Source of the DNA: a virus
IMG/VR virus record: IMGVR_UViG_3300046314_000148
Location: 32,001 to 96,000 of that record
Direction: 5' to 3' (one strand)
DNA length: 64,000 bases
Part shown: piece by piece, positions 1-64,000 of the stretch
Position numbering within the stretch: the first letter of the stretch is position 1
Layout: every line of letters starts with the position of its first letter
The notes under the pieces: generated by a model
Told to the model about the DNA's origin: nothing
The model's input: the letters and a program-made list of their open reading frames with translations, nothing else
Databases searched by the model: none
Made by a program: the position numbers and the translations under genes

Positions 1-216
1 CCGAGAAAGTCTTCTAAGGACCTTGCAGACGCTGTCTGTGGAGCAATCTTCGGAGCCATAAGCCACACCCCAAAGAACAGCAACCTTGAAGTAGAGGTTC
101 ATACTTTTAGGGATAGGCCAAAGCAAGCACTTGACACCGACCATGGCAATGTGATAAAATATAAGCCTATGCCCAAAGATGTGCAAGATTATCTACAAAG
201 ATTTGATTTAATTTAA
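1..216 (+). CDS. terminase large subunit, C-terminal fragment (5' truncated by window)
   Basis: Frame 1 reads PRKSSKDLADAVCGAIFGA...RFDLI*; SKDxADA is the typical last acidic motif of the TerL nuclease domain. Confidence 0.7.
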   Translation, partial: PRKSSKDLADAVCGAIFGAISHTPKNSNLEVEVHTFRDRPKQALDTDHGNVIKYKPMPKDVQDYLQRFDLI

Positions 217-250
217 TCAAATAAACAATATAGAAAAGGAAAATAAAAAT

Positions 251-1189
251 ATGACTTCACTAAAGAAGCCTCTAATCGCTATTGCAACTGCAGTAGTCCT
301 TGCTACAACTGCTCTAGTAGCAGCTCCTGCTCTTGCAGTCGGTGCAACCTATGCACTAACTGTTGCAGGATCAGCACCAGCAACTGCTGGCACTACCGAA
401 GCTGCTGCAATCGCACTTCCAGTTCCTGCAGATAACTCTGTAGACACTGCAGACACTCTAGACTTCGCCCTAACCAGCATCACAGCTGGCGAGGCAGTCA
501 CCGTAGTAGCCACCGATGCAACTCTGATCGCTGCTGGAACCACTGGTACAATTACTGCATCTACTGGTGTAGCCCGTCTGGACATTGCTACTGGTACTGG
601 TACCACGGCAGCTTTCAAGGTATATACCAAGACTACTAAGGTAGGCAAGGTTGTTGTTACCGTAGGTGCTGCTAACCCAGTAACTTACTACGTAAAGGGT
701 ACTGCTGGTGCACTAAATGCCATCACCCTATCAGCACCAACTGCTGCTCTAGGAACTACTGCTAAGGTGACCGCTACTGGTACTGACGTATTCGGCAATG
801 CTGTTTCTGGTGCAACTGTTGCCCTTCAGGTAATCAACGCTAAGGGAACCAACACCTACTCAGTAACCACTGCAGCTGACGGAACAGCCGTCAAGGACCT
901 AACTGGTCTATCAGTAGACACCTATGACCTAATCGCAACTGCTACCGTAGCTGCTCAGGTTACTGGTCTTACTACTCCTGCTGGTTTTGTTCGTGGAACC
1001 CTAAAGGTGGTAGACCTAGCTGGTCTAGTTGCAACCAAGGATGCAGAGCTTGCTGTTGCAACCGCAACCATTGCTGACCTAAAGTTGCAGATTGCTGCAC
1101 TAAAGGCTGCAGAGATCAAGAAGTACAACACTCTTGCTGCTAAGTGGAACAAGAAGTTCCCAAAGGCTAAGGTTGTTCTTCGCAAGTAA
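251..1189 (+). CDS. secreted Ala/Thr-rich Ig-like surface (S-layer-like) protein
   Basis: N-terminal signal peptide, Ig-like segment (ATGTDVFGNAVSG), coiled coil and basic C-tail; strong RBS; biased codon use. Confidence 0.6.
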   Translation: MTSLKKPLIAIATAVVLATTALVAAPALAVGATYALTVAGSAPATAGTTEAAAIALPVPADNSVDTADTLDFALTSITAGEAVTVVATDATLIAAGTTGTITASTGVARLDIATGTGTTAAFKVYTKTTKVGKVVVTVGAANPVTYYVKGTAGALNAITLSAPTAALGTTAKVTATGTDVFGNAVSGATVALQVINAKGTNTYSVTTAADGTAVKDLTGLSVDTYDLIATATVAAQVTGLTTPAGFVRGTLKVVDLAGLVATKDAELAVATATIADLKLQIAALKAAEIKKYNTLAAKWNKKFPKAKVVLRK

Positions 1190-1206
1190 TTAAGATATAC
1201 TTGATT

Positions 1207-1236
1207 GGGGAAGGCTAAAAACCTTCCCCTTTCTTG
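1207..1236 (+). terminator. intrinsic terminator
   Basis: GGGGAAGG-loop-CCTTCCCC followed by TTTCTT. Confidence 0.7.
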
Positions 1237-1267
1237 TCTTCAAATGTAAAAAATGGAGTTAGAATAG

Positions 1268-1652
1268 ATGTCTATCCAAATCGTATACTTCTCAAATTAC
1301 TCAGAAAATACCAAGAGATTTGTAGAAAAGATAACAGGTTCAGCTGTTAGAATCCCCATCAAGGGGGACAGCCCAAGGGCTAGCAGGGAATATATTCTTT
1401 GCGTTCCAACCTACGGTGGTGGTAGTATTAAGTCTGCCATACCAAGACAGGTTAAAGAGTTTTTAAATGTCCCTGAGAATAGGGATCTCCTTCGTGGAGT
1501 TATAGGTTTAGGCAACACAAATTTTGGAGAAGACTACTGCAAGGCTGCAGAGTTAATCTCACAAAAAACTGGGGTACCAGTAATAGCCAAAGTGGAAATC
1601 TTTGGTACAGACGACGATGTAAATAAAGTAAAAGAAAGGCTAGGTCTGCTAT

Positions 1653-1660
<8 letters not shown>
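1268..1660 (+). CDS. nrdI: class Ib RNR flavodoxin NrdI
   Basis: [13 protein letters not shown], PTYGGG and GNTNFG motifs; upstream of nrdE. Confidence 0.95.
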
Positions 1661-4726
<3,066 letters not shown>

Positions 4727-4732
4727 GTCATA

Positions 4733-4773
4733 AAGCAGCGGAGGCATCCTACGGGGTGCCTCTTTTGCTGTTT
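4733..4773 (+). terminator. intrinsic terminator after nrdF
   Basis: GAGGCATCC-TACG-GGGTGCCTC followed by TTTT. Confidence 0.75.
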
Positions 4774-4826
4774 AAACGATGATATAATTATCTTGTTAGT
4801 CATACCCCACTAACAAGGAGATCATC

Positions 4827-6611
4827 ATCAAAACCCCAAGACTGTTAGCAGCAATTTCTATGGCATTCCTGCCATTGTTTTTTGCTATGCCAGCTATGGC
4901 AGAAGACGTACCTGCAGAACCAGTTGTGGTTGTGGTTACAACTCCTGGAGGAGATGACTCATCCTACCAAGTACCCCTGACGACTACCGTAACCTTCGAT
5001 GGTGTTGTCTATGATCAGGTATTTGCTACAACTAACTCGGTAATTACTTTTGGTAGACCAGACGGAACTTACTGGGCATATCCAGCTACCCCATCAATTA
5101 GCCTTTACTCAATGGACTGGGTTGTATTCCCCTGGGCACGTCCAGACGAGCACCTGACCATCTCGGCATCTGATGGTGGCTTTCAGGTAGATATTTCTGC
5201 TAGACCTATCTGGCTACAGCAAGCCACAGAGCCAACAAATATCAATATCGTTGCTGCCATTAATACAGATGGAACAGTGTCAATATCTTATTCTTTAACT
5301 GGTCCAACCTACGAAGGTCAGACAAGAACTGGTGTTCGTCTTACAAATGGAGATGTAGTTACCCTAGAAGAGTATGGAGTCGTCCGTGTTGAGGAGCCGC
5401 CAGTACTTGAGCCAGAGCCAGTAGTTCCTACACCTACCCCATCACCAGAATCTACAGATGTTCCAGTAGATCCAACACCAACACCAACTCCAACTATTGA
5501 TCCTACACCAACCCCTATTCCAGAGCCTACAGTAGAGCCTACCCAGGAGCCAACCCCAGAGCCTATTCCAAGACCAGTTGTTCCAGAGGGGGCAACAATT
5601 ATATCAGAAGGTTCAAGCATTGAGGTGGTTGCTCCAGCAGGACAGAGAATTGTTAGCATAATGGCCTGGTATGGAGACCCAGATAATGCCACCCGAGGCA
5701 TTGACGTATCCTCTACATTGACACAGCTCGCTTCTGGGCAGACGTCAGTAACCATAGAGTCTTCCAATATGTATGGAGATCCAGCAGGAGGAACTGTAAA
5801 GGTGCTAATATTCCTGCCAACGTATGAGCAGATCCCAACCCCAGAACCAACTCCTACCCCAGAGCCAACACCTACAGTGCCACCAGTGGTAGTTTCAGAG
5901 CCAACACCTACGCCTGCTCCAACACCAGAACCTCGGCCTGCTCCTCAGCCTGCACCAGAACCAGCCCCTGCACCAAGCCCAGAGCCTGCTCCTCCAGTTG
6001 TAGAGCCAGAACCACCTGTTGCAGAACCAGAGCCTCCAGTCGTAACCCCAGAACCGCCAGTAGTAGAACCAGAACCACCTGTTGTAGAGCCAGAGCCACA
6101 ACCAAAGCCTCCTGCAGAGCCAGAGCCCCAGCCTGAGCCAGCACCAGAGCCTCCTGCAGAAGAATCGGCGGTAGCGGAGATTTCAAGTCTGGTAGAAACT
6201 GCACCAGAAGATCTAACAGACGCACAAATAGAACAGCTTGTAGAAGCAGCTATGGTTGTATTCGAAACAGCAGAGCAGGGCTCACCAGCCTATGAGCAAG
6301 CACTTGAAGCTCTGGTAGTAGCAGCAGAGGCAGACGATGCTGAGCTACCATCTGAGCTTGCAGCAATCCCACTACTTGGAGATGTTGCTGGAGCAGCCCT
6401 AGAAGTCTTTAATAATCTTGGTAACGTCGGTGCCGATATGGCACCTGCAGTCCGTGAGGAAGCAGAGAAGACAGTTATCGCATCCGTTATCGCAACTGGA
6501 GCAGCAGTGAATGCTGTTGCAGCAGCAGCTACGGCAGCATCTGGATCAGCAGGAGGGGCCTCATCTGGAGGATCTTCAGGTGGGTCAGGATCAACAAGGA
6601 GAAAAGAATAA
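4827..6611 (+). CDS. secreted/membrane Pro-rich protein with NIDO-like and SUEL-lectin-like domains; probable ATC start (first ATG at 4860)
   Basis: Signal peptide, long (PT)/(PE) linkers, YGDPAGGTVKVL motif, hydrophobic C-terminal segment; AAGGAG 6 nt before in-frame ATC 4827. Confidence 0.65.
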   Translation: MKTPRLLAAISMAFLPLFFAMPAMAEDVPAEPVVVVVTTPGGDDSSYQVPLTTTVTFDGVVYDQVFATTNSVITFGRPDGTYWAYPATPSISLYSMDWVVFPWARPDEHLTISASDGGFQVDISARPIWLQQATEPTNINIVAAINTDGTVSISYSLTGPTYEGQTRTGVRLTNGDVVTLEEYGVVRVEEPPVLEPEPVVPTPTPSPESTDVPVDPTPTPTPTIDPTPTPIPEPTVEPTQEPTPEPIPRPVVPEGATIISEGSSIEVVAPAGQRIVSIMAWYGDPDNATRGIDVSSTLTQLASGQTSVTIESSNMYGDPAGGTVKVLIFLPTYEQIPTPEPTPTPEPTPTVPPVVVSEPTPTPAPTPEPRPAPQPAPEPAPAPSPEPAPPVVEPEPPVAEPEPPVVTPEPPVVEPEPPVVEPEPQPKPPAEPEPQPEPAPEPPAEESAVAEISSLVETAPEDLTDAQIEQLVEAAMVVFETAEQGSPAYEQALEALVVAAEADDAELPSELAAIPLLGDVAGAALEVFNNLGNVGADMAPAVREEAEKTVIASVIATGAAVNAVAAAATAASGSAGGASSGGSSGGSGSTRRKE

Positions 6612-6612
6612 T

Positions 6613-6780
6613 ATGAAGAAATTCTTAAATGATATTCTAGGCCAGGCATGGACCCTATTGGGTATGTTTGTAGCCTGGGTGGTCCTCGAAGGGTCTGCAA
6701 AGACTATCGTGGGCTATTGCATCTTGGGAACGCTAGGCCTATGGGCGGTGACGTATCCCCTGAGAAAGGACGGTGAATAA
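6613..6780 (+). CDS. small two-TM membrane protein
   Basis: MKKFLNDILGQAWTLLGMFVAWVVL...; coupled to the upstream gene. Confidence 0.65.
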   Translation: MKKFLNDILGQAWTLLGMFVAWVVLEGSAKTIVGYCILGTLGLWAVTYPLRKDGE

Positions 6781-6909
6781 TAATATGTATAAATATTATT
6801 TGACACTACAAGAAACAAATAGAAAGCTTGATAATTCAGCAGTGAGGTACCAAGCCAAGTAAAAGCAACAAACCATTTAGATTTAACCCCAAGTAGAAAG
6901 GAATCAAAA

Positions 6910-7185
6910 ATGGATGAATTAGAAACTGGTGTAGCAGGAGGACTTGCTACTATCAAAAACGTAATCTGGAGAATCCTGGCTGTATTTGCAGCTTCAGGTC
7001 TATCAGTTCTAGGTGCAGGTGCCGTAGTTGGCGTTCAGCTTCTAGATGCTGTCTTTATGGCAGGTATCCTTGGTGTGGCCACGGTAGTTGAGAAGCTAGC
7101 TAGAGCCTTCCTCGAGGATGGAAAGCTGACTCTGGATGAGATTAATGCTGCCTTTGCTAAGGTAGATAAGAACTCGGAGCAGTAA
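6910..7185 (+). CDS. membrane protein (holin-like)
   Basis: Two hydrophobic helices, RBS AAAGGA. Confidence 0.55.
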   Translation: MDELETGVAGGLATIKNVIWRILAVFAASGLSVLGAGAVVGVQLLDAVFMAGILGVATVVEKLARAFLEDGKLTLDEINAAFAKVDKNSEQ

Positions 7186-7316
7186 ACAAAGCCCTTAGTC
7201 CCAACCAACCCCCGAAGACCCCTTCTTTTTAGTGTATACTGTATGGAAACACTATAAAGGAGGGGTTTTTTAAAATAATGCTTGACATCCACGTTTGAAG
7301 AGGGTAGAATATATAC

Positions 7317-7505
7317 ATGAGCACAGATGAAAAAAATGTAAGACAAGAAGTCTGGGAATGGCTTCAGGTGGGCATAGATAAGGGCTGGGTTACCGAGCCT
7401 TTCTGCTACACACATGACGGAGATCCGTACATGTCCGAAGAAGAAGAAAAAGAATGGGAAGACGGCGGAGACCCGTGTGCCCCAGTAATCAAAATTCTAG
7501 CATAG
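7317..7505 (+). CDS. hypothetical protein (leaderless)
   Basis: TTGACA-N17-TAGAAT-N6-ATG. Confidence 0.7.
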   Translation: MSTDEKNVRQEVWEWLQVGIDKGWVTEPFCYTHDGDPYMSEEEEKEWEDGGDPCAPVIKILA

Positions 7506-7516
7506 AAAATAAGGGT

Positions 7517-8290
7517 ATGAAAAAACTAATCATTGTACTATCAGCACTAGCACTATCAGCCACAGTTGTTCCAGCACAAGCAGAGACAAAATCTTTGGCA
7601 ATTATCGATTCCTACTTTGACAACGCAACTGTCTGCGTAGCCACAGCTGGATGCAACATCACACTGGCCTCTAAGCCAGCACTAATTTCTAACCCAGCAA
7701 ACCATGGCAATGGAATGGTAGAGGTTGCAAAGCGACAGAATCCATCCCTGAGCATCGTTACAGTTCGCTCAGCTAACACTACGGCTAAGGCCACTAATGA
7801 GATGACTACTGGAGACTTTATCCGTGCACTTGATTGGGTGAACAACAATTCATCTAGCATTGGTGCCGTGTCAATCTCTAGGGCTTTTAATGGAAACAAG
7901 GCTTGCTCTCCTAATACAGCAGGAACAGTAGAGTTCGGTGGTGCCGTAAAGGCAGACCTAAAGATCAAGGAACTGATTGCATCACTATCTGCCAAGGGTA
8001 TCCCAGTCTTTGCTGCAACTGGAAACAAGTTTAACGGTCCAGTAGACTACCCAGCATGTTTGCCACAGACTAACTCAGTTGGAGTAGGATCTTTGAACAA
8101 GGTAGGGGCACCAGTGAGTGCATATTCATTTAATGCAGATACAGACTACTTTGCATCAGCATCAGTCTATTCATTTAAGTCACCATTGTTTGGACTGATT
8201 CCAAACACGACATCAGCAGGTAACGTTGCCGTTGCTGCAAAGTATCTTACAGGAACGCTTGACAACAAGTTTGTAAATGTGATACCATAG
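7517..8290 (+). CDS. secreted subtilisin-like (S8) protease homologue
   Basis: Signal peptide; AIID, HG, AATGN and TTSA motifs approximate the D/H/N/S catalytic residues. Confidence 0.65.
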   Translation: MKKLIIVLSALALSATVVPAQAETKSLAIIDSYFDNATVCVATAGCNITLASKPALISNPANHGNGMVEVAKRQNPSLSIVTVRSANTTAKATNEMTTGDFIRALDWVNNNSSSIGAVSISRAFNGNKACSPNTAGTVEFGGAVKADLKIKELIASLSAKGIPVFAATGNKFNGPVDYPACLPQTNSVGVGSLNKVGAPVSAYSFNADTDYFASASVYSFKSPLFGLIPNTTSAGNVAVAAKYLTGTLDNKFVNVIP

Positions 8291-8322
8291 TATCAAAGGA
8301 AGTCCATCCTTAAACGGACGAT

Positions 8323-8395
8323 TGGGACATAGCTCAGCTGGCAGAGCGTTCGACTGTTAATCGAAATGTCGCAGGTTCGATCCCTGCTGTCCCAG
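8323..8395 (+). tRNA. tRNA-Asn(GTT)
   Basis: Cloverleaf; TTCGA-CT-GTT-AA-TCGAA anticodon arm. Confidence 0.93.
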
Positions 8396-8445
8396 CTAAT
8401 GGTTCCACTTGCACCACTCCTGGGTATGGGATAAAAGCAAGTAAT

Positions 8446-8516
8446 GCGGACGTTGCATAATGGTAGTGCCTCATCCTTCCAAGTTGAAGGTGCCAGTTCG
8501 ATTCTGGTCGTCCGCT
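8446..8516 (+). tRNA. tRNA-Gly(TCC)
   Basis: Cloverleaf; CT-TCC-AA loop; GCGGACG/CGTCCGC acceptor. Confidence 0.92.
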
Positions 8517-8680
8517 CTATAGGCTAATCACCTATACGCATGAGGAAGTCGTTAAATTTCTCGGTTCTAAGTGACTTTATACTTAGCGTGTAGGTAATCT
8601 CACGATATAGGTTCGGGGCTGGTCACCTGTCTTATGGAACGACTCAGGGATATAGATCTGATTAATCTGATATCCCCCCT

Positions 8681-8757
8681 GGCTTCATAGCTCAATTGGT
8701 TAGAGCACCGCCCTGTCACGGCGGAGGTTGACGGTTCAAGTCCGTTTGGAGTCGCCA
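8681..8757 (+). tRNA. tRNA-Asp(GTC), CCA encoded
   Basis: Cloverleaf; CCGCC-CT-GTC-AC-GGCGG. Confidence 0.95.
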
Positions 8758-8928
8758 TCAGAGTTTGCTACTCTGGGAAGGCTGATAGACCTTTTAAAAC
8801 GTCTATCCGTATATCTGGAGATCGTTAAGTATCAGGTGTCGCCACTACGGACCTTTGTAGAGGCAGTTGTTAGTGCTGGTCTCACTAACCAGCGGACAGA
8901 GGAAGTCGCTTTCCTTGTGTCCGCACAT

Positions 8929-9004
8929 GCCGCCTTAGCTCATCTGGTAGAGCGACGCACTTGTAATGCGTAGGTGGTCGGTTCGAGTCCGACAGGTGGC
9001 TCCA
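8929..9004 (+). tRNA. tRNA-Thr(TGT), CCA encoded
   Basis: Cloverleaf; ACGCA-CT-TGT-AA-TGCGT. Confidence 0.95.
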
Positions 9005-9023
9005 AGCATTAAGGAAGTGTGTC

Positions 9024-9869
9024 ATGAACCAAGCGGTATTCACGTCATTTGACGAAAACTACTCTGACTATGCATTGGTAATGGTCAAGACATTTTGTGA
9101 AAATTATCACGGAGACCCTATAGATCTTTATTGCCTAGTCCCAGAAGACATCCAGCAGCTGCAGCAGGAATACATTGAAAAGTGTGGGAACCCAAATAAT
9201 GTTGTCATTCGTTTCGTAACTCTAGAGAAGCAGAAGCAGATTCAGGATAGGTTCTCTGACGATGATGTGTCTATATCCTACATTACGCTACAATGCTTTC
9301 ATCGAATATTTATTGCAGACTCGTTTCCAGATCTAGATGTTGCTATCTATATAGATCCAGATACAATCATTCTTAGAGATGTTCAGTCGCTGATAGATTA
9401 TCCATTAGCCTCTGTCATAGCTGCAAGATCGGAGAGCATAGATGACCACAAGATTTCTGTAGTTGGTGTGGACGGCATTTACTTTAACAATGGGGTATAT
9501 AAGACAGACTTAAATTTCTGGAGGTCAGAGCAGTTGGCAGATAAAATGCTCGATAGGCTTACTACTCATGGGATAACCCTGTATCCAGAACAAGACCTAA
9601 TGAATATCTTCCTAGCAGGCCACGTAGCAGAGCTGCCAATCAACTTTAACTTTTCATCTTGGCTAAGCACTATTGGATTTTTTAGTCACACGGTACCAAA
9701 CCCAATGATTCTGCACTTTGCAGGACCAGACAAGCCATGGAAAAACCATAGCCTGGAAAAGAATTGGACAGCTATCTGGAGAAGCAAATACGAAGAAATT
9801 TTTGGGGATAAGGCAGAGCATATCAAGGACTTTGAAAATCTTTACACATACGACATGGGGGACAAGTAA
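9024..9869 (+). CDS. glycosyltransferase family 8
   Basis: IYIDPD, YFNNGV, EQDLMN and ILHFAGPDKPW motifs. Confidence 0.85.
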   Translation: MNQAVFTSFDENYSDYALVMVKTFCENYHGDPIDLYCLVPEDIQQLQQEYIEKCGNPNNVVIRFVTLEKQKQIQDRFSDDDVSISYITLQCFHRIFIADSFPDLDVAIYIDPDTIILRDVQSLIDYPLASVIAARSESIDDHKISVVGVDGIYFNNGVYKTDLNFWRSEQLADKMLDRLTTHGITLYPEQDLMNIFLAGHVAELPINFNFSSWLSTIGFFSHTVPNPMILHFAGPDKPWKNHSLEKNWTAIWRSKYEEIFGDKAEHIKDFENLYTYDMGDK

Positions 9870-10549
9870 TGGATAAGCCAGACATAACCACTAAAGAGGT
9901 AGGAAACTTTGGTATATGGTACGACACTATTGATCCAAACTTTACAGAGATATCTAGGATGTCAAATATTCCCCACCACTGGTTATCTTTTCAGGAAGTC
10001 CTTGCAGGTCCATATTCCGAATCAGTAATTAAACCAATAAACAAATATGTTCAAAGACTGGTTCCTCCGCCAACCCTAGTCAGTATATCAGATGGCCAGA
10101 TACGCCTCCGCCAGGGTAACCATGCAGAATTTTTTCTTTTGGAAAGCAGTGACGGAACCTTCACCCATAGAGATAGACCATGGCAGAGACAATACTATAA
10201 CACTAGCCAGGACGGTATCGTAGCTCCAGACAATACCTTTGAGACAGCATTTAAGTTCTATGTTCCATGGATTTTAGATGAGAACGTTCATGTAAAGATA
10301 GAGCAGGTCGATGGAAGTCCATTTACAATCTTGCCTACGGAGTTTAACTACTACAAAGTTCCCGAGCAGATCCAAAACATAGAGCCAAAGTTTGTCACTT
10401 TTTTCTTTAATCGTGTTGGCACCCACATGGTGTCCGACACCTTTGGGAAGATACCAAGACAGTCCCCAATGTTTGACATGGTTTTTTCTGCAAATGGTAT
10501 ACTTATAGATAAAGTTAGGAATTTTTATGAAGAAGCAGAACGTAATTAA
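9869..10549 (+). CDS. hypothetical protein in glyco/oxygenase operon
   Basis: Long ORF with coupled start and stop. Confidence 0.6.
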   Translation: MDKPDITTKEVGNFGIWYDTIDPNFTEISRMSNIPHHWLSFQEVLAGPYSESVIKPINKYVQRLVPPPTLVSISDGQIRLRQGNHAEFFLLESSDGTFTHRDRPWQRQYYNTSQDGIVAPDNTFETAFKFYVPWILDENVHVKIEQVDGSPFTILPTEFNYYKVPEQIQNIEPKFVTFFFNRVGTHMVSDTFGKIPRQSPMFDMVFSANGILIDKVRNFYEEAERN

Positions 10550-11261
10550 GTTTTATCCACTAAACGATAAGACAGCAGAGTTTTCCCCAGAGCCTAAGCC
10601 AGGGTCTAGGGCCTTACCAGAGTGGTACAAGCAGCAGCCAGGAAGCGTAGATAATGGAGAGCTTCTTGCACAGTTCGGTCAGCCTGCCAGCACGGTAAAG
10701 AAGTGCTTGCCAATATTTGACGTTATCACAGCTGGATATATCATAGTTGCCCCACTAGACATCTACATTGACGCAACCGATCCAGATAAGCTTAGTTATC
10801 AGATTCCAGCTGCAATGACTTTGTTTAAGGGGGATATCTTTGCAACTCACGATAGAAAGCAGTATGCAAACATGCCTATGGAGTCTGACCTATACCACCA
10901 AGACTTGCTGAGGATAATGCCATTTTGGATTGCATCAACTCCCCCAGGATTTAGTGCTCTGTTCCTAGACCCACTACACAAGGACCCAACTCCGCTGACA
11001 GCACTGCCAGGACTAATCGACACCGATGGCTACCCATCAGATGGGCATCTATCGTTTAAGGTTCAGAAGGGATTCAAGGGCGTAATCAAGCAGGGCACAC
11101 CTCTAGTCCAGGTTATTCCATTTAGAAGAGAAGACTGGAAGATGGAAGTCGTCGATGCATCAGAGTCTGAGTCATTCCTAAAGAGGCACAGAATGAATCT
11201 TAGAAGCACTTTTAATAATGGTTACAAGAATAAGTTTAGATCTCCCAAGGAATATAAGTGA
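10527..11261 (+). CDS. DUF6065-like beta-rich phage protein
   Basis: LPEWYK, KKCLP, IKQGTPLVQVIPFRREDW; paralogue of the next gene. Confidence 0.55.
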   Translation: MKKQNVIKFYPLNDKTAEFSPEPKPGSRALPEWYKQQPGSVDNGELLAQFGQPASTVKKCLPIFDVITAGYIIVAPLDIYIDATDPDKLSYQIPAAMTLFKGDIFATHDRKQYANMPMESDLYHQDLLRIMPFWIASTPPGFSALFLDPLHKDPTPLTALPGLIDTDGYPSDGHLSFKVQKGFKGVIKQGTPLVQVIPFRREDWKMEVVDASESESFLKRHRMNLRSTFNNGYKNKFRSPKEYK

Positions 11262-12037
11262 GCAATGAGCCACTCAAAATTAAATTTATTCCTCCGCACC
11301 AGCAGAGAGAAGATGGTTCTGGACCCAACTTTCCACCAGAGCCAGCAGTAAGGCATGTCCCAGAATGGTATCGTGCTCTCGCAAGATTCGATAAATCTAA
11401 TAACGACATCACTCTTAATCCTAAAAACAACATAGGCACCGATGGTGCCCAGGTATCTACAAAGATGTGCATGCCATACTTTGATGCCCTTACTGCAGGG
11501 TATAACTATTGCCTAGAGGATGACCTTTACGTCGATATGGATGAAGATGGCCACCCAATAATGTCCTGGGGTGGAGATGTTATGCTAGTGGATACTAGAC
11601 CAATCTTTGACGTACCTTTGCCAGATAACTGCCACCCAATACATTACGGTTGGAGAATGAACTGGTTCTACGAGACCCCACCAGGGTATTCTGTTCTTAT
11701 AACCCACCCGATGAATAGACATGATCTCCCGTTCTATACCCTATCTGGAATAGTGGAGTCTGACATTTGGGGGCTGCCAGTGTTTACGGCCTTTTTTCTT
11801 AAGAGAAATTTTCGTGGAATAATCCCAAAAGGAACTCCAATCTTTCAGATTATTCCGTTTAAGAGAGACAACTGGGAGCTAGAGGTTGATGATAGCCAAG
11901 AGGCTATTGACGAACACTGGTTCCGTGCAGAGAATAGACGGTCAATGCTTTATGGGTACTATAAGAAAATTGCCTGGAGAAAAAAGATTTTTGGAATTTT
12001 TGGGAAAAGGGAAAAAGAGGTAAACCACGATGACTAA
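11258..12037 (+). CDS. DUF6065-like beta-rich phage protein (paralogue)
   Basis: VPEWYR, KMCMP, IPKGTPIFQIIPFKRDNW. Confidence 0.55.
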   Translation: MSNEPLKIKFIPPHQQREDGSGPNFPPEPAVRHVPEWYRALARFDKSNNDITLNPKNNIGTDGAQVSTKMCMPYFDALTAGYNYCLEDDLYVDMDEDGHPIMSWGGDVMLVDTRPIFDVPLPDNCHPIHYGWRMNWFYETPPGYSVLITHPMNRHDLPFYTLSGIVESDIWGLPVFTAFFLKRNFRGIIPKGTPIFQIIPFKRDNWELEVDDSQEAIDEHWFRAENRRSMLYGYYKKIAWRKKIFGIFGKREKEVNHDD

Positions 12038-12893
12038 TCTTCCTATAGCAATCATAGTCGTGGGCTATAAGGATAAGGGCATCCTAGATTTTGTAAAGCA
12101 CCTAAAGAGCGTTACTAGTTCTAAAAATATGGTGCTTGTCACCGATCAGCACCCACTAAAACACAAAGACGAGTTCTCGTCAGTAGATATGTGTAGCTAT
12201 GATCACGTTATCTGGGACTCAATAGATGGCCCAGCCAAGCATAGGTCAGAGAAGATATCTGATGCCGTATCATACGCAGATTATATCTGTATAGTTAGTC
12301 CAGACATATCCCTAAAGTATGGCTGGGACCTAGAATTGATCCATAAGATAGGCTCTGAACGCATAGTTCTATCTGGATCTGGAAGTATTTCTGTATCTAA
12401 CAAGGATATATTCTCGTTGTCACCCACATATACAGAATCTGAAGAATACAATACTACACAGTTTATAGATAGAAATTTCATATTTACAAAATCAGATGCA
12501 TTTTCAAAAATAGTCTTGCCAGACTTTCTTAAATATGACGGCGAGAATGAGTACCTGTCTCTAGCCATGCTATCAGCAGGATATGATATCGTCTCCGTAC
12601 CATCTGAAATCTATTCAGATTCACACATACGGTCCGTAGAGAATACCTACCATACCTTCTCGACAGAACACAACTACAACATCGTAGTGGATCTACTCAG
12701 CGGACTGGGGCTGACCGACTACGGAGTATCAGAAGAGGCACTATCAAAATTCTTAGACTTTCATGGCCTAGAGCTGGCTCCAGTTAAGAGGCTTCCTTAC
12801 TCGACAAATGATGTTATCTATGATCCATACAAGCTAAAGATGCATGGAGTCGATGCTCGCAGGTTCATTGCTGGCACAAAAGCAGTTTACTGA
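12030..12893 (+). CDS. GT-A fold glycosyltransferase, divergent GT60/GT2-like
   Basis: N-terminal IIVVGYKD, WD motif, GENEYLSL...GYDI resembling 22080..23018. Confidence 0.5.
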   Translation: MTNLPIAIIVVGYKDKGILDFVKHLKSVTSSKNMVLVTDQHPLKHKDEFSSVDMCSYDHVIWDSIDGPAKHRSEKISDAVSYADYICIVSPDISLKYGWDLELIHKIGSERIVLSGSGSISVSNKDIFSLSPTYTESEEYNTTQFIDRNFIFTKSDAFSKIVLPDFLKYDGENEYLSLAMLSAGYDIVSVPSEIYSDSHIRSVENTYHTFSTEHNYNIVVDLLSGLGLTDYGVSEEALSKFLDFHGLELAPVKRLPYSTNDVIYDPYKLKMHGVDARRFIAGTKAVY

Positions 12894-12905
12894 TATAATA
12901 TTATT

Positions 12906-13505
12906 ATGCATAGAATAACCGTGATCGATAACTTTATTAGTCCAGAGGATGCAGCCATCCTAATGGAAGAGCAGGACAGGCCATCTGAGAGAAATCCCTA
13001 TCCAGAATATTATGCCAAAAGATTTGGTGGTACAGCCTTCCCTTATAATCAGCGTGTCATGGACATCCTGATAAAGTATGGACTGCTTTCAAACGATGTT
13101 CACAAAAAGGCTAATGGGTTTGTTAATCCAATATTTGTGTTTAAGAGCTTTGGCTCGGTATGGAAGCCAGTCAGCAAGGCTGGACTACACCTAGATGCCC
13201 AGGACCCAGAACCGTTTATTGAGTTCAGCACAATCATATACTTGAATAGCCCAGACGAATACGAGGGTGGGGTAATATATTTCCCAAACCAGGATTATGA
13301 ATATAAACCGAGACAATACTCTGCTGTTTTCTTTCCGTCAGCAGGCTCGGAATATATCCACGGAATAACATCAGTTACCAGTGGTACTAGAAGAACTGCT
13401 CTCTATATGCATACCAGTATCCCAGAGCATGCAGATCCAGATTTCCACTCGGCCGAGGAAACTGCAGTTTGGCAAGCTCAGACCCACCCAAACAACAAGA
13501 AGTAG
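12906..13505 (+). CDS. 2OG-Fe(II) oxygenase, prolyl-4-hydroxylase-like
   Basis: HxD (HLD), YLN...YEGG, HGITSV..GTR. Confidence 0.85.
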   Translation: MHRITVIDNFISPEDAAILMEEQDRPSERNPYPEYYAKRFGGTAFPYNQRVMDILIKYGLLSNDVHKKANGFVNPIFVFKSFGSVWKPVSKAGLHLDAQDPEPFIEFSTIIYLNSPDEYEGGVIYFPNQDYEYKPRQYSAVFFPSAGSEYIHGITSVTSGTRRTALYMHTSIPEHADPDFHSAEETAVWQAQTHPNNKK

Positions 13506-13512
13506 CCTAGAT

Positions 13513-14157
13513 ATGAATCACGAAATTCTTGATCTTGGCTTGGTGTACTATCGTGAAGTAATAGATAGTCCACAAACAATAATTGATTTAATCGAAGATG
13601 TTGATAGGCGGTTTAGGGCCAGTGAGCACGGAGCCAACGACACCATTGTGGCAGACTGGAAGCCTTGGACATACGATCACCTATTCTTTAATTATCAAAA
13701 GTTTTTCCCAGAGGCAGAGAATGTTCCAGCAAACGACTACTATGCAAAAGAGATGATAGAGATTGCAAATGCTCTATACCCGTCCCTGAATAAGGCATTT
13801 GATCACTACTCAAAGGTTGTCTATCCCTTCGCAGGAAGAAGTGTTAAGGCTAGAGAGTACAGCATCCATCTACTAAAATATGGAGTCGGTGGCCATCTCC
13901 CAGCTCACTCCGATCAGGGTATAAGTACTAGAGTTCTATCCTCAGTCATGTATCTGAACGATGACTACGAGGGTGGAGAGATCGAGTTTATAAATTCTGG
14001 GGTAAGGATTAAGCCGCAGGCTGGTAGCGTAATATTTTTTCCATCAAACTTCTTATATGTTCACGAGGTACATCCAATAACTGATGGCTTTAGGTATTCG
14101 ATGCCGCATTGGTATCACAATAGAAAAGATTTTATTGCATCAGACGGTACCGAGTAA
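13513..14157 (+). CDS. 2OG-Fe(II) oxygenase, prolyl-4-hydroxylase-like
   Basis: HSD, YLNDDYEGGEI, HEVHPITDGFRYS. Confidence 0.88.
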   Translation: MNHEILDLGLVYYREVIDSPQTIIDLIEDVDRRFRASEHGANDTIVADWKPWTYDHLFFNYQKFFPEAENVPANDYYAKEMIEIANALYPSLNKAFDHYSKVVYPFAGRSVKAREYSIHLLKYGVGGHLPAHSDQGISTRVLSSVMYLNDDYEGGEIEFINSGVRIKPQAGSVIFFPSNFLYVHEVHPITDGFRYSMPHWYHNRKDFIASDGTE

Positions 14158-14937
14158 CATCGGTTTAAAGTCTTTATAGACACTTCTCCACAGATCCGCA
14201 TAGATAGAGGCTGACTCGTCAGCCCAAGGCTTCTGATAGCCAGCAAAATGAACAATCAATGGGTCATCATATTCCTTAGCCATTAGCTTATTATTTCCAA
14301 TTATCCAGTCAAAGAAGTTAAAAGAGAATGGAAGTGGAGATAGGTGCTTAGCCAGAATGGCGTTTAGAGAGTCTTGTTCTGCAAATTGAGTGTCTGGGTT
14401 ATGTGTGATCCACTCGACTAGCTTATCTTCTATGCTGTTAGATCTCCAAAACTCTAAATCAGCTATAAATACACCAGAGTTAAAGCACGGGACATCAGAA
14501 TTATTAAATAAACGCTTGCTGTTATTGACAGTCTCCATTACCGCAAAGAATGTACCAGACCCAGAATAATCAAGTAGTGGCGAAATATCTCTAAGTATAA
14601 TTGTATCTGGGTCTATGTATATTGCAAAATCATATTCTGGGAAAAGTGAACCAATGAATATTCTTTGATAAGCATTGGGTGTAACGTGCTGAACCCCTCT
14701 GGCATACCCATCTTTGTCTAGCTTCAGAAACTTCTCAGATATCATAAACTTAATGCGTAGATTACCCTGAGCCACAGACATTCTATAGTCATCTTCTAGA
14801 TCCATGATTGATTCTGGAACTAGGCAGACGACATCTAGTGGGGCATCCCCATGGTAGTTCATACCCAATGACTTGATGGCTACACGAGAATACCCCATGT
14901 AGTTGCTGTCGAATGAGGTAACTACTACTTTTTTCAT
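14140..14937 (-). CDS. glycosyltransferase family 8 (paralogue of 9024..9869)
   Basis: IYIDPD, FNSGV, EQDSLN, IVHFAGYQKPW. Confidence 0.85.
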   Translation of the reverse strand: MKKVVVTSFDSNYMGYSRVAIKSLGMNYHGDAPLDVVCLVPESIMDLEDDYRMSVAQGNLRIKFMISEKFLKLDKDGYARGVQHVTPNAYQRIFIGSLFPEYDFAIYIDPDTIILRDISPLLDYSGSGTFFAVMETVNNSKRLFNNSDVPCFNSGVFIADLEFWRSNSIEDKLVEWITHNPDTQFAEQDSLNAILAKHLSPLPFSFNFFDWIIGNNKLMAKEYDDPLIVHFAGYQKPWADESASIYADLWRSVYKDFKPMLLGTV

Positions 14938-15035
14938 ACATCTATAATATCATGGTATGGTTTTGGTAAAAATTACTTTACTATTACCCCCCATTCTGAT
15001 ATAATTAAGCTAATATATAAAAGTAGGAGGCCACA

Positions 15036-15845
15036 ATGGCAAAAGCACAATTCCCAATAGACGGAAAGCTTGGAAAGGACTTTAAGGCAACTAGCCTTAT
15101 GGGTATGCGTATCCACCCAGTCACCAAGCAGAAGAAGCACCACAATGGTACCGACATCTGGTCACCACATGAGCCATGCTGGATCGAGGCACCTTACGAT
15201 GCAACAGTCCTAGAGGCAAAGAAGTCAACCTCCCCAGGCGGAGGGTTTGGAAACTATGTAATTCTTCTGCACAAGATTAATGGCAAGTTCTATACTACGC
15301 TTTATGCTCACATGCAGGATGGTTCGATAAAGGTTAAGAAGGGCCAGAAGATTACTGCTGGCACCCCACTTGGAAAGATGGGTACTACTGGCATGTCTAC
15401 TGGCAAGCACCTACACTGGGAGCTTCGTCTAGGCAAGGTCCACACTTGGGACGCAAACGGAAAGTTCTACATCGAGCCAATCGCATTCTTCAAGGCACTT
15501 ATTGCACAAGAGAAGATTATTGCAACCGCAGCAGACGTAGCAACAGATGACGATCCGATTGCAGAAGCACCAGAGCACAATGAAGCACAGGCAGCCAAGG
15601 TTGATGCAGTACTTGCAGAGAAGAAGGCAGTCGCAAAGCTTGTAAAGCCAGTCCTATCTGGTGAGCTAACCATTGGTTCAACTGGTGATGCTGTGAAGTA
15701 TCTTCAGGGCAAGCTTGGAGTTTCGGTAACTGGTGAATTTGATGAGGCAACTAAGCTTGCAGCAATTACATTCCAAAAGAAGCACAAGGAAATTACTAAG
15801 CCAGACGGCGTAGTGGGTCCACTATCTTGGAAGCTCTTGGGATAA
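15036..15845 (+). CDS. endolysin: M23 peptidase plus peptidoglycan-binding domain
   Basis: HxxxD (HNGTD), HLH, C-terminal DGVVGPLSW. Confidence 0.9.
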   Translation: MAKAQFPIDGKLGKDFKATSLMGMRIHPVTKQKKHHNGTDIWSPHEPCWIEAPYDATVLEAKKSTSPGGGFGNYVILLHKINGKFYTTLYAHMQDGSIKVKKGQKITAGTPLGKMGTTGMSTGKHLHWELRLGKVHTWDANGKFYIEPIAFFKALIAQEKIIATAADVATDDDPIAEAPEHNEAQAAKVDAVLAEKKAVAKLVKPVLSGELTIGSTGDAVKYLQGKLGVSVTGEFDEATKLAAITFQKKHKEITKPDGVVGPLSWKLLG

Positions 15846-16048
15846 TGTCAGACTCTAAGAAGAAAACTTTTCTAAAAACAATTAGCTGGGAGACGTTTCA
15901 CCTTGTGGGTGTAGCAGGAGTAATCTACCTGTTTACTGGCGAATGGGAGTATGCAACCTGGGGAGCTCTTCTCTATATTGCATGGGAAGCTGTCGGATAT
16001 TTTGTTCACGAGCGATTGTGGACAAAGTTTGGAAAGAAAGTTAAGTAA
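15845..16048 (+). CDS. DUF2061-like membrane protein
   Basis: KTISW...YFVHERLW. Confidence 0.7.
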   Translation: MSDSKKKTFLKTISWETFHLVGVAGVIYLFTGEWEYATWGALLYIAWEAVGYFVHERLWTKFGKKVK

Positions 16049-16224
16049 TGGCAACATATGAATATCAGTGCTTGGCATGTGAGACTAAGTTGTCTGTAAC
16101 TAGAAGCATATCTGATCCAGACCCTGGCTATTTCTGCGAGTCTTGTGGTAATAGGCTAAATAGGGTATACTCAATGAGTAACCCTGTTTTCAAGGGTAGT
16201 GGATTCTATAGAACGGATAAGTAG
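16048..16224 (+). CDS. FmdB-family zinc-ribbon protein (not in ORF track)
   Basis: MATYEYQCLAC...CESCG...FKGSGFYRTDK. Confidence 0.85.
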   Translation: MATYEYQCLACETKLSVTRSISDPDPGYFCESCGNRLNRVYSMSNPVFKGSGFYRTDK

Positions 16225-16457
16225 TGTCAGAGACAGTGGAGTGGGTACTCACTGCCAACGATCGTTGCGATAGTTGTGGAGCACAAGCGTATGTCCAGGT
16301 AACAGGAGTTACTGGAGACCTTGTGTTCTGCAACCATCACTATAACAAGATCATGGACAGTACCACGGGGTATGAAAAGATGATGAACTTTGCCTACAAC
16401 ATTCTTAACGAGAGAGAAAGACTTGTAGAGAATAGGTTAATAGGAAGCGACAGATGA
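16224..16457 (+). CDS. actinobacterial small Zn-finger protein (DUF7455-like)
   Basis: LTANDRCDSCGAQAYV...FCNHH. Confidence 0.7.
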   Translation: MSETVEWVLTANDRCDSCGAQAYVQVTGVTGDLVFCNHHYNKIMDSTTGYEKMMNFAYNILNERERLVENRLIGSDR

Positions 16458-17209
16458 TTATACAGATAATAGGACTACCAGGTAGTGGAAAGACCACCTT
16501 GGCTAAAGCTCTAAAGGAACGCACTAACGCTATCCACCTAAATGCAGACGAGGTACGTGCAGATATAAACTCTGACCTTGGATTTTCAGAGGCGGAAAGA
16601 GAAGAGCAGTCACGCAGACTGGGAGCAATGGCAAGGTTGTTGTCTAACCAGGGCTACGATGTGATTGTTGATTTTGTATGTCCTACTGCAGACACCAGAA
16701 CTGTTTTTGGTAGACCAGATATCCTTATTTGGATGAACACCATTAAGCAGGGAAGATTCCTAGATACAAACAAGTTGTGGCAAGATCCAGAGAATGCAGA
16801 CTACGTGTTCGAAGAGCAGATATCCGTAGATGACATGGCCTCTACAATCATAGAAGAGTTTGCACTTTTTGACTGGTCTGCACCAACGACACTAATGCTT
16901 GGAAGATACCAGCCATGGCACGAGGGCCACCAGATGCTCCGTGACCACGCTGCAGAACGAACAGATCAGATTCTAATTGGGGTTAGAAACACTTATAACA
17001 CTTCCGAAAAAGATCCATTGCCATACGACATGGTTGAAAAGCTTATTTATGATAAAAATTCTGGATATGTAAATCTTATTAAGAGGCTTCCAAACATTAC
17101 TAATATAGTTTACGGTCGTGATGTGGGGTACAAGATCGAGCAGATCGACTTGCCTGCTGAAATACAGGCCATCTCAGCTACTCAAAAACGTAAGGAGATG
17201 GGCATATGA
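16454..17209 (+). CDS. adenylylsulfate-kinase-like domain fused to HxGH nucleotidyltransferase domain
   Basis: P-loop GLPGSGKT with DLGFS..R (CysC-like); C-terminal GRYQPWHEGH. Confidence 0.8.
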   Translation: MIIQIIGLPGSGKTTLAKALKERTNAIHLNADEVRADINSDLGFSEAEREEQSRRLGAMARLLSNQGYDVIVDFVCPTADTRTVFGRPDILIWMNTIKQGRFLDTNKLWQDPENADYVFEEQISVDDMASTIIEEFALFDWSAPTTLMLGRYQPWHEGHQMLRDHAAERTDQILIGVRNTYNTSEKDPLPYDMVEKLIYDKNSGYVNLIKRLPNITNIVYGRDVGYKIEQIDLPAEIQAISATQKRKEMGI

Positions 17210-17415
17210 AAGAAACAAATAAAAGATCAATAGTCAAGGCGTTAACTTATAGATTTTGGCAAAGTCTAAACACATTCTTGATTTCTTTGGTTGTTACTGG
17301 TAAACTAGATATGGCTGCTGCTATTGTTAGTATTGAAGTTGTAGTAAAGATAGTTATTTACTTCTTCCATGAACGCATCTGGAGCAAAATTAAATGGGGT
17401 TTAAAAAATGTTTGA
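17206..17415 (+). CDS. DUF2061-like membrane protein
   Basis: RSIVKALTYR...YFFHERIW. Confidence 0.75.
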   Translation: MKETNKRSIVKALTYRFWQSLNTFLISLVVTGKLDMAAAIVSIEVVVKIVIYFFHERIWSKIKWGLKNV

Positions 17416-17812
17416 GTATTATGTAAAAGAAGTAACCAACGTAGTAGATGGAGATACCATTGACGTTGTAATCGATCTAGGGTTTGACATTAGCTTTAGT
17501 TCACGTGTTCGCCTGGCTGGTATTGATACCCCAGAGTCACGCACAACTGACAAGGCTGAGAAGGCCCTAGGCCTAGAGTCCAAGGAATATCTTAAGAAGG
17601 CCATCAAAGCTGCCAAGACTGTCGTAATCAAGACTGAGAAGATGGATTCCTCGGAGAAGTACGGTCGCATTCTTGGCTGGGTATATCTAGATGGATCTGG
17701 AAACTCTATCAATAACGAAATGATTGAGAAGGGCTACGCCTGGGGATACCTGGGTGACACCAAGGTAAAAGATTTTGATGCCCTAGCAAAGCAACGTGCA
17801 CTCCATAAGTAG
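17408..17812 (+). CDS. thermonuclease (SNase-like)
   Basis: VVDGDTID, RLAGIDTPE, KYGRILG. Confidence 0.9.
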   Translation: MFEYYVKEVTNVVDGDTIDVVIDLGFDISFSSRVRLAGIDTPESRTTDKAEKALGLESKEYLKKAIKAAKTVVIKTEKMDSSEKYGRILGWVYLDGSGNSINNEMIEKGYAWGYLGDTKVKDFDALAKQRALHK

Positions 17813-17824
17813 TATAATATATTT

Positions 17825-18262
17825 ATGGAATACGTTATAGGAGCAACGCTCACACTAATTACTGTTGCAGTCTGTAACATATTGCTTAGAAAAAATGTTT
17901 CTAGGTCTATAAAGGTAAACGTAAACTCTAGCCAGTCTAGAACATACCAGCTAATGAGACCATTAGTCTTCTTCGAAGACCTGCTTTCTTCTAAGCTAGA
18001 GCCGAGGATGCCAACACAAAGCAGTAGGCACCACGATAAGGTTCACGTCAAGGTTATCATTTCAGATACCGAAGCGTATTGGATTGCTAATAGTAAATTC
18101 TACGTTGCCGAGGTAAAAGACGAGATGATAGTTCAGGAAACAACCCGAGAGGTTGACACGATGGCCATGGATGATGTACAATTGAAAAAGATTATAGATA
18201 TCGTAGACATGTTAGGAGAAGAAAATGATCGTGGTAGTTCAGGGAACAAAGAGATTCGATGA
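17825..18262 (+). CDS. hypothetical protein with N-terminal TM anchor
   Basis: ORF with leaderless -10 upstream. Confidence 0.6.
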   Translation: MEYVIGATLTLITVAVCNILLRKNVSRSIKVNVNSSQSRTYQLMRPLVFFEDLLSSKLEPRMPTQSSRHHDKVHVKVIISDTEAYWIANSKFYVAEVKDEMIVQETTREVDTMAMDDVQLKKIIDIVDMLGEENDRGSSGNKEIR

Positions 18263-18575
18263 CTATTCAGTCTTCTTAACTGGCATGAGGTCTGCCCTAA
18301 TTAATCTAACAGACAATGATAAGTCATTCACAGTATTTAGTGCAGGACCAGCAAACATCAATGCTATGGCAATGGAGTTTGTGAATGTTACAGAGAGAAG
18401 CCTAAAGGCAAGAGGGATCAAGTCAAAGCTTGTCAAGGTTCCACCTAGCTGGATTGAAAATAATGTTGATGACATAGATCTGTTTGCATACTATGCATTG
18501 CCTAAAGAGCCAATTCCAGAGATGGTTACATCTGTAAGTAACAAAGGTGTAAACGTTCAGTTTTACAGATTTTAA
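18225..18575 (+). CDS. hypothetical protein (SLOG-like fold possible)
   Basis: IVVVQGTKRFDDY N-terminus. Confidence 0.5.
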   Translation: MIVVVQGTKRFDDYSVFLTGMRSALINLTDNDKSFTVFSAGPANINAMAMEFVNVTERSLKARGIKSKLVKVPPSWIENNVDDIDLFAYYALPKEPIPEMVTSVSNKGVNVQFYRF

Positions 18576-18650
18576 ATACTGACATAGAGGTATTTAAAAG
18601 TCCCGTAGATATTCGGGACACAAATAAACAAAATATAAGGAGAAGAGACG

Positions 18651-18863
18651 ATGAAAATCATTACGTCTCTAGAGCAAATGGACAAAATTGTCCGATCAGA
18701 AAAGTCTTTGCGTTGGAATGGCTGGGATGTAGAACATACAACCCCCAACCCAACTGCCTGGAGTAAGCCAAACGGTGTTTTTGTCAGGGGCAGATGGTAT
18801 GTGAAAGAAACATTTCCTATCACTGAGTCTGGGTGGGAGATCCCTGGCAAGTTTGTGAGGTAG
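18651..18863 (+). CDS. hypothetical protein
   Basis: RBS AAGGAG; Trp-rich small ORF. Confidence 0.65.
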   Translation: MKIITSLEQMDKIVRSEKSLRWNGWDVEHTTPNPTAWSKPNGVFVRGRWYVKETFPITESGWEIPGKFVR

Positions 18864-18866
18864 CTC

Positions 18867-19157
18867 ATGGACATATCCAGAGATAAGTGGAAAGACGATG
18901 CCAAGTGCATTAAGTTTGACACAAATCTATTCTTCGATACATATGAAGAAGACCCAGAAATCAGAGCCGATGTAGATGAGATGTGCTTTGGCTGCCCCGT
19001 AGCAAGAAAATGTTTTGCTATCGGTGTTTCTCAGAAATCCTGGGGAGTATGGGGTGGCATATACTTGGAGGATGGCGAAATATCTAAAGAGTTTAACAGA
19101 CACAAGACAAAGGCTCAGTGGGGTAACACTTGGCAAAAGCTAACCAATGATAGATAG
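18867..19157 (+). CDS. whiB: WhiB-family Fe-S transcription factor
   Basis: C-x25-CxxC-x5-C plus GVWGG turn. Confidence 0.9.
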   Translation: MDISRDKWKDDAKCIKFDTNLFFDTYEEDPEIRADVDEMCFGCPVARKCFAIGVSQKSWGVWGGIYLEDGEISKEFNRHKTKAQWGNTWQKLTNDR

Positions 19158-19162
19158 GATGA

Positions 19163-19402
19163 TTGATGTATACAGACGCAATGAAAGTAGCATTCCATTC
19201 TATTCCAGCACCTAAAAACTTTGGAGTTCGCCTAGAAGACAATGACACGTTCCTAACCATTAGGGCAAAAGAAGACGTATTTATGAGACTATACGATGAC
19301 GAAAAGCGTCAGGCTGTGGAGTACATGATTCGACTGAAGAAGGCCCTAGAGGATAACGGAGCCATTGTGCTCATCGTTCGAGAAGGTGGCAAAGAAGAAT
19401 GA
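19163..19402 (+). CDS. hypothetical protein
   Basis: ORF in co-directional operon. Confidence 0.6.
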   Translation: MMYTDAMKVAFHSIPAPKNFGVRLEDNDTFLTIRAKEDVFMRLYDDEKRQAVEYMIRLKKALEDNGAIVLIVREGGKEE

Positions 19403-19791
19403 TAAATTGGATAGATATTCTAGCCTTGATTCCGATGCTTGGATTAATATTTGTGGCATATCAGTATCTAGTCATAAAGAGACAAAACACGAATCTGGCA
19501 AAGATGTTTATGCAGTCTGAAGTAGACAAGAATCTACTTGGACAGCAGATCTTACAGATCAGAGAAGACAAGAGGCTGCTAGAGTCTGATGAGTTCATGA
19601 TGTTTTTAAACAATAGCCGTCAGGCAGCGTTTGACTACATCGAGGATGCACAGGCTGGAATTAAAAAGTTCGACGAGGATGTTCGTCTAATTCTTTTAGA
19701 AGAAAACTCATCTGCAGCCACGCTGGTAAAGATTCTAGAAGCTAATAAGCAGCTTCAAAAGCTATTGCCAGATAGTATAAATAAACAATAA
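19399..19791 (+). CDS. membrane-anchored coiled-coil protein
   Basis: N-terminal TM helix. Confidence 0.6.
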   Translation: MINWIDILALIPMLGLIFVAYQYLVIKRQNTNLAKMFMQSEVDKNLLGQQILQIREDKRLLESDEFMMFLNNSRQAAFDYIEDAQAGIKKFDEDVRLILLEENSSAATLVKILEANKQLQKLLPDSINKQ

Positions 19792-19801
19792 GGAGAAATA
19801 A

Positions 19802-20167
19802 ATGAATAAGCAACTAAAAGCAGCATCAGCATCGTACGCAAGATCAGTTCTTGCTGCAGCATCTGCCCTATACCTAGCTGGGGTAACTGACCCAGGACAG
19901 CTACTAAACGCACTAATCGCAGGTATCCTACCAGTAGCACTACGTGCATTAAACAAGAACGATCCAGCATTCGGTATAATCGAGAAGCTTGCACAGCCAC
20001 ACCTGGCAAAGCTATCGGATGGTGAGCCTGTAATCTCTAAGGAATATCTGGAGAAGAACAGGGAAGCCATCGAGAAGCTCGCTTCTGAATACCAGAAGGC
20101 TAGCAAGGCTCAGGCAGCTAAGGCAGCTGCTAAGCCAACCACTAAGCCAACACCGAAGAAGAAGTAA
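19802..20167 (+). CDS. holin-like membrane protein with Lys/Ala-rich tail
   Basis: SYARS...PVALRALN.ND.AFG; RBS AAGGAG. Confidence 0.55.
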   Translation: MNKQLKAASASYARSVLAAASALYLAGVTDPGQLLNALIAGILPVALRALNKNDPAFGIIEKLAQPHLAKLSDGEPVISKEYLEKNREAIEKLASEYQKASKAQAAKAAAKPTTKPTPKKK

Positions 20168-20182
20168 TTCTCTTAGTATAGA

Positions 20183-20214
20183 TAGGGGGGCCGCAGATGC
20201 GGTCCCTCTTTTCT
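20183..20214 (+). terminator. intrinsic terminator, probably bidirectional
   Basis: AGGGGGGCCGC-AGAT-GCGGTCCCTCT plus T-tract, between convergent genes. Confidence 0.65.
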
Positions 20215-20218
20215 TATG

Positions 20219-20929
20219 CTAGTATACTATCCTATTGTCCCAGGCATAGCTCCAGGAGATTCTACCAAGGTCGCTAGACGAAGTATCTGGCCTCTTGCTG
20301 AAGTCCTTAAAGTTCGCTACGTGAGCCCCATCGTAATGATACTCTAGGGTGGTCTTGCCAGACTTGAGATCATCTATTGTGGTAAATGAACTGCCCATCT
20401 CCCCAATCCCGATCCTCTCCGTAGCCTGAGTGAACACCCTGCCCATCTGAGCAGTGCCACCTATGTATGCTGGGTCCTTGCCATACTCTCTAGCGTTATA
20501 TATGTTAGATAAGTTTATTATGCACTCTAGAATTTCTGGTTGTCTCGGCAGAGAATATATAACAGCATTCTGGATAATGCTTTTGTATTTAAATATCTTT
20601 TTTAGGGCATTGTCTCTAAATACGATGATGTCTTTTTCTAAAGCTATCTTATCTATAAATCTAATTCCCAGGTCAGAGTAGATGCCTCCATGAACATACA
20701 GGATGCACAGCCTGGCAAGGTCTGCCTTGTAAGCGTATGGCTTAACTGCATTGTAGGCCGTAAGGACAGATGGCCCAAAGTTGCTACTAATCAGATCCTT
20801 TATCATTCGGTCATCCCATATTCGGATATCCACACCCTGGGTGCTGGCAAAGGCCCCGATCTCATCTGAATATGTATCTAGATAAACATCTCGCATGGTT
20901 CCAAGGTATATAAGATGTCCTAGATTCAT
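20219..20929 (-). CDS. glycosyltransferase family 32 (OCH1-like)
   Basis: AYKADLARLCILYVHGGIYSD. Confidence 0.8.
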   Translation of the reverse strand: MNLGHLIYLGTMRDVYLDTYSDEIGAFASTQGVDIRIWDDRMIKDLISSNFGPSVLTAYNAVKPYAYKADLARLCILYVHGGIYSDLGIRFIDKIALEKDIIVFRDNALKKIFKYKSIIQNAVIYSLPRQPEILECIINLSNIYNAREYGKDPAYIGGTAQMGRVFTQATERIGIGEMGSSFTTIDDLKSGKTTLEYHYDGAHVANFKDFSKRPDTSSSDLGRISWSYAWDNRIVY

Positions 20930-20965
20930 GACTAAAGTATATCATAATGGTGATATACTAATACT

Positions 20966-21052
20966 GTCCCCCACATGGGCCTACGCTTAGGATGGATTAG
21001 TTACCTATTTATAAGACCGTGGCCATCGTGCTTGAATTGCCCGTGTGGGGGC
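20966..21052 (+). ncRNA. candidate stand-alone structured RNA (~87 nt)
   Basis: Own extended -10 (TGATATACT 20951-20959); 13-bp terminal stem 20968-20980/21039-21051; inner GATGG/CCATC stem. Confidence 0.5.
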
Positions 21053-21071
21053 TTTATGGTATACTTTTCAT

Positions 21072-21530
21072 ATGGAACAATTACTTATTCAGCTCAAGCA
21101 GCTACTGGCAGACAACATTGCCCTTGCATTTAAGGCACAGGGATACCACTGGAACGTAGAGAGCGACGATTTCCCACAGTTGCACGAATTCTTCGGAAAA
21201 ATATATGAAAACTTTGGTGGTGCAACAGACGGCTATGCAGAGTGGATGCGTATGCTTAAGGTCTACGCACCATATCGCCTAGTTGACTTCTTTGACCAGA
21301 CAACCGTAGGTGAGCCATATATTATCGGGGAGCCAGAGCCAATGCTCGCTGACCTATACACATCAATTGAAAAGCACATTGCAGATCTTGTCGTCGCAGG
21401 AAAGCTAGCTAACACATCTAGCGAATTCGGACTAGCAAACTTCTTTGCCGAGCGTCAGACAGCTTCTCAGAAGCTTTGCTGGCAACTACGTGCATCTATC
21501 GAGATAGAGGAACCAGACACCAATGAATAA
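21072..21530 (+). CDS. Dps/ferritin-like protein
   Basis: YHWNV...LHEFF..IYE; leaderless start. Confidence 0.85.
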   Translation: MEQLLIQLKQLLADNIALAFKAQGYHWNVESDDFPQLHEFFGKIYENFGGATDGYAEWMRMLKVYAPYRLVDFFDQTTVGEPYIIGEPEPMLADLYTSIEKHIADLVVAGKLANTSSEFGLANFFAERQTASQKLCWQLRASIEIEEPDTNE

Positions 21531-22068
21531 TGATTTAATCACAAAGCAATCACCTTGCTGGGACGGATACGTTCAGCGTGGCATGAAGCCAGGAGAAGGT
21601 GGGGCCATGGTTCCTAACTGCGTTCCTGCAGAAAAGGCAGACGACCTATTCGAAGACTCAGACGATGTCGAATACGATACAGACTCTATGGCAAAGGCCG
21701 AAGGCTATTCTCCTCCAGCTGGTGCAAGAGCAGCAGCACGTAGAGCTATCAAGTTTAAGGAAGATGGCAAGGCTAATGGGGCTGGAACATCTGTAGGCTG
21801 GACTCGTGCAGGGCAGCTGGCAAGAGGGGAGACCATCTCTCTTAGTACTGTTAAGCGTATGTACTCATACTTCTCACGCCACGAGGTAGACAAGAAGGGC
21901 AAGGACTGGGGAAACTCTGCTAACCCATCTAATGGATACATCATGTGGCTTGCCTGGGGTGGAGATGCAGGGTACTCTTGGTCACGTAAGATAGCCCAGA
22001 AGGCTTCGGACAAGGCCCTATTCTCTGACTTCGGCAAAGATTACACAAAGTCTTCTAAGATAGTTTAG
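21523..22068 (+). CDS. conserved phage protein, possibly head-associated
   Basis: PCWDGY...PNCVP motif and TVKRMYSYFSRH...WLAWGGDAG domain. Confidence 0.55.
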   Translation: MNNDLITKQSPCWDGYVQRGMKPGEGGAMVPNCVPAEKADDLFEDSDDVEYDTDSMAKAEGYSPPAGARAAARRAIKFKEDGKANGAGTSVGWTRAGQLARGETISLSTVKRMYSYFSRHEVDKKGKDWGNSANPSNGYIMWLAWGGDAGYSWSRKIAQKASDKALFSDFGKDYTKSSKIV

Positions 22069-22079
22069 GTAGCTATAGT

Positions 22080-23018
22080 ATGGGTCAGCCCACTATATTC
22101 ATAACCATACCAGCATACGAGGATCCTCAGCTCCTGGAGACCATAGAGGGGGCACTGGACAATGCCTTATATCCAGAAAGACTATTCTTTTGTATTGGTA
22201 TGCAATACAGAGTTCTGCCAGATATATCTAAATACCTAAGTAATCCAAATTTCAAATTTTTATTTTATGATGTAGATACTAGACCAGGTGTGTACCAGAT
22301 CAGAAAAGAGATGGCAGACGAGCACAGCGGCCAGGACTATTTTATGATGATCGACTCACACATGACATTTGTCAAGTATTGGGACTCTATGTTGGTAAAT
22401 GACTATAAAAATTTGGTGGCAACTCACGGAGAAAAGACCGTGATGTCTAAGCCAGTGACACACAAGATAGGCTTGACCCTAAACAATGGGCATATAAACG
22501 ATTATCCATGTTGGGAGATAAATCGCAATGTCAGCCCTAAAGAGATCAATAGGTTTTTAATTCCAGCAGTTCGCAACATCCCATGGAATGGTGATAGATT
22601 TATAAAGATATACTACGCCTGTAGCCATTTCTTTTTTACTAGCAAAAAGTTTCTAGAGGACCTTGGATTTTTCTCAGGTATAAGATTCTATTGCGAGGAA
22701 CTAATAACTAGCGTCCTAATTTACATATCTGGTTGGGACATATACATGAATCCATCTCATATATTAGTTGGCCACGATGATAAAAAAACCATGAGAAGCC
22801 TATACAATAGAGATAGCTACTCTCTGGCCGATGGCAAGACCTTTACGGCAATAGAAGATGACGGGGGTACCAAGTTGGAGATTGCAAGGTTTGTGCTAAC
22901 TGGAAAGTCTAAGCTCATAGATGTGAACGCTAGCAGATCAGTAGAAGATTATTACACGGTGTCTGGCCTAGCTGACGTATATCGTGAGCTAAAGGTCGAA
23001 AATCTAATATTAGATTAA
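22080..23018 (+). CDS. GT60-like (Pfam GlcNAc) N-acetylglucosaminyltransferase
   Basis: TIFITIPAYED, A.YPERL, IDSHM.F..YWD, EELI...GWDIY. Confidence 0.75.
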   Translation: MGQPTIFITIPAYEDPQLLETIEGALDNALYPERLFFCIGMQYRVLPDISKYLSNPNFKFLFYDVDTRPGVYQIRKEMADEHSGQDYFMMIDSHMTFVKYWDSMLVNDYKNLVATHGEKTVMSKPVTHKIGLTLNNGHINDYPCWEINRNVSPKEINRFLIPAVRNIPWNGDRFIKIYYACSHFFFTSKKFLEDLGFFSGIRFYCEELITSVLIYISGWDIYMNPSHILVGHDDKKTMRSLYNRDSYSLADGKTFTAIEDDGGTKLEIARFVLTGKSKLIDVNASRSVEDYYTVSGLADVYRELKVENLILD

Positions 23019-23255
23019 GTCGTGCTCTCTTAGGTATGTTCTGGCTTTATGGCAGTTCGAGCAAACGACATCGCACTTTCTGACCTCTTTCCAGGCAGCG
23101 TCTCTACCAAACTTCTTTAGGACCCTGTATACTATGTCAACCTTCTTGACACCTGGACGATGATCAAACTCTAGGATGTAGTGGGGGTACTTAACCTTAC
23201 AGTCAAGGCAGCCCATCTTTTCCTTATGCGTCTGAAACTCAAGAAAGCTTGTCAT
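23010..23255 (-). CDS. HNH-like small protein
   Basis: CxDC, EFDH, KCDVVCSNCHKART. Confidence 0.7.
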   Translation of the reverse strand: MTSFLEFQTHKEKMGCLDCKVKYPHYILEFDHRPGVKKVDIVYRVLKKFGRDAAWKEVRKCDVVCSNCHKARTYLREHDLI

Positions 23256-23293
23256 CTATTAAATTATAACATTATTGGTTGTATAATTATTGT

Positions 23294-23521
23294 ATGGATT
23301 TGAACATTGAAAACATTGACGATATCGAGATGCGTTCTCGACAGCTATTGCAAAAGATAGATGATGTTACAGCAGACCTTTATAGCCTGGGTGGCCTAGA
23401 GGAGCGTCTTGTGTTTATGTCTAACCTTCGTAGCCTTATCGCAGAAAAAGATCTTATCGGTGATCAGTTGGCTGTAGATGTTTTAAATTGGGCTTGGCAA
23501 AGACTTGCGGAATCAGACTGA
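23294..23521 (+). CDS. hypothetical protein
   Basis: Leaderless TATAAT-N6-ATG. Confidence 0.55.
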   Translation: MDLNIENIDDIEMRSRQLLQKIDDVTADLYSLGGLEERLVFMSNLRSLIAEKDLIGDQLAVDVLNWAWQRLAESD

Positions 23522-23549
23522 GTCTGCTAGAATAGTATAGCTAATAATC

Positions 23550-23622
23550 GGCCCCATCGTTTAGAGGCCTAGGACACCGCCCTTTCACGGCGGCAGCACG
23601 GGTTCGAATCCCGTTGGGGTCA
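23550..23622 (+). tRNA. tRNA-Glu(TTC)
   Basis: Cloverleaf; CCGCC-CT-TTC-AC-GGCGG. Confidence 0.95.
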
Positions 23623-23642
23623 CTCATAGAGAGAAGATCGGT

Positions 23643-24536
23643 ATGATACTAGTCACAGGTGGTGCAGGATTTATTGGATCCCATCTGGTCGATAAGCTAA
23701 TCAGTGATGGCTTCACCGTGCGAGTAATTGATAACGAGTCTGCCACAGAGAATGATGCCTTCTACTGGAACCCAGAGGCAGACAACCACAAGCTAGACGT
23801 GGCTAACTATGAAGCAACTAGGCATCTCTATGATGGAATAGAGGTTGTCTACCATCTGGCAGCAATCTCCAGAATACAGCCAGCAATTGCCAGCCCACAT
23901 TCTGTAGTAGAAACAAACATTGTTGGTACAGAAAATGTCCTTCGCTGTTCCGCAGAGGCAGGGGTGCAAAGGTTTGTATTCTCATCATCCTCATCTATTT
24001 ATGGTAATAACGATATTCCAAATGTGGAATCTCAGAATGCAGACTGCCTAAACGCATACTCATCAAGCAAGCTCTCTGGCGAGCTCATGTGCAATGCAAT
24101 GCATGGTGTATCTGGAATGGAAACAATCTCTCTTAGATTTTTTAATGTTTATGGTGAGCGTCAGCCGTTACGAGGTAAGTACGCAACAGTAATTGGCCTA
24201 TTCCTTCTCCAGGCCAAAAGAAATTTGCCGCTTACCATAGTGGGTGACGGGCATCAGACAAGAAGCTTTACTCATGTCTCGGATGTTGTAGATGCATGCT
24301 ACAGAGCAGGATTCTCTGTTCCCTGGGATGGGGCATTCGGGGATACCTATAACGTAGGCTATGAAACCTCGTACTCCATAAATGATGTTGCCAAAATGAT
24401 ATCAGATAACACTGCCAGCATCCCAGAAAGAATAGGGGAAGCTAGGCACACACTATCTGACTCCTCTAAGTTTAAGGATGTCTTTGGGTGGAAGCCAAAT
24501 GTATCTCTAGAGGATTGGGTAGCCCAGAATGTCTAA
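23643..24536 (+). CDS. NAD-dependent nucleotide-sugar epimerase/dehydratase
   Basis: TGGAGFIGSH, SSSS, YxxxK, RFFNVYG. Confidence 0.9.
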   Translation: MILVTGGAGFIGSHLVDKLISDGFTVRVIDNESATENDAFYWNPEADNHKLDVANYEATRHLYDGIEVVYHLAAISRIQPAIASPHSVVETNIVGTENVLRCSAEAGVQRFVFSSSSSIYGNNDIPNVESQNADCLNAYSSSKLSGELMCNAMHGVSGMETISLRFFNVYGERQPLRGKYATVIGLFLLQAKRNLPLTIVGDGHQTRSFTHVSDVVDACYRAGFSVPWDGAFGDTYNVGYETSYSINDVAKMISDNTASIPERIGEARHTLSDSSKFKDVFGWKPNVSLEDWVAQNV

Positions 24537-25284
24537 CATGCTAATTATTGGCAAAGGAAAAGTAGGCCAGGCAACAGCAAGAAGCTTACCCTCAGCGACC
24601 ATAGACTTTCACGATCCATACATGGGTATGGTAATCGATGACCCAAGTAGCTATAGCCATGTGATTATCTGTGTAGATACTCTTCAGCAAGGGCCGAGAG
24701 ATTACAGAGATCTGGACTCTGTCCTAGAATATCTAAGCTCCTACAAGAACCTTGTGATAGTCAGAAGCACTATCGATCCAGATAAGGCCAGGGAGCTGGG
24801 CCACCTCTTTGGAGATAACCTAATTATTTTCCCAGAGTTCATGGACCATCATGACTTTAAAAATCAGCGTGACCCAGCCTCTAGGATTGTGCTAGGGGGA
24901 GCCATCAGCATGACTAATGCCTTCTTCGAATTGCTGGGAGATCTCGGGTATCCATGGATTAGAGACACGTTCTTCGTATCTCATGAAGAAGCATCAATAA
25001 TAAAACTATCATCTAACGCAGCATTAGCCACTAAGGTAATCATGTTTAATGCAATATACGAGATCTGCAATAATTATGGAGTACCCTACGATGAGGTCAG
25101 GAAGGCTATAGGTGCTGATTCTAGAATTGGTCTTGGACATACCCTGGTGCCAAGTCCAGATGATGGCCAGCTAGGGTTTGGTGGCCATTGCTTGCCAAAA
25201 GACATAAAGGCAATAGCAGACATTGACAGCCTTGGATTCTTTAGTTTCGTAAACAATTTAAATAAAAGGCTTGGCAGATCCTAA
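24529..25284 (+). CDS. UDP-glucose/GDP-mannose dehydrogenase-like, lacking the C-terminal domain
   Basis: GxGxVG, RST, PEF, GFGGHCLPKD. Confidence 0.8.
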   Translation: MSNMLIIGKGKVGQATARSLPSATIDFHDPYMGMVIDDPSSYSHVIICVDTLQQGPRDYRDLDSVLEYLSSYKNLVIVRSTIDPDKARELGHLFGDNLIIFPEFMDHHDFKNQRDPASRIVLGGAISMTNAFFELLGDLGYPWIRDTFFVSHEEASIIKLSSNAALATKVIMFNAIYEICNNYGVPYDEVRKAIGADSRIGLGHTLVPSPDDGQLGFGGHCLPKDIKAIADIDSLGFFSFVNNLNKRLGRS

Positions 25285-25439
25285 ATTGTATGCTACAATA
25301 TATCCATGGAGATAACTATGAAGTCAAACCAGCATCCGCATCAGCGATATAGCTTGGCCTACTCGTGGCAACAGCATGCCAGCCTCCAGAGCATTCGCTC
25401 ACTATAAATCAAACAATCTATAACTTAATAAACATATAA

Positions 25440-25510
25440 TCCTCACTGGTGTAGTGGTAGCACAACAGCTTCCAAACCTGTTGGTCTGAGTTCGATTCTT
25501 AGGTGGGGGG
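25440..25510 (+). tRNA. tRNA-Trp(CCA)
   Basis: Cloverleaf; TT-CCA-AA loop; C31-C39 mismatch. Confidence 0.8.
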
Positions 25511-25515
25511 CGTAA

Positions 25516-25587
25516 ACCAATATAGCTCAACGGAAGAGCATTTGCCTACGAAGCAAAGGGTTAAAGGTTCGAATCCTTTTATTGGTA
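25516..25587 (+). tRNA. tRNA-Arg(ACG)
   Basis: TTTGC-CT-ACG-AA-GCAAA. Confidence 0.88.
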
Positions 25588-25612
25588 CTGATAACTAAAT
25601 ATAGAAATGCAA

Positions 25613-25695
25613 GGAAGTGCGTCGCAGTTGGAGAGGCGAGGCGGTCTGTAAAACCGTTGGGTGCACCTAAGTCAGTTCGAATCTGACCACTTCCA
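25613..25695 (+). tRNA. tRNA-Tyr(GTA)
   Basis: GCGGT-CT-GTA-AA-ACCGT; long variable arm. Confidence 0.88.
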
Positions 25696-25697
25696 CT

Positions 25698-25771
25698 GTG
25701 TACGTAGTTCAATGGTAGAACGCTTGGTTGTGGTCCAAGGAATGGGGGTTCAATTCCCCTCGTGCACCCCA
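25698..25771 (+). tRNA. tRNA-His(GTG), CCA encoded, no genomic G-1
   Basis: CTTGG-TT-GTG-GT-CCAAG; C73. Confidence 0.9.
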
Positions 25772-25844
25772 GCTCTTCTAGCCCAATGGCAGAGGCAACG
25801 GCTTCAAAACCCGTTTAGTGTAAGTTCGAATCTTACGAGGAGCA
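25772..25844 (+). tRNA. tRNA-Leu(CAA), short variable arm
   Basis: TT-CAA-AA loop; C31-C39 mismatch; A73. Confidence 0.8.
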
Positions 25845-25846
25845 CA

Positions 25847-25939
25847 AGTTACATAGTATAGTAGGCAGTACGCCATAGTCTATAAACTGTATGCAGCAGA
25901 TGGCTAGGGGAAGCATGGGTTCGAGTCCCATTGTAACTA
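25847..25939 (+). ncRNA. tRNA-like RNA with enlarged non-canonical anticodon domain
   Basis: Perfect acceptor AGTTACA/TGTAACT, D arm and T arm ATGGG-TTCGAGT-CCCAT, but about 42 nt between them with no standard anticodon stem-loop. Confidence 0.65.
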
Positions 25940-25968
25940 GGTAAGGTAATGATCTGCCTTACCGATCT

Positions 25969-26040
25969 ACTCCTATGGTGTAATTGGCAACACTACGGTT
26001 TTTGGTACCGTCATTTTTGGTTCGAGTCCAGATAGGAGTG
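25969..26040 (+). tRNA. tRNA-Gln(TTG)
   Basis: ACGGT-TT-TTG-GT-ACCGT. Confidence 0.88.
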
Positions 26041-26123
26041 CTTTGTTACACAATTGTAATACAAATAAAAATATTCTATTAAACAAATCTGTATAATAGA
26101 TCTACAACTATAGAGGAGATAAT

Positions 26124-26345
26124 ATGACAACGGTTTATACTAAGCCAGCATGCGTCCAATGTGACCAGACAAAGAAGCTATTGGATAAGAACGGGGTAGA
26201 GTACACAACCATTGATATCTCTAAGGACCAGGAAGCATTCGACAAGATTGTTGCCATGGGATTCATGTCAGCACCAGTAGTTATTTCTGGAAATGATAGC
26301 TGGGCAGGGTTCCAGCCAGATAAAATTAATTCAATAACTGCTTGA
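26124..26345 (+). CDS. nrdH: glutaredoxin-like NrdH
   Basis: VYTKPACVQC, APVV, WAGFQPDKI. Confidence 0.93.
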   Translation: MTTVYTKPACVQCDQTKKLLDKNGVEYTTIDISKDQEAFDKIVAMGFMSAPVVISGNDSWAGFQPDKINSITA

Positions 26346-26398
26346 CAACTAGCCTCCACCTAAGTATAATAGATATACAAAAGGTATGAGAGGACCCG

Positions 26399-26575
26399 AT
26401 GCACGAAGATATCCTAGGCGTAGTGTTTGGCATTGACCACATTATTGCAGAGTTCTTTTGGAATGCCATATTCGCAATAGCAGTATTTGCATTTTCAAAA
26501 GCCAAGGCTAAGCGTAGCCTACACAAATACATTGATGATAAGCACGGTGTAACACACCAGAAGGATGAGTACTAA
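26399..26575 (+). CDS. small membrane protein (not in ORF track)
   Basis: MHEDILGVVFGIDHIIAEFFWNAIF...; RBS GAGAGG; TTGACA promoter upstream. Confidence 0.6.
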   Translation: MHEDILGVVFGIDHIIAEFFWNAIFAIAVFAFSKAKAKRSLHKYIDDKHGVTHQKDEY

Positions 26576-26576
26576 T

Positions 26577-26867
26577 ATGAGCATTAGACCACTAGAAGAT
26601 AAGGTAGTCCTAGAGCTGCCAAAGGCAGAAGAAAAGACAACTCAGTTTGGCCTTATCATTGCAGGAACAGCAGATGAGAAGCCACAGGAGGCAATTGTAG
26701 TGGCTGTAGGTCCAGGAGCCAAGTTTGCAGACGGTAGTACCATGGAAATGGCAGTAGAGCCAGGAGATAAGGTTATCTTTTCTAAGTACCAGGGTACAGA
26801 GGTAGAACACGAAGGCAAGAAGTATCTAATCGTTGCCTACCGAGACATCTTTGCAGTGATTGGATAG
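26577..26867 (+). CDS. groES: co-chaperonin GroES
   Basis: IRPLEDKVV, EKPQE..VVAVGPG, GDKVIFSKY.GTEV. Confidence 0.93.
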   Translation: MSIRPLEDKVVLELPKAEEKTTQFGLIIAGTADEKPQEAIVVAVGPGAKFADGSTMEMAVEPGDKVIFSKYQGTEVEHEGKKYLIVAYRDIFAVIG

Positions 26868-26871
26868 TATA

Positions 26872-27069
26872 ATGGGAAGAATTCCAGACATCAACTACGC
26901 AGATGAATATGAGCGTGGTTATGAGGCTGCACTACACGCACTGCATGATGAATTTGAAAAGGAATACTTTAAGATTGCCGATGAAGATCCGTACTATGCG
27001 TACTACATCAAGCATGTTCTAAATGTTATTCGTAAAAAGATTAATCCACTTATCGCCATCGATGAGTAG
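26872..27069 (+). CDS. hypothetical protein
   Basis: ORF in operon. Confidence 0.55.
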   Translation: MGRIPDINYADEYERGYEAALHALHDEFEKEYFKIADEDPYYAYYIKHVLNVIRKKINPLIAIDE

Positions 27070-27224
27070 GCATAGAGCAACCAGCCACTGGTCCTACCTG
27101 TGGGGCATTCTTGATTACCCTATTCCAGTTTATAAGCATTGGCTTCTGAATAGCTGGAACTACTTTACAAAACCAAAGATATCTGCTAAGGTAGCAGAGT
27201 ACACAAAAAGACTTAGGAGACTCC

Positions 27225-27518
27225 ATGACAGAGCCAATTGAGGGCCAGCTAAAAGGCATAGGACTTCGTTTAGACCCACAAGAGATACTAATCGCACCGC
27301 ATGAAGAAGGTGGTCTCAAGTGGGGCTATACGATTATTGATAAGACCCACATTCCTACCATGTATATGGGTGGTGAGTGGAAGAATGTTGTCCCAGAGGG
27401 TGTCTGGCTGCAAATGCTAGACAACTGGGATGCCATTGCCAAGACTGCAAAAGAAGTTTTGGCAGAATATCCAGAGTATCTAGAGTATCCAGAATTGAAG
27501 GCACTTGTAAATGACTAA
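27225..27518 (+). CDS. hypothetical protein
   Basis: RBS AGGAG; overlaps thyX start. Confidence 0.6.
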   Translation: MTEPIEGQLKGIGLRLDPQEILIAPHEEGGLKWGYTIIDKTHIPTMYMGGEWKNVVPEGVWLQMLDNWDAIAKTAKEVLAEYPEYLEYPELKALVND

Positions 27519-28200
27519 TATTAAAGTTCTAGACGAAGGGTACGTAAGACTAGTAGACACTTTGGGTGACGATCTTTCAGTAGTAAATGCTGCTAGAGTA
27601 TCTTACGATAAAGAGTCATCAGAGTTTGAGCCACGTGATGAGAAGCTAATCAACTTCCTGGTACGTGAAGGTCATACCAGTCCATTCAGACACGCAGCAC
27701 TGACTTTCGAAGTCTATGCTCCGCTGTTCGTTGCACGTCAGTGGTGGAAGTATGCTGTTTCATCTAGTCACGTAGACGATCAGAACGGATGGAATGAATC
27801 ATCTCGCCGCTACATCACAGAAGATGAGCAGTTCTACATTCCTGGACCAGACGAGTGGCGTAGCAAGCCAGAGAATAGCAAGCAGGGTAGCGGTGAGCCA
27901 ATCAACGAAAATTTGGGGCAGTTCTACTTCAAGAAGCTAATCGAAACTGTAGCTAGCGGTACCAGCCTATATCACCAGGCAATGGATGACAACGTTGCTC
28001 CAGAGATTGCACGACTATTCTTGCCAGCATACGGAATGTATGTACGTTGGCGTTGGACCGCATCTCTACAGAGCGTAATGACTTTCCTAGACCAGCGACT
28101 CGGACATGATGCCCAGGTTGAAATCCAGGAGTATGCAAAGGCAGTAGAGAAGTTGACAGCAGAAGTATTCCCACAGACCATGAAGGCAGCAAGACAGTGA
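27511..28200 (+). CDS. thyX: FAD-dependent thymidylate synthase
   Basis: VVNAARVSY, GHTSPF, NESSRRY, APEIAR..LP, AQ.EI..YA. Confidence 0.92.
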   Translation: MTNIKVLDEGYVRLVDTLGDDLSVVNAARVSYDKESSEFEPRDEKLINFLVREGHTSPFRHAALTFEVYAPLFVARQWWKYAVSSSHVDDQNGWNESSRRYITEDEQFYIPGPDEWRSKPENSKQGSGEPINENLGQFYFKKLIETVASGTSLYHQAMDDNVAPEIARLFLPAYGMYVRWRWTASLQSVMTFLDQRLGHDAQVEIQEYAKAVEKLTAEVFPQTMKAARQ

Positions 28201-28736
28201 TTATTGGATTAAGCGGATATGCCCAGTCGGGCAAGGACACCGTTGCTGACTACCTAGTTAAGCAGCATGGCTTTACCAAGGTATCTTTTGCAGATCCTAT
28301 TAGACAGGCACTAATTCTTCTAGATCCAAAAGTAACTATCGCTGACATGCAGGGGGTTCCTTTATCTACTGCCGTTGCTGGCTTGGGTTGGGAGAATGTA
28401 AAGGTTGATAGTCCAGACGTTCGTGGCCTGATGCAGCGTATGGGCACAGAAGTTGGTCGCCAACTATTTGGTGAAAATTTCTGGGTTAATCAAGCTATGG
28501 CAAAAGCCGCAGAATACCCAAGAGTAGTTTTTGCAGATGTCCGCTTCGAGAACGAGGCAAAATCGATTCTCGAGGCATCTGGGGCCGTCTGGAGGGTATC
28601 TAAGCCAGGTGTTTATGCAGCAAATGGACACATATCGGAGACTTCTTTAGATAATTATTCATTTACTAAAGAGGTAAATAATATTGGTTCTTTGGAGGAC
28701 CTATATGAGACTGTAGATTATCTTATTAGTCATTAG
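28197..28736 (+). CDS. deoxynucleoside monophosphate kinase
   Basis: IIGLSGYAQSGKDT, FADP, Q.MGTEVGR, DVRF.NE, H.SE. Confidence 0.9.
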   Translation: MIIGLSGYAQSGKDTVADYLVKQHGFTKVSFADPIRQALILLDPKVTIADMQGVPLSTAVAGLGWENVKVDSPDVRGLMQRMGTEVGRQLFGENFWVNQAMAKAAEYPRVVFADVRFENEAKSILEASGAVWRVSKPGVYAANGHISETSLDNYSFTKEVNNIGSLEDLYETVDYLISH

Positions 28737-28741
28737 TCTTA

Positions 28742-28815
28742 GGGGTGTTAGCTCAGCTGGTTAGAGCAGCGGACTCATAATCCGTCGGTCGTGGGTTCAA
28801 GTCCCACACACCCCA
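28742..28815 (+). tRNA. tRNA(CAT), probably Ile2 (lysidine type), otherwise elongator Met
   Basis: GCGGA-CT-CAT-AA-TCCGT; G1-C72, A73. Confidence 0.88.
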
Positions 28816-28819
28816 CTCT

Positions 28820-28893
28820 GCTCCAGTAGCTCAGTAGGTAAGAGCATCAGACTTATAAACTGAAGGCCGATGGTTCAATCCCATCCTGGAGTA
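28820..28893 (+). tRNA. tRNA-Ile(TAT)
   Basis: TCAGA-CT-TAT-AA-ACTGA; A73. Confidence 0.85.
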
Positions 28894-28936
28894 CTTATGG
28901 TGTATTATAGTTATTAGACTATAGAAAGAAGAAGAT

Positions 28937-29464
28937 GTGGACATATCTATAAACAGTTTTCCAAGAAGTGGATCACAGTTTCTTAAGTTTAATCTAGATA
29001 ATATGATTGGACATCGAAGAGTTGCCAAAAATCCACCGAATCTTCATAAGATACTTAAAGATAGAAGCTACTTTCAGGTTGTTGTTGTCAGAAATCCGAG
29101 GGACACTGTAATATCCTGCATCGCTCATTCGGAATACCTTAGACACGGGAGCAGCAAGAACATAAAACAGGTGCTAGTAGACACCTTGCGAGAGTACTGT
29201 AATGCAATAGATAACTTTTTGGAAAATGTACAGCATATAAATCTTTACGATTTTGAATATCTGGATTGGGCAGTAATTGATATTGCAAACAAGGCAAAGA
29301 TTGATATTCCAGACAGCTTTGTCCTTACTCCAAAGCACTACAGTGTGAGCGACACAGATTTTTATCAGGACCTATTGGATGCAGACATAGATGACTCTTT
29401 ATTTGAAGAGGCAAATAAGAAGTACGAGTCAATCCTAAGCTTCTGCCAGAGACCTGCAGATTAA
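28937..29464 (+). CDS. sulfotransferase-like P-loop protein
   Basis: 5'-PSB-like SFPRSGSQFL and 3'-PB-like VRNPRD...S. Confidence 0.65.
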   Translation: MDISINSFPRSGSQFLKFNLDNMIGHRRVAKNPPNLHKILKDRSYFQVVVVRNPRDTVISCIAHSEYLRHGSSKNIKQVLVDTLREYCNAIDNFLENVQHINLYDFEYLDWAVIDIANKAKIDIPDSFVLTPKHYSVSDTDFYQDLLDADIDDSLFEEANKKYESILSFCQRPAD

Positions 29465-30159
29465 TTAGAGCTAGCAGTACTTTCATATATAGATGGTTCT
29501 GGAAACATCTCCATCAGCATATCAAGAATCTTTTCAAACGAGCTGTCTTCTGTGGACAGGAAGTAGGATTCCCCACTCAGGAAGTCGTATGACCTAGAGC
29601 TCATCCTTCCCTTAGAGTATACCTTTACATCATTGCTTATCGATCCACCGATACCAAAGATGTTTCCATAGTTTGATCTTTCTAAGTATGGCATAGTGAG
29701 CACCTTGTCAAGCAGTATCTTATTCATGACCATCGGTACGTGGATGTCATAGTCTAGTGGATTTGGAATGCCAAGCTTAACCAGTCTCTTGTGAGTGCTT
29801 GCCAGCAGCCTAGTGTACACTGAGCTTGGGGTTAGCTTCTGATACAGGGACACACGATCTTCCAGCAGTCCACCATGCAGCACTGGAATAGAGTCTATCT
29901 TTTTAGTGATAAAGAAATCATCGTGCATTGAAACAAAGTCATCAGATATTTCATCGCTGCTCACTATGGCAGACATGCACTTCTTTATATTATCAAACTT
30001 ATACTGGGTATCTCGAATTGGAATAAAGTTTCCAGTGTACCACTTAGGCTTATAGCCAATGACCCATATGTTTCCAGGTGGTAGGTTTTCAACAACAGAT
30101 CGAATCGAGTATCGAAGCTCTTCGTTATCACCTTTACGACAGATGTAAACGTAATCCAT
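29461..30159 (-). CDS. Stealth-CR2-like sugar-phosphotransferase homologue
   Basis: DNEELRYSIRSV; FV.MHDDFF. Confidence 0.6.
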   Translation of the reverse strand: MDYVYICRKGDNEELRYSIRSVVENLPPGNIWVIGYKPKWYTGNFIPIRDTQYKFDNIKKCMSAIVSSDEISDDFVSMHDDFFITKKIDSIPVLHGGLLEDRVSLYQKLTPSSVYTRLLASTHKRLVKLGIPNPLDYDIHVPMVMNKILLDKVLTMPYLERSNYGNIFGIGGSISNDVKVYSKGRMSSRSYDFLSGESYFLSTEDSSFEKILDMLMEMFPEPSIYESTASSN

Positions 30160-31193
30160 TATTCTCCGTGGTGATTAGGAAAAACCTTCGCAGTGTTCTC
30201 ACACATATCATCTACAAGATCAACGAAGGAACGCTTTCTAACCCATCCAAGCTTGGTAGAAGCCTTTGTGCAGTCTCCTAGAAGGGTCTCTACCTCTGCT
30301 GGTCTAAAGAACTTAGGGTTAATTCTAATAACAGTCTTGCCAGAAATGGTGTCAACACCAACCTCATCTAGGCCTTCACCCTGCCACTCGATCTTCATTC
30401 CGAAATAGTCTCCAGCCTTCTCAACAAACTCTCTGACCGAGTGCTGCTCTCCAGTAGAGATTACATAGTCATCGGGGGCATCCTGCTGTAGCATTAGCCA
30501 CATTGCGTATACGAAATCTTTTGCATGCCCCCAGTCTCGCATGGCATCTAGGTTGCCCAGCTCTAGGACATCCTGTCTTCCAACACTAATGTTGTTTAAA
30601 CCAAGAACGATTTTGCTTGTAACAAAGTTTACTCCACGTCTCGGGCTCTCGTGATTGAAGAGAATGCCGCTAGACGCATGCATACCGTAAGACTCTCTAT
30701 AGTTCTTGGTAATCCAGTGGCCATATAGCTTTGCTACACCGTAAGGAGAGCGAGGGTAGAAGTCTGTAGTTTCTTTCTGAGGTACTTCTTGGACAAGGCC
30801 AAACATCTCAGAGGTGCTTGCCTGATAGAAGCGAGTCTTATCCTTTAGTCCTAGAACTCGGATTGCCTCTAAGATTCTTAGTGGCCCAAGGGCATCTGTC
30901 TCAGCAGTAAACTCTGCGGTATCAAACGATACCTGGACATGGCTCTGAGCACCCAGGTTATAGACCTCATCTGGCTCAATGATCTTAATAAGATTAGTTA
31001 TTGACGCAGAGTCTGTCAAGTCTCCTTGGTGGAGAAATAGGCTGTCATTATCAAGAATGTTCTTGATTCGTGTAAAGTTATCAGTCGATGATCTACGAAC
31101 AAGTCCGTGTACTTCGTATCCGATGTTTAGCAGTAGTTCTGCCAAGTATGAACCATCTTGTCCAGTGATTCCCGTGATGAGAGCTTTCTTCAT
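30159..31193 (-). CDS. gmd: GDP-mannose 4,6-dehydratase
   Basis: [49 protein letters not shown]. Confidence 0.97.
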
Positions 31194-31260
31194 TTATAAT
31201 CCTATCTTATAAAAAGTATAGCATAAGAGACTATGGTACACTTGTTGTTAGGAGTTCACA

Positions 31261-33189
31261 TTGTCAAGAGTATTAGTATTATCTTCAACCCCAGACCCGT
31301 TCTCAGAAAATCATGGGGGTAAGCAGCGACTAGTAAAGTTACTGAGATCGCTTTCAACCAGGCATTCCGTCACCCTATTATCCCTTAGCTGGGAAGGGCA
31401 GGAGTTTCGCAAAGAGATATCCGAAAGACTTATCCACATATCAGTTGCAGTAGAGCCAGAGGTTATTCGTGCAGCCAGGGGAAGAACGACCCTTAAGAAG
31501 CCAAACAACGACACAAGAATTGCATACTTTAAAAGATACTTCAAGAGCTATAAGGCCAAGCTAAAGGACCTAGCAGAGGTTCACGACATCATTGTTGTAG
31601 ACCACTATGCAACAGCACCACTAGTTCATTCAGTCAAGACAGACATTCCAGTTTTCTATTCCTCTCAGAACTTTGAAACAGACCTTGCTAACCAGGTTTT
31701 CCCAAAAAGATCTGAAGATATCCGCATAGTAAATGAAACTGAGAAAGATATCATAGATCGATCATCTGCCATAGGATACTGTTCCGTAGATGACTTCGAG
31801 GCAATGAGGTCTCATTTCATTATTGATAAGCCAGCATATTACATTCCAAATGGAAATGATATGGTTCCTGGCATATCTGCTGGGGCAGGTCAGAAGTCAA
31901 AGAGAATTATCTTTATTGGAAGCGGTCACCCACCAAACATTATTGCAGCAGAAAGAGTTATAGAGTTGGCAAAGATGGTTCCAGACTATGACTTCGTAAT
32001 AGCTGGCTCCTGTGTCGGTGGTGTTGACCACCTACCAGCTCCAAAGAACCTTATTAAGATAAGGGAGATTAGCAATGACGAAGTAGAGGACCTATTCTCT
32101 AATGCCTTTGCCTTTATCAACCCAATGAAGTCTGGTTCTGGAACACACCTCAAGATGATGAAGGCTCTTAGCTATGGGCTGCCCATCATTTCATCACCAG
32201 TAGGGGCTAGAGGATTCTCTCAGGCAGAGAAGGATAGCTGCATGGTTATCTCTGAAACTCCAGAGGAAATGGTAAAGGCTATAAAGCTTATTACCGATTC
32301 TGCAGTATACAACAAGATGTCTGAAAGATCGCTAGAGCTTTCAAAAGACTACGACTGGAAAAAGATCGGGGAGTCCTTTATCTCTGCGATTGAACAAACG
32401 ATAGCAAACAAAAGAGAAGGCCTACCCATGATACAGGTTGAAACTAACAATGATCCAAAGAAGGAAAAGATTCTTCTATATTCGATCATTAGAAATGAAA
32501 GTAAATATATAGATTCATACCACAAGAAGCTAAACAATATTGTTAAGAACTTCCCCAACTATGAATTCTATCTATCTATCTATGAGAACGACTCTACTGA
32601 TGACACTAAGCAAAAGCTTCAGGGCAAGGACTGGTCATCATTTTCTCGTGTATCTCTAATCTTAGAGGATGTTCAGACCAAGTTCTATGGCTCAGTCAAG
32701 GATGGCGATCGAGTAAAGAACCTGTCAATAGCCAGGAACAAGGCCATAGAGGCTGGCGGATTTATCAACGATGTTGACTACGTCATGATGGTAGAGGCTG
32801 ACGTAGAGTTTGACATGAACACTGTTTCCAGAATCCTCAACTTCAAGAATGTTGTGCCAGACTTCGACATCGTATCTGGAATAACCATTCGTAATAAGAG
32901 ATTATATGATCAGTGGGCTACCAGAAAGAAACCAGTCTACGACGAGGGCATCTATCCAATTGATGACGACTACAAGATGAAGGCTTACGATAGGTACTAC
33001 TCTACATCTAATGGTATCTGCCTGTACAGGGCCAAGCCATTCCAAGAGGGCATCCGTTATGGATGGATAAACAATGTCACCAATGAATTTGATTGTGAGA
33101 TGGTTGTTGTCTGCCAAAGCTTCCATGACAACGGTTACGAGAATGTCTATATAATCCATGATGCAGAGATATATCACGAACACAAATAG
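31261..33189 (+). CDS. two-domain glycosyltransferase (GT4-like plus GT-A domain)
   Basis: GSGTHLKMMKALSYGLPIISS; C-domain YENDSTDDT...RN.AI...EAD. Confidence 0.8.
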   Translation: MSRVLVLSSTPDPFSENHGGKQRLVKLLRSLSTRHSVTLLSLSWEGQEFRKEISERLIHISVAVEPEVIRAARGRTTLKKPNNDTRIAYFKRYFKSYKAKLKDLAEVHDIIVVDHYATAPLVHSVKTDIPVFYSSQNFETDLANQVFPKRSEDIRIVNETEKDIIDRSSAIGYCSVDDFEAMRSHFIIDKPAYYIPNGNDMVPGISAGAGQKSKRIIFIGSGHPPNIIAAERVIELAKMVPDYDFVIAGSCVGGVDHLPAPKNLIKIREISNDEVEDLFSNAFAFINPMKSGSGTHLKMMKALSYGLPIISSPVGARGFSQAEKDSCMVISETPEEMVKAIKLITDSAVYNKMSERSLELSKDYDWKKIGESFISAIEQTIANKREGLPMIQVETNNDPKKEKILLYSIIRNESKYIDSYHKKLNNIVKNFPNYEFYLSIYENDSTDDTKQKLQGKDWSSFSRVSLILEDVQTKFYGSVKDGDRVKNLSIARNKAIEAGGFINDVDYVMMVEADVEFDMNTVSRILNFKNVVPDFDIVSGITIRNKRLYDQWATRKKPVYDEGIYPIDDDYKMKAYDRYYSTSNGICLYRAKPFQEGIRYGWINNVTNEFDCEMVVVCQSFHDNGYENVYIIHDAEIYHEHK

Positions 33190-33238
33190 TGCTTGACACG
33201 TTAATCCACCGATGGTATACTTTATACAAGGAGAAAAT

Positions 33239-33487
33239 ATGTCTAAAGAATTTAAAGAAAAAGCACTGAAGTATGTAGAGAACTACAAGCTAAAGCGTCC
33301 ATGTGTGGGCTGTAACCAGATGCTCCACTCTAGCCAACTAGATCCAGTTGATGGAACTAATGTAGATGCTATCATCAAGGGCATTACAGATAAAGAAACT
33401 TACGAGAAGTCTAAGCTAAAGATTGCCCAGCTCTTGTTTATCTGTGCAAACTGCAACAGGCTCAAGAAGTTCAAAGAGTCCAGATAG
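33239..33487 (+). CDS. degenerate HNH-like small protein
   Basis: PCVGC...ICANCNR. Confidence 0.5.
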   Translation: MSKEFKEKALKYVENYKLKRPCVGCNQMLHSSQLDPVDGTNVDAIIKGITDKETYEKSKLKIAQLLFICANCNRLKKFKESR

Positions 33488-33493
33488 CAGTAT

Positions 33494-33577
33494 CTCTTGG
33501 TGGCGGAATGGTAGACGCACTAGACTTAAAATCTGGGTCCGCAAGGAGTGTGGGTTCGAGTCCCACCTGAGAGACCA
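33494..33577 (+). tRNA. tRNA-Leu(TAA), CCA encoded
   Basis: CTAGA-CT-TAA-AA-TCTGG; long variable arm. Confidence 0.92.
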
Positions 33578-33578
33578 C

Positions 33579-33651
33579 CCCTCCATAGCTCAGTGGATAG
33601 AGCAAGAGCCTTCTAATCTCTTGGTCGTAGGTTCGATTCCTACTGGGGGGA
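33579..33651 (+). tRNA. tRNA-Arg(TCT)
   Basis: CT-TCT-AA loop; cloverleaf. Confidence 0.93.
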
Positions 33652-33672
33652 CTTATGTTAAAATAGGATACA

Positions 33673-34218
33673 ATGTCAATTCAAATTATAAAGAACTTTA
33701 TCTCAGCCAAGGAAGCTGAACCAATCATCTCGTTCATAGATGACAACCTGTCTAGATTTGTATACAACGCTGATCGTAGCAGATGGATGATGAGATTCGG
33801 TTACGATGAAGAGCTTCCTCACCAGGCGATACACAGCATTGAGCCAGCAGCAGAGATTAGAGATAATCTTATTAGTATCTTTGAGAAGACCAACAAGATG
33901 CTTGACGGCGAGACATATCTTACGTCGTGGTTTCTTTCTAAGCAACACTCTGGTGGCAGACTTATGTCTCATAAGGATGGAGTTCCTGGCGGAATCAATG
34001 ATCAGCTGGAGTATACCGCCATGCTGTATTTAAATACTTTAGATGGTAACGGAATGATCTCGTTTCCAGATGCTGGCTTCGGGGTAACTCCAGAAGTGGG
34101 GGACCTAATAATCTTTAAGTCCAAGGAAGACAGGCACGAAGTCTTCCCCATCACAGAGGATAGGTACTCGCTGCCTATGTGGTTTACAAAAAATAAAAAG
34201 TTTGAGTTTATGCAATAA
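33673..34218 (+). CDS. 2OG-Fe(II) oxygenase, prolyl-4-hydroxylase-like
   Basis: HKD, LYLN, HEVFPI..DRYS. Confidence 0.85.
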   Translation: MSIQIIKNFISAKEAEPIISFIDDNLSRFVYNADRSRWMMRFGYDEELPHQAIHSIEPAAEIRDNLISIFEKTNKMLDGETYLTSWFLSKQHSGGRLMSHKDGVPGGINDQLEYTAMLYLNTLDGNGMISFPDAGFGVTPEVGDLIIFKSKEDRHEVFPITEDRYSLPMWFTKNKKFEFMQ

Positions 34219-34257
34219 TTGCTTGCCTATTCATTCTTTTTCTGATATACTAGATAA

Positions 34258-34443
34258 ATGATTAATTGTTCAGTATGTAATAACGAGCTGGTAAAGGTAG
34301 TTTATGGCTACCCTACACCCACTATGATCCAGAGAGCAAGGAATGAGGAGATTGCTCTCGGGGGACTGGACAATCAAGGGTATTCACACTACTGCTATAC
34401 CTGTAATGAAACCGTTCCGCCAACCATTTGGCCAACAGACTAA
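34258..34443 (+). CDS. small Zn-binding protein
   Basis: CxxC..VVYGYP...LGG...CxxC; leaderless promoter. Confidence 0.65.
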   Translation: MINCSVCNNELVKVVYGYPTPTMIQRARNEEIALGGLDNQGYSHYCYTCNETVPPTIWPTD

Positions 34444-34488
34444 CACATACCCATTGACAAAACTCCTCGATCGGAGTATACTTATATT

Positions 34489-34692
34489 ATGACTAAAAGA
34501 TATACATATGGCTGCAGCTGTGGCTTTTCAACTAAGAGCTATGCTGCAATTAACGAACACTTTAAGAATAGCCTAGATAGCCATGGCCCAAAGAAAACAT
34601 CTACTGGTGCGTTTCTACATGTCCCAGATTCTATTGTGAGTAGACAGACATTCATGGAGCACTTCTTTAACTATGTTGTGGGCAAGAATTAA
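34489..34692 (+). CDS. small C2H2-like protein
   Basis: CSCG...H...H; TTGACA-N17-TATACT-N6-ATG. Confidence 0.6.
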   Translation: MTKRYTYGCSCGFSTKSYAAINEHFKNSLDSHGPKKTSTGAFLHVPDSIVSRQTFMEHFFNYVVGKN

Positions 34693-34925
34693 TGATATCA
34701 AACAAGAAGAATTTAGAGCTGGTTCAGAAGGCATATGACATGGGTTATGCCCATGGCCTTGCTGACGGCAAAGATGAGAAGCATATGGAGATTATTCGTA
34801 TGCTTACTGTCAAGCTGGATGGCACTGACTGGCTACAAGAAGATCCGTTGCATATCCGTGACATCGTTCCGCTTGTCGAAGGACAGGCCAAGAAGCCTGC
34901 TCCAAGCGAAAATGTCTGGGGATAG
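34692..34925 (+). CDS. hypothetical protein
   Basis: Coupled TAATG. Confidence 0.55.
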   Translation: MISNKKNLELVQKAYDMGYAHGLADGKDEKHMEIIRMLTVKLDGTDWLQEDPLHIRDIVPLVEGQAKKPAPSENVWG

Positions 34926-34962
34926 ACTTGACATGTGGGCTACTAGCCTATATAATTAATAC

Positions 34963-35214
34963 ATGCAGTTACTTAAAAGAAATAAGCCAACCACCTTGGC
35001 ATGCACAGGCAACCCAGACCATGAGATGGAATGGGATAGCGATGAGCCACTATTCCTAGTGCAGTATGACGATAAGATAGTTAAACAGCTAGAGCAGTTT
35101 GGCTATCGTATGCACCCACTAGTGCCAGAAATCATTGTGTGGAGCAAGTCCCTAGACTTCGAGACTACCTATGTTGCACGTAAAGAAGATTTTGACTATA
35201 TGGAGATGTTCTAA
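34963..35214 (+). CDS. hypothetical protein
   Basis: TTGACA-N17-TATAAT-N6-ATG. Confidence 0.6.
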   Translation: MQLLKRNKPTTLACTGNPDHEMEWDSDEPLFLVQYDDKIVKQLEQFGYRMHPLVPEIIVWSKSLDFETTYVARKEDFDYMEMF

Positions 35215-35939
35215 TGCCATCATTACAAGAAAACCTTGACACATGGAGTGACCCATCTGTTTGGCTAGACCACGATCTTGGGGAAGCCTGGTCTAAGGAA
35301 TTTGGCGGTACCGATATTTTATGGTACTCATACATATACCCTAGAATCTATAGCATGCTAAACGGTGCAGACCTGCTAGAGATTGCTCCTGGCCGAGGCA
35401 GGATAACAAAGTACTTATTGCAAAGCTGTAAGTCCTATGTAGGATATGACCTATCACCATACTGCATTGAGTATCTCAAGTCTGCCTATGATGAAGAGTT
35501 CTTCCTTAATGATGGCAAGAACTTTGCAAATACGGCAGATGATTCTATAGACTTTATCTTTTCCTGGGACTCACTGGTACATGCAGATGAGCCTGTCCTA
35601 TTTGATTATGCAAAAGAATCACTGCGAGTACTTAGAGACAATGGCGTAGCCTTCATCCACCACTCGAACAATGACTCCATCAACTATGCAGGCAATCCTC
35701 ACTGGAGGGGACATCTGAAGGCAAATAGCCTTAAGAAGCATGTCGAGGAGCTGGGTGGTCACGTAATTCTGCAGGAGTTTATTACTTGGGATGATGATCT
35801 TAGGGAGTATTCAGACTGTATTACTCTGTTTTCTAAGCACGGCAATGATAAGTTTGTTGGGCTAAACAACAACCTATTCTCAGTCATACGTTCCGAGAAT
35901 AAAAGAATTCTACAATCCTATCAGAAAGAGGAATACTAA
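35214..35939 (+). CDS. class I SAM-dependent methyltransferase
   Basis: LLEIAPGRGR, YD, SIDFIFSWDSLVH, RVLRDNG. Confidence 0.85.
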   Translation: MPSLQENLDTWSDPSVWLDHDLGEAWSKEFGGTDILWYSYIYPRIYSMLNGADLLEIAPGRGRITKYLLQSCKSYVGYDLSPYCIEYLKSAYDEEFFLNDGKNFANTADDSIDFIFSWDSLVHADEPVLFDYAKESLRVLRDNGVAFIHHSNNDSINYAGNPHWRGHLKANSLKKHVEELGGHVILQEFITWDDDLREYSDCITLFSKHGNDKFVGLNNNLFSVIRSENKRILQSYQKEEY

Positions 35940-36160
35940 TGGCTGGATTTGACTTAAACATGAAGCTAAGCGACTTTGAAAAGCTTGGGGAGTCTGGTTA
36001 CAACAAGGGCTTTGTCGAAGCCCTGACTATTGTAATTAAGATATTGAATGATAGGATCTGCTTTGACTTTAAGGCAGATAGTGCATGTGAGCATGCTGTA
36101 TGTCATCAGAACTTTGAGCTGGCAGAAGGCCTAGAGACGGTCAAGAGGAGTAAGCAATAG
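35939..36160 (+). CDS. hypothetical protein
   Basis: Coupled TAATG. Confidence 0.55.
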   Translation: MAGFDLNMKLSDFEKLGESGYNKGFVEALTIVIKILNDRICFDFKADSACEHAVCHQNFELAEGLETVKRSKQ

Positions 36161-36263
36161 TGACAAAAAGATTTGGCTGGTGTATCACTGGCCATCACAG
36201 CGAATGTGCGGTAGTCACATCGGATAACTGGCAGTGCGACTGCCCATGCCACGGGAAGATAAA

Positions 36264-36452
36264 ATGATTAGTACATTCTTTGGTCCAGACTGGATCTGGA
36301 TTGATATATATTTTGCAGGAATTATTGAGTTCATGCTAATCATAGGTATCCTGTATTCAGCATCTTATTTATTTAGTTGGATATCTGACTTTAACGGAGC
36401 AATGAGAGTCTATCGTCAGATGAAAGAATCTAGTAAGGGTGGGGTAAAATGA
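36264..36452 (+). CDS. small membrane protein
   Basis: Hydrophobic helix; coupled to a Cys-rich micro-ORF at 36160..36267. Confidence 0.5.
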   Translation: MISTFFGPDWIWIDIYFAGIIEFMLIIGILYSASYLFSWISDFNGAMRVYRQMKESSKGGVK

Positions 36453-36541
36453 TGCCAACCTGGATTGAAATTATGCTAACGGTCAACGGCATTGTCTGGA
36501 TCTTTATCTGGATTTATCGGATTATTAATGGAGAAATGTAA

Positions 36542-36964
36542 ATGAGCCTATACTATGTAAAACAAGATGACACCATCTGGGGATGTGGAGATCCAGATTG
36601 CTGTGGCGAATACTTTGAAAATATTACCGAGTCCTTCGTAAAGTGTGAAGACAATATTCCAGAACAGGATATGACTGCTGATCACTTACATGTATGTAAT
36701 GCTGGGGGGCCTGTTCTTAAATGGCGTAAGGCTAAGAAGAAGGAAGTCCAGGCATACGAAGATGGTAAGACTCAGGGATTCCAGGAAGGGTCTGACTGGG
36801 GTATTGAATGGCAAAAGAACAAGGCTGATGATGAAGCCATGAGACTATTTAGACCAGTAGAGGACCAAACCCTAAGACAGCTTATCAAGATGGGCTATGT
36901 TGTTACTCTTGATGGTGAGGCGATTGGAAGACCTATAAGCGTACATCGATACGAGGAAGTGTAA
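36542..36964 (+). CDS. hypothetical protein
   Basis: RBS GGAG; CGDPDCC. Confidence 0.6.
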   Translation: MSLYYVKQDDTIWGCGDPDCCGEYFENITESFVKCEDNIPEQDMTADHLHVCNAGGPVLKWRKAKKKEVQAYEDGKTQGFQEGSDWGIEWQKNKADDEAMRLFRPVEDQTLRQLIKMGYVVTLDGEAIGRPISVHRYEEV

Positions 36965-37130
36965 TGACCGAACTAACCTATGAGAATTTAATGAAGGCAC
37001 TAAAAGATGCTACTGATGACATATTAAAGAAGCAGCCACTTCAGGGTCCTATCTATAATGAACAACAAAAAGAATTACTAAAAAAGCACGGTATCGATCC
37101 AACTTTTACAATTATTGATGAGGTAAAATA

Positions 37131-37388
37131 ATGAAGAATCAAATATCTATTAGGACTGTAAACCACATAAATGAATTTGAATTGACTTTTACTAAAATAA
37201 AAAGACTAGATTTAGAATATATTCTATGCGTTAATGGCGAAGAGATTACCATATCTAAGGATATGGCTTTTGGTATAGCTACGGCACTTGATGAGTACAA
37301 GCAAGAAGTTTGTAATGAATTTGAAGACAAGAGATTCCCATACACTTTTCACAAAACTTTTGGGGAACACAAAGGAACAGACAAATGA
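37131..37388 (+). CDS. hypothetical protein
   Basis: RBS GAGG. Confidence 0.55.
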   Translation: MKNQISIRTVNHINEFELTFTKIKRLDLEYILCVNGEEITISKDMAFGIATALDEYKQEVCNEFEDKRFPYTFHKTFGEHKGTDK

Positions 37389-37592
37389 AACTAGATAACT
37401 ATACAATTAGCAAGGTCAAAGATCGAATTAGTGAGTTTCTTTTTATCAAGTGGCTTGAGGGTGCACTATGGGATAGCAATCATCCAGAGATTAAAGAGTT
37501 ATATGAGAACTACCACAACATCATGATTAAGCAGGTAGAGATAATTGATTAACACTATTGACAATTAGCGGTATTGAGAGTAGAATATACTT

Positions 37593-38003
37593 ATGAATAC
37601 AGGAGAAAAACTAATATCACGAATGCCAAAAGGATGGTTTCCGTCTATTGACTGCAGCTCTGGATGGGATCGTATCCTAGATGAAGTAGAAGAACGACTA
37701 AACTATCTAGATCCAAACTATGAAGTACACCAAGTAAAAGAAAAGTTTGGGACTCTACGCTTTTATTACACACCCACTATTGGTGGCGTAGTCCAGGATA
37801 TCATGGATGATGTTGTTCGTATGGCTGAAGCCTTGTCTGGAAAAACATGTGAGCTTTGTGGAAATTCTAGCGGTAGAGCTAATGCTACGACTAAGTTTGA
37901 TGATACTGTAGATACCAAGAATCGTAATGGATGGTATAAGACACTATGCAATACCTGTGCAGGTGAGAATGGCTATCCATTGACTAAGGATGAAGATGAT
38001 TAA
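37593..38003 (+). CDS. conserved phage protein (QVKEKFGxLRFY family)
   Basis: QVKEKFGTLRFY, TCELCG, TLC; leaderless sigmaA promoter. Confidence 0.7.
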   Translation: MNTGEKLISRMPKGWFPSIDCSSGWDRILDEVEERLNYLDPNYEVHQVKEKFGTLRFYYTPTIGGVVQDIMDDVVRMAEALSGKTCELCGNSSGRANATTKFDDTVDTKNRNGWYKTLCNTCAGENGYPLTKDEDD

Positions 38004-38135
38004 GTATAAACATACTATTAACAGGATAGATCCTGCTAAGCTTTTTGGCATTGTTATTGAGAGACACTATAAATATAAAAGTGTTATAGTTTTCTTTGGA
38101 CACCATACCTTTGATTTTTGGACAGGATATCGTAA

Positions 38136-38330
38136 GTGAGCAAGATCAACGACTTTGAAAAATTACCTGAGCCTAGGGGTTCACACTTTGCAGCATTTGA
38201 TGAGTTAGTTACGATGGAGCCACAAATTTTCAAGGTATCTCCAGAAGAGTATGCCCACTTAGAAAAACTTCTAGCTGAACCACCAAAGGTAAATGAAAGA
38301 CTAAAAAGATTATTAATGGGCAAAGAGTAA
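38136..38330 (+). CDS. hypothetical protein
   Basis: Coupled to the next ORF. Confidence 0.45.
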   Translation: MSKINDFEKLPEPRGSHFAAFDELVTMEPQIFKVSPEEYAHLEKLLAEPPKVNERLKRLLMGKE

Positions 38331-38521
38331 TGATTGAGATTCCAGTTGTTGGGCTTGTAACCGTCCTGGGCATCTTCATTTTTGTGGCTATCTCTATGTG
38401 GGTTATCTATGTAAGTGGAGAACTAAAAGATCGTGGAGCCTTGGCAGACCGCAACACCGAGAAGATTAGCCAGGAACTTAGAGACATCAAGAAGCGTCTA
38501 CACGCCCTGGAGAAGAAATGA
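38330..38521 (+). CDS. small TM plus coiled-coil protein
   Basis: N-terminal TM. Confidence 0.55.
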   Translation: MIEIPVVGLVTVLGIFIFVAISMWVIYVSGELKDRGALADRNTEKISQELRDIKKRLHALEKK

Positions 38522-38877
38522 CACCACTAGAACAAGAGATATGTAAACTAAACCAGATTTGGTGCAACTATGTAAACCTTGATCATTCTAAGACTAAGGA
38601 TAGATTGTGGTATGTCACTCAGCAATTCAGCTATGGGGAGATGTATTACCAGGCAAGTCACTGGGGTTACATTGCCAACGACTTCGAGGGTACCAAGTGT
38701 ACAACCCTAGAAGAGGCACAAGAAGAGCTAAGAGACACACTACTACTAGAAATACACAAGCATAAGCAATATGCTATTCGTAACATAGAATCCTATAAGG
38801 AAGATGAATTGAATATGTATGAGATAGATGAGTATCGCAGGTGGCTACAGGTGCTGAATGGAGAAGACAATGGATGA
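38518..38877 (+). CDS. hypothetical protein
   Basis: ATGA overlap. Confidence 0.6.
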   Translation: MTPLEQEICKLNQIWCNYVNLDHSKTKDRLWYVTQQFSYGEMYYQASHWGYIANDFEGTKCTTLEEAQEELRDTLLLEIHKHKQYAIRNIESYKEDELNMYEIDEYRRWLQVLNGEDNG

Positions 38878-39115
38878 ATTAGACTACTCAGATCAAGTAA
38901 CCATTATCATTACCAAGGTAAAGTATGATGGAAAGCCTAGTCACTGGGACTTGACTGTAGAAAAGTCTGGAGAGTCTGAAGAGCTTGGTGGTGGCACTGC
39001 TCCAACTTTTGCTGGTATCTACGACATGGCCTACAGTATCATTGCAGGTGGAGACAAGCACAGTAACTACGAATATAACGATTGGGTTTTCCTCGACGCA
39101 AATAAAATAGATTAA
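38858..39115 (+). CDS. hypothetical protein
   Basis: ORF in operon. Confidence 0.55.
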   Translation: MEKTMDELDYSDQVTIIITKVKYDGKPSHWDLTVEKSGESEELGGGTAPTFAGIYDMAYSIIAGGDKHSNYEYNDWVFLDANKID

Positions 39116-39203
39116 GTTTGGGCGTAAAAGCTCGGCGGTAAATAAGAGGCCCATCCAAGACTAACGTCTTGACATTCTCTAGTATCCAGGATAAACTATA
39201 CAT

Positions 39204-39677
39204 ATGAAGATAACACTAAGTCTAGAAGAAATAGCTATGGCAGCTGCTGTAGCGGTACATAGGGGTATTGATGCTATTAAGCATAACCGCAAGAACCAGC
39301 ATGGCTTTACAGGTAATGGCTGGACAGAGAACATCGAAGGCTACGGAGCAGAATTAGCTGTCTCCAAGGCATTGAACCTATATTACAGTGCAGGGGCTGG
39401 CAAAGGTTTTAAAGGGGCAGATGTGTCTGAAAAGATCCAGGTACGATGGGCAAGCCAAGACAACTATAGACTTATCGTAAGAGCACCAGACCAGACAGAC
39501 CATACCTATGTCCTAGTAACAGGTGAAGCACCTACCTATGACATAAAGGGATTCATTCCTGGACAGTATGCTAAGCAAGATAAGTACTACAGTAACCCAG
39601 GTAATGGCAGACCAGATGCCTGGTGGGTCCCACAGGGGGACCTAAAGTCTATTGAGTTTATCTCTGAGTACCTATAG
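39204..39677 (+). CDS. hypothetical protein, possible PD-(D/E)XK-like fold
   Basis: EG..AE.AV, GADV...IQVR; leaderless promoter. Confidence 0.55.
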   Translation: MKITLSLEEIAMAAAVAVHRGIDAIKHNRKNQHGFTGNGWTENIEGYGAELAVSKALNLYYSAGAGKGFKGADVSEKIQVRWASQDNYRLIVRAPDQTDHTYVLVTGEAPTYDIKGFIPGQYAKQDKYYSNPGNGRPDAWWVPQGDLKSIEFISEYL

Positions 39678-40224
39678 CCTTAGACATTACAAGCCTATAG
39701 ATTTCATTAGCTTCCTCTGATACACCCATTGTAGACATAAGCTGCTTTACTCTTTCGTAAATGGGAATCTCCTTTGCAGAGATAACAAAATTTGGACTAC
39801 CATATTGCATAGTCTGCTCTTCGATCTCTATGTCTCTGCTCTCTTGATTTACTGGGACATCCACGATCTTAGCTATAGCAATTGCTGTGCCTTCTGGATC
39901 GGAAACAAGGTCGTTGAAGTCTATGATGGTATCTGCTTTCTTATATATTTCTTTTAAAGTTTTTATGTATGTCCAAGTCATAAAGTTAACTACATTCCAT
40001 AGTCCAGTTTCTGGATCGAAACCCTTGTGGTACATTCCAATAGCTGCGTCTGAAGTAATGCAGTCGAGAGGGTTTCTGACTACAGAGATTAGGTGCTGGC
40101 CCTTCTTGTAGTGTTCAAGGTCATGGGACCTTACTGTATCTGTACCTAGTCTGGTAGTAAGTAGGGCCTTAAGGTAGTGGCTGCCTGAACGAGGATAAGC
40201 GTATATGTAGAATGATTTAGTCAC
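39658..40224 (-). CDS. sulfotransferase-like P-loop protein (paralogue of 28937..29464)
   Basis: AYPRSGSHYL, VRNPLDCITS, F.DL..DP. Confidence 0.65.
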   Translation of the reverse strand: MTKSFYIYAYPRSGSHYLKALLTTRLGTDTVRSHDLEHYKKGQHLISVVRNPLDCITSDAAIGMYHKGFDPETGLWNVVNFMTWTYIKTLKEIYKKADTIIDFNDLVSDPEGTAIAIAKIVDVPVNQESRDIEIEEQTMQYGSPNFVISAKEIPIYERVKQLMSTMGVSEEANEIYRLVMSKAIGTQR

Positions 40225-40691
40225 CTAGCAAGTATATCAAATTTTCGGGGGATAAGAAGTGATACCCATAACCCCTAGTATAAGATATACTTAGTAGTAT
40301 GAACACAACCGATTATGTAATGTCTTTCTTAGCTATAGGATATGCTGTATGTATTGCTATAGTGGTATGGCTTGAGAATAAGAAGTAACTTCCATACGAT
40401 TGTTTAGCTCAATAAACAATCATAAGGGATATGCTTACGATTGTTTAAGATCTATGTTGCAATAGAGACAGAACCCTTTATCCGTTTTCCATATACCCAC
40501 ATAGAAGTGCTTTCCCCTTGAGCATCTTATCTTTGATCTCAAAGCATAGATATACCAGAAGTAGCTAATTAGAAAGAGTTTGAATTTAATTTTCATAGCT
40601 CAAGTATAGCCTATATCGCCTCAAAGAGTGGATCTAAATACCCCTGAATATTTAAAAGATACTTTAAGAAATTCTTAAAATTACTTTTAAG

Positions 40692-40722
40692 TTATACACA
40701 TTTATACACAGATTTATCCACA
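40692..40722 (+). promoter_or_regulatory. three tandem DnaA boxes next to an AT-rich tract
   Basis: TTATACACA 40692, TTATACACA 40702, TTATCCACA 40714. Confidence 0.6.
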
Positions 40723-41474
40723 TATTGATGATAAAGATGTTACTGATTATATATGGATATAGCGTATAAGTGAGATTTGGTAGAGAGATATGGATAATGG
40801 AGCGTATATAATGCGGCAATCGTAATACTTTTCCGCAGATTCTTCGGTCTATCTATTCAAATCCGCATATCCTTCTATGCACATAACTATCCAAATGTCA
40901 ATACTTGTTACCAAAATGTTATATATAAATCTGGAAAAATATAGCCATATCGTAATGTTATTTAAATAAACATACATGCTTTATATCAAAACATATAACA
41001 AATTGGGGATAACTTTATATCAGGATATCAGAGCTATGTGTTATTACTACTAGGGGGAAAGTTGCTATAGATCGTAATCTATTTTGTACCCTGGACTTTG
41101 TCCAGATCCTTAACAGGATGAGTAGTAATTATATCTGGGGTATAAGAGAACAGTCTAGCTATACCAGTAACACTAGTAAAGGCAAACCATAGAGAGGTAT
41201 GACCTTCTATCTTCTTTACTACGTCTTTATGTATAGGTAGGTTATTTGCATTGGCAAAATGTCTTGGACTCATATATATATTATACCCTTGAATCTGGAA
41301 AAATAATGATCTATCGTAATACTATTTGACAAATAGGATATCTGCCATGAATCTGGAAAAATATTTGATCTTCGTAATGTCTTTGTATATAGTACATGCT
41401 TGACAAAGCTTGAAATATGTGGTCGCCCCCAGAAAAGCCCTCTTGTCAAGGGCTAATCCAGTTTCTTTTATAGA

Positions 41475-41738
41475 TTACTCATCAAGGCTACCGAGCAACT
41501 CGTCTAAGTCCTCGAATGTCAAGTCCTCGTAGCCAAGACCAGCAAGCAATAGGTCAAACGATTCCTCGATAAAGCGAGTAGCAACGGGTGTAGTCTTGAC
41601 AATGTCGTTTGCGATAGCGTAGGCAAGTGGCAAGCCAATGTCGTTGTATTCTACAAAGTCAGCAAACTCCTCGTCTTGACGATAGTTGAGCCATAGGTCA
41701 GCAAGGATACTTGCCTTGTTATCGAATGTAGTTGCCAT
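41475..41738 (-). CDS. hypothetical early-region protein
   Basis: RBS AAAGGA; acidic. Confidence 0.7.
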   Translation of the reverse strand: MATTFDNKASILADLWLNYRQDEEFADFVEYNDIGLPLAYAIANDIVKTTPVATRFIEESFDLLLAGLGYEDLTFEDLDELLGSLDE

Positions 41739-41910
41739 TTTGTTCCTTTTCGTATTTAGCGGATTCTGCGATTTCTTGTAGTCTGCGGTATGTTATGTTA
41801 TTTGTTCTGGCGAAATAGATTCCTAGTTGCTCAATGTCTATCGTTAGGTCATTTATCAACTTACTTATTCTCTCTGCCAGTTTTTCCTCTACCGATTCTT
41901 TTCTGGGCAT
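41719..41910 (-). CDS. hypothetical early-region protein
   Basis: TTGAC promoter upstream; RBS AGGA. Confidence 0.65.
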   Translation of the reverse strand: MPRKESVEEKLAERISKLINDLTIDIEQLGIYFARTNNITYRRLQEIAESAKYEKEQNGNYIR

Positions 41911-42102
41911 TATGTTTCCTATTCAGTTATGCTCTTATTGTATCAAAACTAGAGGGGGAAGTCAAGAGTATTACGTCCTAACTTCCCCCCTGCTTTGCAC
42001 AGACAACCAACCCCTTAGTCTCTGTGCTATGGCGAGGAGTAGTCTCAACCCACCAAATCTATTAAGTTATATATTAATTATATCTCAAAACGGAGGTGCC
42101 CG

Positions 42103-42453
42103 TTAGAACAAGACTTCTTCAGCGTACGTAGGCAGGCCATAGAAGATGGCACGGAGCCTGTCGCTTAGCATGTCATCCTTATCAGCAATGAAGCCATTCA
42201 GGCCATACCATAGGTCTGGTTCGTGGTCCTGAAAGTATGGGTCATTAAGAATAAGATTATTAGTCTCAGCTTGTGTTAGCTCGATCGGTTCTCCCAACTC
42301 TTCGTGGGTAGTTGCTCCTTGGTATTCATTCACCTGATAGATATGAATGTACCATGGACCACTGTGCTCGTAGATAGGGAATGCATCTGCATCTAGGCCT
42401 ACCTCCAACTCACGCTGGAAGATGTTTAGGTCATAGTCAATCTCATTACTCAT
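42103..42453 (-). CDS. hypothetical early-region protein
   Basis: RBS AAGGA before MSNEID. Confidence 0.65.
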   Translation of the reverse strand: MSNEIDYDLNIFQRELEVGLDADAFPIYEHSGPWYIHIYQVNEYQGATTHEELGEPIELTQAETNNLILNDPYFQDHEPDLWYGLNGFIADKDDMLSDRLRAIFYGLPTYAEEVLF

Positions 42454-42634
42454 TTGATTCCTTCTTAGCACCGATGGTAACATTGGTATGTACGTGGTAG
42501 TACTTCTCTACAAGTAGTCTGGCATTCTCCCAGTACTCTAGTTCGATGGCGGTATCCTTATGCATTTGGACTAGGTCATCCACTAGTGCACGGACAATGC
42601 GTTCCTTGCTGTGCAAATCAAAACCATTAGACAT
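42446..42634 (-). CDS. hypothetical early-region protein
   Basis: Overlapping operon organisation. Confidence 0.55.
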   Translation of the reverse strand: MSNGFDLHSKERIVRALVDDLVQMHKDTAIELEYWENARLLVEKYYHVHTNVTIGAKKESNE

Positions 42635-42914
42635 AGTGCAAACCTTCTTCTTCAGTCTCGTGCTCTGGACATCCACAGCAGTTCAAGCAAAACTCTTTCT
42701 GGTCAGGACATCTAAACACGTCCATGATTACTTCGCTATCTGAAGTTAGATAAACCTGACAGTCATCACAGATTTCTACTTCATCCTCGTCTAGCAGTTG
42801 GAAGACTTCTCCAGCCTCTACGTGGTTGTAGAACTTCTCAATCAGTTCTTTCTCCCACTGTGGGTCAATTAGCAGGGTGTATTTCTTAACTAACAATTGG
42901 GGCCTCTTCTCCAT
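42627..42914 (-). CDS. Cys-rich hypothetical protein
   Basis: CDDC...C...CLNCCGC. Confidence 0.6.
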   Translation of the reverse strand: MEKRPQLLVKKYTLLIDPQWEKELIEKFYNHVEAGEVFQLLDEDEVEICDDCQVYLTSDSEVIMDVFRCPDQKEFCLNCCGCPEHETEEEGLHYV

Positions 42915-43305
42915 AGATGTCCTTCAATGCTACCACAGAGTCACAGTCAATGTCAATCATGCCTTCATCGCATTCTTCACAGGCAGGGTCTGCTTCCCAA
43001 TCTGTCTCTTCAGTACGGCAGTCGCAGTCACGGTATACCCAAGTAGGAATCTCGGTGTACTCATCTTCCCAAGGATTCTCGGTGATGTAGTACTGGATAC
43101 GGTTTACAAAACTATAGCCAGCGACAATGTAAGTGCCACCGTCGCCATCAATCTCAGTCCAGATAAACTTAGGGTCATAGTTGCGAATGAACTCCTGCTC
43201 TTCTCCATAGGTCTCGAAGGCAAAGAAATCTAAATCATTCTTAAATTTATTATTGATTGGCTTGAAGGTATCTACCCAAGATTGGTAGGTATAAAACTTT
43301 GACAT
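42886..43305 (-). CDS. conserved phage hypothetical protein
   Basis: FETYG.E..F...IWT..DGD...GY.FVNRI.YYIT. Confidence 0.7.
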   Translation of the reverse strand: MSKFYTYQSWVDTFKPINNKFKNDLDFFAFETYGEEQEFIRNYDPKFIWTEIDGDGGTYIVAGYSFVNRIQYYITENPWEDEYTEIPTWVYRDCDCRTEETDWEADPACEECDEGMIDIDCDSVVALKDIYGEEAPIVS

Positions 43306-43314
43306 GGGGTCTCC

Positions 43315-43821
43315 TTAGAAGTGGAAGTCTACAGGTATAAGATACCATGAATCATCAAGTTTGTCAAGCATATACTGGAAATTAGTTGAGCCAGTTTCTG
43401 CGTCGTAGAAGTATGAGTTGAAGTCCCAGTTACCAGCCAGCATGTCAATACACTTAGACAAAGAATAAAGACTGAAAGCATAATCAGTGTTACCCTGATA
43501 CTTATCTAACTCAGTATTGATATCTAGAGTTGATAGGTTTTTGCGGTATACGTCAAACTCTTGCTTCCGTGCCTCAATGGCCCAATCAATCTTTTCCTGA
43601 ATGCCTTCACGGCCATGCTTAGTAAAACTAATAATGTGATTAGGTGAACTCTTATAAGGGTCACCGTCTACAAAACGACCTCCGCCAATAACGAACCAGT
43701 CATACCATGAATTATGTGCATACTCATTGCCACCCATTTCTGAGTTTAGAGTATCTTCGGCTACTCGCATAGCCATGTCTTCATCTTCTGCTCTTACAGC
43801 AATGTATTGTAAAACGTGCAT
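43315..43821 (-). CDS. conserved phage hypothetical protein
   Basis: WYDWFVIGGGRF...VDFHF. Confidence 0.7.
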   Translation of the reverse strand: MHVLQYIAVRAEDEDMAMRVAEDTLNSEMGGNEYAHNSWYDWFVIGGGRFVDGDPYKSSPNHIISFTKHGREGIQEKIDWAIEARKQEFDVYRKNLSTLDINTELDKYQGNTDYAFSLYSLSKCIDMLAGNWDFNSYFYDAETGSTNFQYMLDKLDDSWYLIPVDFHF

Positions 43822-43864
43822 TGGGGTTCTTTCTTTTGGGGTATATATATATTATGACATGTGG

Positions 43865-44362
43865 CTAGGCATTTGTCAAGTCTTTTTCAAAAGAATTTAG
43901 ATAGTCGTCTAGCATAGGCAACCCGAAGATCGAATACTCTTCCGTAATGCCATTGTACTTGCTAATAAACTTATTAGTCTGGAAGTCAATCTCATAATAC
44001 CCCTCGCAGAATAGGTCATCCGCTGCGAAGTCAATGGAGTTTACAAGTGGCACGTTAGTCTTGTCACGAACTACCTCTAGGATTTCACATCCAGTATCCC
44101 TGGTGAGCGACGGGTATGACTCTTTGAAAGCGTCTACGCCAGCTCGGTTAGTAACCTCATTATAAATGGAATCAACTTCCTCATCCGTAATGAAACGGGT
44201 AAACTCAATGCCAGCCTTTAGGTAGTTCACATTCTGTGAGTCAGACAGGAAGTGCAGAATCCATGCACCTGTGTGTGAAGGGTAGCCATCCCATTGGCCA
44301 TACTGTGCAATCTTAATCTCGCCTAGTTCATTCTTTACAACTGTTAGGTTACGTGTACCCAT
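43865..44362 (-). CDS. conserved phage hypothetical protein (MGTR...QY.QWDGYP type)
   Basis: RBS GAAAGGA before MGTRNLT. Confidence 0.7.
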   Translation of the reverse strand: MGTRNLTVVKNELGEIKIAQYGQWDGYPSHTGAWILHFLSDSQNVNYLKAGIEFTRFITDEEVDSIYNEVTNRAGVDAFKESYPSLTRDTGCEILEVVRDKTNVPLVNSIDFAADDLFCEGYYEIDFQTNKFISKYNGITEEYSIFGLPMLDDYLNSFEKDLTNA

Positions 44363-44522
44363 GCTGGGTCCTTTCGTTGGGGTTATCGAATACTCTATTC
44401 TCTCACAGAACTGGGGAAAAGTCAAGCCTATCGTAATTGAATTTATAATGAGTTGCTATACTAGTTAGTTTGTGGCCGCCCCAGATCCCCAGCTTTGTCA
44501 AGCCAGGGACCAGGCGTGTCGC

Positions 44523-45530
44523 TTATGCCATAGCGACTTGCTGAACAATCTTTAGCAGACGGTTCTTCTCGGCGTTCACCATTGGGTCAAAGCCTGAAGC
44601 CGAAGCCAAGATAGATTCGTTAGAGCCACCACGAGAGTTGCGATACCAGTCAAGACGCTCGGTTAGTCCGTTCAAAGCACCCCAAGCAGTTCCAGCAATC
44701 ATGCCGTTTTGGTTGCCACGATAGATAGACTGAATCAAGTCAATCTTGCCGTCATACTTCTTCTGTGAACCCTTAGCGTCCTTAGCAGGGGCAGGGTAGG
44801 CAAGGGCAACAATCTCCTCGAACTGACGCTCGGTGATAGTCTTTTCAATCATAGCCTGTGCCATCTTGTCGAACTCGTCCATGTATTTGTTAGCCAAGCC
44901 AAGAGCCTCACGAGCAACGGCAATCTTGCCTTCTGCTGTCTGAGTGTGGCGAATCTTGAAAGACTGCTTAGGACCTTTTCGGTTAGCACCAAGAGCAAGG
45001 TTTAGAGTGTTAGCACATACAACACGAACAGGGGTAATGCTTGCCTGAATAGCAACTGAACCATCGTGAGAGGTGTTGATTAGCAGATAGGTGTTGATTT
45101 TGTCACTAACGCCAGTAGGGTCTAGGATAGTCTCACGCTCAAGAGCAAGTGAACCGAATACCTGACGACCACCCTTGATAGAGCCAGCAGTCTCCCAGCG
45201 TCCTCCGCCATCGAGAATGTTGTCACCAAAAGCAAACAGGTCTTCGTTCTGAAGCACCTTGTAACGCTCGCCAACAACACCAAGAATGTCGTTCTGGGTC
45301 TTGTCGAATGGGTTAGTTCGGGTAACGAAAGAATAGGTCTTGTCTGAGTTGAAGCCATCAGGGGTAGCAACATCTTCTAGACGAACATTCCAGTTGTCAA
45401 GGTGTGCCAACTTTAGCATTTTCTGAGTAGTGACTTCTTCGGTAAAGACTGTTCCAAGTCCATGCCATGCTGGCTCTCGCAATGAAGCGAAAGCGGTCTG
45501 TCCATCTACTGATTCTAGTTCGTGAGCCAT
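44523..45530 (-). CDS. DUF932/DUF945-family protein
   Basis: AWHGLG, ETAGS..GG, SHDGS, TPVRVVCANTL, RHT. Confidence 0.88.
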   Translation of the reverse strand: MAHELESVDGQTAFASLREPAWHGLGTVFTEEVTTQKMLKLAHLDNWNVRLEDVATPDGFNSDKTYSFVTRTNPFDKTQNDILGVVGERYKVLQNEDLFAFGDNILDGGGRWETAGSIKGGRQVFGSLALERETILDPTGVSDKINTYLLINTSHDGSVAIQASITPVRVVCANTLNLALGANRKGPKQSFKIRHTQTAEGKIAVAREALGLANKYMDEFDKMAQAMIEKTITERQFEEIVALAYPAPAKDAKGSQKKYDGKIDLIQSIYRGNQNGMIAGTAWGALNGLTERLDWYRNSRGGSNESILASASGFDPMVNAEKNRLLKIVQQVAMA

Positions 45531-45570
45531 GGGGAGCCAACTTTCTTTAGGGGTGATTAGTTATAGTATT

Positions 45571-45599
45571 ATTTTACAGGATACCACCGACAATGTCAA
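45571..45599 (-). promoter_or_regulatory. strong sigmaA promoter of the DUF932 gene
   Basis: TTGACA-N17-TAAAAT on the minus strand. Confidence 0.8.
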
Positions 45600-45994
45600 C
45601 TCTATTTAGCAAACATTTTGGGGACATCTTAAAGCTATCGTAAATAGTTGACTTTTGATCTCGGATGGGGGCGGCCCAGAAAAGTGGCCAGTTTTTCGTC
45701 ATGGCCAGGACGTTTCATACCCCTATGAAAACATGCGACGTGATTCTCTCTCGAGCACATCTAGTTTGTCAATTAGCTCCGACAGTAGGTCCCTGTAGTA
45801 GCCTGCATCAAAGTTATATTTATGAGACTCAAGATATTCATCATGCAGTTCAACAGTGTACTGTCTGATTAGTTTATTTAGTTTACTCTTCGTCATCGTG
45901 TCCCCAAAAGTTATTAGAGCAGTCTAGGCAAAGGCCTAGTTCTTCTGCATGGATGTCTGCGTCAACCATTGTTCCACAATCAACGCAAGGTAGT

Positions 45995-46177
45995 TCACTC
46001 GTCTTCTTCGTCATCTTCATCCTCTTCTTCTGGCAGTTCTTCTACGGTAATTTCATCTACCTCTGCAGAATGGCTCCAGTTCTCATAGTTCCAGCCTGCC
46101 TTCTCGGCTTCTTCCTCGTTTTCGAACTCATCTTCAGTCCAGTATTCAACGACGGTCTTTACATAAAACTTTGGCAT
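45995..46177 (-). CDS. small acidic protein
   Basis: Very acidic 60-aa ORF with RBS. Confidence 0.6.
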   Translation of the reverse strand: MPKFYVKTVVEYWTEDEFENEEEAEKAGWNYENWSHSAEVDEITVEELPEEEDEDDEEDE

Positions 46178-46340
46178 TCGCTTATCCTAACATCATCATC
46201 TCGAATTGTAGCCAGTCATCAAACTCATACTGGCAATCATTACATAGGGAGTGAACCGAGTCTACTGGGTCATAGTCTAGGGTTTCTTCGCATTGATAGC
46301 ATTTGTTCATAGTGTCTACTTTAGCATTACCCTCGGACAT

Positions 46341-46526
46341 TTAGCAACTCCCATCGGTAGGAATCTGCTCTTCTGGCACACCCATCATTCTTAGGACAGA
46401 CTGGCTTCTGTTGATGAGTCCCTCGAGGTAGTCACCAAACGAATCGTTGATGTCTAGACCCTCTTTCTCATCGATGAACATAGCGGTATCACTAAGTAGA
46501 TAGTTGATAATCTCTTCGTTAGTCAT
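46341..46526 (-). CDS. hypothetical early-region protein
   Basis: MTNEEIINYLL... Confidence 0.55.
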   Translation of the reverse strand: MTNEEIINYLLSDTAMFIDEKEGLDINDSFGDYLEGLINRSQSVLRMMGVPEEQIPTDGSC

Positions 46527-46862
46527 TGCCTTAGCCAACTGTTTCCTCCTCGACCTGAATTGACCAGTCACCGTTAGGCAGCCATTCGTGCTGGGCGATG
46601 GCTTGTGAGATTACTTCATCTTCACTTAGTTTCTCATCTGACTCAACTTCATACCAAGCAGAGTATTCAATCTCGTAGCGGTATCCCATTAGTTGTTCTC
46701 CTCTTCATACTGGCATAGGCAAGGTGTAACACGGATAAGTCCCCTGCTTTGGTGAACAAGGGCATAACCCTCGCATGCTTCACAGAAATAGGTTGTGTCT
46801 TTGGTCAAGGTCATAGGGGTTTCCTTTCGTTGTGCTTCCATTATAGGGGTAGGGTCAGACAT

Positions 46863-47063
46863 TTAGTCAAGCCACTTAGAAACATCTTGTCCATTTAGAA
46901 CTGCTTCCATGAACGGGAACTTCTGGTAGTCTGGTAGGTCTTCCAAAACCTCAAGGTACTCTTCTGGGAACTCGTTGATGTCGGTAACAATAATGTCATC
47001 TCCACCCCAGTTGCCATCACGAGATACGTATAGAGCGTGTGGTGCAAACTTGGTGTAAGCCAT
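46863..47063 (-). CDS. hypothetical early-region protein
   Basis: RBS AAAGGAG; promoter upstream. Confidence 0.65.
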   Translation of the reverse strand: MAYTKFAPHALYVSRDGNWGGDDIIVTDINEFPEEYLEVLEDLPDYQKFPFMEAVLNGQDVSKWLD

Positions 47064-47361
47064 GATTTCTCCTTTGATTGATTACTATAACTATACAGCT
47101 ACCCTCGGACATTATGGGGATTTAATCGGCGTGTCGTAAATAAAAGTTTTTCTGGCCAGGAGGGGGCGACCCCAGATCACCACAAATGTCAAGCTTGGTT
47201 TTTGACAGATGCGGTGTGGGGTGCCAAGAGTCCTTGCGGTTGTTCCTGACTTGCTTCGTTATCGTGTTAGCCCTCACGCTTGTAAGCCGTTGCCTAGGAC
47301 ACTTACAAGAGGTTTGCTGTGAGCAGTTTACCTAGACTTGCTCAGGTCTTAGTTCATCTTG

Positions 47362-47811
47362 TTAGATGAGGTCAATAATGGAGGAGTAGGTGCTTGCGTT
47401 TACTTCCTCCTGAGTAGTCATACGCAAGATGCGTAGGTTCTGCTCTAGGACTGCCTTGCGGTTTAGGTGCTTGTTGCCAATCCACTCAGACTGGTTAGGC
47501 TTGACTGGTGCTTCAGGTCGTTTAGGGAAGCCAGCAATCTTGTCAGCATCAAAGTTTAGTTCCATACGACCAGAGTGTCCAAAGTTTAGTCGAATGTCTG
47601 AGTTGTAGTCATAGCCAATCTTATTAGCGTTCTTAGCAACAAACTCTGAAACAAACTTAGCAACCTTCTTCTTGTATGCTTCAGTTTCCTTTTCATACTT
47701 CTCAAAGTCAGCAGGGTAGGAAGCGACATCAGCGTCAATCTTAGCGATAGCAGCCTCAATCTGAGAAATGATAGCGGAGGTAGGAACTTTTACAGAGATA
47801 GCACGAGCCAT
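47362..47811 (-). CDS. hypothetical early-region protein
   Basis: Conserved 5' UTR motif; biased codons. Confidence 0.75.
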   Translation of the reverse strand: MARAISVKVPTSAIISQIEAAIAKIDADVASYPADFEKYEKETEAYKKKVAKFVSEFVAKNANKIGYDYNSDIRLNFGHSGRMELNFDADKIAGFPKRPEAPVKPNQSEWIGNKHLNRKAVLEQNLRILRMTTQEEVNASTYSSIIDLI

Positions 47812-47901
47812 TAGGGGTATTCTTTCTTTAGGGGTTGTTTAGTTAGTTGGGCAGTTTTTCCAAAAGACATACCCAGGTCTTTATCTCTAACTAAATAGAG
47901 T

Positions 47902-48057
47902 TTACTTGTCTGCCTTTACGGTAGACCAACGAGGTGAACCATTCACATCAAGACGAACTCGGAACGAGCCGTTCTTGTTTGCTACTACTTCCTGAATAAC
48001 GCCAGATACCTTTGACTTGGCGGTGGTGAACTGTGAGCCAACAGTTAGAGTGTTCAT
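47902..48057 (-). CDS. small SH3-like protein (not in ORF track)
   Basis: MNTLTVGSQFTTAKSKVSGVIQEV...RWSTVK. Confidence 0.6.
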   Translation of the reverse strand: MNTLTVGSQFTTAKSKVSGVIQEVVANKNGSFRVRLDVNGSPRWSTVKADK

Positions 48058-48620
48058 TTTGCTTCCATTCCGATACGGGTGTATCTGTGTGTTTTGTGAT
48101 TTACAACTTTTGTTGTATTACTATTATGACAGAAAGAATAGAGAATGTCAAGCACATTTGATAACTAAATGATAACAACATTTCTTTTTTATTCTTCGTG
48201 TTTCGTTCTCTGTTCTTCTGTATGTATCTATTATGGGGCATAATGGTGTGATTGTCAAGTCTAAATGCCCCTTTTTGTTTGTGGGTTTTCACAAAATCTG
48301 GGGAAAAAGATTGTTCATCTTAAACTTGACAAGACTGATCGTTTGGGGTCGCCCCCTTTCGGGGGACGTGTCAAACACGCCAGTCAAAAACAACAGCTAG
48401 AATCATCCATGCAACCATTAAAGCAAACGGACCTGCGAATAGGAAACATCCCAATAGCATTGGGTCACCGTTTACTTCTTGTTCTTGTTCTGCCATTTCT
48501 CTATTGTCCCTCCAAAGATACCGTCAAAAATCATTAGTACAGCGAGAATAATCGGGAATAGCAAGTATAACGCAAAAAGGCCTAAGATAGCAAAGATAAA
48601 TAGCCATAGGATTATTTCCA

Positions 48621-49142
48621 TTATTGGGCAGACCCCCTAACAACAATCCAGATTAGAGCCTGCATTGAGCGTGGCGTCATCCCATACTTAGCTGCAACTG
48701 TAGTTACAGCGTCTGCCATAACCTTATACTGGGCTTGAGTAGGTGACTTCTTTTCAATACCTAGGGCACGTAACATCCATACGTCAATAACAACGGCATT
48801 CTCATTGCCTGCAATAGCACGTGCAAAGGCGTTAGTCTTCTGACCCTTGAGAGCGTCAAATCCCATAGTGAGAGCATTGTTAGCCATTACGATATTGTTC
48901 TTTAGGCAAGTTACTGGTTCCCCTAGTGAGAATTGAATAGCACGTGCAACATTTACTGACCAACGTTCACGTGGTGAGAATGCCGAGACAACACTTGCCC
49001 CGACGTCAAGGGTAGTGTCAAGGTTACGTGCAACCTGTTCTGCAATACGTTCAGCGTCAACATACCATTTACTGGCTTGTTCAACCTGACCGAATGTAGC
49101 CTTCTTAGCAATATCCGAATAAATCTTTACGTAGTTAGTCAT
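48621..49142 (-). CDS. DUF7178-like protein, helical and glycosylase-related
   Basis: WY..A, SAFSPR..W..N, G.KT.AF, VIDVWM, QALIW. Confidence 0.65.
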   Translation of the reverse strand: MTNYVKIYSDIAKKATFGQVEQASKWYVDAERIAEQVARNLDTTLDVGASVVSAFSPRERWSVNVARAIQFSLGEPVTCLKNNIVMANNALTMGFDALKGQKTNAFARAIAGNENAVVIDVWMLRALGIEKKSPTQAQYKVMADAVTTVAAKYGMTPRSMQALIWIVVRGSAQ

Positions 49143-49404
49143 TGGGGTATTTCTTTCTCTTGGGGTTGTTAGATTAGTTTAGCAAACTTATTAGATAAAG
49201 TCAAACACATCGCCATCGAATCCGCCAATATCTAGATCCGCCATTAGTTCGCTTGGGCTGATCTCACCCTCGGCCATCATTGCGAATAGTTCCCTTACGT
49301 ACTCTTCATCCATTATTTTACCTTATCTAGAATTATCATTAGTTCTACCAACTGTTCATCAGTTAGTTTATCTATTGCATCATTATTGATTACATTATCA
49401 AACA

Positions 49405-49677
49405 TTAGTCTTCCTCTTCCATGCACCATGCGTCTAGGCGGTATGAATTGATTACATCAATAGCAGATACCTTATCGCTGCCACGGAATGATACGCCATC
49501 GGGAAGGGTAATCGTGCGGTTGTAGTCATCTTCCCAGTAAGCGTCAATTGCTTCAACGGCAGTAGGAATCATGCCTAGTGGAATCGGTGGATAGCAATTG
49601 CTTCTAAAGTGCATTGCCAACTGAGTTTCTAGTGTTTCGTTTAGTCCTGCAATATCCATTGCGGTTGCCATGCCCAT
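49405..49677 (-). CDS. hypothetical early-region protein
   Basis: HFRSNCYPPIP; RBS GAAAGG. Confidence 0.7.
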   Translation of the reverse strand: MGMATAMDIAGLNETLETQLAMHFRSNCYPPIPLGMIPTAVEAIDAYWEDDYNRTITLPDGVSFRGSDKVSAIDVINSYRLDAWCMEEED

Positions 49678-50012
49678 AGTGAGCCTTTCTTTTGGGGTTA
49701 TAGAATAAGTTTACAGGATTAGTTACTCATTGTCAAGGGCTTTACGCAACTTTTCTTGGCGTGTCCCCTTGTATTTTTTAGGCGTGACGACTTGCTTCTT
49801 GCCTGCCTTTAGCATATTGTGGAATAAGGCTTGCGACTCAGCCTTGCGTCTCGCTTCATTTCTTTTACCTAACATACTAAAACTTTATCACGAACCTCAG
49901 ACATTTTGGGGAATTCGGGGAAACTTTCTTAACTATCTTAAACTTGACAAATAGGGTAAAAAGGGGCGGCCAGATCCAGGAGCCTTTGTCAAGCTCCCAG
50001 TCTGGCGTGTCG

Positions 50013-50183
50013 CTAAAGTCCCTTTACGGCATTACGAAAACGAATCTCATCAAAGCGAGGATTGTCACTCTTGAACATAGAAACGAAATCGCCAACCATC
50101 TTTGTGAATAGGGCAGGGTGGGTCTTGTCGCTTGCGTAGTGTAGAATCTTTGCGGTTTCAACATAGTCTTTACGGGTCATCAT
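50013..50183 (-). CDS. small phage protein MTRKDY...DNPRFD (not in ORF track)
   Basis: Open frame of 56 aa with a recognisable phage motif. Confidence 0.65.
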   Translation of the reverse strand: MMTRKDYVETAKILHYASDKTHPALFTKMVGDFVSMFKSDNPRFDEIRFRNAVKGL

Positions 50184-50185
50184 TA

Positions 50186-50362
50186 TTAGTTACCACGGTT
50201 TTCTGCTAGGCGTAGGATAAACTGGGCAGTCTTTAGGTCAACTGCGGCTGAGGCATAGCCAACCATCGTGGCTAGGGCTAGGTCATTACGGTCACCAAAC
50301 TCTGCGTTTAGAATAGCAAGAGCCTTGTCCATTAGTTCTAGTGAGTTCTTTTCCATTTTCAT
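50186..50362 (-). CDS. hypothetical early-region protein
   Basis: RBS AGGA; promoter upstream. Confidence 0.6.
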   Translation of the reverse strand: MKMEKNSLELMDKALAILNAEFGDRNDLALATMVGYASAAVDLKTAQFILRLAENRGN

Positions 50363-50910
50363 TTCCTGCTCTTTAGATGTTTTTAGTTTAGCAGTAGGGT
50401 CAGACATTTATTTGAATGACTCAACCATTATGATTGGGTATTCCAGTCCAAACTTGAAAAGGTCACGGGTATCGACAGCGGACACGGTCATTACTCCGTC
50501 AAGTAGGAATGTAACCTTTAGCATTTCTGACTTTGGCATTAGTTGCCCTTTCTTTTTGATTATAGATTTATCTTAGCATGGGGGTCAGACATTTAAATAA
50601 AGTCTTCGACATCCAAACCAAGATAGACAATGGCTTTTGCTAGAGGTAGCAGTCCATCAAGTTCATCGCAGTTTGGGCAAACAACTGTGTCGCTAGTGAA
50701 AACACCCTCGCAGTATACGCACATCTTGTCCATTTAGTTTTCCTTTCTTCTGATACTAAAAGACTAGCACAAGCCACAGACATTTATAGCCAAAACACGA
50801 CTTTTTTCTTTGTAAGTTTCTACAAGCTTTTGGGGGATCTTTTGTAGACTACGTAAGTTATCCACAGAGTTATCCACAGGGGGCGACCCCGAAGGGGCCG
50901 ATTTGTCAAA

Positions 50911-51105
50911 TCAATCGAATGACCATTGGGAAGCATACATCTCCCCGATAGCCTCGTCACGAAGGTGGCGGTCTTCCGCCTGTCGCAGATACTCCTTCTG
51001 CTCAGGGGTCATGGCTGCGTCAAGGGCAGCCTGCTCCTCCTGCCAAGCGAGGAAAGCCTCGAACTCAGCCTGGACTTCTTCTTGGGTCATCTCTGATAGA
51101 AACAT
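50911..51105 (-). CDS. small acidic helical protein
   Basis: RBS GAAAGG; TTGACA-N17-TAGATT promoter. Confidence 0.65.
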   Translation of the reverse strand: MFLSEMTQEEVQAEFEAFLAWQEEQAALDAAMTPEQKEYLRQAEDRHLRDEAIGEMYASQWSFD

Positions 51106-51264
51106 AGTTTACCTTTCGTTATAAGATAAATCTAGCATAGGGGTCAGACATTGTCAAATCCAACACGCCAACATTCGGGGGGAAGATCTCGATCATCTTA
51201 ACTTGACAGCTTGGATCTTTTGGGGCCGCCCCTTTCGGGGTAGTTTGTCAAATCGGACACGCTG

Positions 51265-51486
51265 TTAGGCTAGAACCTTATCTAGAACCTTGGCAATCTG
51301 AGGGTAGAACACTAGGGCAACCGCTAGAGTGATACCAATCTTTACACCAGCAAAGAAAACATTTTCAACGGTATCGCTAGGCTCTGCCCCTGCTAGCAGA
51401 ATGAACAGATACAGGGCTAGATAAGTGCCAGCAACAACAGGGATAGCAACAACACCAGCGATTAGGCGACGGATAGCAAACTTCAT
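51265..51486 (-). CDS. small two-TM membrane protein
   Basis: Two hydrophobic helices. Confidence 0.65.
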   Translation of the reverse strand: MKFAIRRLIAGVVAIPVVAGTYLALYLFILLAGAEPSDTVENVFFAGVKIGITLAVALVFYPQIAKVLDKVLA

Positions 51487-52195
51487 TGGGTTACTCGCTC
51501 TCAGGGGTAGTGAATAGGTCAGACGGGTTAGATAGCATTATGTCAATCTGATAAATCAGGGTTTCCATTTCTTCGATAGTCATTAGATAACCTCGAACTC
51601 TAGGATTTCGTTAGCAAAGAACTTGTCGCTGTAAAACTTCATTAGCATTTCAGCGTGGATTGGGTCATAGGATGGGGTGATGATTGAGCCGTCTAGTAGG
51701 GTTACTTTGATTGTCATTTCTTTTTCCTTTTCTCTTTATGCTATAAGTCTAGGGTATGGGTCAGACAATGTCTAGTTAGACACGCCGTATTGTGCTACGC
51801 AAGACTCGCAAGCCTTTTCGTTGTTGTAGAGGTTACCCTCGCAGATTACACAGTGTCCTGTTGCTACATTTACCTTTAGTGAGTTCATCTCGAACTCCTT
51901 TCTTTTTTATTTCTTTTTCTTTATCTATATATATTCAAACATACATTAGGGGATTTGTCAAGTCTATTTAGGTAAACATTAGGTTAACAACTATCCACAG
52001 ATCGATCAAGTTATCCACAGGGGGCGACCCTAAAAATAGCTATTTGTCAAATCAGACACACCCATAGGGTCAAGATCCCGTTACAAAAACGTTATAAAAA
52101 ACTTTTGCGACACGCCGAGGGAAAATTTGACAAATGGTTATTAGTATGATTAACTATATATAGATAAAGATAGTTACTAAAAGAAAGGAGCCAAC

Positions 52196-52393
52196 ATGAT
52201 TGGTTCACTAGAAAAGATGGTTATGTTCCCTAACGCTCAGCGTGGATTCTCAGCAGTTATCGTTGAGACAGGAACAATCGCTCAGGCAAGAGAGATTGCT
52301 TACAAATGGGTTGCTCAGGGTTGCCCTCTAGGCGAGGGACTAATGGAATCCTTCCCAGAAATCAAAAGGTTCATTAGAGAACGCAAGTTCTAA
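52196..52393 (+). CDS. hypothetical protein (divergent early gene)
   Basis: RBS GAAAGGAG. Confidence 0.7.
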   Translation: MIGSLEKMVMFPNAQRGFSAVIVETGTIAQAREIAYKWVAQGCPLGEGLMESFPEIKRFIRERKF

Positions 52394-52441
52394 ATGTCCG
52401 AGGTATGAAATACAATAAGTTTAGATAGATAAGGATAGATT

Positions 52442-52642
52442 ATGAAACAGACACTAGGTCAGATTACAGATGAGATTATGAAGGCTGTCAAGGCTTATCA
52501 CGTTGCGTCAATGGGTAACGACACTCGAGAGATAGCATACGCTCAAGGCGAGTATCAGCGAATGATTCGTGAACACGGTGCTAAGGCTGTTGATACTGCT
52601 GTTCGCTACTACAACGAAAACGTTATCGGAAAGGCTAAGTAA
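52442..52642 (+). CDS. hypothetical protein
   Basis: -30-box promoter at 52394; RBS AAGGA. Confidence 0.7.
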   Translation: MKQTLGQITDEIMKAVKAYHVASMGNDTREIAYAQGEYQRMIREHGAKAVDTAVRYYNENVIGKAK

Positions 52643-53232
52643 ATAATTACACTCACTTTTGAGACTTGGGAAGAATTCGATCAAGCCCTGGCAGGGATAG
52701 TTTCTTTAGAGGTGGCACTAGTCCAAAACGATTAGCAGGCACCAGTGCCAGACAAAAGTTAACCCTATCAGTGTGCTCACTAATGGATGGTTGACTTTTT
52801 TGTTTAAATGTGTATCATACACAAGCTAGAAATATTCAGATTTTGCCAAATATGAAATTTTTCAGATTTTTCAGATCTATAATTATAACAATTTGGTAAC
52901 GAAATGGTAAAAACGTAGAAAATACTTCTGATGTATAATAATACTATGACATGTAACTGGGCACTTCGTATCTTTTTAGATAAATTTTGCTCTGCATGCA
53001 AACAGAAGGACAAAATGGACGTGCCAGAAGAGATCAAAAAAGAATGCAAATGCGAAAACTGCAAATGCAAGAACAATTAAGCTACCAAATAGCTAATTAT
53101 TGAGTAAAAAGCTAGTATCCACAGGTATGCGAGGGTAACTGCCGCAATAACGTATCCTGTTTTCTTCATTTGTAATACCAAATCCATAAACAAACAGCAG
53201 CAACTAAACAAACTATACCTAAGATAGTCATA

Positions 53233-53418
53233 TTAGATCAATCCATGCTCTTTGAGCTTGATCATAACAAGTTTAGTAGATATATTTAGCTCGTTAGCGA
53301 TCTCGCCAACTTCTTTTCCTTGAACCAGGTATGCATTTGTCATCCAATCAAGGCTATTATGTAACTTTGCGTCTTTATCAGTCATGATTGTCCTATCGAT
53401 TGGTATTAATGATGCCAT
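53233..53418 (-). CDS. small HTH-like protein
   Basis: EIANELNIS..LV..KLKEHGL. Confidence 0.55.
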   Translation of the reverse strand: MASLIPIDRTIMTDKDAKLHNSLDWMTNAYLVQGKEVGEIANELNISTKLVMIKLKEHGLI

Positions 53419-53587
53419 ACTCTAGAAGAGTGTCGTACAGTAGACCATTTACGTAGTTCAACTGTTCCTTTTGTGTAATAATCTGCTGCTCTAGCACATC
53501 TGATGGTACATTGTGCTGGGCACCCATCTCACGATTCATATTATTGATAACCTCTGTCATCACATTAACAACTTCATCACGTAGCAT
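53393..53587 (-). CDS. hypothetical protein
   Basis: RBS AAGGAG. Confidence 0.6.
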   Translation of the reverse strand: MLRDEVVNVMTEVINNMNREMGAQHNVPSDVLEQQIITQKEQLNYVNGLLYDTLLEYGIINTNR

Positions 53588-53687
53588 TCTGTCTCCTTTT
53601 GTAGTGATATATCTATAATATCATAAAATCAAGTTTTAGTAAAGTTTCGACGGTACATAGAGACCGTAGGTCTGCTCAAAGAGCGTA

Positions 53688-53897
53688 TTACCAATTACCT
53701 ATAGGACAAGAAGCTTGTTTGAGCGTACTCTTAAGTTTCATAAAACATCCACACTTACGACATTTGACCAAACGCTTATCCAACCATGGACATTGTCTGC
53801 ATATATCGAGACGTGCTTCTATTAGTTCTTTATCTGACCTAGGCTGATTTGGATCAAATAGATCAAAAAACTTGACATCCCCTGGATTTCCTGACAT
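53688..53897 (-). CDS. Cys-rich small protein (DUF6171-like)
   Basis: RLDICRQCP...CRKCGCFM...CPIGNW. Confidence 0.7.
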   Translation of the reverse strand: MSGNPGDVKFFDLFDPNQPRSDKELIEARLDICRQCPWLDKRLVKCRKCGCFMKLKSTLKQASCPIGNW

Positions 53898-53935
53898 ACT
53901 AGTTAGTTTACCATAAAAAGTGTTATAATAAACCT

Positions 53936-54619
53936 ATGACTATTTCAATTCCGAACTCAACCAAGGTGTCAAAGCCTAATAGCGACAACGTCATTATCGA
54001 AATGATAACTGGCCCAGATGTTTATCAGCCACTGCAAGAGACAGCTCCTGCACTAGAGGTATTCTTCAAGCAATACCGAGACATGGGCACCCCAGAAAAC
54101 TTCAAGGTTGCAGATTTTGGTTCTGGAACTGGCCAGCTAGGAATTCTTGTTAAGAGAACCTACCCACAGACCGAAGTTTCTCTATACGAGAACGATGCAA
54201 ATGCAGAGAAGTACATTCTTGCGAACGCAGAGCTACACAACGTAGATGTATCAGTCAACATGGTAGATGTAGCAACTATCGATGCTCCAGCATACTTCGA
54301 TGCAGTCATCTCATCTCCTCCATTCCTTCCAGAGATCCTAAAGAGAATCAACTGGCACGGTAACAACAGCGATGCTCCAGAGACAGCTATCTTTGGTGGT
54401 CTAAAGGGCCTAGAGGTTATCGATGTTTTCATCCTTAAGGCTGCACAAGTTCTAAAGACTGGCGGATACATTGTTCAGCTACACTCTCACCCTCAGACTG
54501 CGGATGTTGTTTCTCTACTGGAGAACGCTGGCTTCTCAAACATCGAGACATTCAGACTAAACTCACCAGAGGAACTGGATCTAGAAGAAGCAGTATTTAC
54601 TCTAGCTTTCAAGAACTAA
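53936..54619 (+). CDS. HemK/PrmC-like SAM methyltransferase
   Basis: DFGSGTG, N...NA..H, SSPPF, AIFGGLKGL, L..GG. Confidence 0.75.
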   Translation: MTISIPNSTKVSKPNSDNVIIEMITGPDVYQPLQETAPALEVFFKQYRDMGTPENFKVADFGSGTGQLGILVKRTYPQTEVSLYENDANAEKYILANAELHNVDVSVNMVDVATIDAPAYFDAVISSPPFLPEILKRINWHGNNSDAPETAIFGGLKGLEVIDVFILKAAQVLKTGGYIVQLHSHPQTADVVSLLENAGFSNIETFRLNSPEELDLEEAVFTLAFKN

Positions 54620-54637
54620 TCAATCCATAACGCAATT

Positions 54638-54664
54638 GCTCACTAGGAAACTAGTGGGCTTTTT
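54638..54664 (+). terminator. intrinsic terminator
   Basis: GCTCACTAG-GAAA-CTAGTGGGC-TTTTT. Confidence 0.8.
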
Positions 54665-54780
54665 GCATATGTGGATGTGGGGACCTCTTATCACGGCGAA
54701 CTTTACCGCCCGACTCAAAGAGTTATATTTTTCGCTTTGCTCTAATTTTTTCGTAAAAACGCATTTATAATTGTATCATC

Positions 54781-55068
54781 ATGACAATTCAAGACTGGCT
54801 TGGTTTAATATTAACCTCATTATCAATACTCACAGTAGTAGGCATCGGCTTCAGATGGGTGATTAGACATTATCTAAAAGATGTGCTACATGAATTGAAA
54901 CCTAATGGTGGATCCAGCTTAAAGGATCAGGTCAACAGACTGGAGAATAATTTGCATGGGCTAGAGAAGGCTCAAGAAGAAGCGGACCAGTTAAGAAAAC
55001 AAATGAATGTAAAGATTGATCACATGTACGAAGTATTACTAGATTATATAGCTAAAACTAATAAGTAA
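54781..55068 (+). CDS. membrane protein (ELKPNGGSSLKD family)
   Basis: N-terminal TM; actinophage-type NGGSSLKD motif. Confidence 0.7.
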   Translation: MTIQDWLGLILTSLSILTVVGIGFRWVIRHYLKDVLHELKPNGGSSLKDQVNRLENNLHGLEKAQEEADQLRKQMNVKIDHMYEVLLDYIAKTNK

Positions 55069-55255
55069 TATATAATATATATCTAATATGAGATATCTTA
55101 AAAACTAAACTTAAAGATATAATTTATATTTAATAATAATAGATTGTAGCACCTTTCGGCATTCCTTGAGGTGATTTTGTGTAAATTATTTATAACGATG
55201 TTGTAACTATTAAATAAATAAGGTTAAATTATCATTCTATGATATAATTTTCCTT

Positions 55256-55312
55256 GACTAGTACTTAGGACTGTCTCTCATACCCACCACTCCTAGGTAC
55301 TAGTCTTTTTTA
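55256..55312 (+). ncRNA. candidate single-hairpin sRNA
   Basis: Promoter TGATATAAT at 55240; 15-bp stem, 20-nt C/U-rich loop, U-tract. Confidence 0.45.
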
Positions 55313-55339
55313 TTTTTTATGAGGTATAATGTAATTACT

Positions 55340-55729
55340 ATGACTACTTCTGCATGCTGCCCTGATGAATACTTTGGATCTAATCCCATTACCATTAAAT
55401 GGAATGTCGTTAGAGGCGATACCGCTAAGCTTCGTGTCCAGTTCTTTGATAACGACGAGGTAACGGTATTTGATACAGATGGCTGGGAGTACGCTGCCTC
55501 GGCATATGATGCTAGAGGAGAATTCCTAGACGAACTAGAGGTATCTGTTGGCAATGGCTACTTGGATATAATTGCTGCCTCGGATGTCACTAAGAACTGG
55601 GGAGAGGGTTCTGGATCAGTGGTAGCAGAGCTAACATTTGATCTCGAAGTAACCATCGACGATACTGTCTGGACTCCAATTATAGGAACTATTTCTGTTA
55701 TTGGTGATGTCACTGGAGGAAGCCTCTAA
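55340..55729 (+). CDS. virion structural protein (BppU-N-like, RGDT motif)
   Basis: VVRGDT...G.I.V..DVT; related to 56555 and 60329. Confidence 0.6.
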   Translation: MTTSACCPDEYFGSNPITIKWNVVRGDTAKLRVQFFDNDEVTVFDTDGWEYAASAYDARGEFLDELEVSVGNGYLDIIAASDVTKNWGEGSGSVVAELTFDLEVTIDDTVWTPIIGTISVIGDVTGGSL

Positions 55730-55837
55730 TGCCAGTTATAAAAGTGACAACTAACAATATATCTATCCCACCAATTATTAAAATTGGCAACAAAGTTTTT
55801 AAAACAAATAAGTAATATAGTCTGAGATAATTGTTAT

Positions 55838-56539
55838 ATGGCAACCTCATCTAACATTAATTTCCCTACATCGGGATACGCCTCCAAGGTAAAGGCTTCG
55901 CAGCAAATCGAAGAGCCACAATTTTTTGCCGTCCCAGGACCACAGGGGCCTCCTGGACCGCAGGGACCAAAGGGGCTTCCAGGAGTTCCAGGAGAGTCTA
56001 TAAAAGGCGACAGAGGCGACACAGGCCCTGCAGGACCACAAGGAGAGGCTGGCAGGTCATATCTCCCATCGTATAATCAAAAAATTGGCTGGGCAAGGTA
56101 TGTTAGCAAAACTGTTAAGTCAAAACCAATAGGTGCAACACGTGGAGAAGATGGCTGGGTTAGTTTTTGGATAGACTCTTCTCAGAAAATAGAAGACTAT
56201 TTGCCAGAAGGATCTGTAAGCCTGTATAGTGATGAAACTAGAAGAATAAACTTTAAAGGCCTAGAAATAGGATCTCAGATACAAATAACCTACGATTTTC
56301 AAATTGAGACATTTGGTAGCAACACTGAGCTTTGGGTAAGATCACTATTTCCAGGAACCGAGAAGGCAGTAACAACCTTTTTTGCTTCTTTTAAGTATCA
56401 GCACACATACGATATATCAATAACTCAAAACTTCACTATCGATAGTCAACTAGAGAAAACAGCTGGAGTAGTTCCACAACTAATGTCAGACCTAGATGCT
56501 ACAGCGATTCTAAAATCAGTATATATCTCAGTATATTAG
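55838..56539 (+). CDS. collagen-repeat tail/fibre protein
   Basis: (Gly-X-Y)n [13 protein letters not shown]... Confidence 0.75.
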
Positions 56540-56554
56540 TGTATAATATAAGTT

Positions 56555-56920
56555 ATGGCATTCCCAGGTACATACAACATTTCATACTACAAAGGAGACA
56601 CCTTTGAGTTTAGAATTTACCCTAAAGATATCACTGGTGCAGCCTTCGACTTAACAGATTTCTCTGCAAACGGTTCTGCAAAATTTACAATTGCTACCGC
56701 CAGAGGGTCTGGTGCAACTCAGGTAGAGGCTACAGCAGAGATCTCATCAGACCTAACCCACATTGCATGCGTTATAACACCATCTCAGGGGTCTACCCTA
56801 AGTGCTTCAATACAATATGTCTATGACGTAGAAATCTCAAGAACTGTATCTGGAAGCTATCCTTATGTTTACACTTTGCTAACTGGTACGCTGTCTGTTA
56901 CTGATCAGGTTTCTGTATAA
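56555..56920 (+). CDS. virion structural protein (BppU-N-like)
   Basis: YKGDTF...YVYDVEI...G.L.V...V. Confidence 0.6.
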   Translation: MAFPGTYNISYYKGDTFEFRIYPKDITGAAFDLTDFSANGSAKFTIATARGSGATQVEATAEISSDLTHIACVITPSQGSTLSASIQYVYDVEISRTVSGSYPYVYTLLTGTLSVTDQVSV

Positions 56921-57504
56921 TGGTAGATATTTCAACAACCATTGCTTCTGCAAATCTAAACATAATCGGCGGCCCTTCAAATATAGAGGTATCGGTTGAC
57001 TATGGACAACGAGGCGATAGAGGCAGCTTAATTCTTTATGGTCAGGGAAAGCCACACCTAGTGAGCTTGCCAGAAACCGCAGCTCTATACGACATGTATA
57101 TAAATCTTTTGCCATCAGACGACGAATACAGATATGTCTATCAGTATATAAATACTCCTACTGGCCTAGAGTGGTCAGCACTTTTTAAGCTAGAGGTAAA
57201 TACATATAGCAATAACCAGGACCTGTCTTTTGTGGATGGTTCTGTAGAGGTTTGGATTCCTGTGTCTTCAGTTACTGGATCAGAAGCCCCACTGTCTAGT
57301 TTAACTGCTGAAAGTTTTAATATTCAGTATTCCATAGTTTCTCAAAACCCAATAGCGTCATCATTTTCTATAGGGGATGTTACAACATCTCCAACAGACA
57401 TTTTGTCTTTACCAATCACGATTAACGCATCAGAGCTAGACTCTGGAACTTGGTCGCCTCTATCTGGTCAGAAAACGGTTCACCTATTTGTGACTATGGT
57501 ATAA
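56920..57504 (+). CDS. putative tail/baseplate protein
   Basis: GQRGDRGS..L.G.G.P motif; structural-gene context. Confidence 0.55.
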   Translation: MVDISTTIASANLNIIGGPSNIEVSVDYGQRGDRGSLILYGQGKPHLVSLPETAALYDMYINLLPSDDEYRYVYQYINTPTGLEWSALFKLEVNTYSNNQDLSFVDGSVEVWIPVSSVTGSEAPLSSLTAESFNIQYSIVSQNPIASSFSIGDVTTSPTDILSLPITINASELDSGTWSPLSGQKTVHLFVTMV

Positions 57505-57521
57505 TTTAGAAAGGTGATAAG

Positions 57522-57980
57522 ATGACTGCACAAAATATTGATGGTACCTCTCTAGGTACTGGCGTTTATAATACAAAAGTTCCTGGATATGACGATCCAG
57601 CAGACATTCAAGCAGCTCTAAAACTATTCCTTTATGGATCAACGACCTTCGACCCTGCAGCAGCAGGAGCAATCGATAACTTGCCAAATCCGTCTATTGC
57701 TAGATATATCAAGGTTATGCAAGATGAGATCGATGCTCTGGAATCAGCAGGACTTGGATCTTCGTATGGCAATGAGCCTACCTCTCCACCTTCTGGATAT
57801 ATCTGGATGCCAAATACCTCAACTACTACTGTTCCGCTAGTTCAAGCTGTTATTTACCAGAACTCTGCCCCAGTGTCAAACCTCGTTGACGGCCTACTGT
57901 GGGTAGATAAGAATTCGACACCACTAACAATGTATGTGTATGATCTAGGAACAACTACCTGGAAAGAGATAAGTGCATAA
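57522..57980 (+). CDS. putative tail protein
   Basis: P..G.IW and G.LWVD repeats. Confidence 0.55.
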   Translation: MTAQNIDGTSLGTGVYNTKVPGYDDPADIQAALKLFLYGSTTFDPAAAGAIDNLPNPSIARYIKVMQDEIDALESAGLGSSYGNEPTSPPSGYIWMPNTSTTTVPLVQAVIYQNSAPVSNLVDGLLWVDKNSTPLTMYVYDLGTTTWKEISA

Positions 57981-58624
57981 TGACAACATATCCGATAAGC
58001 TCAGAGGCCAAAGTTGCCTACCTATTTGACGGAACAAACTGGAGACCAATCTCTGGTGTAGCTAGCCCAAGTGCTGACTATACCTGGACTGGCGATCATG
58101 TTTTTAATTCAGAATCAACAGTAACATTGGAGACAGTAGTAAAAAATAAGGCTGGTATCAATAATTTTGCTACAGCTACCGCTAGAGATGCTGCACTGCC
58201 AAACCCAGTTACTGGCTTGGTTGCCTTTGTTGCATCCGATGCCGATGGTACCGTAAATGACATTCAATTTTTCGATGGAACTAGGTGGAGATCATCTAAT
58301 GATGCTGCTATTCTAAAGTCTCCAGTTGTATCTGCAAATGCTTATACACTTGTTGCAACAGATGCTGGCAACAGTCTAAAGATTACTGCTTCTACTGCAA
58401 CAACTATCTATATTCCAGAAAATGCATCTAACTCATTTAAGATTGGTCAGAAGGTAGAGATCTTGAGACTTGGATCTGGTGCAGTATCTATTGCTCCAGT
58501 TTCTGGCACAGTAGTCCTTAACAGTAAATCTTCAAACAGAAAGATTGCTGCACAATATTCTGGTGCAGTTCTTACAAAGACCAACACAAACGAGTGGCTC
58601 CTAATAGGCGATCTGACGGCGTAG
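57980..58624 (+). CDS. putative tail fibre protein
   Basis: FATATARDAA..P..G; C-terminal YTLV..DAG...W.LIGDL. Confidence 0.65.
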   Translation: MTTYPISSEAKVAYLFDGTNWRPISGVASPSADYTWTGDHVFNSESTVTLETVVKNKAGINNFATATARDAALPNPVTGLVAFVASDADGTVNDIQFFDGTRWRSSNDAAILKSPVVSANAYTLVATDAGNSLKITASTATTIYIPENASNSFKIGQKVEILRLGSGAVSIAPVSGTVVLNSKSSNRKIAAQYSGAVLTKTNTNEWLLIGDLTA

Positions 58625-58632
58625 GATAAGTC

Positions 58633-58980
58633 ATGATTGGTTCATTTGGTTTGTGGTCATCCTCTAAGGGAATGAAAACTGTATCTGACTTGGTCGGAAA
58701 AACTAGGACCGACGCTACTGCTCAGATACTGGCCGATGGGTTTATCCAGGGAACAGAAACGAAGTTTGACTCTACAGATGCAGCAGACCTGCTAAAGCAT
58801 AACACCATTAAGTCACAGGAACCTGTTGCTGGAACTTTGTTTACCTACGAGTTGCCAGTGAATGTAACCTATATATCGTTTGGCTTTACACCATTTGGAG
58901 TGTTTAGCTTTGGCCCATTTTCAGTTTTCAATTTCTTTGGAGTCTTCAGCTTTGGGTTTTCTGTATTTAGCTTTAGATAG
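58633..58980 (+). CDS. PASTA-like protein with Phe-rich repetitive C-terminus
   Basis: V.DLVGK....A...I...G...I.SQ.P.AG; tail FGFTPFGVFSFGPFSVFNFFGVFSFGFSVFSFR. Confidence 0.6.
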   Translation: MIGSFGLWSSSKGMKTVSDLVGKTRTDATAQILADGFIQGTETKFDSTDAADLLKHNTIKSQEPVAGTLFTYELPVNVTYISFGFTPFGVFSFGPFSVFNFFGVFSFGFSVFSFR

Positions 58981-59551
58981 TCTTCACGATTGTTGTATAA
59001 GAAACTGCCGAATACTTCCCAGCAAATTTTTCTATATCTTCGACTCTTGTTAGATGCCCATGCTTGGGTGCATGAATCATTTTTCCATTACCGACATATA
59101 TACCAACGTGATATGCTGACTTGTTCCCGTTGTATTTGAATACTACAAGGTCCCCAGGTTTTGGTGTTTTAGTCTTTGTTCCAAAGTTCTCCTGCTGGGA
59201 TGCACGGTGCTCTAGTTCAACCCCCAGCTGCTCATAAAACCATAGGGTTAGCCCAGAGCAGTCCCAACCTTGGGGGGTAGCTCCAGAAAAAACATACCAA
59301 GTTTTGTTAACGTGAGCAGACAGTTTATCTATTGCTTTGTCTACTGCAATTGTGTTTTCTCTAAGCTTTTGAATTCTGGCTTCATTTATAGCGTCTTGTG
59401 CCCTGACCTCTAGTCTTTGTAGAGTGGCTACAGAGACATGGTTTCCACGTTCTGGTCTTTCGGGGGTTGTCGATCCAGAAGAAACTCCAGCTGAAATACT
59501 TCCAGTTGCAATTGTAAAAATTGTGGTTCCTATTAGCAATAATTCTTTCAT
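58973..59551 (-). CDS. secreted NlpC/P60 peptidoglycan hydrolase
   Basis: Signal peptide; DCSGL, PGDLV.F, HVGIY.G.G.MIHA. Confidence 0.9.
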   Translation of the reverse strand: MKELLLIGTTIFTIATGSISAGVSSGSTTPERPERGNHVSVATLQRLEVRAQDAINEARIQKLRENTIAVDKAIDKLSAHVNKTWYVFSGATPQGWDCSGLTLWFYEQLGVELEHRASQQENFGTKTKTPKPGDLVVFKYNGNKSAYHVGIYVGNGKMIHAPKHGHLTRVEDIEKFAGKYSAVSYTTIVKTI

Positions 59552-59620
59552 AAATTACTACCTCCTTTTTATTCTTTTCGTAGTTACGACCCTTACACGG
59601 TCTTGGCGACAATATTTTTA

Positions 59621-59698
59621 TTAGTGCGATAGCAATAAAAATGTCTGTTGTTGAGAGTTAGTTAGGATTTCAACATTGTTGTTACTCTGTTTAGTCAT
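59621..59698 (-). CDS. 25-aa leader peptide upstream of NlpC/P60
   Basis: AAGGAGG RBS; MTKQSNNNVEILTNSQQQTFLLLSH*. Confidence 0.45.
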   Translation of the reverse strand: MTKQSNNNVEILTNSQQQTFLLLSH

Positions 59699-59797
59699 TT
59701 GTCCTCCTTAGAACAAAAACTTCCTTTTACGGAAGTCAGACATCAATTATACCACTTTTTAGTCATTTTAAGGAAACAGTCTGATATAATTTAATAT

Positions 59798-60310
59798 ATG
59801 GCCACAGGTAGATCCAATATATATGAAATTCCATTCCCACAATCTGGGGATGCCGTAAACGTTCATGGAGACATCAAGAGCCTTGTAGAAAGGCTAGACC
59901 TAGTTCTTCCACAAGCCTCATATGTCGATATTCCAGCAAAGAATACATCTGGCTCAACCATACCTGCAGGATCTGCAGTCTACGTGACTGGTCATGATGG
60001 AACCAATGTTACGGTTTCTGCAGCAACTGGAAGCACGACTACCCCAACTTTGGGATTGCTTAGAGCATCAACAACAAACAACTCTGTAGGTGTCGTCGTT
60101 GTAGCAGGAGTTATCACAGGAATAAACACCTCTTCTTTCTCGGCTGGAGATACCCTATTTATCGGTGAATCTGGCGGACTAGTAAAAACATCTACATCAA
60201 CTACTGGTGTTGCAGTTGCTACTGTAATTTATTCAGCAGTAAGCGGAACCATTATGGTTGGAACCCGAGGCGACGGAACATGGGGAGCACTAAAAGCTGG
60301 CATAGCTTAA
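59798..60310 (+). CDS. putative virion structural protein
   Basis: N.SG.TI..G.AVY, G.V...G.I.GINTS.F.AGD.L. Confidence 0.6.
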   Translation: MATGRSNIYEIPFPQSGDAVNVHGDIKSLVERLDLVLPQASYVDIPAKNTSGSTIPAGSAVYVTGHDGTNVTVSAATGSTTTPTLGLLRASTTNNSVGVVVVAGVITGINTSSFSAGDTLFIGESGGLVKTSTSTTGVAVATVIYSAVSGTIMVGTRGDGTWGALKAGIA

Positions 60311-60328
60311 TGGTGGTATAATAATAAA

Positions 60329-60721
60329 ATGGCAAGAGGAAATAACTACTCAGTTGGAAACATCCCCCCACAGGTCGCTTGGACAGTTGTGCGTGGAGAT
60401 ACTGCCGCATTCAGAGTCTACCTAACAGACGATACTAAGACAGCGTTGACCATGGCAGACTGGGACATATCGATGAAGATAAAGCGTCCAAACCTAGCAA
60501 AGAATCTTGGCATTATTACTGATGACGCAACCTTGGTACTAACTCTTACCCCAGCACCAGACGCAGATGATGTAGCTGGAGAGTTTACAGTCTCACTAAC
60601 CGCAGAAGAATCAGAATCCCTAGAGACTGGAGACATCTTTGACATCCAGGTTTCTCAGGTTGGAACTGTTTGGACTGTGGCCCAGGGTAAGATGATTATC
60701 CTGGAAGATGTAACTGACTAA
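60329..60721 (+). CDS. virion structural protein (BppU-N-like)
   Basis: WTVVRGDT...FDIQ...G...I.EDVT. Confidence 0.6.
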   Translation: MARGNNYSVGNIPPQVAWTVVRGDTAAFRVYLTDDTKTALTMADWDISMKIKRPNLAKNLGIITDDATLVLTLTPAPDADDVAGEFTVSLTAEESESLETGDIFDIQVSQVGTVWTVAQGKMIILEDVTD

Positions 60722-60945
60722 TGTCAAAATCTATAATTGTCGATAAAGCAAAACGCTCTGTAAGATATATTAAGAACTCTAACTTTTTTACATCCAAGAT
60801 ATCTTATAGATCTGGCACGGTAAAAATAAATCAAACCCTACCTTTTAGAATTAAATTCACTAATATCGGTATTGCTGGATATGGCCAAGGTGGAGCGGCA
60901 CCAATTGGAATTGCAGTCATTGGACTGAACAACTACGTTATGTAA
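60721..60945 (+). CDS. small structural-region protein
   Basis: Coupled TAATG. Confidence 0.55.
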   Translation: MSKSIIVDKAKRSVRYIKNSNFFTSKISYRSGTVKINQTLPFRIKFTNIGIAGYGQGGAAPIGIAVIGLNNYVM

Positions 60946-60975
60946 TACATTCATAAACGATTGTATAATTAATGT

Positions 60976-61422
60976 ATGTCTAGAACAACCCTCCCCTATG
61001 TAAAGACCAGATTTCAAACTGGTGACCGTCCAGAACAACAGGACTATGTAGATCTAATTGATACTACATCTGCTCAATCAACTGATCTAGGAAGCTTCGG
61101 TAATAACGAAAATACTATTTCTGGAATTGAGAACCCAACAGTAATCGATTCATTCGATGCAACTATATGGCGTATGGTTAAGTACATGGTATCTATTTCT
61201 AAGGTATCAGATGGAAATAACCTGTTCTACGCAACCGAACTTACCATCCTTGTAGACAACACAGACGTGAATGTCTCTGAGTATGGAACAATTGACAATG
61301 ATGGGAATATTGGCACCGTTAGCGTCTCACGCTCTGGAGATACAGTCGCACTGACTGTTACCCCAGATGCAATAGTAAAGCCTGTTACTGTGCGATTCGC
61401 TCGCATCGGTCTCAAGGCGTAA
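60976..61422 (+). CDS. putative tail-associated protein
   Basis: FQTGD.P.QQDY.DLID; IDSF....R..KY...EYG. Confidence 0.6.
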   Translation: MSRTTLPYVKTRFQTGDRPEQQDYVDLIDTTSAQSTDLGSFGNNENTISGIENPTVIDSFDATIWRMVKYMVSISKVSDGNNLFYATELTILVDNTDVNVSEYGTIDNDGNIGTVSVSRSGDTVALTVTPDAIVKPVTVRFARIGLKA

Positions 61423-61444
61423 TTACCCCAACTAGGAGATTAAA

Positions 61445-64000
61445 ATGGCAACAGTAAACAAGAATTTCAAGATCAAAAGCGGTCTTGTTGTAGAAGGTAC
61501 CACAGGTACCATTAATGGTGAGAACATTCTTACCGAAGGTGCAAGCGACCAATATATCATTGATCTTATTGGCGGCGAAACACTAGTTACCTCAGTTGAA
61601 TCGACTCAGCTTGAGGTAGTCAATGGAGAGCTTAACGTTAAGGCCAACGTATTCGATGACGCAGGTGCAGCAACCCAGGCATACAACGATGGCGTGGACT
61701 ACACTAATGGTGAAATCACCACAGCACTAACAGCTGCACAGGGCTATGCAACTACCGCAGAAGGTAATGCAAATGACTACACAGACGATGCAATTGCTGG
61801 AGAAGTAACAGATCGCAACAACGCAATCGATGGTGCAATCAACACCGAAGTTACCAACCGCAACTCAGCAATTGCAACCGCTCAGACCGCTGCCGAAGAC
61901 TACGCAGATACTGCTATTTCAAACCTTAACCTAGGCACAACCTATGACGCATACGGTGCAGCAGCCACAGCAGAGCAGAACGCCATTGCCCACGCAGACT
62001 CTTTAACTACAGACGACATTGCAGAAGGTACAAACGAGTACTTTACAGCAGATCGTGCTCAGGATGCAGTTGCTACTGCTCTATCTAATGGAACTCACAC
62101 AAACATCACCGTAGCTTACGATGATGCAGCTAATGCAATTAGCCTTACTGGTGCAGTAACTTATACAGACGAAGATGCTAGAGACGCAATCGGAACTGCA
62201 CTAACAGCTGGTGCAAATGCCGTTGTTACAGTAGACGACGCTGCAAATACCATTACAGTTGCCGTAGACGAAGACATCGTTATTCCATCTACTGGATCTC
62301 TAGAAGTTCAGACAAACGACTTTAACGTTGGTGCAGGTTCTGCAGCCCTTAGAACATCTGATGAGTATGTAAACCCACTTGCAGTGTTCTCTGGAGACTT
62401 TGATGACGACTACGCACAGGTAGTTATTAAGAACACTGGTTCTGGAGTCAACTCGTCATCTGACCTACAGCTTTACTCAAACAACGGAGATGACATCAAT
62501 GGTGGTTGGGTAGACCTAGGTATCACATCGTCAACCTTCTCTGACCCAAACTTTACAATCACATCGCCTAACGATGGTTACATCTTCATGGAGGCTCCAG
62601 AAGGAACCGACGGAAACGGTGACTTTGTTATCGCAACTGGATCTAACGGTGCTAGAAACGCTATTGTTTTTGCAGCTGGAGGACTACAGTCTGACAACAC
62701 ACAGATGACCATTCTTCCAGATGAGTCAGTAACCATTGCTATCAATACCCCATCTACATCTCCATCTACTGGTGCTCTTGTTGTTCAGGGTGGTGTTGGT
62801 ATCCAAGGTGACGTTAACATCGAGGGTAACATTACATTCGGTGGAGAAGGAACAAGCCTTACAACTGAAAACCTAGCCGTTACAGACCCAATAATCTACG
62901 TTGGTGACCAGAACGCTGGAGACGCAGTAGACATGGGTATCGTTACTGAGTACAAGGACGGTGCTACAACTAAGTTTGCTGGTGTTGTTCGTGACGCTTC
63001 TGATGGTGTCTTCAAGGTATTCTCTGGTGCAACAACTAAGCCAACTTCTACAGTTGACTTTGCTGGTGCTGGCCTAGAGTACGGAGATTTGAAGGTAGAC
63101 GAGATTGTCGCAGCTAGTGCAACACTTACTAACGTTACCATCGGCGTAGTTGACCAGGATGAGATTGCCTACCTAAACGGTGTGACATCTAACATTCAGG
63201 ATCAGCTAGACGCTAAGCAGGCAGAGGTTACAGCTGGAGACGGTCTATCATTCTCGGGCACAACCCTAAATGTTGACCTAGACCCTACTAGCAACCTAAC
63301 TCTTGCTGGCGGCCTACTAGCGGTTGATACAACATCGATTGCAACTCGTACCTATGCAGATGGTGCTGCAAGCGATGCAGACACTTCAGCAAGAGGATAC
63401 GCAGACAGCCTTGCCTCTAACTACGACGCAGCAGGAGCAGCCGCAACTGCTAAGTCAGAAGCAATTTCTGATGCCGCAGACTATACAAATACTGCCCTAG
63501 AGTCATACACAACAGCTGCAAGCCTAGAGACAACAATCGATGGATATGGATTTGCTTACACAAGCGAAATCCCAACATCAACCGATGCACTTTTCGAAGG
63601 TGTAAATAATCTATACTACACCGATGCTCGTGTAGATGGAGAAGTCGTAGGTCTTTTGACAAATGCCACTCTAAACAACATTAGCATTACTGCAGATGGG
63701 TATGACCTAACCATTACTGCAGAAAATGGTGTTGGAGACTCTACAACCGACGATCTAGTCGAAGGTGAAGATAACCTTTACTACACAACTGGACGTGCAA
63801 AGTCAGATGCAGCGAATCTTCTAGTCGGAGCAACCCTCAGCAACATAACTATTACTGGTGACGGCGACGGTCTAACCATTACTGCAGAAAATGGTGTAGC
63901 TGGTTCAACCACATCCGATCTTACCGAAGGCACAAACCTTTACTTCACAGACCAGAGAGCTTTGGATGCAATTGCAAATGAAACTATCTATCCAACAGTT
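61445..64000 (+). CDS. long tail fibre-like protein (3' truncated; absent from ORF track)
   Basis: RBS AGGAG; frame appears open for 852 codons to the window end; repeated TxDLxEGxxNLYY/FTxxR motifs. Confidence 0.8.
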   Translation, partial: MATVNKNFKIKSGLVVEGTTGTINGENILTEGASDQYIIDLIGGETLVTSVESTQLEVVNGELNVKANVFDDAGAATQAYNDGVDYTNGEITTALTAAQGYATTAEGNANDYTDDAIAGEVTDRNNAIDGAINTEVTNRNSAIATAQTAAEDYADTAISNLNLGTTYDAYGAAATAEQNAIAHADSLTTDDIAEGTNEYFTADRAQDAVATALSNGTHTNITVAYDDAANAISLTGAVTYTDEDARDAIGTALTAGANAVVTVDDAANTITVAVDEDIVIPSTGSLEVQTNDFNVGAGSAALRTSDEYVNPLAVFSGDFDDDYAQVVIKNTGSGVNSSSDLQLYSNNGDDINGGWVDLGITSSTFSDPNFTITSPNDGYIFMEAPEGTDGNGDFVIATGSNGARNAIVFAAGGLQSDNTQMTILPDESVTIAINTPSTSPSTGALVVQGGVGIQGDVNIEGNITFGGEGTSLTTENLAVTDPIIYVGDQNAGDAVDMGIVTEYKDGATTKFAGVVRDASDGVFKVFSGATTKPTSTVDFAGAGLEYGDLKVDEIVAASATLTNVTIGVVDQDEIAYLNGVTSNIQDQLDAKQAEVTAGDGLSFSGTTLNVDLDPTSNLTLAGGLLAVDTTSIATRTYADGAASDADTSARGYADSLASNYDAAGAAATAKSEAISDAADYTNTALESYTTAASLETTIDGYGFAYTSEIPTSTDALFEGVNNLYYTDARVDGEVVGLLTNATLNNISITADGYDLTITAENGVGDSTTDDLVEGEDNLYYTTGRAKSDAANLLVGATLSNITITGDGDGLTITAENGVAGSTTSDLTEGTNLYFTDQRALDAIANETIYPTV

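Follow-up and report, generated by a model that had tools for sequence, protein, structure and literature searches.

The Skp1 pathway of Dictyostelium and Toxoplasma comprises the prolyl 4-hydroxylase (P4H) PhyA, the GT60 transferase Gnt1, PgtA, either the GT32 enzyme Glt1 or AgtA, and the GT8 enzyme Gat1. Collagen-type modification is encoded by viruses as well, as exemplified by the PBCV-1 prolyl 4-hydroxylase and the lysyl hydroxylase-glucosyltransferase L230 of mimivirus, and streptococcal serine-rich-repeat adhesins are glycosylated in the cytoplasm by GtfA/B together with GT8 enzymes such as GlyE. JBP and TET enzymes hydroxylate a base, and aquatic phages carry many unexplained 2OG oxygenases. 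A dUTPase-fold Cys protein has been tied to dioxygenase arrays and peptide modification (Iyer et al. 2010, PMC2938197); the same study proposed RiPP-like peptide or metabolite tailoring for the dioxygenase-halogenase arrays of Syn9, and it further suggested that collagen-like or tail-collar proteins are first hydroxylated and then sulfated.

We analyzed a 64,000-nucleotide stretch (the window) from an uncultured 112-kb lake phage whose host is probably actinobacterial. An earlier note had likened an enzyme set in this window to the Skp1 pathway, and every enzyme that it listed lies where it had been placed. That observation is confirmed and its interpretation is partly supported, as the Skp1 resemblance is limited to the hydroxylase-GT60 pair. 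The note missed that the genes starting at 9869, 10527, 11258, 12030, 12906, and 13513 form a single conserved cassette (9869–14157) of three dUTPase-fold paralogs, a GT60-like GT-A protein, and two P4H-type oxygenases. The cassette is complete and retains its gene order in 80 of the 80 best contigs among at least 599 confirmed IMG/VR matches, with the GT60-like gene adjoining the two oxygenases in every one, and this order persists where identity of the cassette transferase falls to 23–30%. The transferase was also found in all four complete or near-complete relatives tested. The pairing of oxygenase and GT60-family genes is real and strongly conserved; conservation of the cassette could be mere lineage synteny, which we count against protein tailoring. 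We tentatively favor reading the region as a soluble cytoplasmic system that hydroxylates and then glycosylates a protein, and regard a hydroxyproline-linked sugar as its specific product as doubtful.

The three P4H-like 2OG-Fe(II) oxygenases proposed earlier hold up. Cassette genes 5 (Oxy1, 12906..13505, E 1.4e-7) and 6 (Oxy2, 13513..14157, E 8e-17) and a third gene (Oxy3, 33673..34218, E 3e-8), all on the plus strand, match PF13640, and the HxD...H...R set read from their translations is intact in each. The Oxy2 start at 13513 is the true one; a longer ORF from 13381 would overlap Oxy1. The fiber module, beyond the window, contains a fourth PF13640 oxygenase (genome positions 99787–100308) one gene downstream of a fiber-region protein ending in PFGVFGFG repeats, a location that we count in favor of protein tailoring. 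The best solved structures for the oxygenase profiles are protein prolyl and lysyl hydroxylases, including PBCV-1 P4H and LH3. The Oxy1 profile (A5) best matches P3H1 (E 1e-10), and the Oxy2 profile (A4) matches P3H1 (1e-7), followed by the PKHD-type hydroxylase 3dkq (4e-7), B. anthracis P4H (8e-7), and PHD2. The phage resembles PBCV-1 and mimivirus in these matches, in encoding a P4H-superfamily hydroxylase together with glycosyltransferases, and in possessing a collagen-like fiber protein, but those are giant viruses of eukaryotes with other transferase families (GT25/LH3 type).

The oxygenase profiles also match Naegleria Tet (NgTet1, E 6e-5), which counts against protein tailoring and, with a weak Tet_JBP match, favors hypermodification of DNA or nucleotides. 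Here the dUTPase-fold proteins would process pyrimidine nucleotides, the oxygenases would hydroxylate the base, and the GT-A enzymes would glycosylate it as an anti-restriction measure. We consider this very unlikely: the Tet_JBP match, at 20 bits, falls below its cut-off of 34.9, whereas PF13640 reaches 62 bits, and the closest solved relatives are the protein hydroxylases above.

The first half of the cassette, all on the plus strand, bears on the same alternative. Gene 1 (9869..10549, AF2 pLDDT 89.7) encodes a divergent dUTPase-fold protein with no match in Pfam or PHROG; its top 22 VIA matches all belong to the dUTPase or dCTP-deaminase superfamily, though they are weak (Z 5.7–3.4), and hhalign relates it to the D65 family at E 6e-4 with a probability of just 29.6%. 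Gene 2 (10527..11261; phrog_7084, E 5e-42) and gene 3 (11258..12037; phrog_7084, weak DUF6065; AF2 pLDDT 88.7) are dUTPase-fold paralogs sharing 27% identity. The gene 3 model matches dUTPases with a Foldseek E of 1e-4 and a VIA Z of 9.4, the next fold reaching only Z 2.9. Its family, which includes Syn9 gp43 and is marked by an invariant Cys (C71), numbers 1568 cluster representatives in metagenomes. A nucleotide-hydrolase fold in three of six cassette proteins and a neighborhood of nucleotide metabolism (RNR, ThyX, T4-type dNMP kinase, and SNase nuclease) both count against protein tailoring. Hypermodification is also favored by motif III- and IV-like sequences in the trio (GLIDTD, present in gene 2, and GTPxxQ), by the lack of a canonical dUTPase in the genome, and by D65 homologs that adjoin RNR in halovirus HF2 and cyanophage S-RIM4. 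However, the D65 family has neither dUTPase motif V nor the Arg of motif IV, its Syn9 member sits beside halogenases and ten dioxygenases, neither a ThyA-type hydroxymethylase nor a C5 DNA methylase is present in the genome, and polypeptides are the only known acceptors of GT60/GT27-type transferases (PMC7185993).

Like the Syn9 arrays (PMC2938197), this phage places the invariant-Cys dUTPase-fold family alongside classical 2OG-Fe(II) dioxygenases, and it carries a sulfotransferase and a collagen-like fiber. Unlike them, it has a short array of two oxygenases, three dUTPase-fold paralogs, a GT60-like gene, no halogenases, and glycosyltransferases all around. A RiPP-like role, in which a small peptide or a secondary metabolite is tailored into a diffusible or host-directed product instead of a modified protein, strikes us as highly improbable. 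Consistent with it, the dUTPase-fold Cys protein accompanies dioxygenase and halogenase arrays, and two families near the cassette of relatives resemble natural-product tailoring: a NodU/CmcH carbamoyltransferase (31 loci among the matches listed) and an unnamed family with a GDSL-like motif (29 loci among the matches listed). Yet we saw neither a conserved gene for a precursor peptide nor an NRPS/PKS, cyclase, protease, or exporter beside the cassette, and the polypeptide acceptors of GT60/GT27-type transferases also argue for a protein target.

Both GT60 assignments of the earlier note withstand profile comparison. The gene at 22080..23018 (plus strand) encodes a canonical GT60-family transferase that matches PF11397 with 63.4 bits (cut-off 21) and bears the DxH and C-terminal His hallmark, with D92-S-H94 and H232 intact in columns invariant across the family; its 54 homologs are all metagenomic or viral. 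DxH is a special motif of the GT27 and GT60 polypeptide O-glycosyltransferases, and Ser/Thr is the acceptor for all characterized GT27 and most GT60 enzymes (PMC7185993). Cassette gene 4 (12030..12893, plus strand), in which S-P-D replaces D-x-H, is a true though degenerate relative: it has no Pfam match itself, but 16 of its 27 orthologs match PF11397, and its family profile (A7) aligns with that of 22080 (A1) at an hhalign probability of 98.3% (E 1e-14). Since the DxH position varies across the 12030 family and is lost entirely in some members, the cassette protein may not transfer sugar, which also counts against protein tailoring. The genetic coupling of a P4H-superfamily oxygenase to a PF11397/GT60 transferase with DxH parallels the Skp1 pathway, as do soluble cytoplasmic enzymes (here predicted) and the co-occurrence in one genome of a GDP-sugar enzyme with genes of the GT8 and GT32 families. 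The phage differs in having four oxygenases, two or more GT60-family genes, and a core with three dUTPase-fold proteins, which the protist pathway is not known to include, and bacteria have no Skp1 acceptor.

Canonical GT60 genes adjoin an oxygenase in 5 of 33 cases, about our chance estimate and a point against protein tailoring, and 22080 lies 8 kb from the closest cassette oxygenase. Both observations favor unlinked functions, whereby the glycosyltransferases, nucleotide-sugar enzymes, and sulfotransferase would make or remodel a glycan on host envelope intermediates at the inner membrane face, or on protein Ser/Thr as the acceptor preference above would allow, without hydroxylation and with the oxygenases unrelated. 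We judge this explanation unlikely given the invariant cassette adjacency among the best 80 contigs, and in other relatives Oxy1 directly abuts a GT60 gene (L007) and Oxy3 orthologs overlap the start of a GT60 paralog (L022–L025).

The accessory sugar enzymes weigh on both sides. The two GT8s (9024..9869, plus strand, PF01501 E 1.4e-31; 14140..14937, minus strand, E 1.4e-32; 39% identity) are of the family proposed but of the bacterial LgtC type, not Gat1/glycogenin: 14140 matches LgtC at E 1e-10 and Gat1 at E 0.038, the best PDB matches of the LgtC/RfaJ-like 9024 protein are 3tzt, LgtC, and GlyE, and both group with LgtC, WbbM, and GlyE (5gvv), the last being among the best PDB matches of each. 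Their nearest relatives are LPS/LOS and O-antigen enzymes (LgtC, WbbM, and the NCBIfam LPS 3-alpha-galactosyltransferase model), as unlinked functions would have it. GlyE also recalls the streptococcal adhesin system, in which soluble GT8s extend protein-linked GlcNAc, but the phage lacks the GtfA/B pair, the accessory Sec system, and a serine-rich repeat protein, and its initiating enzyme would be GT60-type. The GT32-like protein (20219..20929, minus strand) reaches 39.8 bits with PF04488 (cut-off 23), yet the match is confined to the DxD region, where the second Asp is Gly (GGIYSDLG). Similarly, the proposed UDP-sugar dehydrogenase (24529..25284, plus strand, 251 aa) matches only the UDPG_MGDP_dh central domain and retains the GGHCLPKD catalytic motif but lacks the C-terminal UDP-binding domain, a short form also found in L022 and L023. 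Gmd, the GDP-mannose 4,6-dehydratase (30159..31193, minus strand, PF16363 E 5e-142), has no GDP-fucose synthase beside it, and no PgtA-like enzyme was found among the ORFs scanned, further departures from the Skp1 pathway. The remaining accessories are a GalE/LegB-like SDR nucleotide-sugar epimerase/dehydratase (23643..24536, plus strand), a small sulfotransferase (28937..29464, plus strand; PF00685 22.9 bits, cut-off 22) whose translation contains the PAPS-binding-type motifs PRSGS and RNPRDTVIS, a phrog_7999 protein with weak Stealth_CR2 likeness (29461..30159, minus strand) that is possibly a sugar-phosphate transferase, and a Pfam-matched fusion of GT4 (GT-B) and CAP59/Anp1-type GT-A domains (31261..33189, plus strand).

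Dispersal of the accessory transferases over 25 kb between unrelated genes fits unlinked functions. In several sub-lineages, by contrast, sugar-tailoring accessories directly flank the cassette: Stealth-like and GT4/GT-A genes adjoin it in L072–L078, and the 9024 GT8, which flanks it in just this phage and its closest relative (L008) among the first 24 related loci, recurs in L035. The tailoring genes vary, with GT8s, GT60, and GT4/GT-A here and the carbamoyltransferase and GDSL-like family elsewhere, and this variable set of sugar-tailoring accessories points to a sugar product. Transmembrane segments are absent from all of the named enzymes, and the genome encodes no polytopic Wzx/Wzy/PGT-like protein for glycan export; we count both in favor of a soluble cytoplasmic system, and the missing flippase, polymerase, and initiating phosphoglycosyl transferase argue against unlinked functions.

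Two proteins had been put forward as substrates. The collagen-like tail-fiber protein (55838..56539, plus strand, 13 G-X-Y triplets) is encoded in two of five complete relatives, all cassette-bearing, which also sets this locus apart from the PBCV-1 and mimivirus systems. The PT/PE-rich protein (4860..6611, plus strand), with one C-terminal hydrophobic anchor, is not conserved as an ortholog, its N-domain occurring in one of five, although in 20 of 51 loci the cassette is preceded by a P-rich ORF. Given this sparse distribution against a universal cassette, neither is its conserved partner, a further point against protein tailoring.

Under hydroxylation followed by glycosylation, the oxygenases would first hydroxylate protein side chains, with proline the likeliest residue. 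A GT60-family transferase would then add the first sugar; the intact 22080 enzyme is the best candidate, and the cassette copy is perhaps metal-independent or non-catalytic. Speculatively, the dUTPase-fold trio, maybe as a heterotrimer, might handle either a nucleotide sugar or a uridine nucleotide, or else present the substrate. The strain-variable accessories (two GT8s, the GT32-like, GT4/GT-A, and Stealth-like proteins, Gmd, the SDR, the short dehydrogenase, and the sulfotransferase) would lengthen and decorate the glycan, and the modified target may be a phage fiber protein, a Pro-rich protein, or a host protein.

Genes 9869, 10527, 11258, 12030, 12906, and 13513 (named by start position and spanning 9869–14157) lie on one strand, each overlapping or abutting the next. 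They make up a conserved six-gene cassette, a unit overlooked in the earlier note, which had read the wider region as an enzyme set resembling the protist Skp1 hydroxyproline-glycosylation pathway. Searching IMG/VR with the 11258 family confirmed at least 599 stretches, of which the best 80 loci were compared. Wherever the contig is long enough, all 80 share the same order: a 9869-type gene, one or two 11258-type genes, a 12030-type gene, and one or two oxygenases. The order persists even though 12030-type identity drops to 23–30%, and each of the four complete or near-complete relatives tested (80–117 kb) carries a 12030-type gene. Among these best 80 of at least 599 loci, the cassette glycosyltransferase is coupled to an oxygenase absolutely; because the cassette is inherited as a block, this coupling counts as one event kept over deep divergence. 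Literature searches for GT60 with phage, for DUF6065, and for phage P4H with glycosyltransferase found no published description of the cassette, and its closest match in print is the Syn9 array of Iyer et al. 2010 (PMC2938197).

The whole virus record, rated complete by CheckV, is 112,245 bp long (the window being bases 32001–96000) and encodes a portal protein, an Mtd_N-type fibre, collagen-like fibre matches, RNR, ThyX, and 16 tRNA genes. A WhiB gene at 18867 is compatible with an actinobacterial host. When the region was compared with GenBank phages by megablast, only tRNA-sized matches came back, and no cultured phage had DNA in common with it. A promoter and terminator scan of 8200–15200 did no better than shuffles; an extended −10 promoter-like site at 12871–12899 (TG-TATAAT), a consensus match only within that scan, ends 7 nt before the ATG of 12906. 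Since this site stands just before that ATG, the two cassette oxygenases may be transcribed as a leaderless message of their own, apart from the four or five genes that open the cassette.

The window encodes three PF13640 oxygenases, Oxy1 (12906), Oxy2 (13513), and Oxy3 (33673–34218), and a fourth, Oxy4, lies outside it in the fibre module. The oxygenases in the window keep an intact HxD...H motif and the 2OG-binding Arg; the H, D, H, and R residues are invariant in the alignments of both the Oxy2 family and the Oxy1/3/4 family. Among solved structures, prolyl 3-hydroxylase 1 (P3H1) is the best match of both profiles (E 1e-7 for Oxy2, 1e-10 for Oxy1/3/4), followed by B. anthracis P4H, PHD2, and PBCV-1 P4H; the Oxy2 profile additionally matches PKHD-type hydroxylases, LH3, and Tpa1. 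PKHD-type hydroxylases and NgTet1 match the oxygenase profiles at E 4e-7 to 4e-4, with Naegleria Tet itself at 6e-5 to 4e-4, and Oxy2 scores 20.4 bits against Pfam Tet_JBP, below the cut-off of 34.9. "P4H-like" is a fair description of these predicted enzymes.

GT60-family genes lie both inside and outside the cassette. The protein encoded at 22080 on the plus strand matches PF11397 at 63.4 bits, three times the cut-off of 21, which upholds its earlier assignment to GT60. Its 54 homologues are all metagenomic or from viral contigs, and across 25 homologues D92-S93-H94 and H232 show no variation. DxH is a special form of DxD found in GT27 and GT60, which are polypeptide O-glycosyltransferase families, and together with a C-terminal His it is their hallmark (PMC7185993). 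The 22080 protein carries this hallmark and 12030 does not. The 12030 protein has no Pfam match itself; it is nevertheless a divergent GT60, as previously proposed, because 16 of its 27 orthologues match PF11397 (best E 3e-8) and its family profile aligns with that of 22080 at 98.3% probability (E 1e-14). The DxH column varies within the 12030 family, reading S-P-D here and S-D-D, G-D-S, or S-E-H elsewhere, with some copies having no acidic residue at all, while a WD after this position and a later H-N-Y-N are kept. Because the DxH position is not conserved, 12030 may be metal-independent or non-catalytic, and 22080 is the better catalytic candidate in this genome. A transferase of this family would move GlcNAc from UDP-GlcNAc to Hyp or Thr/Ser of a polypeptide. 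Sequence searches of the PDB with 22080 and its family profile matched no solved GT60 structure or any other entry, and the 12030 profile returned chance-level rows only. No relative of the GT60-like gene emerged from 185,579 species genomes, which is weak evidence of absence because the scan was pattern-based. Immediately upstream, 21523–22068 encodes a 181-aa protein (phrog_2859) with a Cys-rich N-terminal motif; in many relatives the canonical GT60 gene is consistently preceded by it, in the order Dps, 21523-type, GT60.

The remaining three cassette proteins have no known counterpart in the protist Skp1 pathway. The AlphaFold2 model of 11258 (pLDDT 88.7) matches only dUTPases and dCTP deaminases (Foldseek E 1e-4; VIA-align Z 9.4), with the top 22 rows all from this superfamily and the next fold at Z 2.9. 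The 10527 protein is a paralogue of 11258, and both match phrog_7084. For the 9869 model (pLDDT 89.7) the VIA Z scores are weaker (5.7–3.4), although the top 22 rows again all belong to the dUTPase/dCTP deaminase superfamily; an alignment of its profile to that of the 11258 family covers the C-terminal motif, with E 6e-4 but only 29.6% probability. These models point to a dUTPase jelly-roll fold in 11258 and, on the weaker scores, in 9869. Read by eye, the 11258-family consensus keeps a motif III-like GIVDxD (GLIDTD in 10527) and a motif IV-like GTPIxQ, has Pro at the motif IV Arg position, and lacks the Gly-rich motif V; C71 is invariant in 53 sequences of the family. The 10527 protein matches Syn9 gp43 at E 4e-4, and gp43 lies beside the oxygenases gp45, gp48, and gp50. 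The Syn9-type feature of classical 2OG dioxygenases adjoining a dUTPase-fold protein with a conserved cysteine is thus present here, and by sequence similarity the 11258/10527 family is assigned to the family of Iyer et al. 2010 (PMC2938197) that includes gp43. Single-copy homologues occur beside RNR genes in halovirus HF2 (48119–49003) and cyanophage S-RIM4 (158324–159118), without oxygenases or transferases.

Such a fold raises the alternative that the cassette modifies DNA, a reading also favoured by the nucleotide-metabolism neighbourhood and by the missing canonical dUTPase, PF00692 having no match anywhere in the phage genome. We nonetheless consider DNA modification improbable. A ThyA-type hydroxymethylase (PF00303) and a C5 DNA methylase (PF00145) are absent from the complete genome, in which positive controls were detected; the oxygenases resemble protein hydroxylases more than TET/JBP; the glycosyltransferase family is of the polypeptide type; and the Syn9 dUTPase-fold family is accompanied by halogenases and dioxygenases rather than DNA enzymes.

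All the enzymes listed in the earlier note are present, with several refinements. The two GT8s, encoded at 9024 (plus strand) and 14140 (minus strand), score E 1e-9 to 1e-12 against 3tzt, LgtC, and WbbM, compared with 0.038 for Gat1 (6mw5) and 1.2 for glycogenin, and so group with LgtC, WbbM, and GlyE rather than with the glycogenin-like Gat1 type. The GT32-type gene at 20219 (minus strand) matches PF04488 over residues 35–94 only (39.8 bits), its sole PDB match is Och1-type at E 0.18, and in its GGIYSDLG motif the second Asp of DxD is Gly. The UDP-sugar dehydrogenase claimed for 24529–25284 (plus strand) stands as a nucleotide-sugar dehydrogenase homologue with the catalytic GGHCLPKD kept, but at 251 aa it has no C-terminal UDP-binding domain; the same short form, about 63% identical, occurs in two related loci (L022 and L023) and is therefore not a local truncation. 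Gmd (30159, minus strand) has no accompanying GDP-fucose synthase (GMER/Fcl) by model scoring: the only other SDR, the epimerase at 23643 (plus strand), scores 47 bits against an Fcl cut-off of 500 and is better fitted by GalE/LegB. A fusion of GT4 with a CAP59/Anp1-type GT-A domain lies at 31261 (plus strand), and Pfam scans of the region's ORFs found no PgtA-type architecture (beta3-GalT/alpha2-FucT). A small sulfotransferase at 28937–29464 (plus strand) has PRSGS and RNPRDTVIS motifs. At 16454–17209, a P-loop kinase is fused to an HxGH (GRYQPWHEGH) nucleotidyltransferase, a fusion that rules out a plain APS kinase.

The likeness to the Skp1 pathway therefore holds for its first two steps, a P4H-superfamily oxygenase and a GT60 with DxH, both soluble. 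It fails beyond them: no PgtA-like enzyme was found among the region's ORFs, the phage has no complete GDP-fucose route, its GT8s are not of the Gat1 type, its GT32 match is partial, and its dUTPase-fold trio, four oxygenases, and sulfotransferase are lacking in protists. For this reason the phage system is not a copy of the Skp1 pathway, although by analogy it may work like PhyA/Gnt1.

The genes around the cassette differ by sub-lineage among the best 80 of at least 599 loci, and those that change are sugar-tailoring enzymes. GT8s flank the cassette in this genome and in its closest relative (L008, IMGVR_UViG_3300012352_000388), GT60 paralogues lie nearby in several contigs, and a Stealth-like gene and a GT4/GT-A gene do so in loci L072–L078. 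Within the same 80 loci, a NodU/CmcH carbamoyltransferase is found near the cassette in 31, and in 29 there is a family that lacks a name and any Pfam match and shows, by eye, a GDSL-like motif. In one relative, a GmrSD_C-type nuclease domain gene (L101:6413–7054) lies two or three genes downstream of the cassette; this family is known for cleaving glucosylated hmC DNA. Across 9024–23018, flanking proteins are 88–98% identical to those of the closest relative, whereas the transferases are less so (12030, 73%; GT8b, 53%; GT60, 48%; GT32, 76%), suggesting that the sugar-transferase genes have been swapped or evolve faster than their neighbours. The GT60 gene is also placed differently in that relative. 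Glycosylation islands are laid out in this way, with a constant core and changing sugar enzymes, and it is mainly this layout that argues for a glycan product.

Whether the glycan enzymes act together with the oxygenases bears on a further alternative, that their functions are unlinked, which we regard as somewhat unlikely. Two independent arrangements place these genes together: in one related locus (L007) a canonical GT60 gene directly abuts Oxy1, and in L022–L025 the start of a GT60 paralogue is overlapped by an Oxy3-type gene. By a naive count, an oxygenase adjoins 5 of the 33 canonical GT60 genes, which alone is no evidence because the rough chance expectation is about 3. That the cassette region hydroxylates and glycosylates a protein is, in our view, a well-supported genomic hypothesis whose probability falls a little short of even; a hydroxyproline (Hyp) linkage specifically is rather doubtful. 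A small-molecule or peptide product is improbable.

The transferases and oxygenases contain no hydrophobic segments, and the genome encodes no polytopic membrane protein fit for a flippase, polymerase, or initiating phosphoglycosyl transferase, so the acceptor is probably cytoplasmic or at the inner membrane face. The earlier note had named two Pro-rich proteins of the window as candidate substrates. The PT/PE-rich protein at 4860 has one C-terminal hydrophobic anchor, and the collagen-like protein at 55838 has Pro at the Y position of three triplets; neither is a universal partner or an obligatory substrate, as the N-terminal domain of the former occurs in one of five complete relatives and the latter in two of five. 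Of the 51 loci with enough flank (among the best 80 of at least 599), 20 have a Pro-rich ORF on the upstream side of the cassette, and the M23 endolysin adjoining the cassette contains no Pro-rich linker. Iyer et al. 2010 (PMC2938197) proposed that collagen-like or tail-collar proteins are first hydroxylated and then sulfated. Outside the window, at 98168–100308 of the genome (L027:2168–4308), a fibre-region protein (98168–98890) is followed by a 224-aa gene and the fourth PF13640 oxygenase. This protein, a third candidate substrate, has FN3-like Ser/Thr-rich repeats and ends in a hydrophobic tail of PFGVFGFG-type repeats. Relatives carry extra paralogues of the 224-aa gene. Four of five complete relatives keep the order of fibre, 98168–98890-type protein, 224-aa-gene paralogues, and oxygenase, but only the closest of the five has the repeat tail. 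A host protein is also a possible substrate.

Our tentative model, unlikely to hold in every part, is that the cassette and 22080 together allow a bacterial virus to hydroxylate prolines in the cytoplasm and to O-glycosylate the resulting Hyp. The three dUTPase-fold paralogues would form a heterotrimer co-opted as a subunit that handles nucleotide sugars or presents the substrate, and the glycan, carried by a phage fibre protein or a host protein, would be varied by transferases that differ between strains. Protein glycosylation by a hydroxylase and a GT60 is of a known kind. Hydroxyproline-type glycosylation is known from protists and plants, and to our knowledge there is no case of Hyp-linked glycosylation outside eukaryotes, so that a phage system, if real, would be the first. 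Should DNA modification instead be correct, the cassette would represent a new route of base hypermodification.

Unexplained 2OG-Fe(II) oxygenases and glycosyltransferases abound in aquatic phages, and the P4H-type/GT60-type cassette, with its at least 599 viral stretches, offers a concrete, clonable set for testing phage protein hydroxylation and glycosylation. If the model is true, it would extend hydroxyproline-type glycosylation to bacterial viruses, give the dUTPase fold a new role, and provide a candidate explanation for strain-level surface variation of abundant freshwater actinophages or for host takeover.

Follow-up and report, generated by a model that had tools for sequence, protein, structure and literature searches.

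The sites described here lie in a 64,000-nt stretch (hereafter the window) that corresponds to positions 32,001 to 96,000 of the IMG/VR record IMGVR_UViG_3300046314_000148, a phage genome of 112,245 bp rated 100% complete. The phage, from lake water, is a siphovirus-like actinophage related to the Stanwilliamsviridae, and because it encodes a WhiB protein, we infer that its host is a freshwater actinobacterium. Neither a sigma factor nor a T7-type polymerase was found in the complete genome. Nine sites sit among ~34 small leftward ORFs of the early block, the genes of which are all co-directional (Table 1). When 30 early proteins were searched, only the matches to DUF932 and DUF7178 exceeded the Pfam cut-off, and no DNA-binding family was found among them. 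By analogy, this block of small genes of the host-takeover type is probably the terminal repeat. Most 4-bp palindromes are depleted 2- to 4-fold in it, as expected for the DNA that enters first.

Table 1. Sites and related linker in the early block (window coordinates; hairpins refer to the sense transcript)
Feature	Position	Strand	Arms, core and boxes	GATC	Hairpin	Context
Complete dyad	41400..41449	-	Arms 41400-41405, 41444-41449; core 41419-41429 (GTGGTCGCCCC); spacers 13 and 14 bp		7 bp, capped by TTGACA, then UUUUC	3' of stop of gene 41475-41738
Linker without GC core	41953..41990	-			15 bp; 3' arm contains -35 TTGACT of a real promoter	Promoter TTGACT, 17 bp, TACAAT
Half site	44453..44501	-	Core 44472-44482; sense-upstream arm 44496-44501	44484	~17 bp, apex TTGACA, 3' arm continuing into core	Stop of DUF932 gene 40 nt before site
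Core only	45649..45697	-	Core 45668-45678 (GGGGCGGCCCA on +); degenerate downstream arm GTCAA	45657		Then promoter of DUF932 gene, 45599-45571
Half site	47144..47192	-	Core 47163-47173; sense-upstream arm 47187-47192	47175		Downstream TTACGACACGCC, then TGTC-box promoter 47111-47090
Perfect dyad	48326..48374	-	Arms 48326-48331, 48369-48374; core 48345-48355	48337	CCCCC-GAAA-GGGGG	Stop of gene 48371-48496 within arm; downstream, two consensus promoters, 48258-48230 and 48151-48123
Complete dyad, degenerate core	49944..49992	-	Core 49963-49973	49973	Long, TTGACA apical; sense-strand T5 run after core	Downstream TGTC-box promoter 49903-49882
DnaA-type site	50858..50909	-	Sense-upstream arm 50904-50909; core 50880-50890; perfect DnaA boxes 50870-50878 and 50858-50866 replacing second arm			
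Perfect dyad	51203..51251	-	Arms 51203-51208, 51246-51251; core 51222-51232	51214	CCCC-GAAA-GGGG	Then promoter 51157-51129
DnaA-type site, head of leftward block	51991..52050	-	Arm 52045-52050; core 52021-52031; DnaA boxes 52011-52019 and 51991-51999 (one mismatch), GATCGATC between boxes			No sense gene directly upstream

The initial annotation had placed nine GC cores in this region, and all nine were recovered at those positions with the same central triplets. A scan of the whole 112,245-bp genome with the core GGGGYCGCCCC (at most one mismatch) returned eight sites, all at 41419 to 52031 of the window, and the ninth core, at 49963, has two mismatches. In the window, GGGGNNNCCCC was matched exactly 5 times where 0.24 matches were expected, and the complete 49-bp pattern, when as many as three mismatches were allowed, gave 5 matches against 0.00 expected. 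The element is thus non-random and, being restricted to 10.6 kb of early block, is not equally common throughout the genome. Both inward TTGACA/TGTCAA arms are present in four copies, namely, the two perfect dyads, the dyad with the two-mismatch core, and the dyad with one 14-bp spacer. The proposed location at cassette boundaries was borne out; all copies are intergenic as described, except that one arm of the dyad at 48326 includes the TGA stop of the adjacent gene. The spacers are indeed fixed in length and unrelated in sequence, but they are not featureless: the sense-upstream spacer contains either CCCC-GAAA, with the GGGG half of the core as its pairing partner, or the 3' side of a long hairpin whose apex is TTGACA, and GATC occurs within 7 of the 9 sites. 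In the copies at 50880 and 52021, two consensus DnaA boxes (TTATCCACA) occupy the place of the second arm.

The arms had been described as promoter-like but lacking a -10 element, and this was corroborated. The -35 hexamer is followed at the sigmaA spacing of 16 to 18 bp (here 13 bp plus GGGG, giving 17 bp) by YCGCCC or CGRCCC instead of an AT-rich hexamer of the TAnnnT type. For at least seven of the nine, a promoter-like match was present 40 to 150 bp downstream, and the element is part of a longer module comprising TTAAGAT/TTACGA, TTTTCCCC and GACACGCC, followed by a promoter.

There are 442 related contigs in IMG/VR, and we examined 81 stretches (80 fetched loci and the window). A perfect dyad was present in 27 of them. 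The element extends across the whole family of related freshwater phages, a very large group of uncultured actinophages. The spacing of inward TTGACA-N-TGTCAA pairs peaked sharply at N = 37 (22 pairs), 38 (13 pairs), 36 (5 pairs), and 39 (7 pairs), inward pairs were nearly absent elsewhere between 10 and 70, and the outward arrangement showed no comparable peak in the related contigs. TTGACA lay upstream of 40 of 96 non-redundant cores, always at a distance of 12 to 15 bp and at exactly 13 bp in 32 of these 40. With respect to both flanks, 18 cores had the upstream arm only, 11 the downstream arm only, 14 both arms, 13 downstream DnaA boxes, and 40 neither arm; the arms thus flank the core independently of each other, and the idea of the dyad as an obligate unit was not sustained. 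Arms were all-or-none, with TTGACT and TTGATA as rare variants, which are also the commonest -35 variants among the real promoters of the phage. The central triplet was YCG in 39 and CGR in 46 cases, with the same flanks in both; the two orientations seen in the window therefore exist but are what a near-palindrome is expected to give. In most of the 45 unique dyads, the sense-upstream arm began 0 to 30 nt past a stop codon, and in 9 of them the TGA stop lay within TTGACA. The distance from the site to the next -10 element varied from 57 to 182 nt. GATC was found, at varying positions, inside 34 of the 45 dyads, compared with an expectation of ~7%. The core was invariant within a genome but differed between lineages (GGGGYCGCCCC, GGGGCGCCCC, GGGCGAGCCC, GGGGGTACCCCC, GGGGTCGGGC), although the arms were identical in every lineage; the non-palindromic core of L061 faces the same way in 8 of its 9 copies. 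As the core is constant per genome and varies between lineages, a putative lineage-specific factor probably reads the core as well.

A hairpin in the upstream half was found in nearly all copies. Its stems vary between copies while pairing persists and TTGACA remains at the apex (z-scores down to -4.9), and on the sense strand G.T pairs outnumber A.C pairs by 14 to 4, a weak bias. When the element was folded alone, 38 of 45 dyads showed pairing of the arms at a probability above 0.5, and dG ranged from -10 to -23 kcal/mol. The stems of the CCCC-GAAA-GGGG type measure only 4 to 5 bp, and a U-tract directly after the hairpin is missing in most copies, so that intrinsic termination according to Escherichia coli rules appears doubtful. 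A U-run near the hairpin occurs in few copies (41421 and 49963 in the window, 9237 and 10290 in L009, and 7441 in L035), and a scan with the terminator consensus detected no intrinsic terminator at the dyads. One low-depth contig from an RNA library crosses the site at 45668, which could reflect read-through or contaminating DNA.

The interpretation that we tentatively favour, at somewhat less than an even chance, is that the sites are boundary or insulator elements of early transcription units, with an RNA hairpin lying inside a promoter-like docking site for host sigmaA polymerase or DnaA, and that they are similar to the promoter-early stem-loops (PeSLs) of T4-type phages. Each site would mark the 3' end of one early transcription unit. 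Its upstream half is predicted to fold into a stable hairpin in the sense transcript, either as CCCC-GAAA-GGGG using the left half of the core or as a long stem capped by UUGACA, and this hairpin may attenuate or end transcription and shield the 3' end of the RNA. At the DNA level, the site has the geometry of one or two disabled promoters, with a near-perfect sigmaA -35 hexamer, 13 bp and a GC core; the GC-rich filling at the -10 position, 17 bp away, would be unable to melt. From this geometry we infer that protein binds there: host RNA polymerase holoenzyme would dock from either side, facing the core, without firing, and in some copies the pair of DnaA boxes would serve DnaA in the same way. 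Together, the hairpin and the docked protein could then form a two-way block confining each strong early promoter to its own cassette, and the conserved linkers would supply homology for cassette swaps, as PeSLs do in T4-type phages. The position after stop codons, the fixed arm geometry, the conserved hairpins, the lineage specificity, the restriction to the early block, the linkers of phage LukeCage (see below), the in vivo termination at PeSL stem-loops and the lack of a sigma factor or polymerase of the phage's own speak for this interpretation. Against it stand the U-tract-poor copies and the short stems, the site at 52021 with no sense gene directly upstream, the RNA-library contig spanning 45668, the armless linkers of LukeCage and the cores with neither arm; a hold on polymerase through the -35 hexamer only would be a weak roadblock, and the GATC enrichment is left unexplained by the model. 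In a more far-reaching version, which we consider unlikely, the sites would constitute a novel type of element that insulates transcription in both directions or traps host factors, aiming sigmaA polymerase and DnaA at unopenable DNA. A putative phage factor would read the lineage-specific GC core flanked at promoter spacing, the -35 hexamers would recruit sigmaA polymerase and the box pairs DnaA, the two DNA-melting machines of the host; the early block of the terminal repeat would thereby be partitioned, and polymerase or DnaA would perhaps be soaked up during takeover.

Of the functions initially proposed, docking or decoying of RNA polymerase fits the geometry best, better than a stoperator-like site. 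An operator would imply a dimeric regulator, encoded by the phage or, with less likelihood, by the host, that binds the core and also contacts the hexamers, which lie on one face of the helix at a distance of two turns. It would shut off or time early transcription in stoperator fashion, and the likeness to -35 hexamers would be coincidence or competition with sigmaA. The per-genome constancy of the core and its divergence between lineages, the kept orientation of the L061 core, the fixed spacing with free spacer sequence and the confinement to the early block agree with such a regulator. We nevertheless judge it to have a low probability: lineage-constant arms around a changing core point to two different readers, arms and core are found in every combination, no DNA-binding family was detected among the 30 early proteins, and DUF932 is the only protein common to the early blocks of this phage (G000) and LukeCage. 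The frequent pairing of the arms in isolated dyads, the closeness to stop codons and the bias of G.U pairs to the sense strand would also be consistent with an element acting only as RNA, namely, a 49-nt hairpin that is closed by pairing of UUGACA with UGUCAA and precedes UUUAAGAU. This hairpin would serve as terminator, processing site or 3' stabiliser, and its -35 likeness would be meaningless. Such an RNA-only role is rather improbable, since the arms are invariant without covariation, one arm stays conserved without compensation when the other is missing, DnaA boxes substitute for one arm, an RNA model gives no reason for a fixed loop length, and the stem base is AU-rich and the tail U-poor.

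A role in DNA topology, replication or entry appears decidedly improbable. Gyrase sites that mark where heavily transcribed units end, as in REP/BIME-2, would match the location at the 3' ends of co-directional strong units, and the core GGYCGRCC and GATC both contain tetranucleotides of the GRYC type, which we take to be the gyrase consensus. In bacterial origins, the unwinding unit has tandem DnaA boxes, then a GC-rich cluster, and then the trinucleotide repeats called DnaA-trios together with an AT-rich region. An origin-like unit, made up of a pair of DnaA boxes next to a GC cluster, would be in line with the tandem boxes that abut the core in two copies (50858-50890 and 51991-52031) and are kept in relatives, and with a further DnaA-box cluster with AT-rich iterons at 40.2 to 41.4 kb. 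However, boxes accompany only 13 of 96 cores, and by eye neither a run of DnaA-trio repeats nor a clear trio periodicity follows the GC core. A stop or pause signal in stepwise DNA entry, like the injection-stop region of T5, would accord with the palindrome depletion of the early block. The least supported of the initially proposed functions is recombination, and we consider it very improbable that cassettes are cut and rejoined at the core of an att-like or integron-like site. The length of 49 to 51 bp, the outer inverted hexamers and the central CG resemble the attP geometry of large serine integrases, close relatives differ in gene content and cassettes but keep the linkers, and the point at which contigs of relatives diverge coincides with the border of the core at 50880. 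This divergence is nevertheless accounted for by the different core of those relatives, and the ends of homology in 359 HSPs to relatives cluster at ORF ends, not at cores. The absence of a recombinase, initially noted for the window, extends to the complete genome, in which a search for serine and tyrosine recombinases (PF00239, PF00589) was negative while control genomes gave positive matches. In addition, all cassettes point one way, none being inverted, and nine active sites would destabilise one lytic genome. Cassette-sized differences, such as the replacement of ORF 50911-51105 between two conserved sites in L010, may plausibly be due to ordinary homologous recombination between conserved linkers, as in PeSLs.

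Several known systems share individual traits with the sites. The REP/BIME elements of enterobacteria are likewise GC-rich extragenic palindromes right after stop codons, with several credited roles (attenuation, mRNA stability, binding of gyrase or IHF), but they are chromosomal, mobilised by RAYT transposases and devoid of -35 hexamers at fixed spacing. The stoperators of cluster A mycobacteriophages are also numerous short sites that occupy small intergenic gaps close to where transcription units end, and for both a block to polymerase is proposed. However, stoperators are 13 to 14 bp long, asymmetric, oriented, distributed genome-wide and bound by the immunity repressor of a temperate phage, whereas the sites here are near-palindromic, occur within 10.6 kb of early block and have a 39:46 ratio of centre orientations; no repressor or integrase was found by the recombinase search of the complete genome and the family searches of early proteins, and assignment to the stoperator class was rejected.

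A closer match is provided by the cultured Streptomyces phage LukeCage of the BE cluster (NC_048723), in which GCCGCCCCGG occurs 13 times per 12.3-kb terminal repeat and not once in unique DNA. As in our phage, the core is restricted to the presumed or known repeats, ~26 small co-directional genes include DUF932 near the end, and the linker has the order hairpin, GC mini-palindrome (GCCG-CCC-CGGC, with a 4-bp stem and a 3-nt centre), GATC and promoter. LukeCage differs in its core and in having DUF932 as the sole shared early-block protein, and as its linkers have core and GATC but no TTGACA/TGTCAA arms, the arms are not essential to the linker class. Our literature search found no published description of the terminal-repeat linkers of BE-cluster phages. 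Since these cultured Streptomyces phages share the linker class, both the reader of the core and the parking of polymerase can be tested at the bench.

The closest counterparts are the PeSLs of T4-type phages (Arbiol et al. 2010, PMC2839356; Comeau et al. 2014, PMC4122927), of which the sites are a variant that is new in form. Large lytic phages pack their first-expressed genes as arrays of tiny cassettes, and what is known of the insulation, timing and reshuffling of these arrays is an outline drawn from T4-type phages alone. The same solution now appears in uncultured freshwater actinophages, an unrelated and very large group, where its grammar is unusually easy to read (-35 hexamer, exactly 13 bp, lineage-private GC core, DnaA boxes as alternative flank). 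PeSLs and the present sites alike are composite linkers that recur between the small ORFan early genes of a plastic region, combining a consensus host-type promoter with a stable stem-loop that in PeSLs "generally involves GGGG...CCCC" and here has the core GGGG-NNN-CCCC, and in both the linkers are kept while the cassettes vary between relatives. The stem-loop may overlap the -35 element, and the linker at 41953-41990 belongs to this PeSL class. PeSL stem-loops terminate transcription in vivo (PMC2839356), and their authors suspected a protein that reads the GGGG...CCCC motif (PMC2839356; PMC4122927). For PeSLs, termination and mini-circles have been reported. The present sites differ from them in belonging to a siphovirus-like actinophage with another host; their GC block lies exactly at the -10 place relative to a -35 hexamer, and often so from either side, the real promoter follows 40 to 110 bp further on, one arm can be replaced by DnaA boxes, and GATC is enriched inside the site.

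The phage genome (G000; 112,245 bp, rated 100% complete in IMG/VR) encodes a WhiB-family protein, indicating that its host is an actinobacterium, and the public runs holding the stretch are without exception freshwater metagenomes. Between ~41.4 and 52.1 kb of the window every gene is on the minus strand, and this early block comprises ~34 small ORFs. Only 2 of the 30 early proteins searched gave Pfam matches above the cut-off (DUF932 and DUF7178), and protein family searches of these 30 ORFs revealed no DNA-binding candidate. A near similarity search retrieved no match among cultured phages, and the sole match in a distant search was the DUF932 gene of Streptomyces BE phages. Elsewhere in the window there are 16 tRNA genes in four clusters.

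Features in the window (IMGVR_UViG_3300046314_000148, bases 32001-96000)
Feature	Position	Strand	Details
tRNA genes	8323-33652		16 genes, four clusters
tRNA	25847-25939		aberrant anticodon arm
WhiB-family protein	18888-19064	+	PF02467, E = 1.8e-12
DnaA-type boxes	40692-40722		three, phased
DnaA-type boxes	40789, 41004		further copies
Core	41421		upstream spacer form 2
Core	44472		upstream spacer form 2
Core	45668
Core	47163
Core	48345		upstream spacer form 1
Core	49963		upstream spacer form 2
Core	50880		followed by DnaA boxes
Core	51222		upstream spacer form 1
Core	52021		followed by DnaA boxes; head of block
DUF932	44523-45530	-	match above Pfam cut-off
DUF7178	48621-49142	-	match above Pfam cut-off
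Early promoter	45592-45571		TGTCnGnn-N8-TAnnnT
Early promoter	47111-47090		TGTCnGnn-N8-TAnnnT
Early promoter	49903-49882		TGTCnGnn-N8-TAnnnT
Early promoter	50782-50761		TGTCnGnn-N8-TAnnnT
Early promoter	51150-51129		TGTCnGnn-N8-TAnnnT
AATGTCTGA match	50408-50400		grouped with the early promoters
AATGTCTGA match	50593-50585		grouped with the early promoters
Leaders of larger early genes	43821-43835, 45530-45560, 47811-47840, 49142-49170		common pattern
Insertion	47221-47319		99 bp, adjoins site 47163
51-aa gene	47902-48057		with leader, 47902-48196
Genes missing in L027	50186-50539
ORF replaced in L010	50911-51105

All nine GC-rich cores (GGGG-nnn-CCCC) claimed in the initial annotation were found, with the central triplets that it gave. 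GGGGNNNCCCC has five exact matches in the window (0.24 expected), and the full 49-bp dyad, namely the core flanked by inward-facing TTGACA and TGTCAA arms, has five matches at up to 3 mismatches (0.00 expected). When the whole genome was scanned with GGGGYCGCCCC, allowing up to 1 mismatch, matches occurred only at eight of the nine sites. These counts and the scan indicate that the sites are real and restricted to the early block, so that the motif is not equally common throughout the genome.

In minus-strand order, the parts of a complete site are the upstream gene's stop codon, TTGACA, a 13-nt spacer, the core, a second 13-nt spacer, and TGTCAA. Directly 3' of the site follows GTTTAAGAT or TTACGA, then TTTTCCCC and often also GACACGCC, and the real promoter lies 40-150 bp beyond the site, either as TTGACA-17-TAnnnT or as a TGTC box, 8 nt, and TAnnnT. 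Judged by eye, TGTCAAGTTTAAGAT did not match a hidden PafBC-type or extended -10 promoter in spacing or in its last T. The spacers had been described as fixed in length and unrelated in sequence; their length is indeed fixed, but the upstream spacer is non-random and takes two forms. Form 1 is N3-CCCC-GAAA, paired with the GGGG of the core, and in form 2 the spacer supplies the 3' arm of a hairpin of 9-17 bp that carries TTGACA at its apex. The sequence of form-2 stems varies among copies and relatives and their pairing is kept; the upstream-half hairpins are clearly under selection. At two sites, two consensus DnaA boxes right after the core replace N13-TGTCAA. No consistent pattern was observed for a T-run 3' of the core in the YCG orientation, as envisaged for an oriented mini-terminator. 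GATC occurs within seven of the nine sites and only four times in 8.4 kb of early coding sequence.

Relatives were found by an exact-pattern scan of IMG/VR, and a DUF932 protein search yielded 442 related contigs, 80 loci of which were fetched. Inward TTGACA-N-TGTCAA pairs in these loci had N values of 37 (22 pairs), 38 (13), 39 (7), and 36 (5); between 10 and 70, other values of N were almost unrepresented, and the outward arrangement gave no comparable spacing peak. The spacing is thus conserved in relatives. Around 96 non-redundant G000-type cores, TTGACA was always 12-15 bp off (exactly 13 in 32 of 40), and TGTCAA on the other side was placed similarly (exactly 13 bp in 18 of 25). Both arms were present at 14 cores, the upstream arm alone at 18, the downstream arm alone at 11, and neither at 40; DnaA boxes lay downstream in 13, 8 of which also had the upstream arm. 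The two arms occur independently around the core, and they are all-or-none: 38 upstream hexamers were perfect, and the five one-mismatch forms were TTGACT and TTGATA, the commonest -35 variants among the phage's own promoters.

In the 45 unique dyads the upstream arm mostly begins 0-30 nt past the stop codon, the TGA of which lies within TTGACA in 9 cases, and the next -10 comes at a variable distance, 57 to 182 nt. The site thus goes with the 3' end of the unit preceding it and is unphased to the downstream promoter, which argues against an upstream activator site. Site 52021 is the exception, with no gene in the sense direction immediately upstream of it. Folding of the isolated dyads gives arm pairing at P > 0.5 in 38 of the 45. 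Sense and antisense fold energies over all TTGACA sites are confounded by base composition, and a stricter ungapped test left only seven hairpins. The position, geometry, conservation, and hairpin potential of the sites are established.

The arms show no covariation, each is kept when the other is missing, and one is replaceable by DnaA boxes; spacer length is kept, and spacer sequence and structure vary. These observations suggest that arms and core are also read as DNA at a fixed distance. That distance is promoter-like, since 13 bp plus GGGG make a 17-bp spacer and the -10 position is occupied by YCGCCC or CGRCCC, which agrees with the initial description of inward -35 hexamers lacking a -10. 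As the phage encodes no sigma factor, T7-type polymerase, or recombinase, the simplest reader of the arms would be region 4 of the host sigmaA.

We tentatively consider the site to be an element that bounds or insulates early transcription units, a reading to which we assign slightly less than an even chance, and in which we infer that protein binds, that transcription terminates, and what reads the site. The hairpin would attenuate transcription and stabilize the 3' end, and the DNA would dock polymerase or DnaA, aimed at an unmeltable block; the docked protein might then impose a block in two directions. DnaA bound to its boxes stops a transcribing polymerase. Against this reading, U-tracts are absent at most copies, some stems are short, site 45668 is spanned by one low-depth contig assembled from an RNA library, 40 of the 96 cores are armless, and the invariance of the core within genomes implies an extra, lineage-specific reader. 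It also leaves without explanation the strong enrichment of GATC, found at variable positions inside 34 of the 45 family dyads compared with ~7% expected.

Close relatives differ by whole cassettes with the linkers retained, as in two loci of related freshwater phages: in L010 an ORF is replaced and the two conserved sites on either side are present, and L027 is missing genes. The conserved linkers could double as homology for such exchange. Dedicated site-specific recombination at the sites, with breakpoints at the core as the initial annotation had envisaged, appears very improbable. Homology ends from relatives (715 HSP ends mapped) peak where ORFs end rather than at the cores. Assembled contigs of relatives do part at 50878-50885, the edge of core 50880, but because the cores differ. 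The core had also been reported in two orientations, and relative to transcription both centers are present (YCG at 39 sites, CGR at 46) with identical flanks; a near-palindrome about the central CG suffices to yield both, making inversion unnecessary. Among orthologous sites the core shifts between the forms GG-YCG-CC and GG-YCGR-CC. The absence of a recombinase, noted initially for the window, extends to the whole, 100%-complete genome. The single L027 site was also considered as a chimera of sites 50880 and 51222 arising by a deletion at the core; this was rejected, as it is the 50880 orthologue with another upstream gene.

Other branches of the family carry other cores at the same place, namely, GGGGCGCCCC, GGGCGAGCCC, GGGGGTACCCCC, GGGGGGCCCC, and GGGGTCGGGC. 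The last is non-palindromic and has a single orientation in 8 of 9 copies, and GGGGCGCCCC is a perfect palindrome in a lineage tolerating GCGC. Each core is invariant within its genome, implying a further lineage-specific reader; a search for this reader of the core gave no candidate. The 112 kb of G000 contain not one CCGG, GCGC, or CGCG (~245 of each expected), and most relatives also avoid them, with GCGC tolerated by some lineages. Since G000 lacks all three, the extra odd base of its core may be a way around restriction-site avoidance. Most 4-bp palindromes are 2-4 fold scarcer in the early block (41400-52100) than elsewhere in the genome (ratios: AGCT 0.25, ATAT 0.30, TTAA 0.33, AATT 0.39, GATC 0.39, TGCA 0.43, and GTAC 0.47), a pattern consistent with DNA that is the first to enter and is exposed to restriction; despite this depletion, GATC is retained inside the linkers (34/45 family dyads).

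Further features accompany the block. In related lineages the early-promoter box, which varies by lineage, is exactly TGTCGGTG (12-17 copies per locus), the actinobacterial PafBC/RecA-NDp motif. The adjoining segment at 40200-41400 is AT-rich (GC 0.37), lacks long ORFs, contains DnaA-type boxes and at least five repeats of aatctggaaaaat-N-atcgtaat, and may be a replication origin or a genome-end region. The insertion next to site 47163 is shared by G000 and G001 and is not found in L027. It is a possible structured small RNA or mobile piece, and relatives carry comparable insertions of ~100 bp at 47845 and 50018. On a relative's metatranscriptome contig, the 51-aa gene and its leader reach a depth of ~1150, far over their neighbors. 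Leaders of the larger early genes have the pattern ACCCC-(T)AAAGAAAG-N-CCCC-N-ATG, an extended Shine-Dalgarno between C-runs.

A cultured comparison is provided by LukeCage, a Streptomyces BE-cluster phage (Stanwilliamsviridae), whose left end contains 26 small leftward genes, gene 2 being DUF932. Its linkers consist of a stop codon, a UUCG-capped hairpin, GCCG-CCC-CGGC, AAAAGATCTTGA, and a promoter, and GCCGCCCCGG is present in 13 copies per 12.3-kb terminal repeat and in zero copies in the ~108 kb between the repeats. LukeCage and G000 linkers thus have in common a hairpin, a 4-bp GC stem with a 3-nt center, GATC, and a promoter. As DUF932 is the only protein common to both early blocks, the linker design predates the gene content, and the freshwater branch has added the TTGACA arms to it. 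The G000 early block is probably a terminal repeat collapsed in assembly; this leans on the analogy with LukeCage, since DUF932 is single-copy in the assemblies of five complete relatives. A culturable model is thus at hand for testing the linkers.

Among known systems, the PeSL (promoter/stem-loop) linkers of T4-type phages come closest; they combine a strong sigma70 promoter with a stem-loop "generally involving GGGG...CCCC", and both termination and recombination have been demonstrated for them (PMC2839356, PMC4122927). Cassette turnover with retained linkers in close relatives is the PeSL pattern, and, judged by its sequence, the G000 element has the structural hallmarks of PeSL and would be PeSL-like in its working. 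Unlike in PeSL, the GC block of the G000 site is in promoter-like register, a mirror-image arm is optional, DnaA boxes serve as an alternative, and the core is private to each lineage of the family. The G000 sites are thus a real and well-defined variant of PeSL-type linkers.
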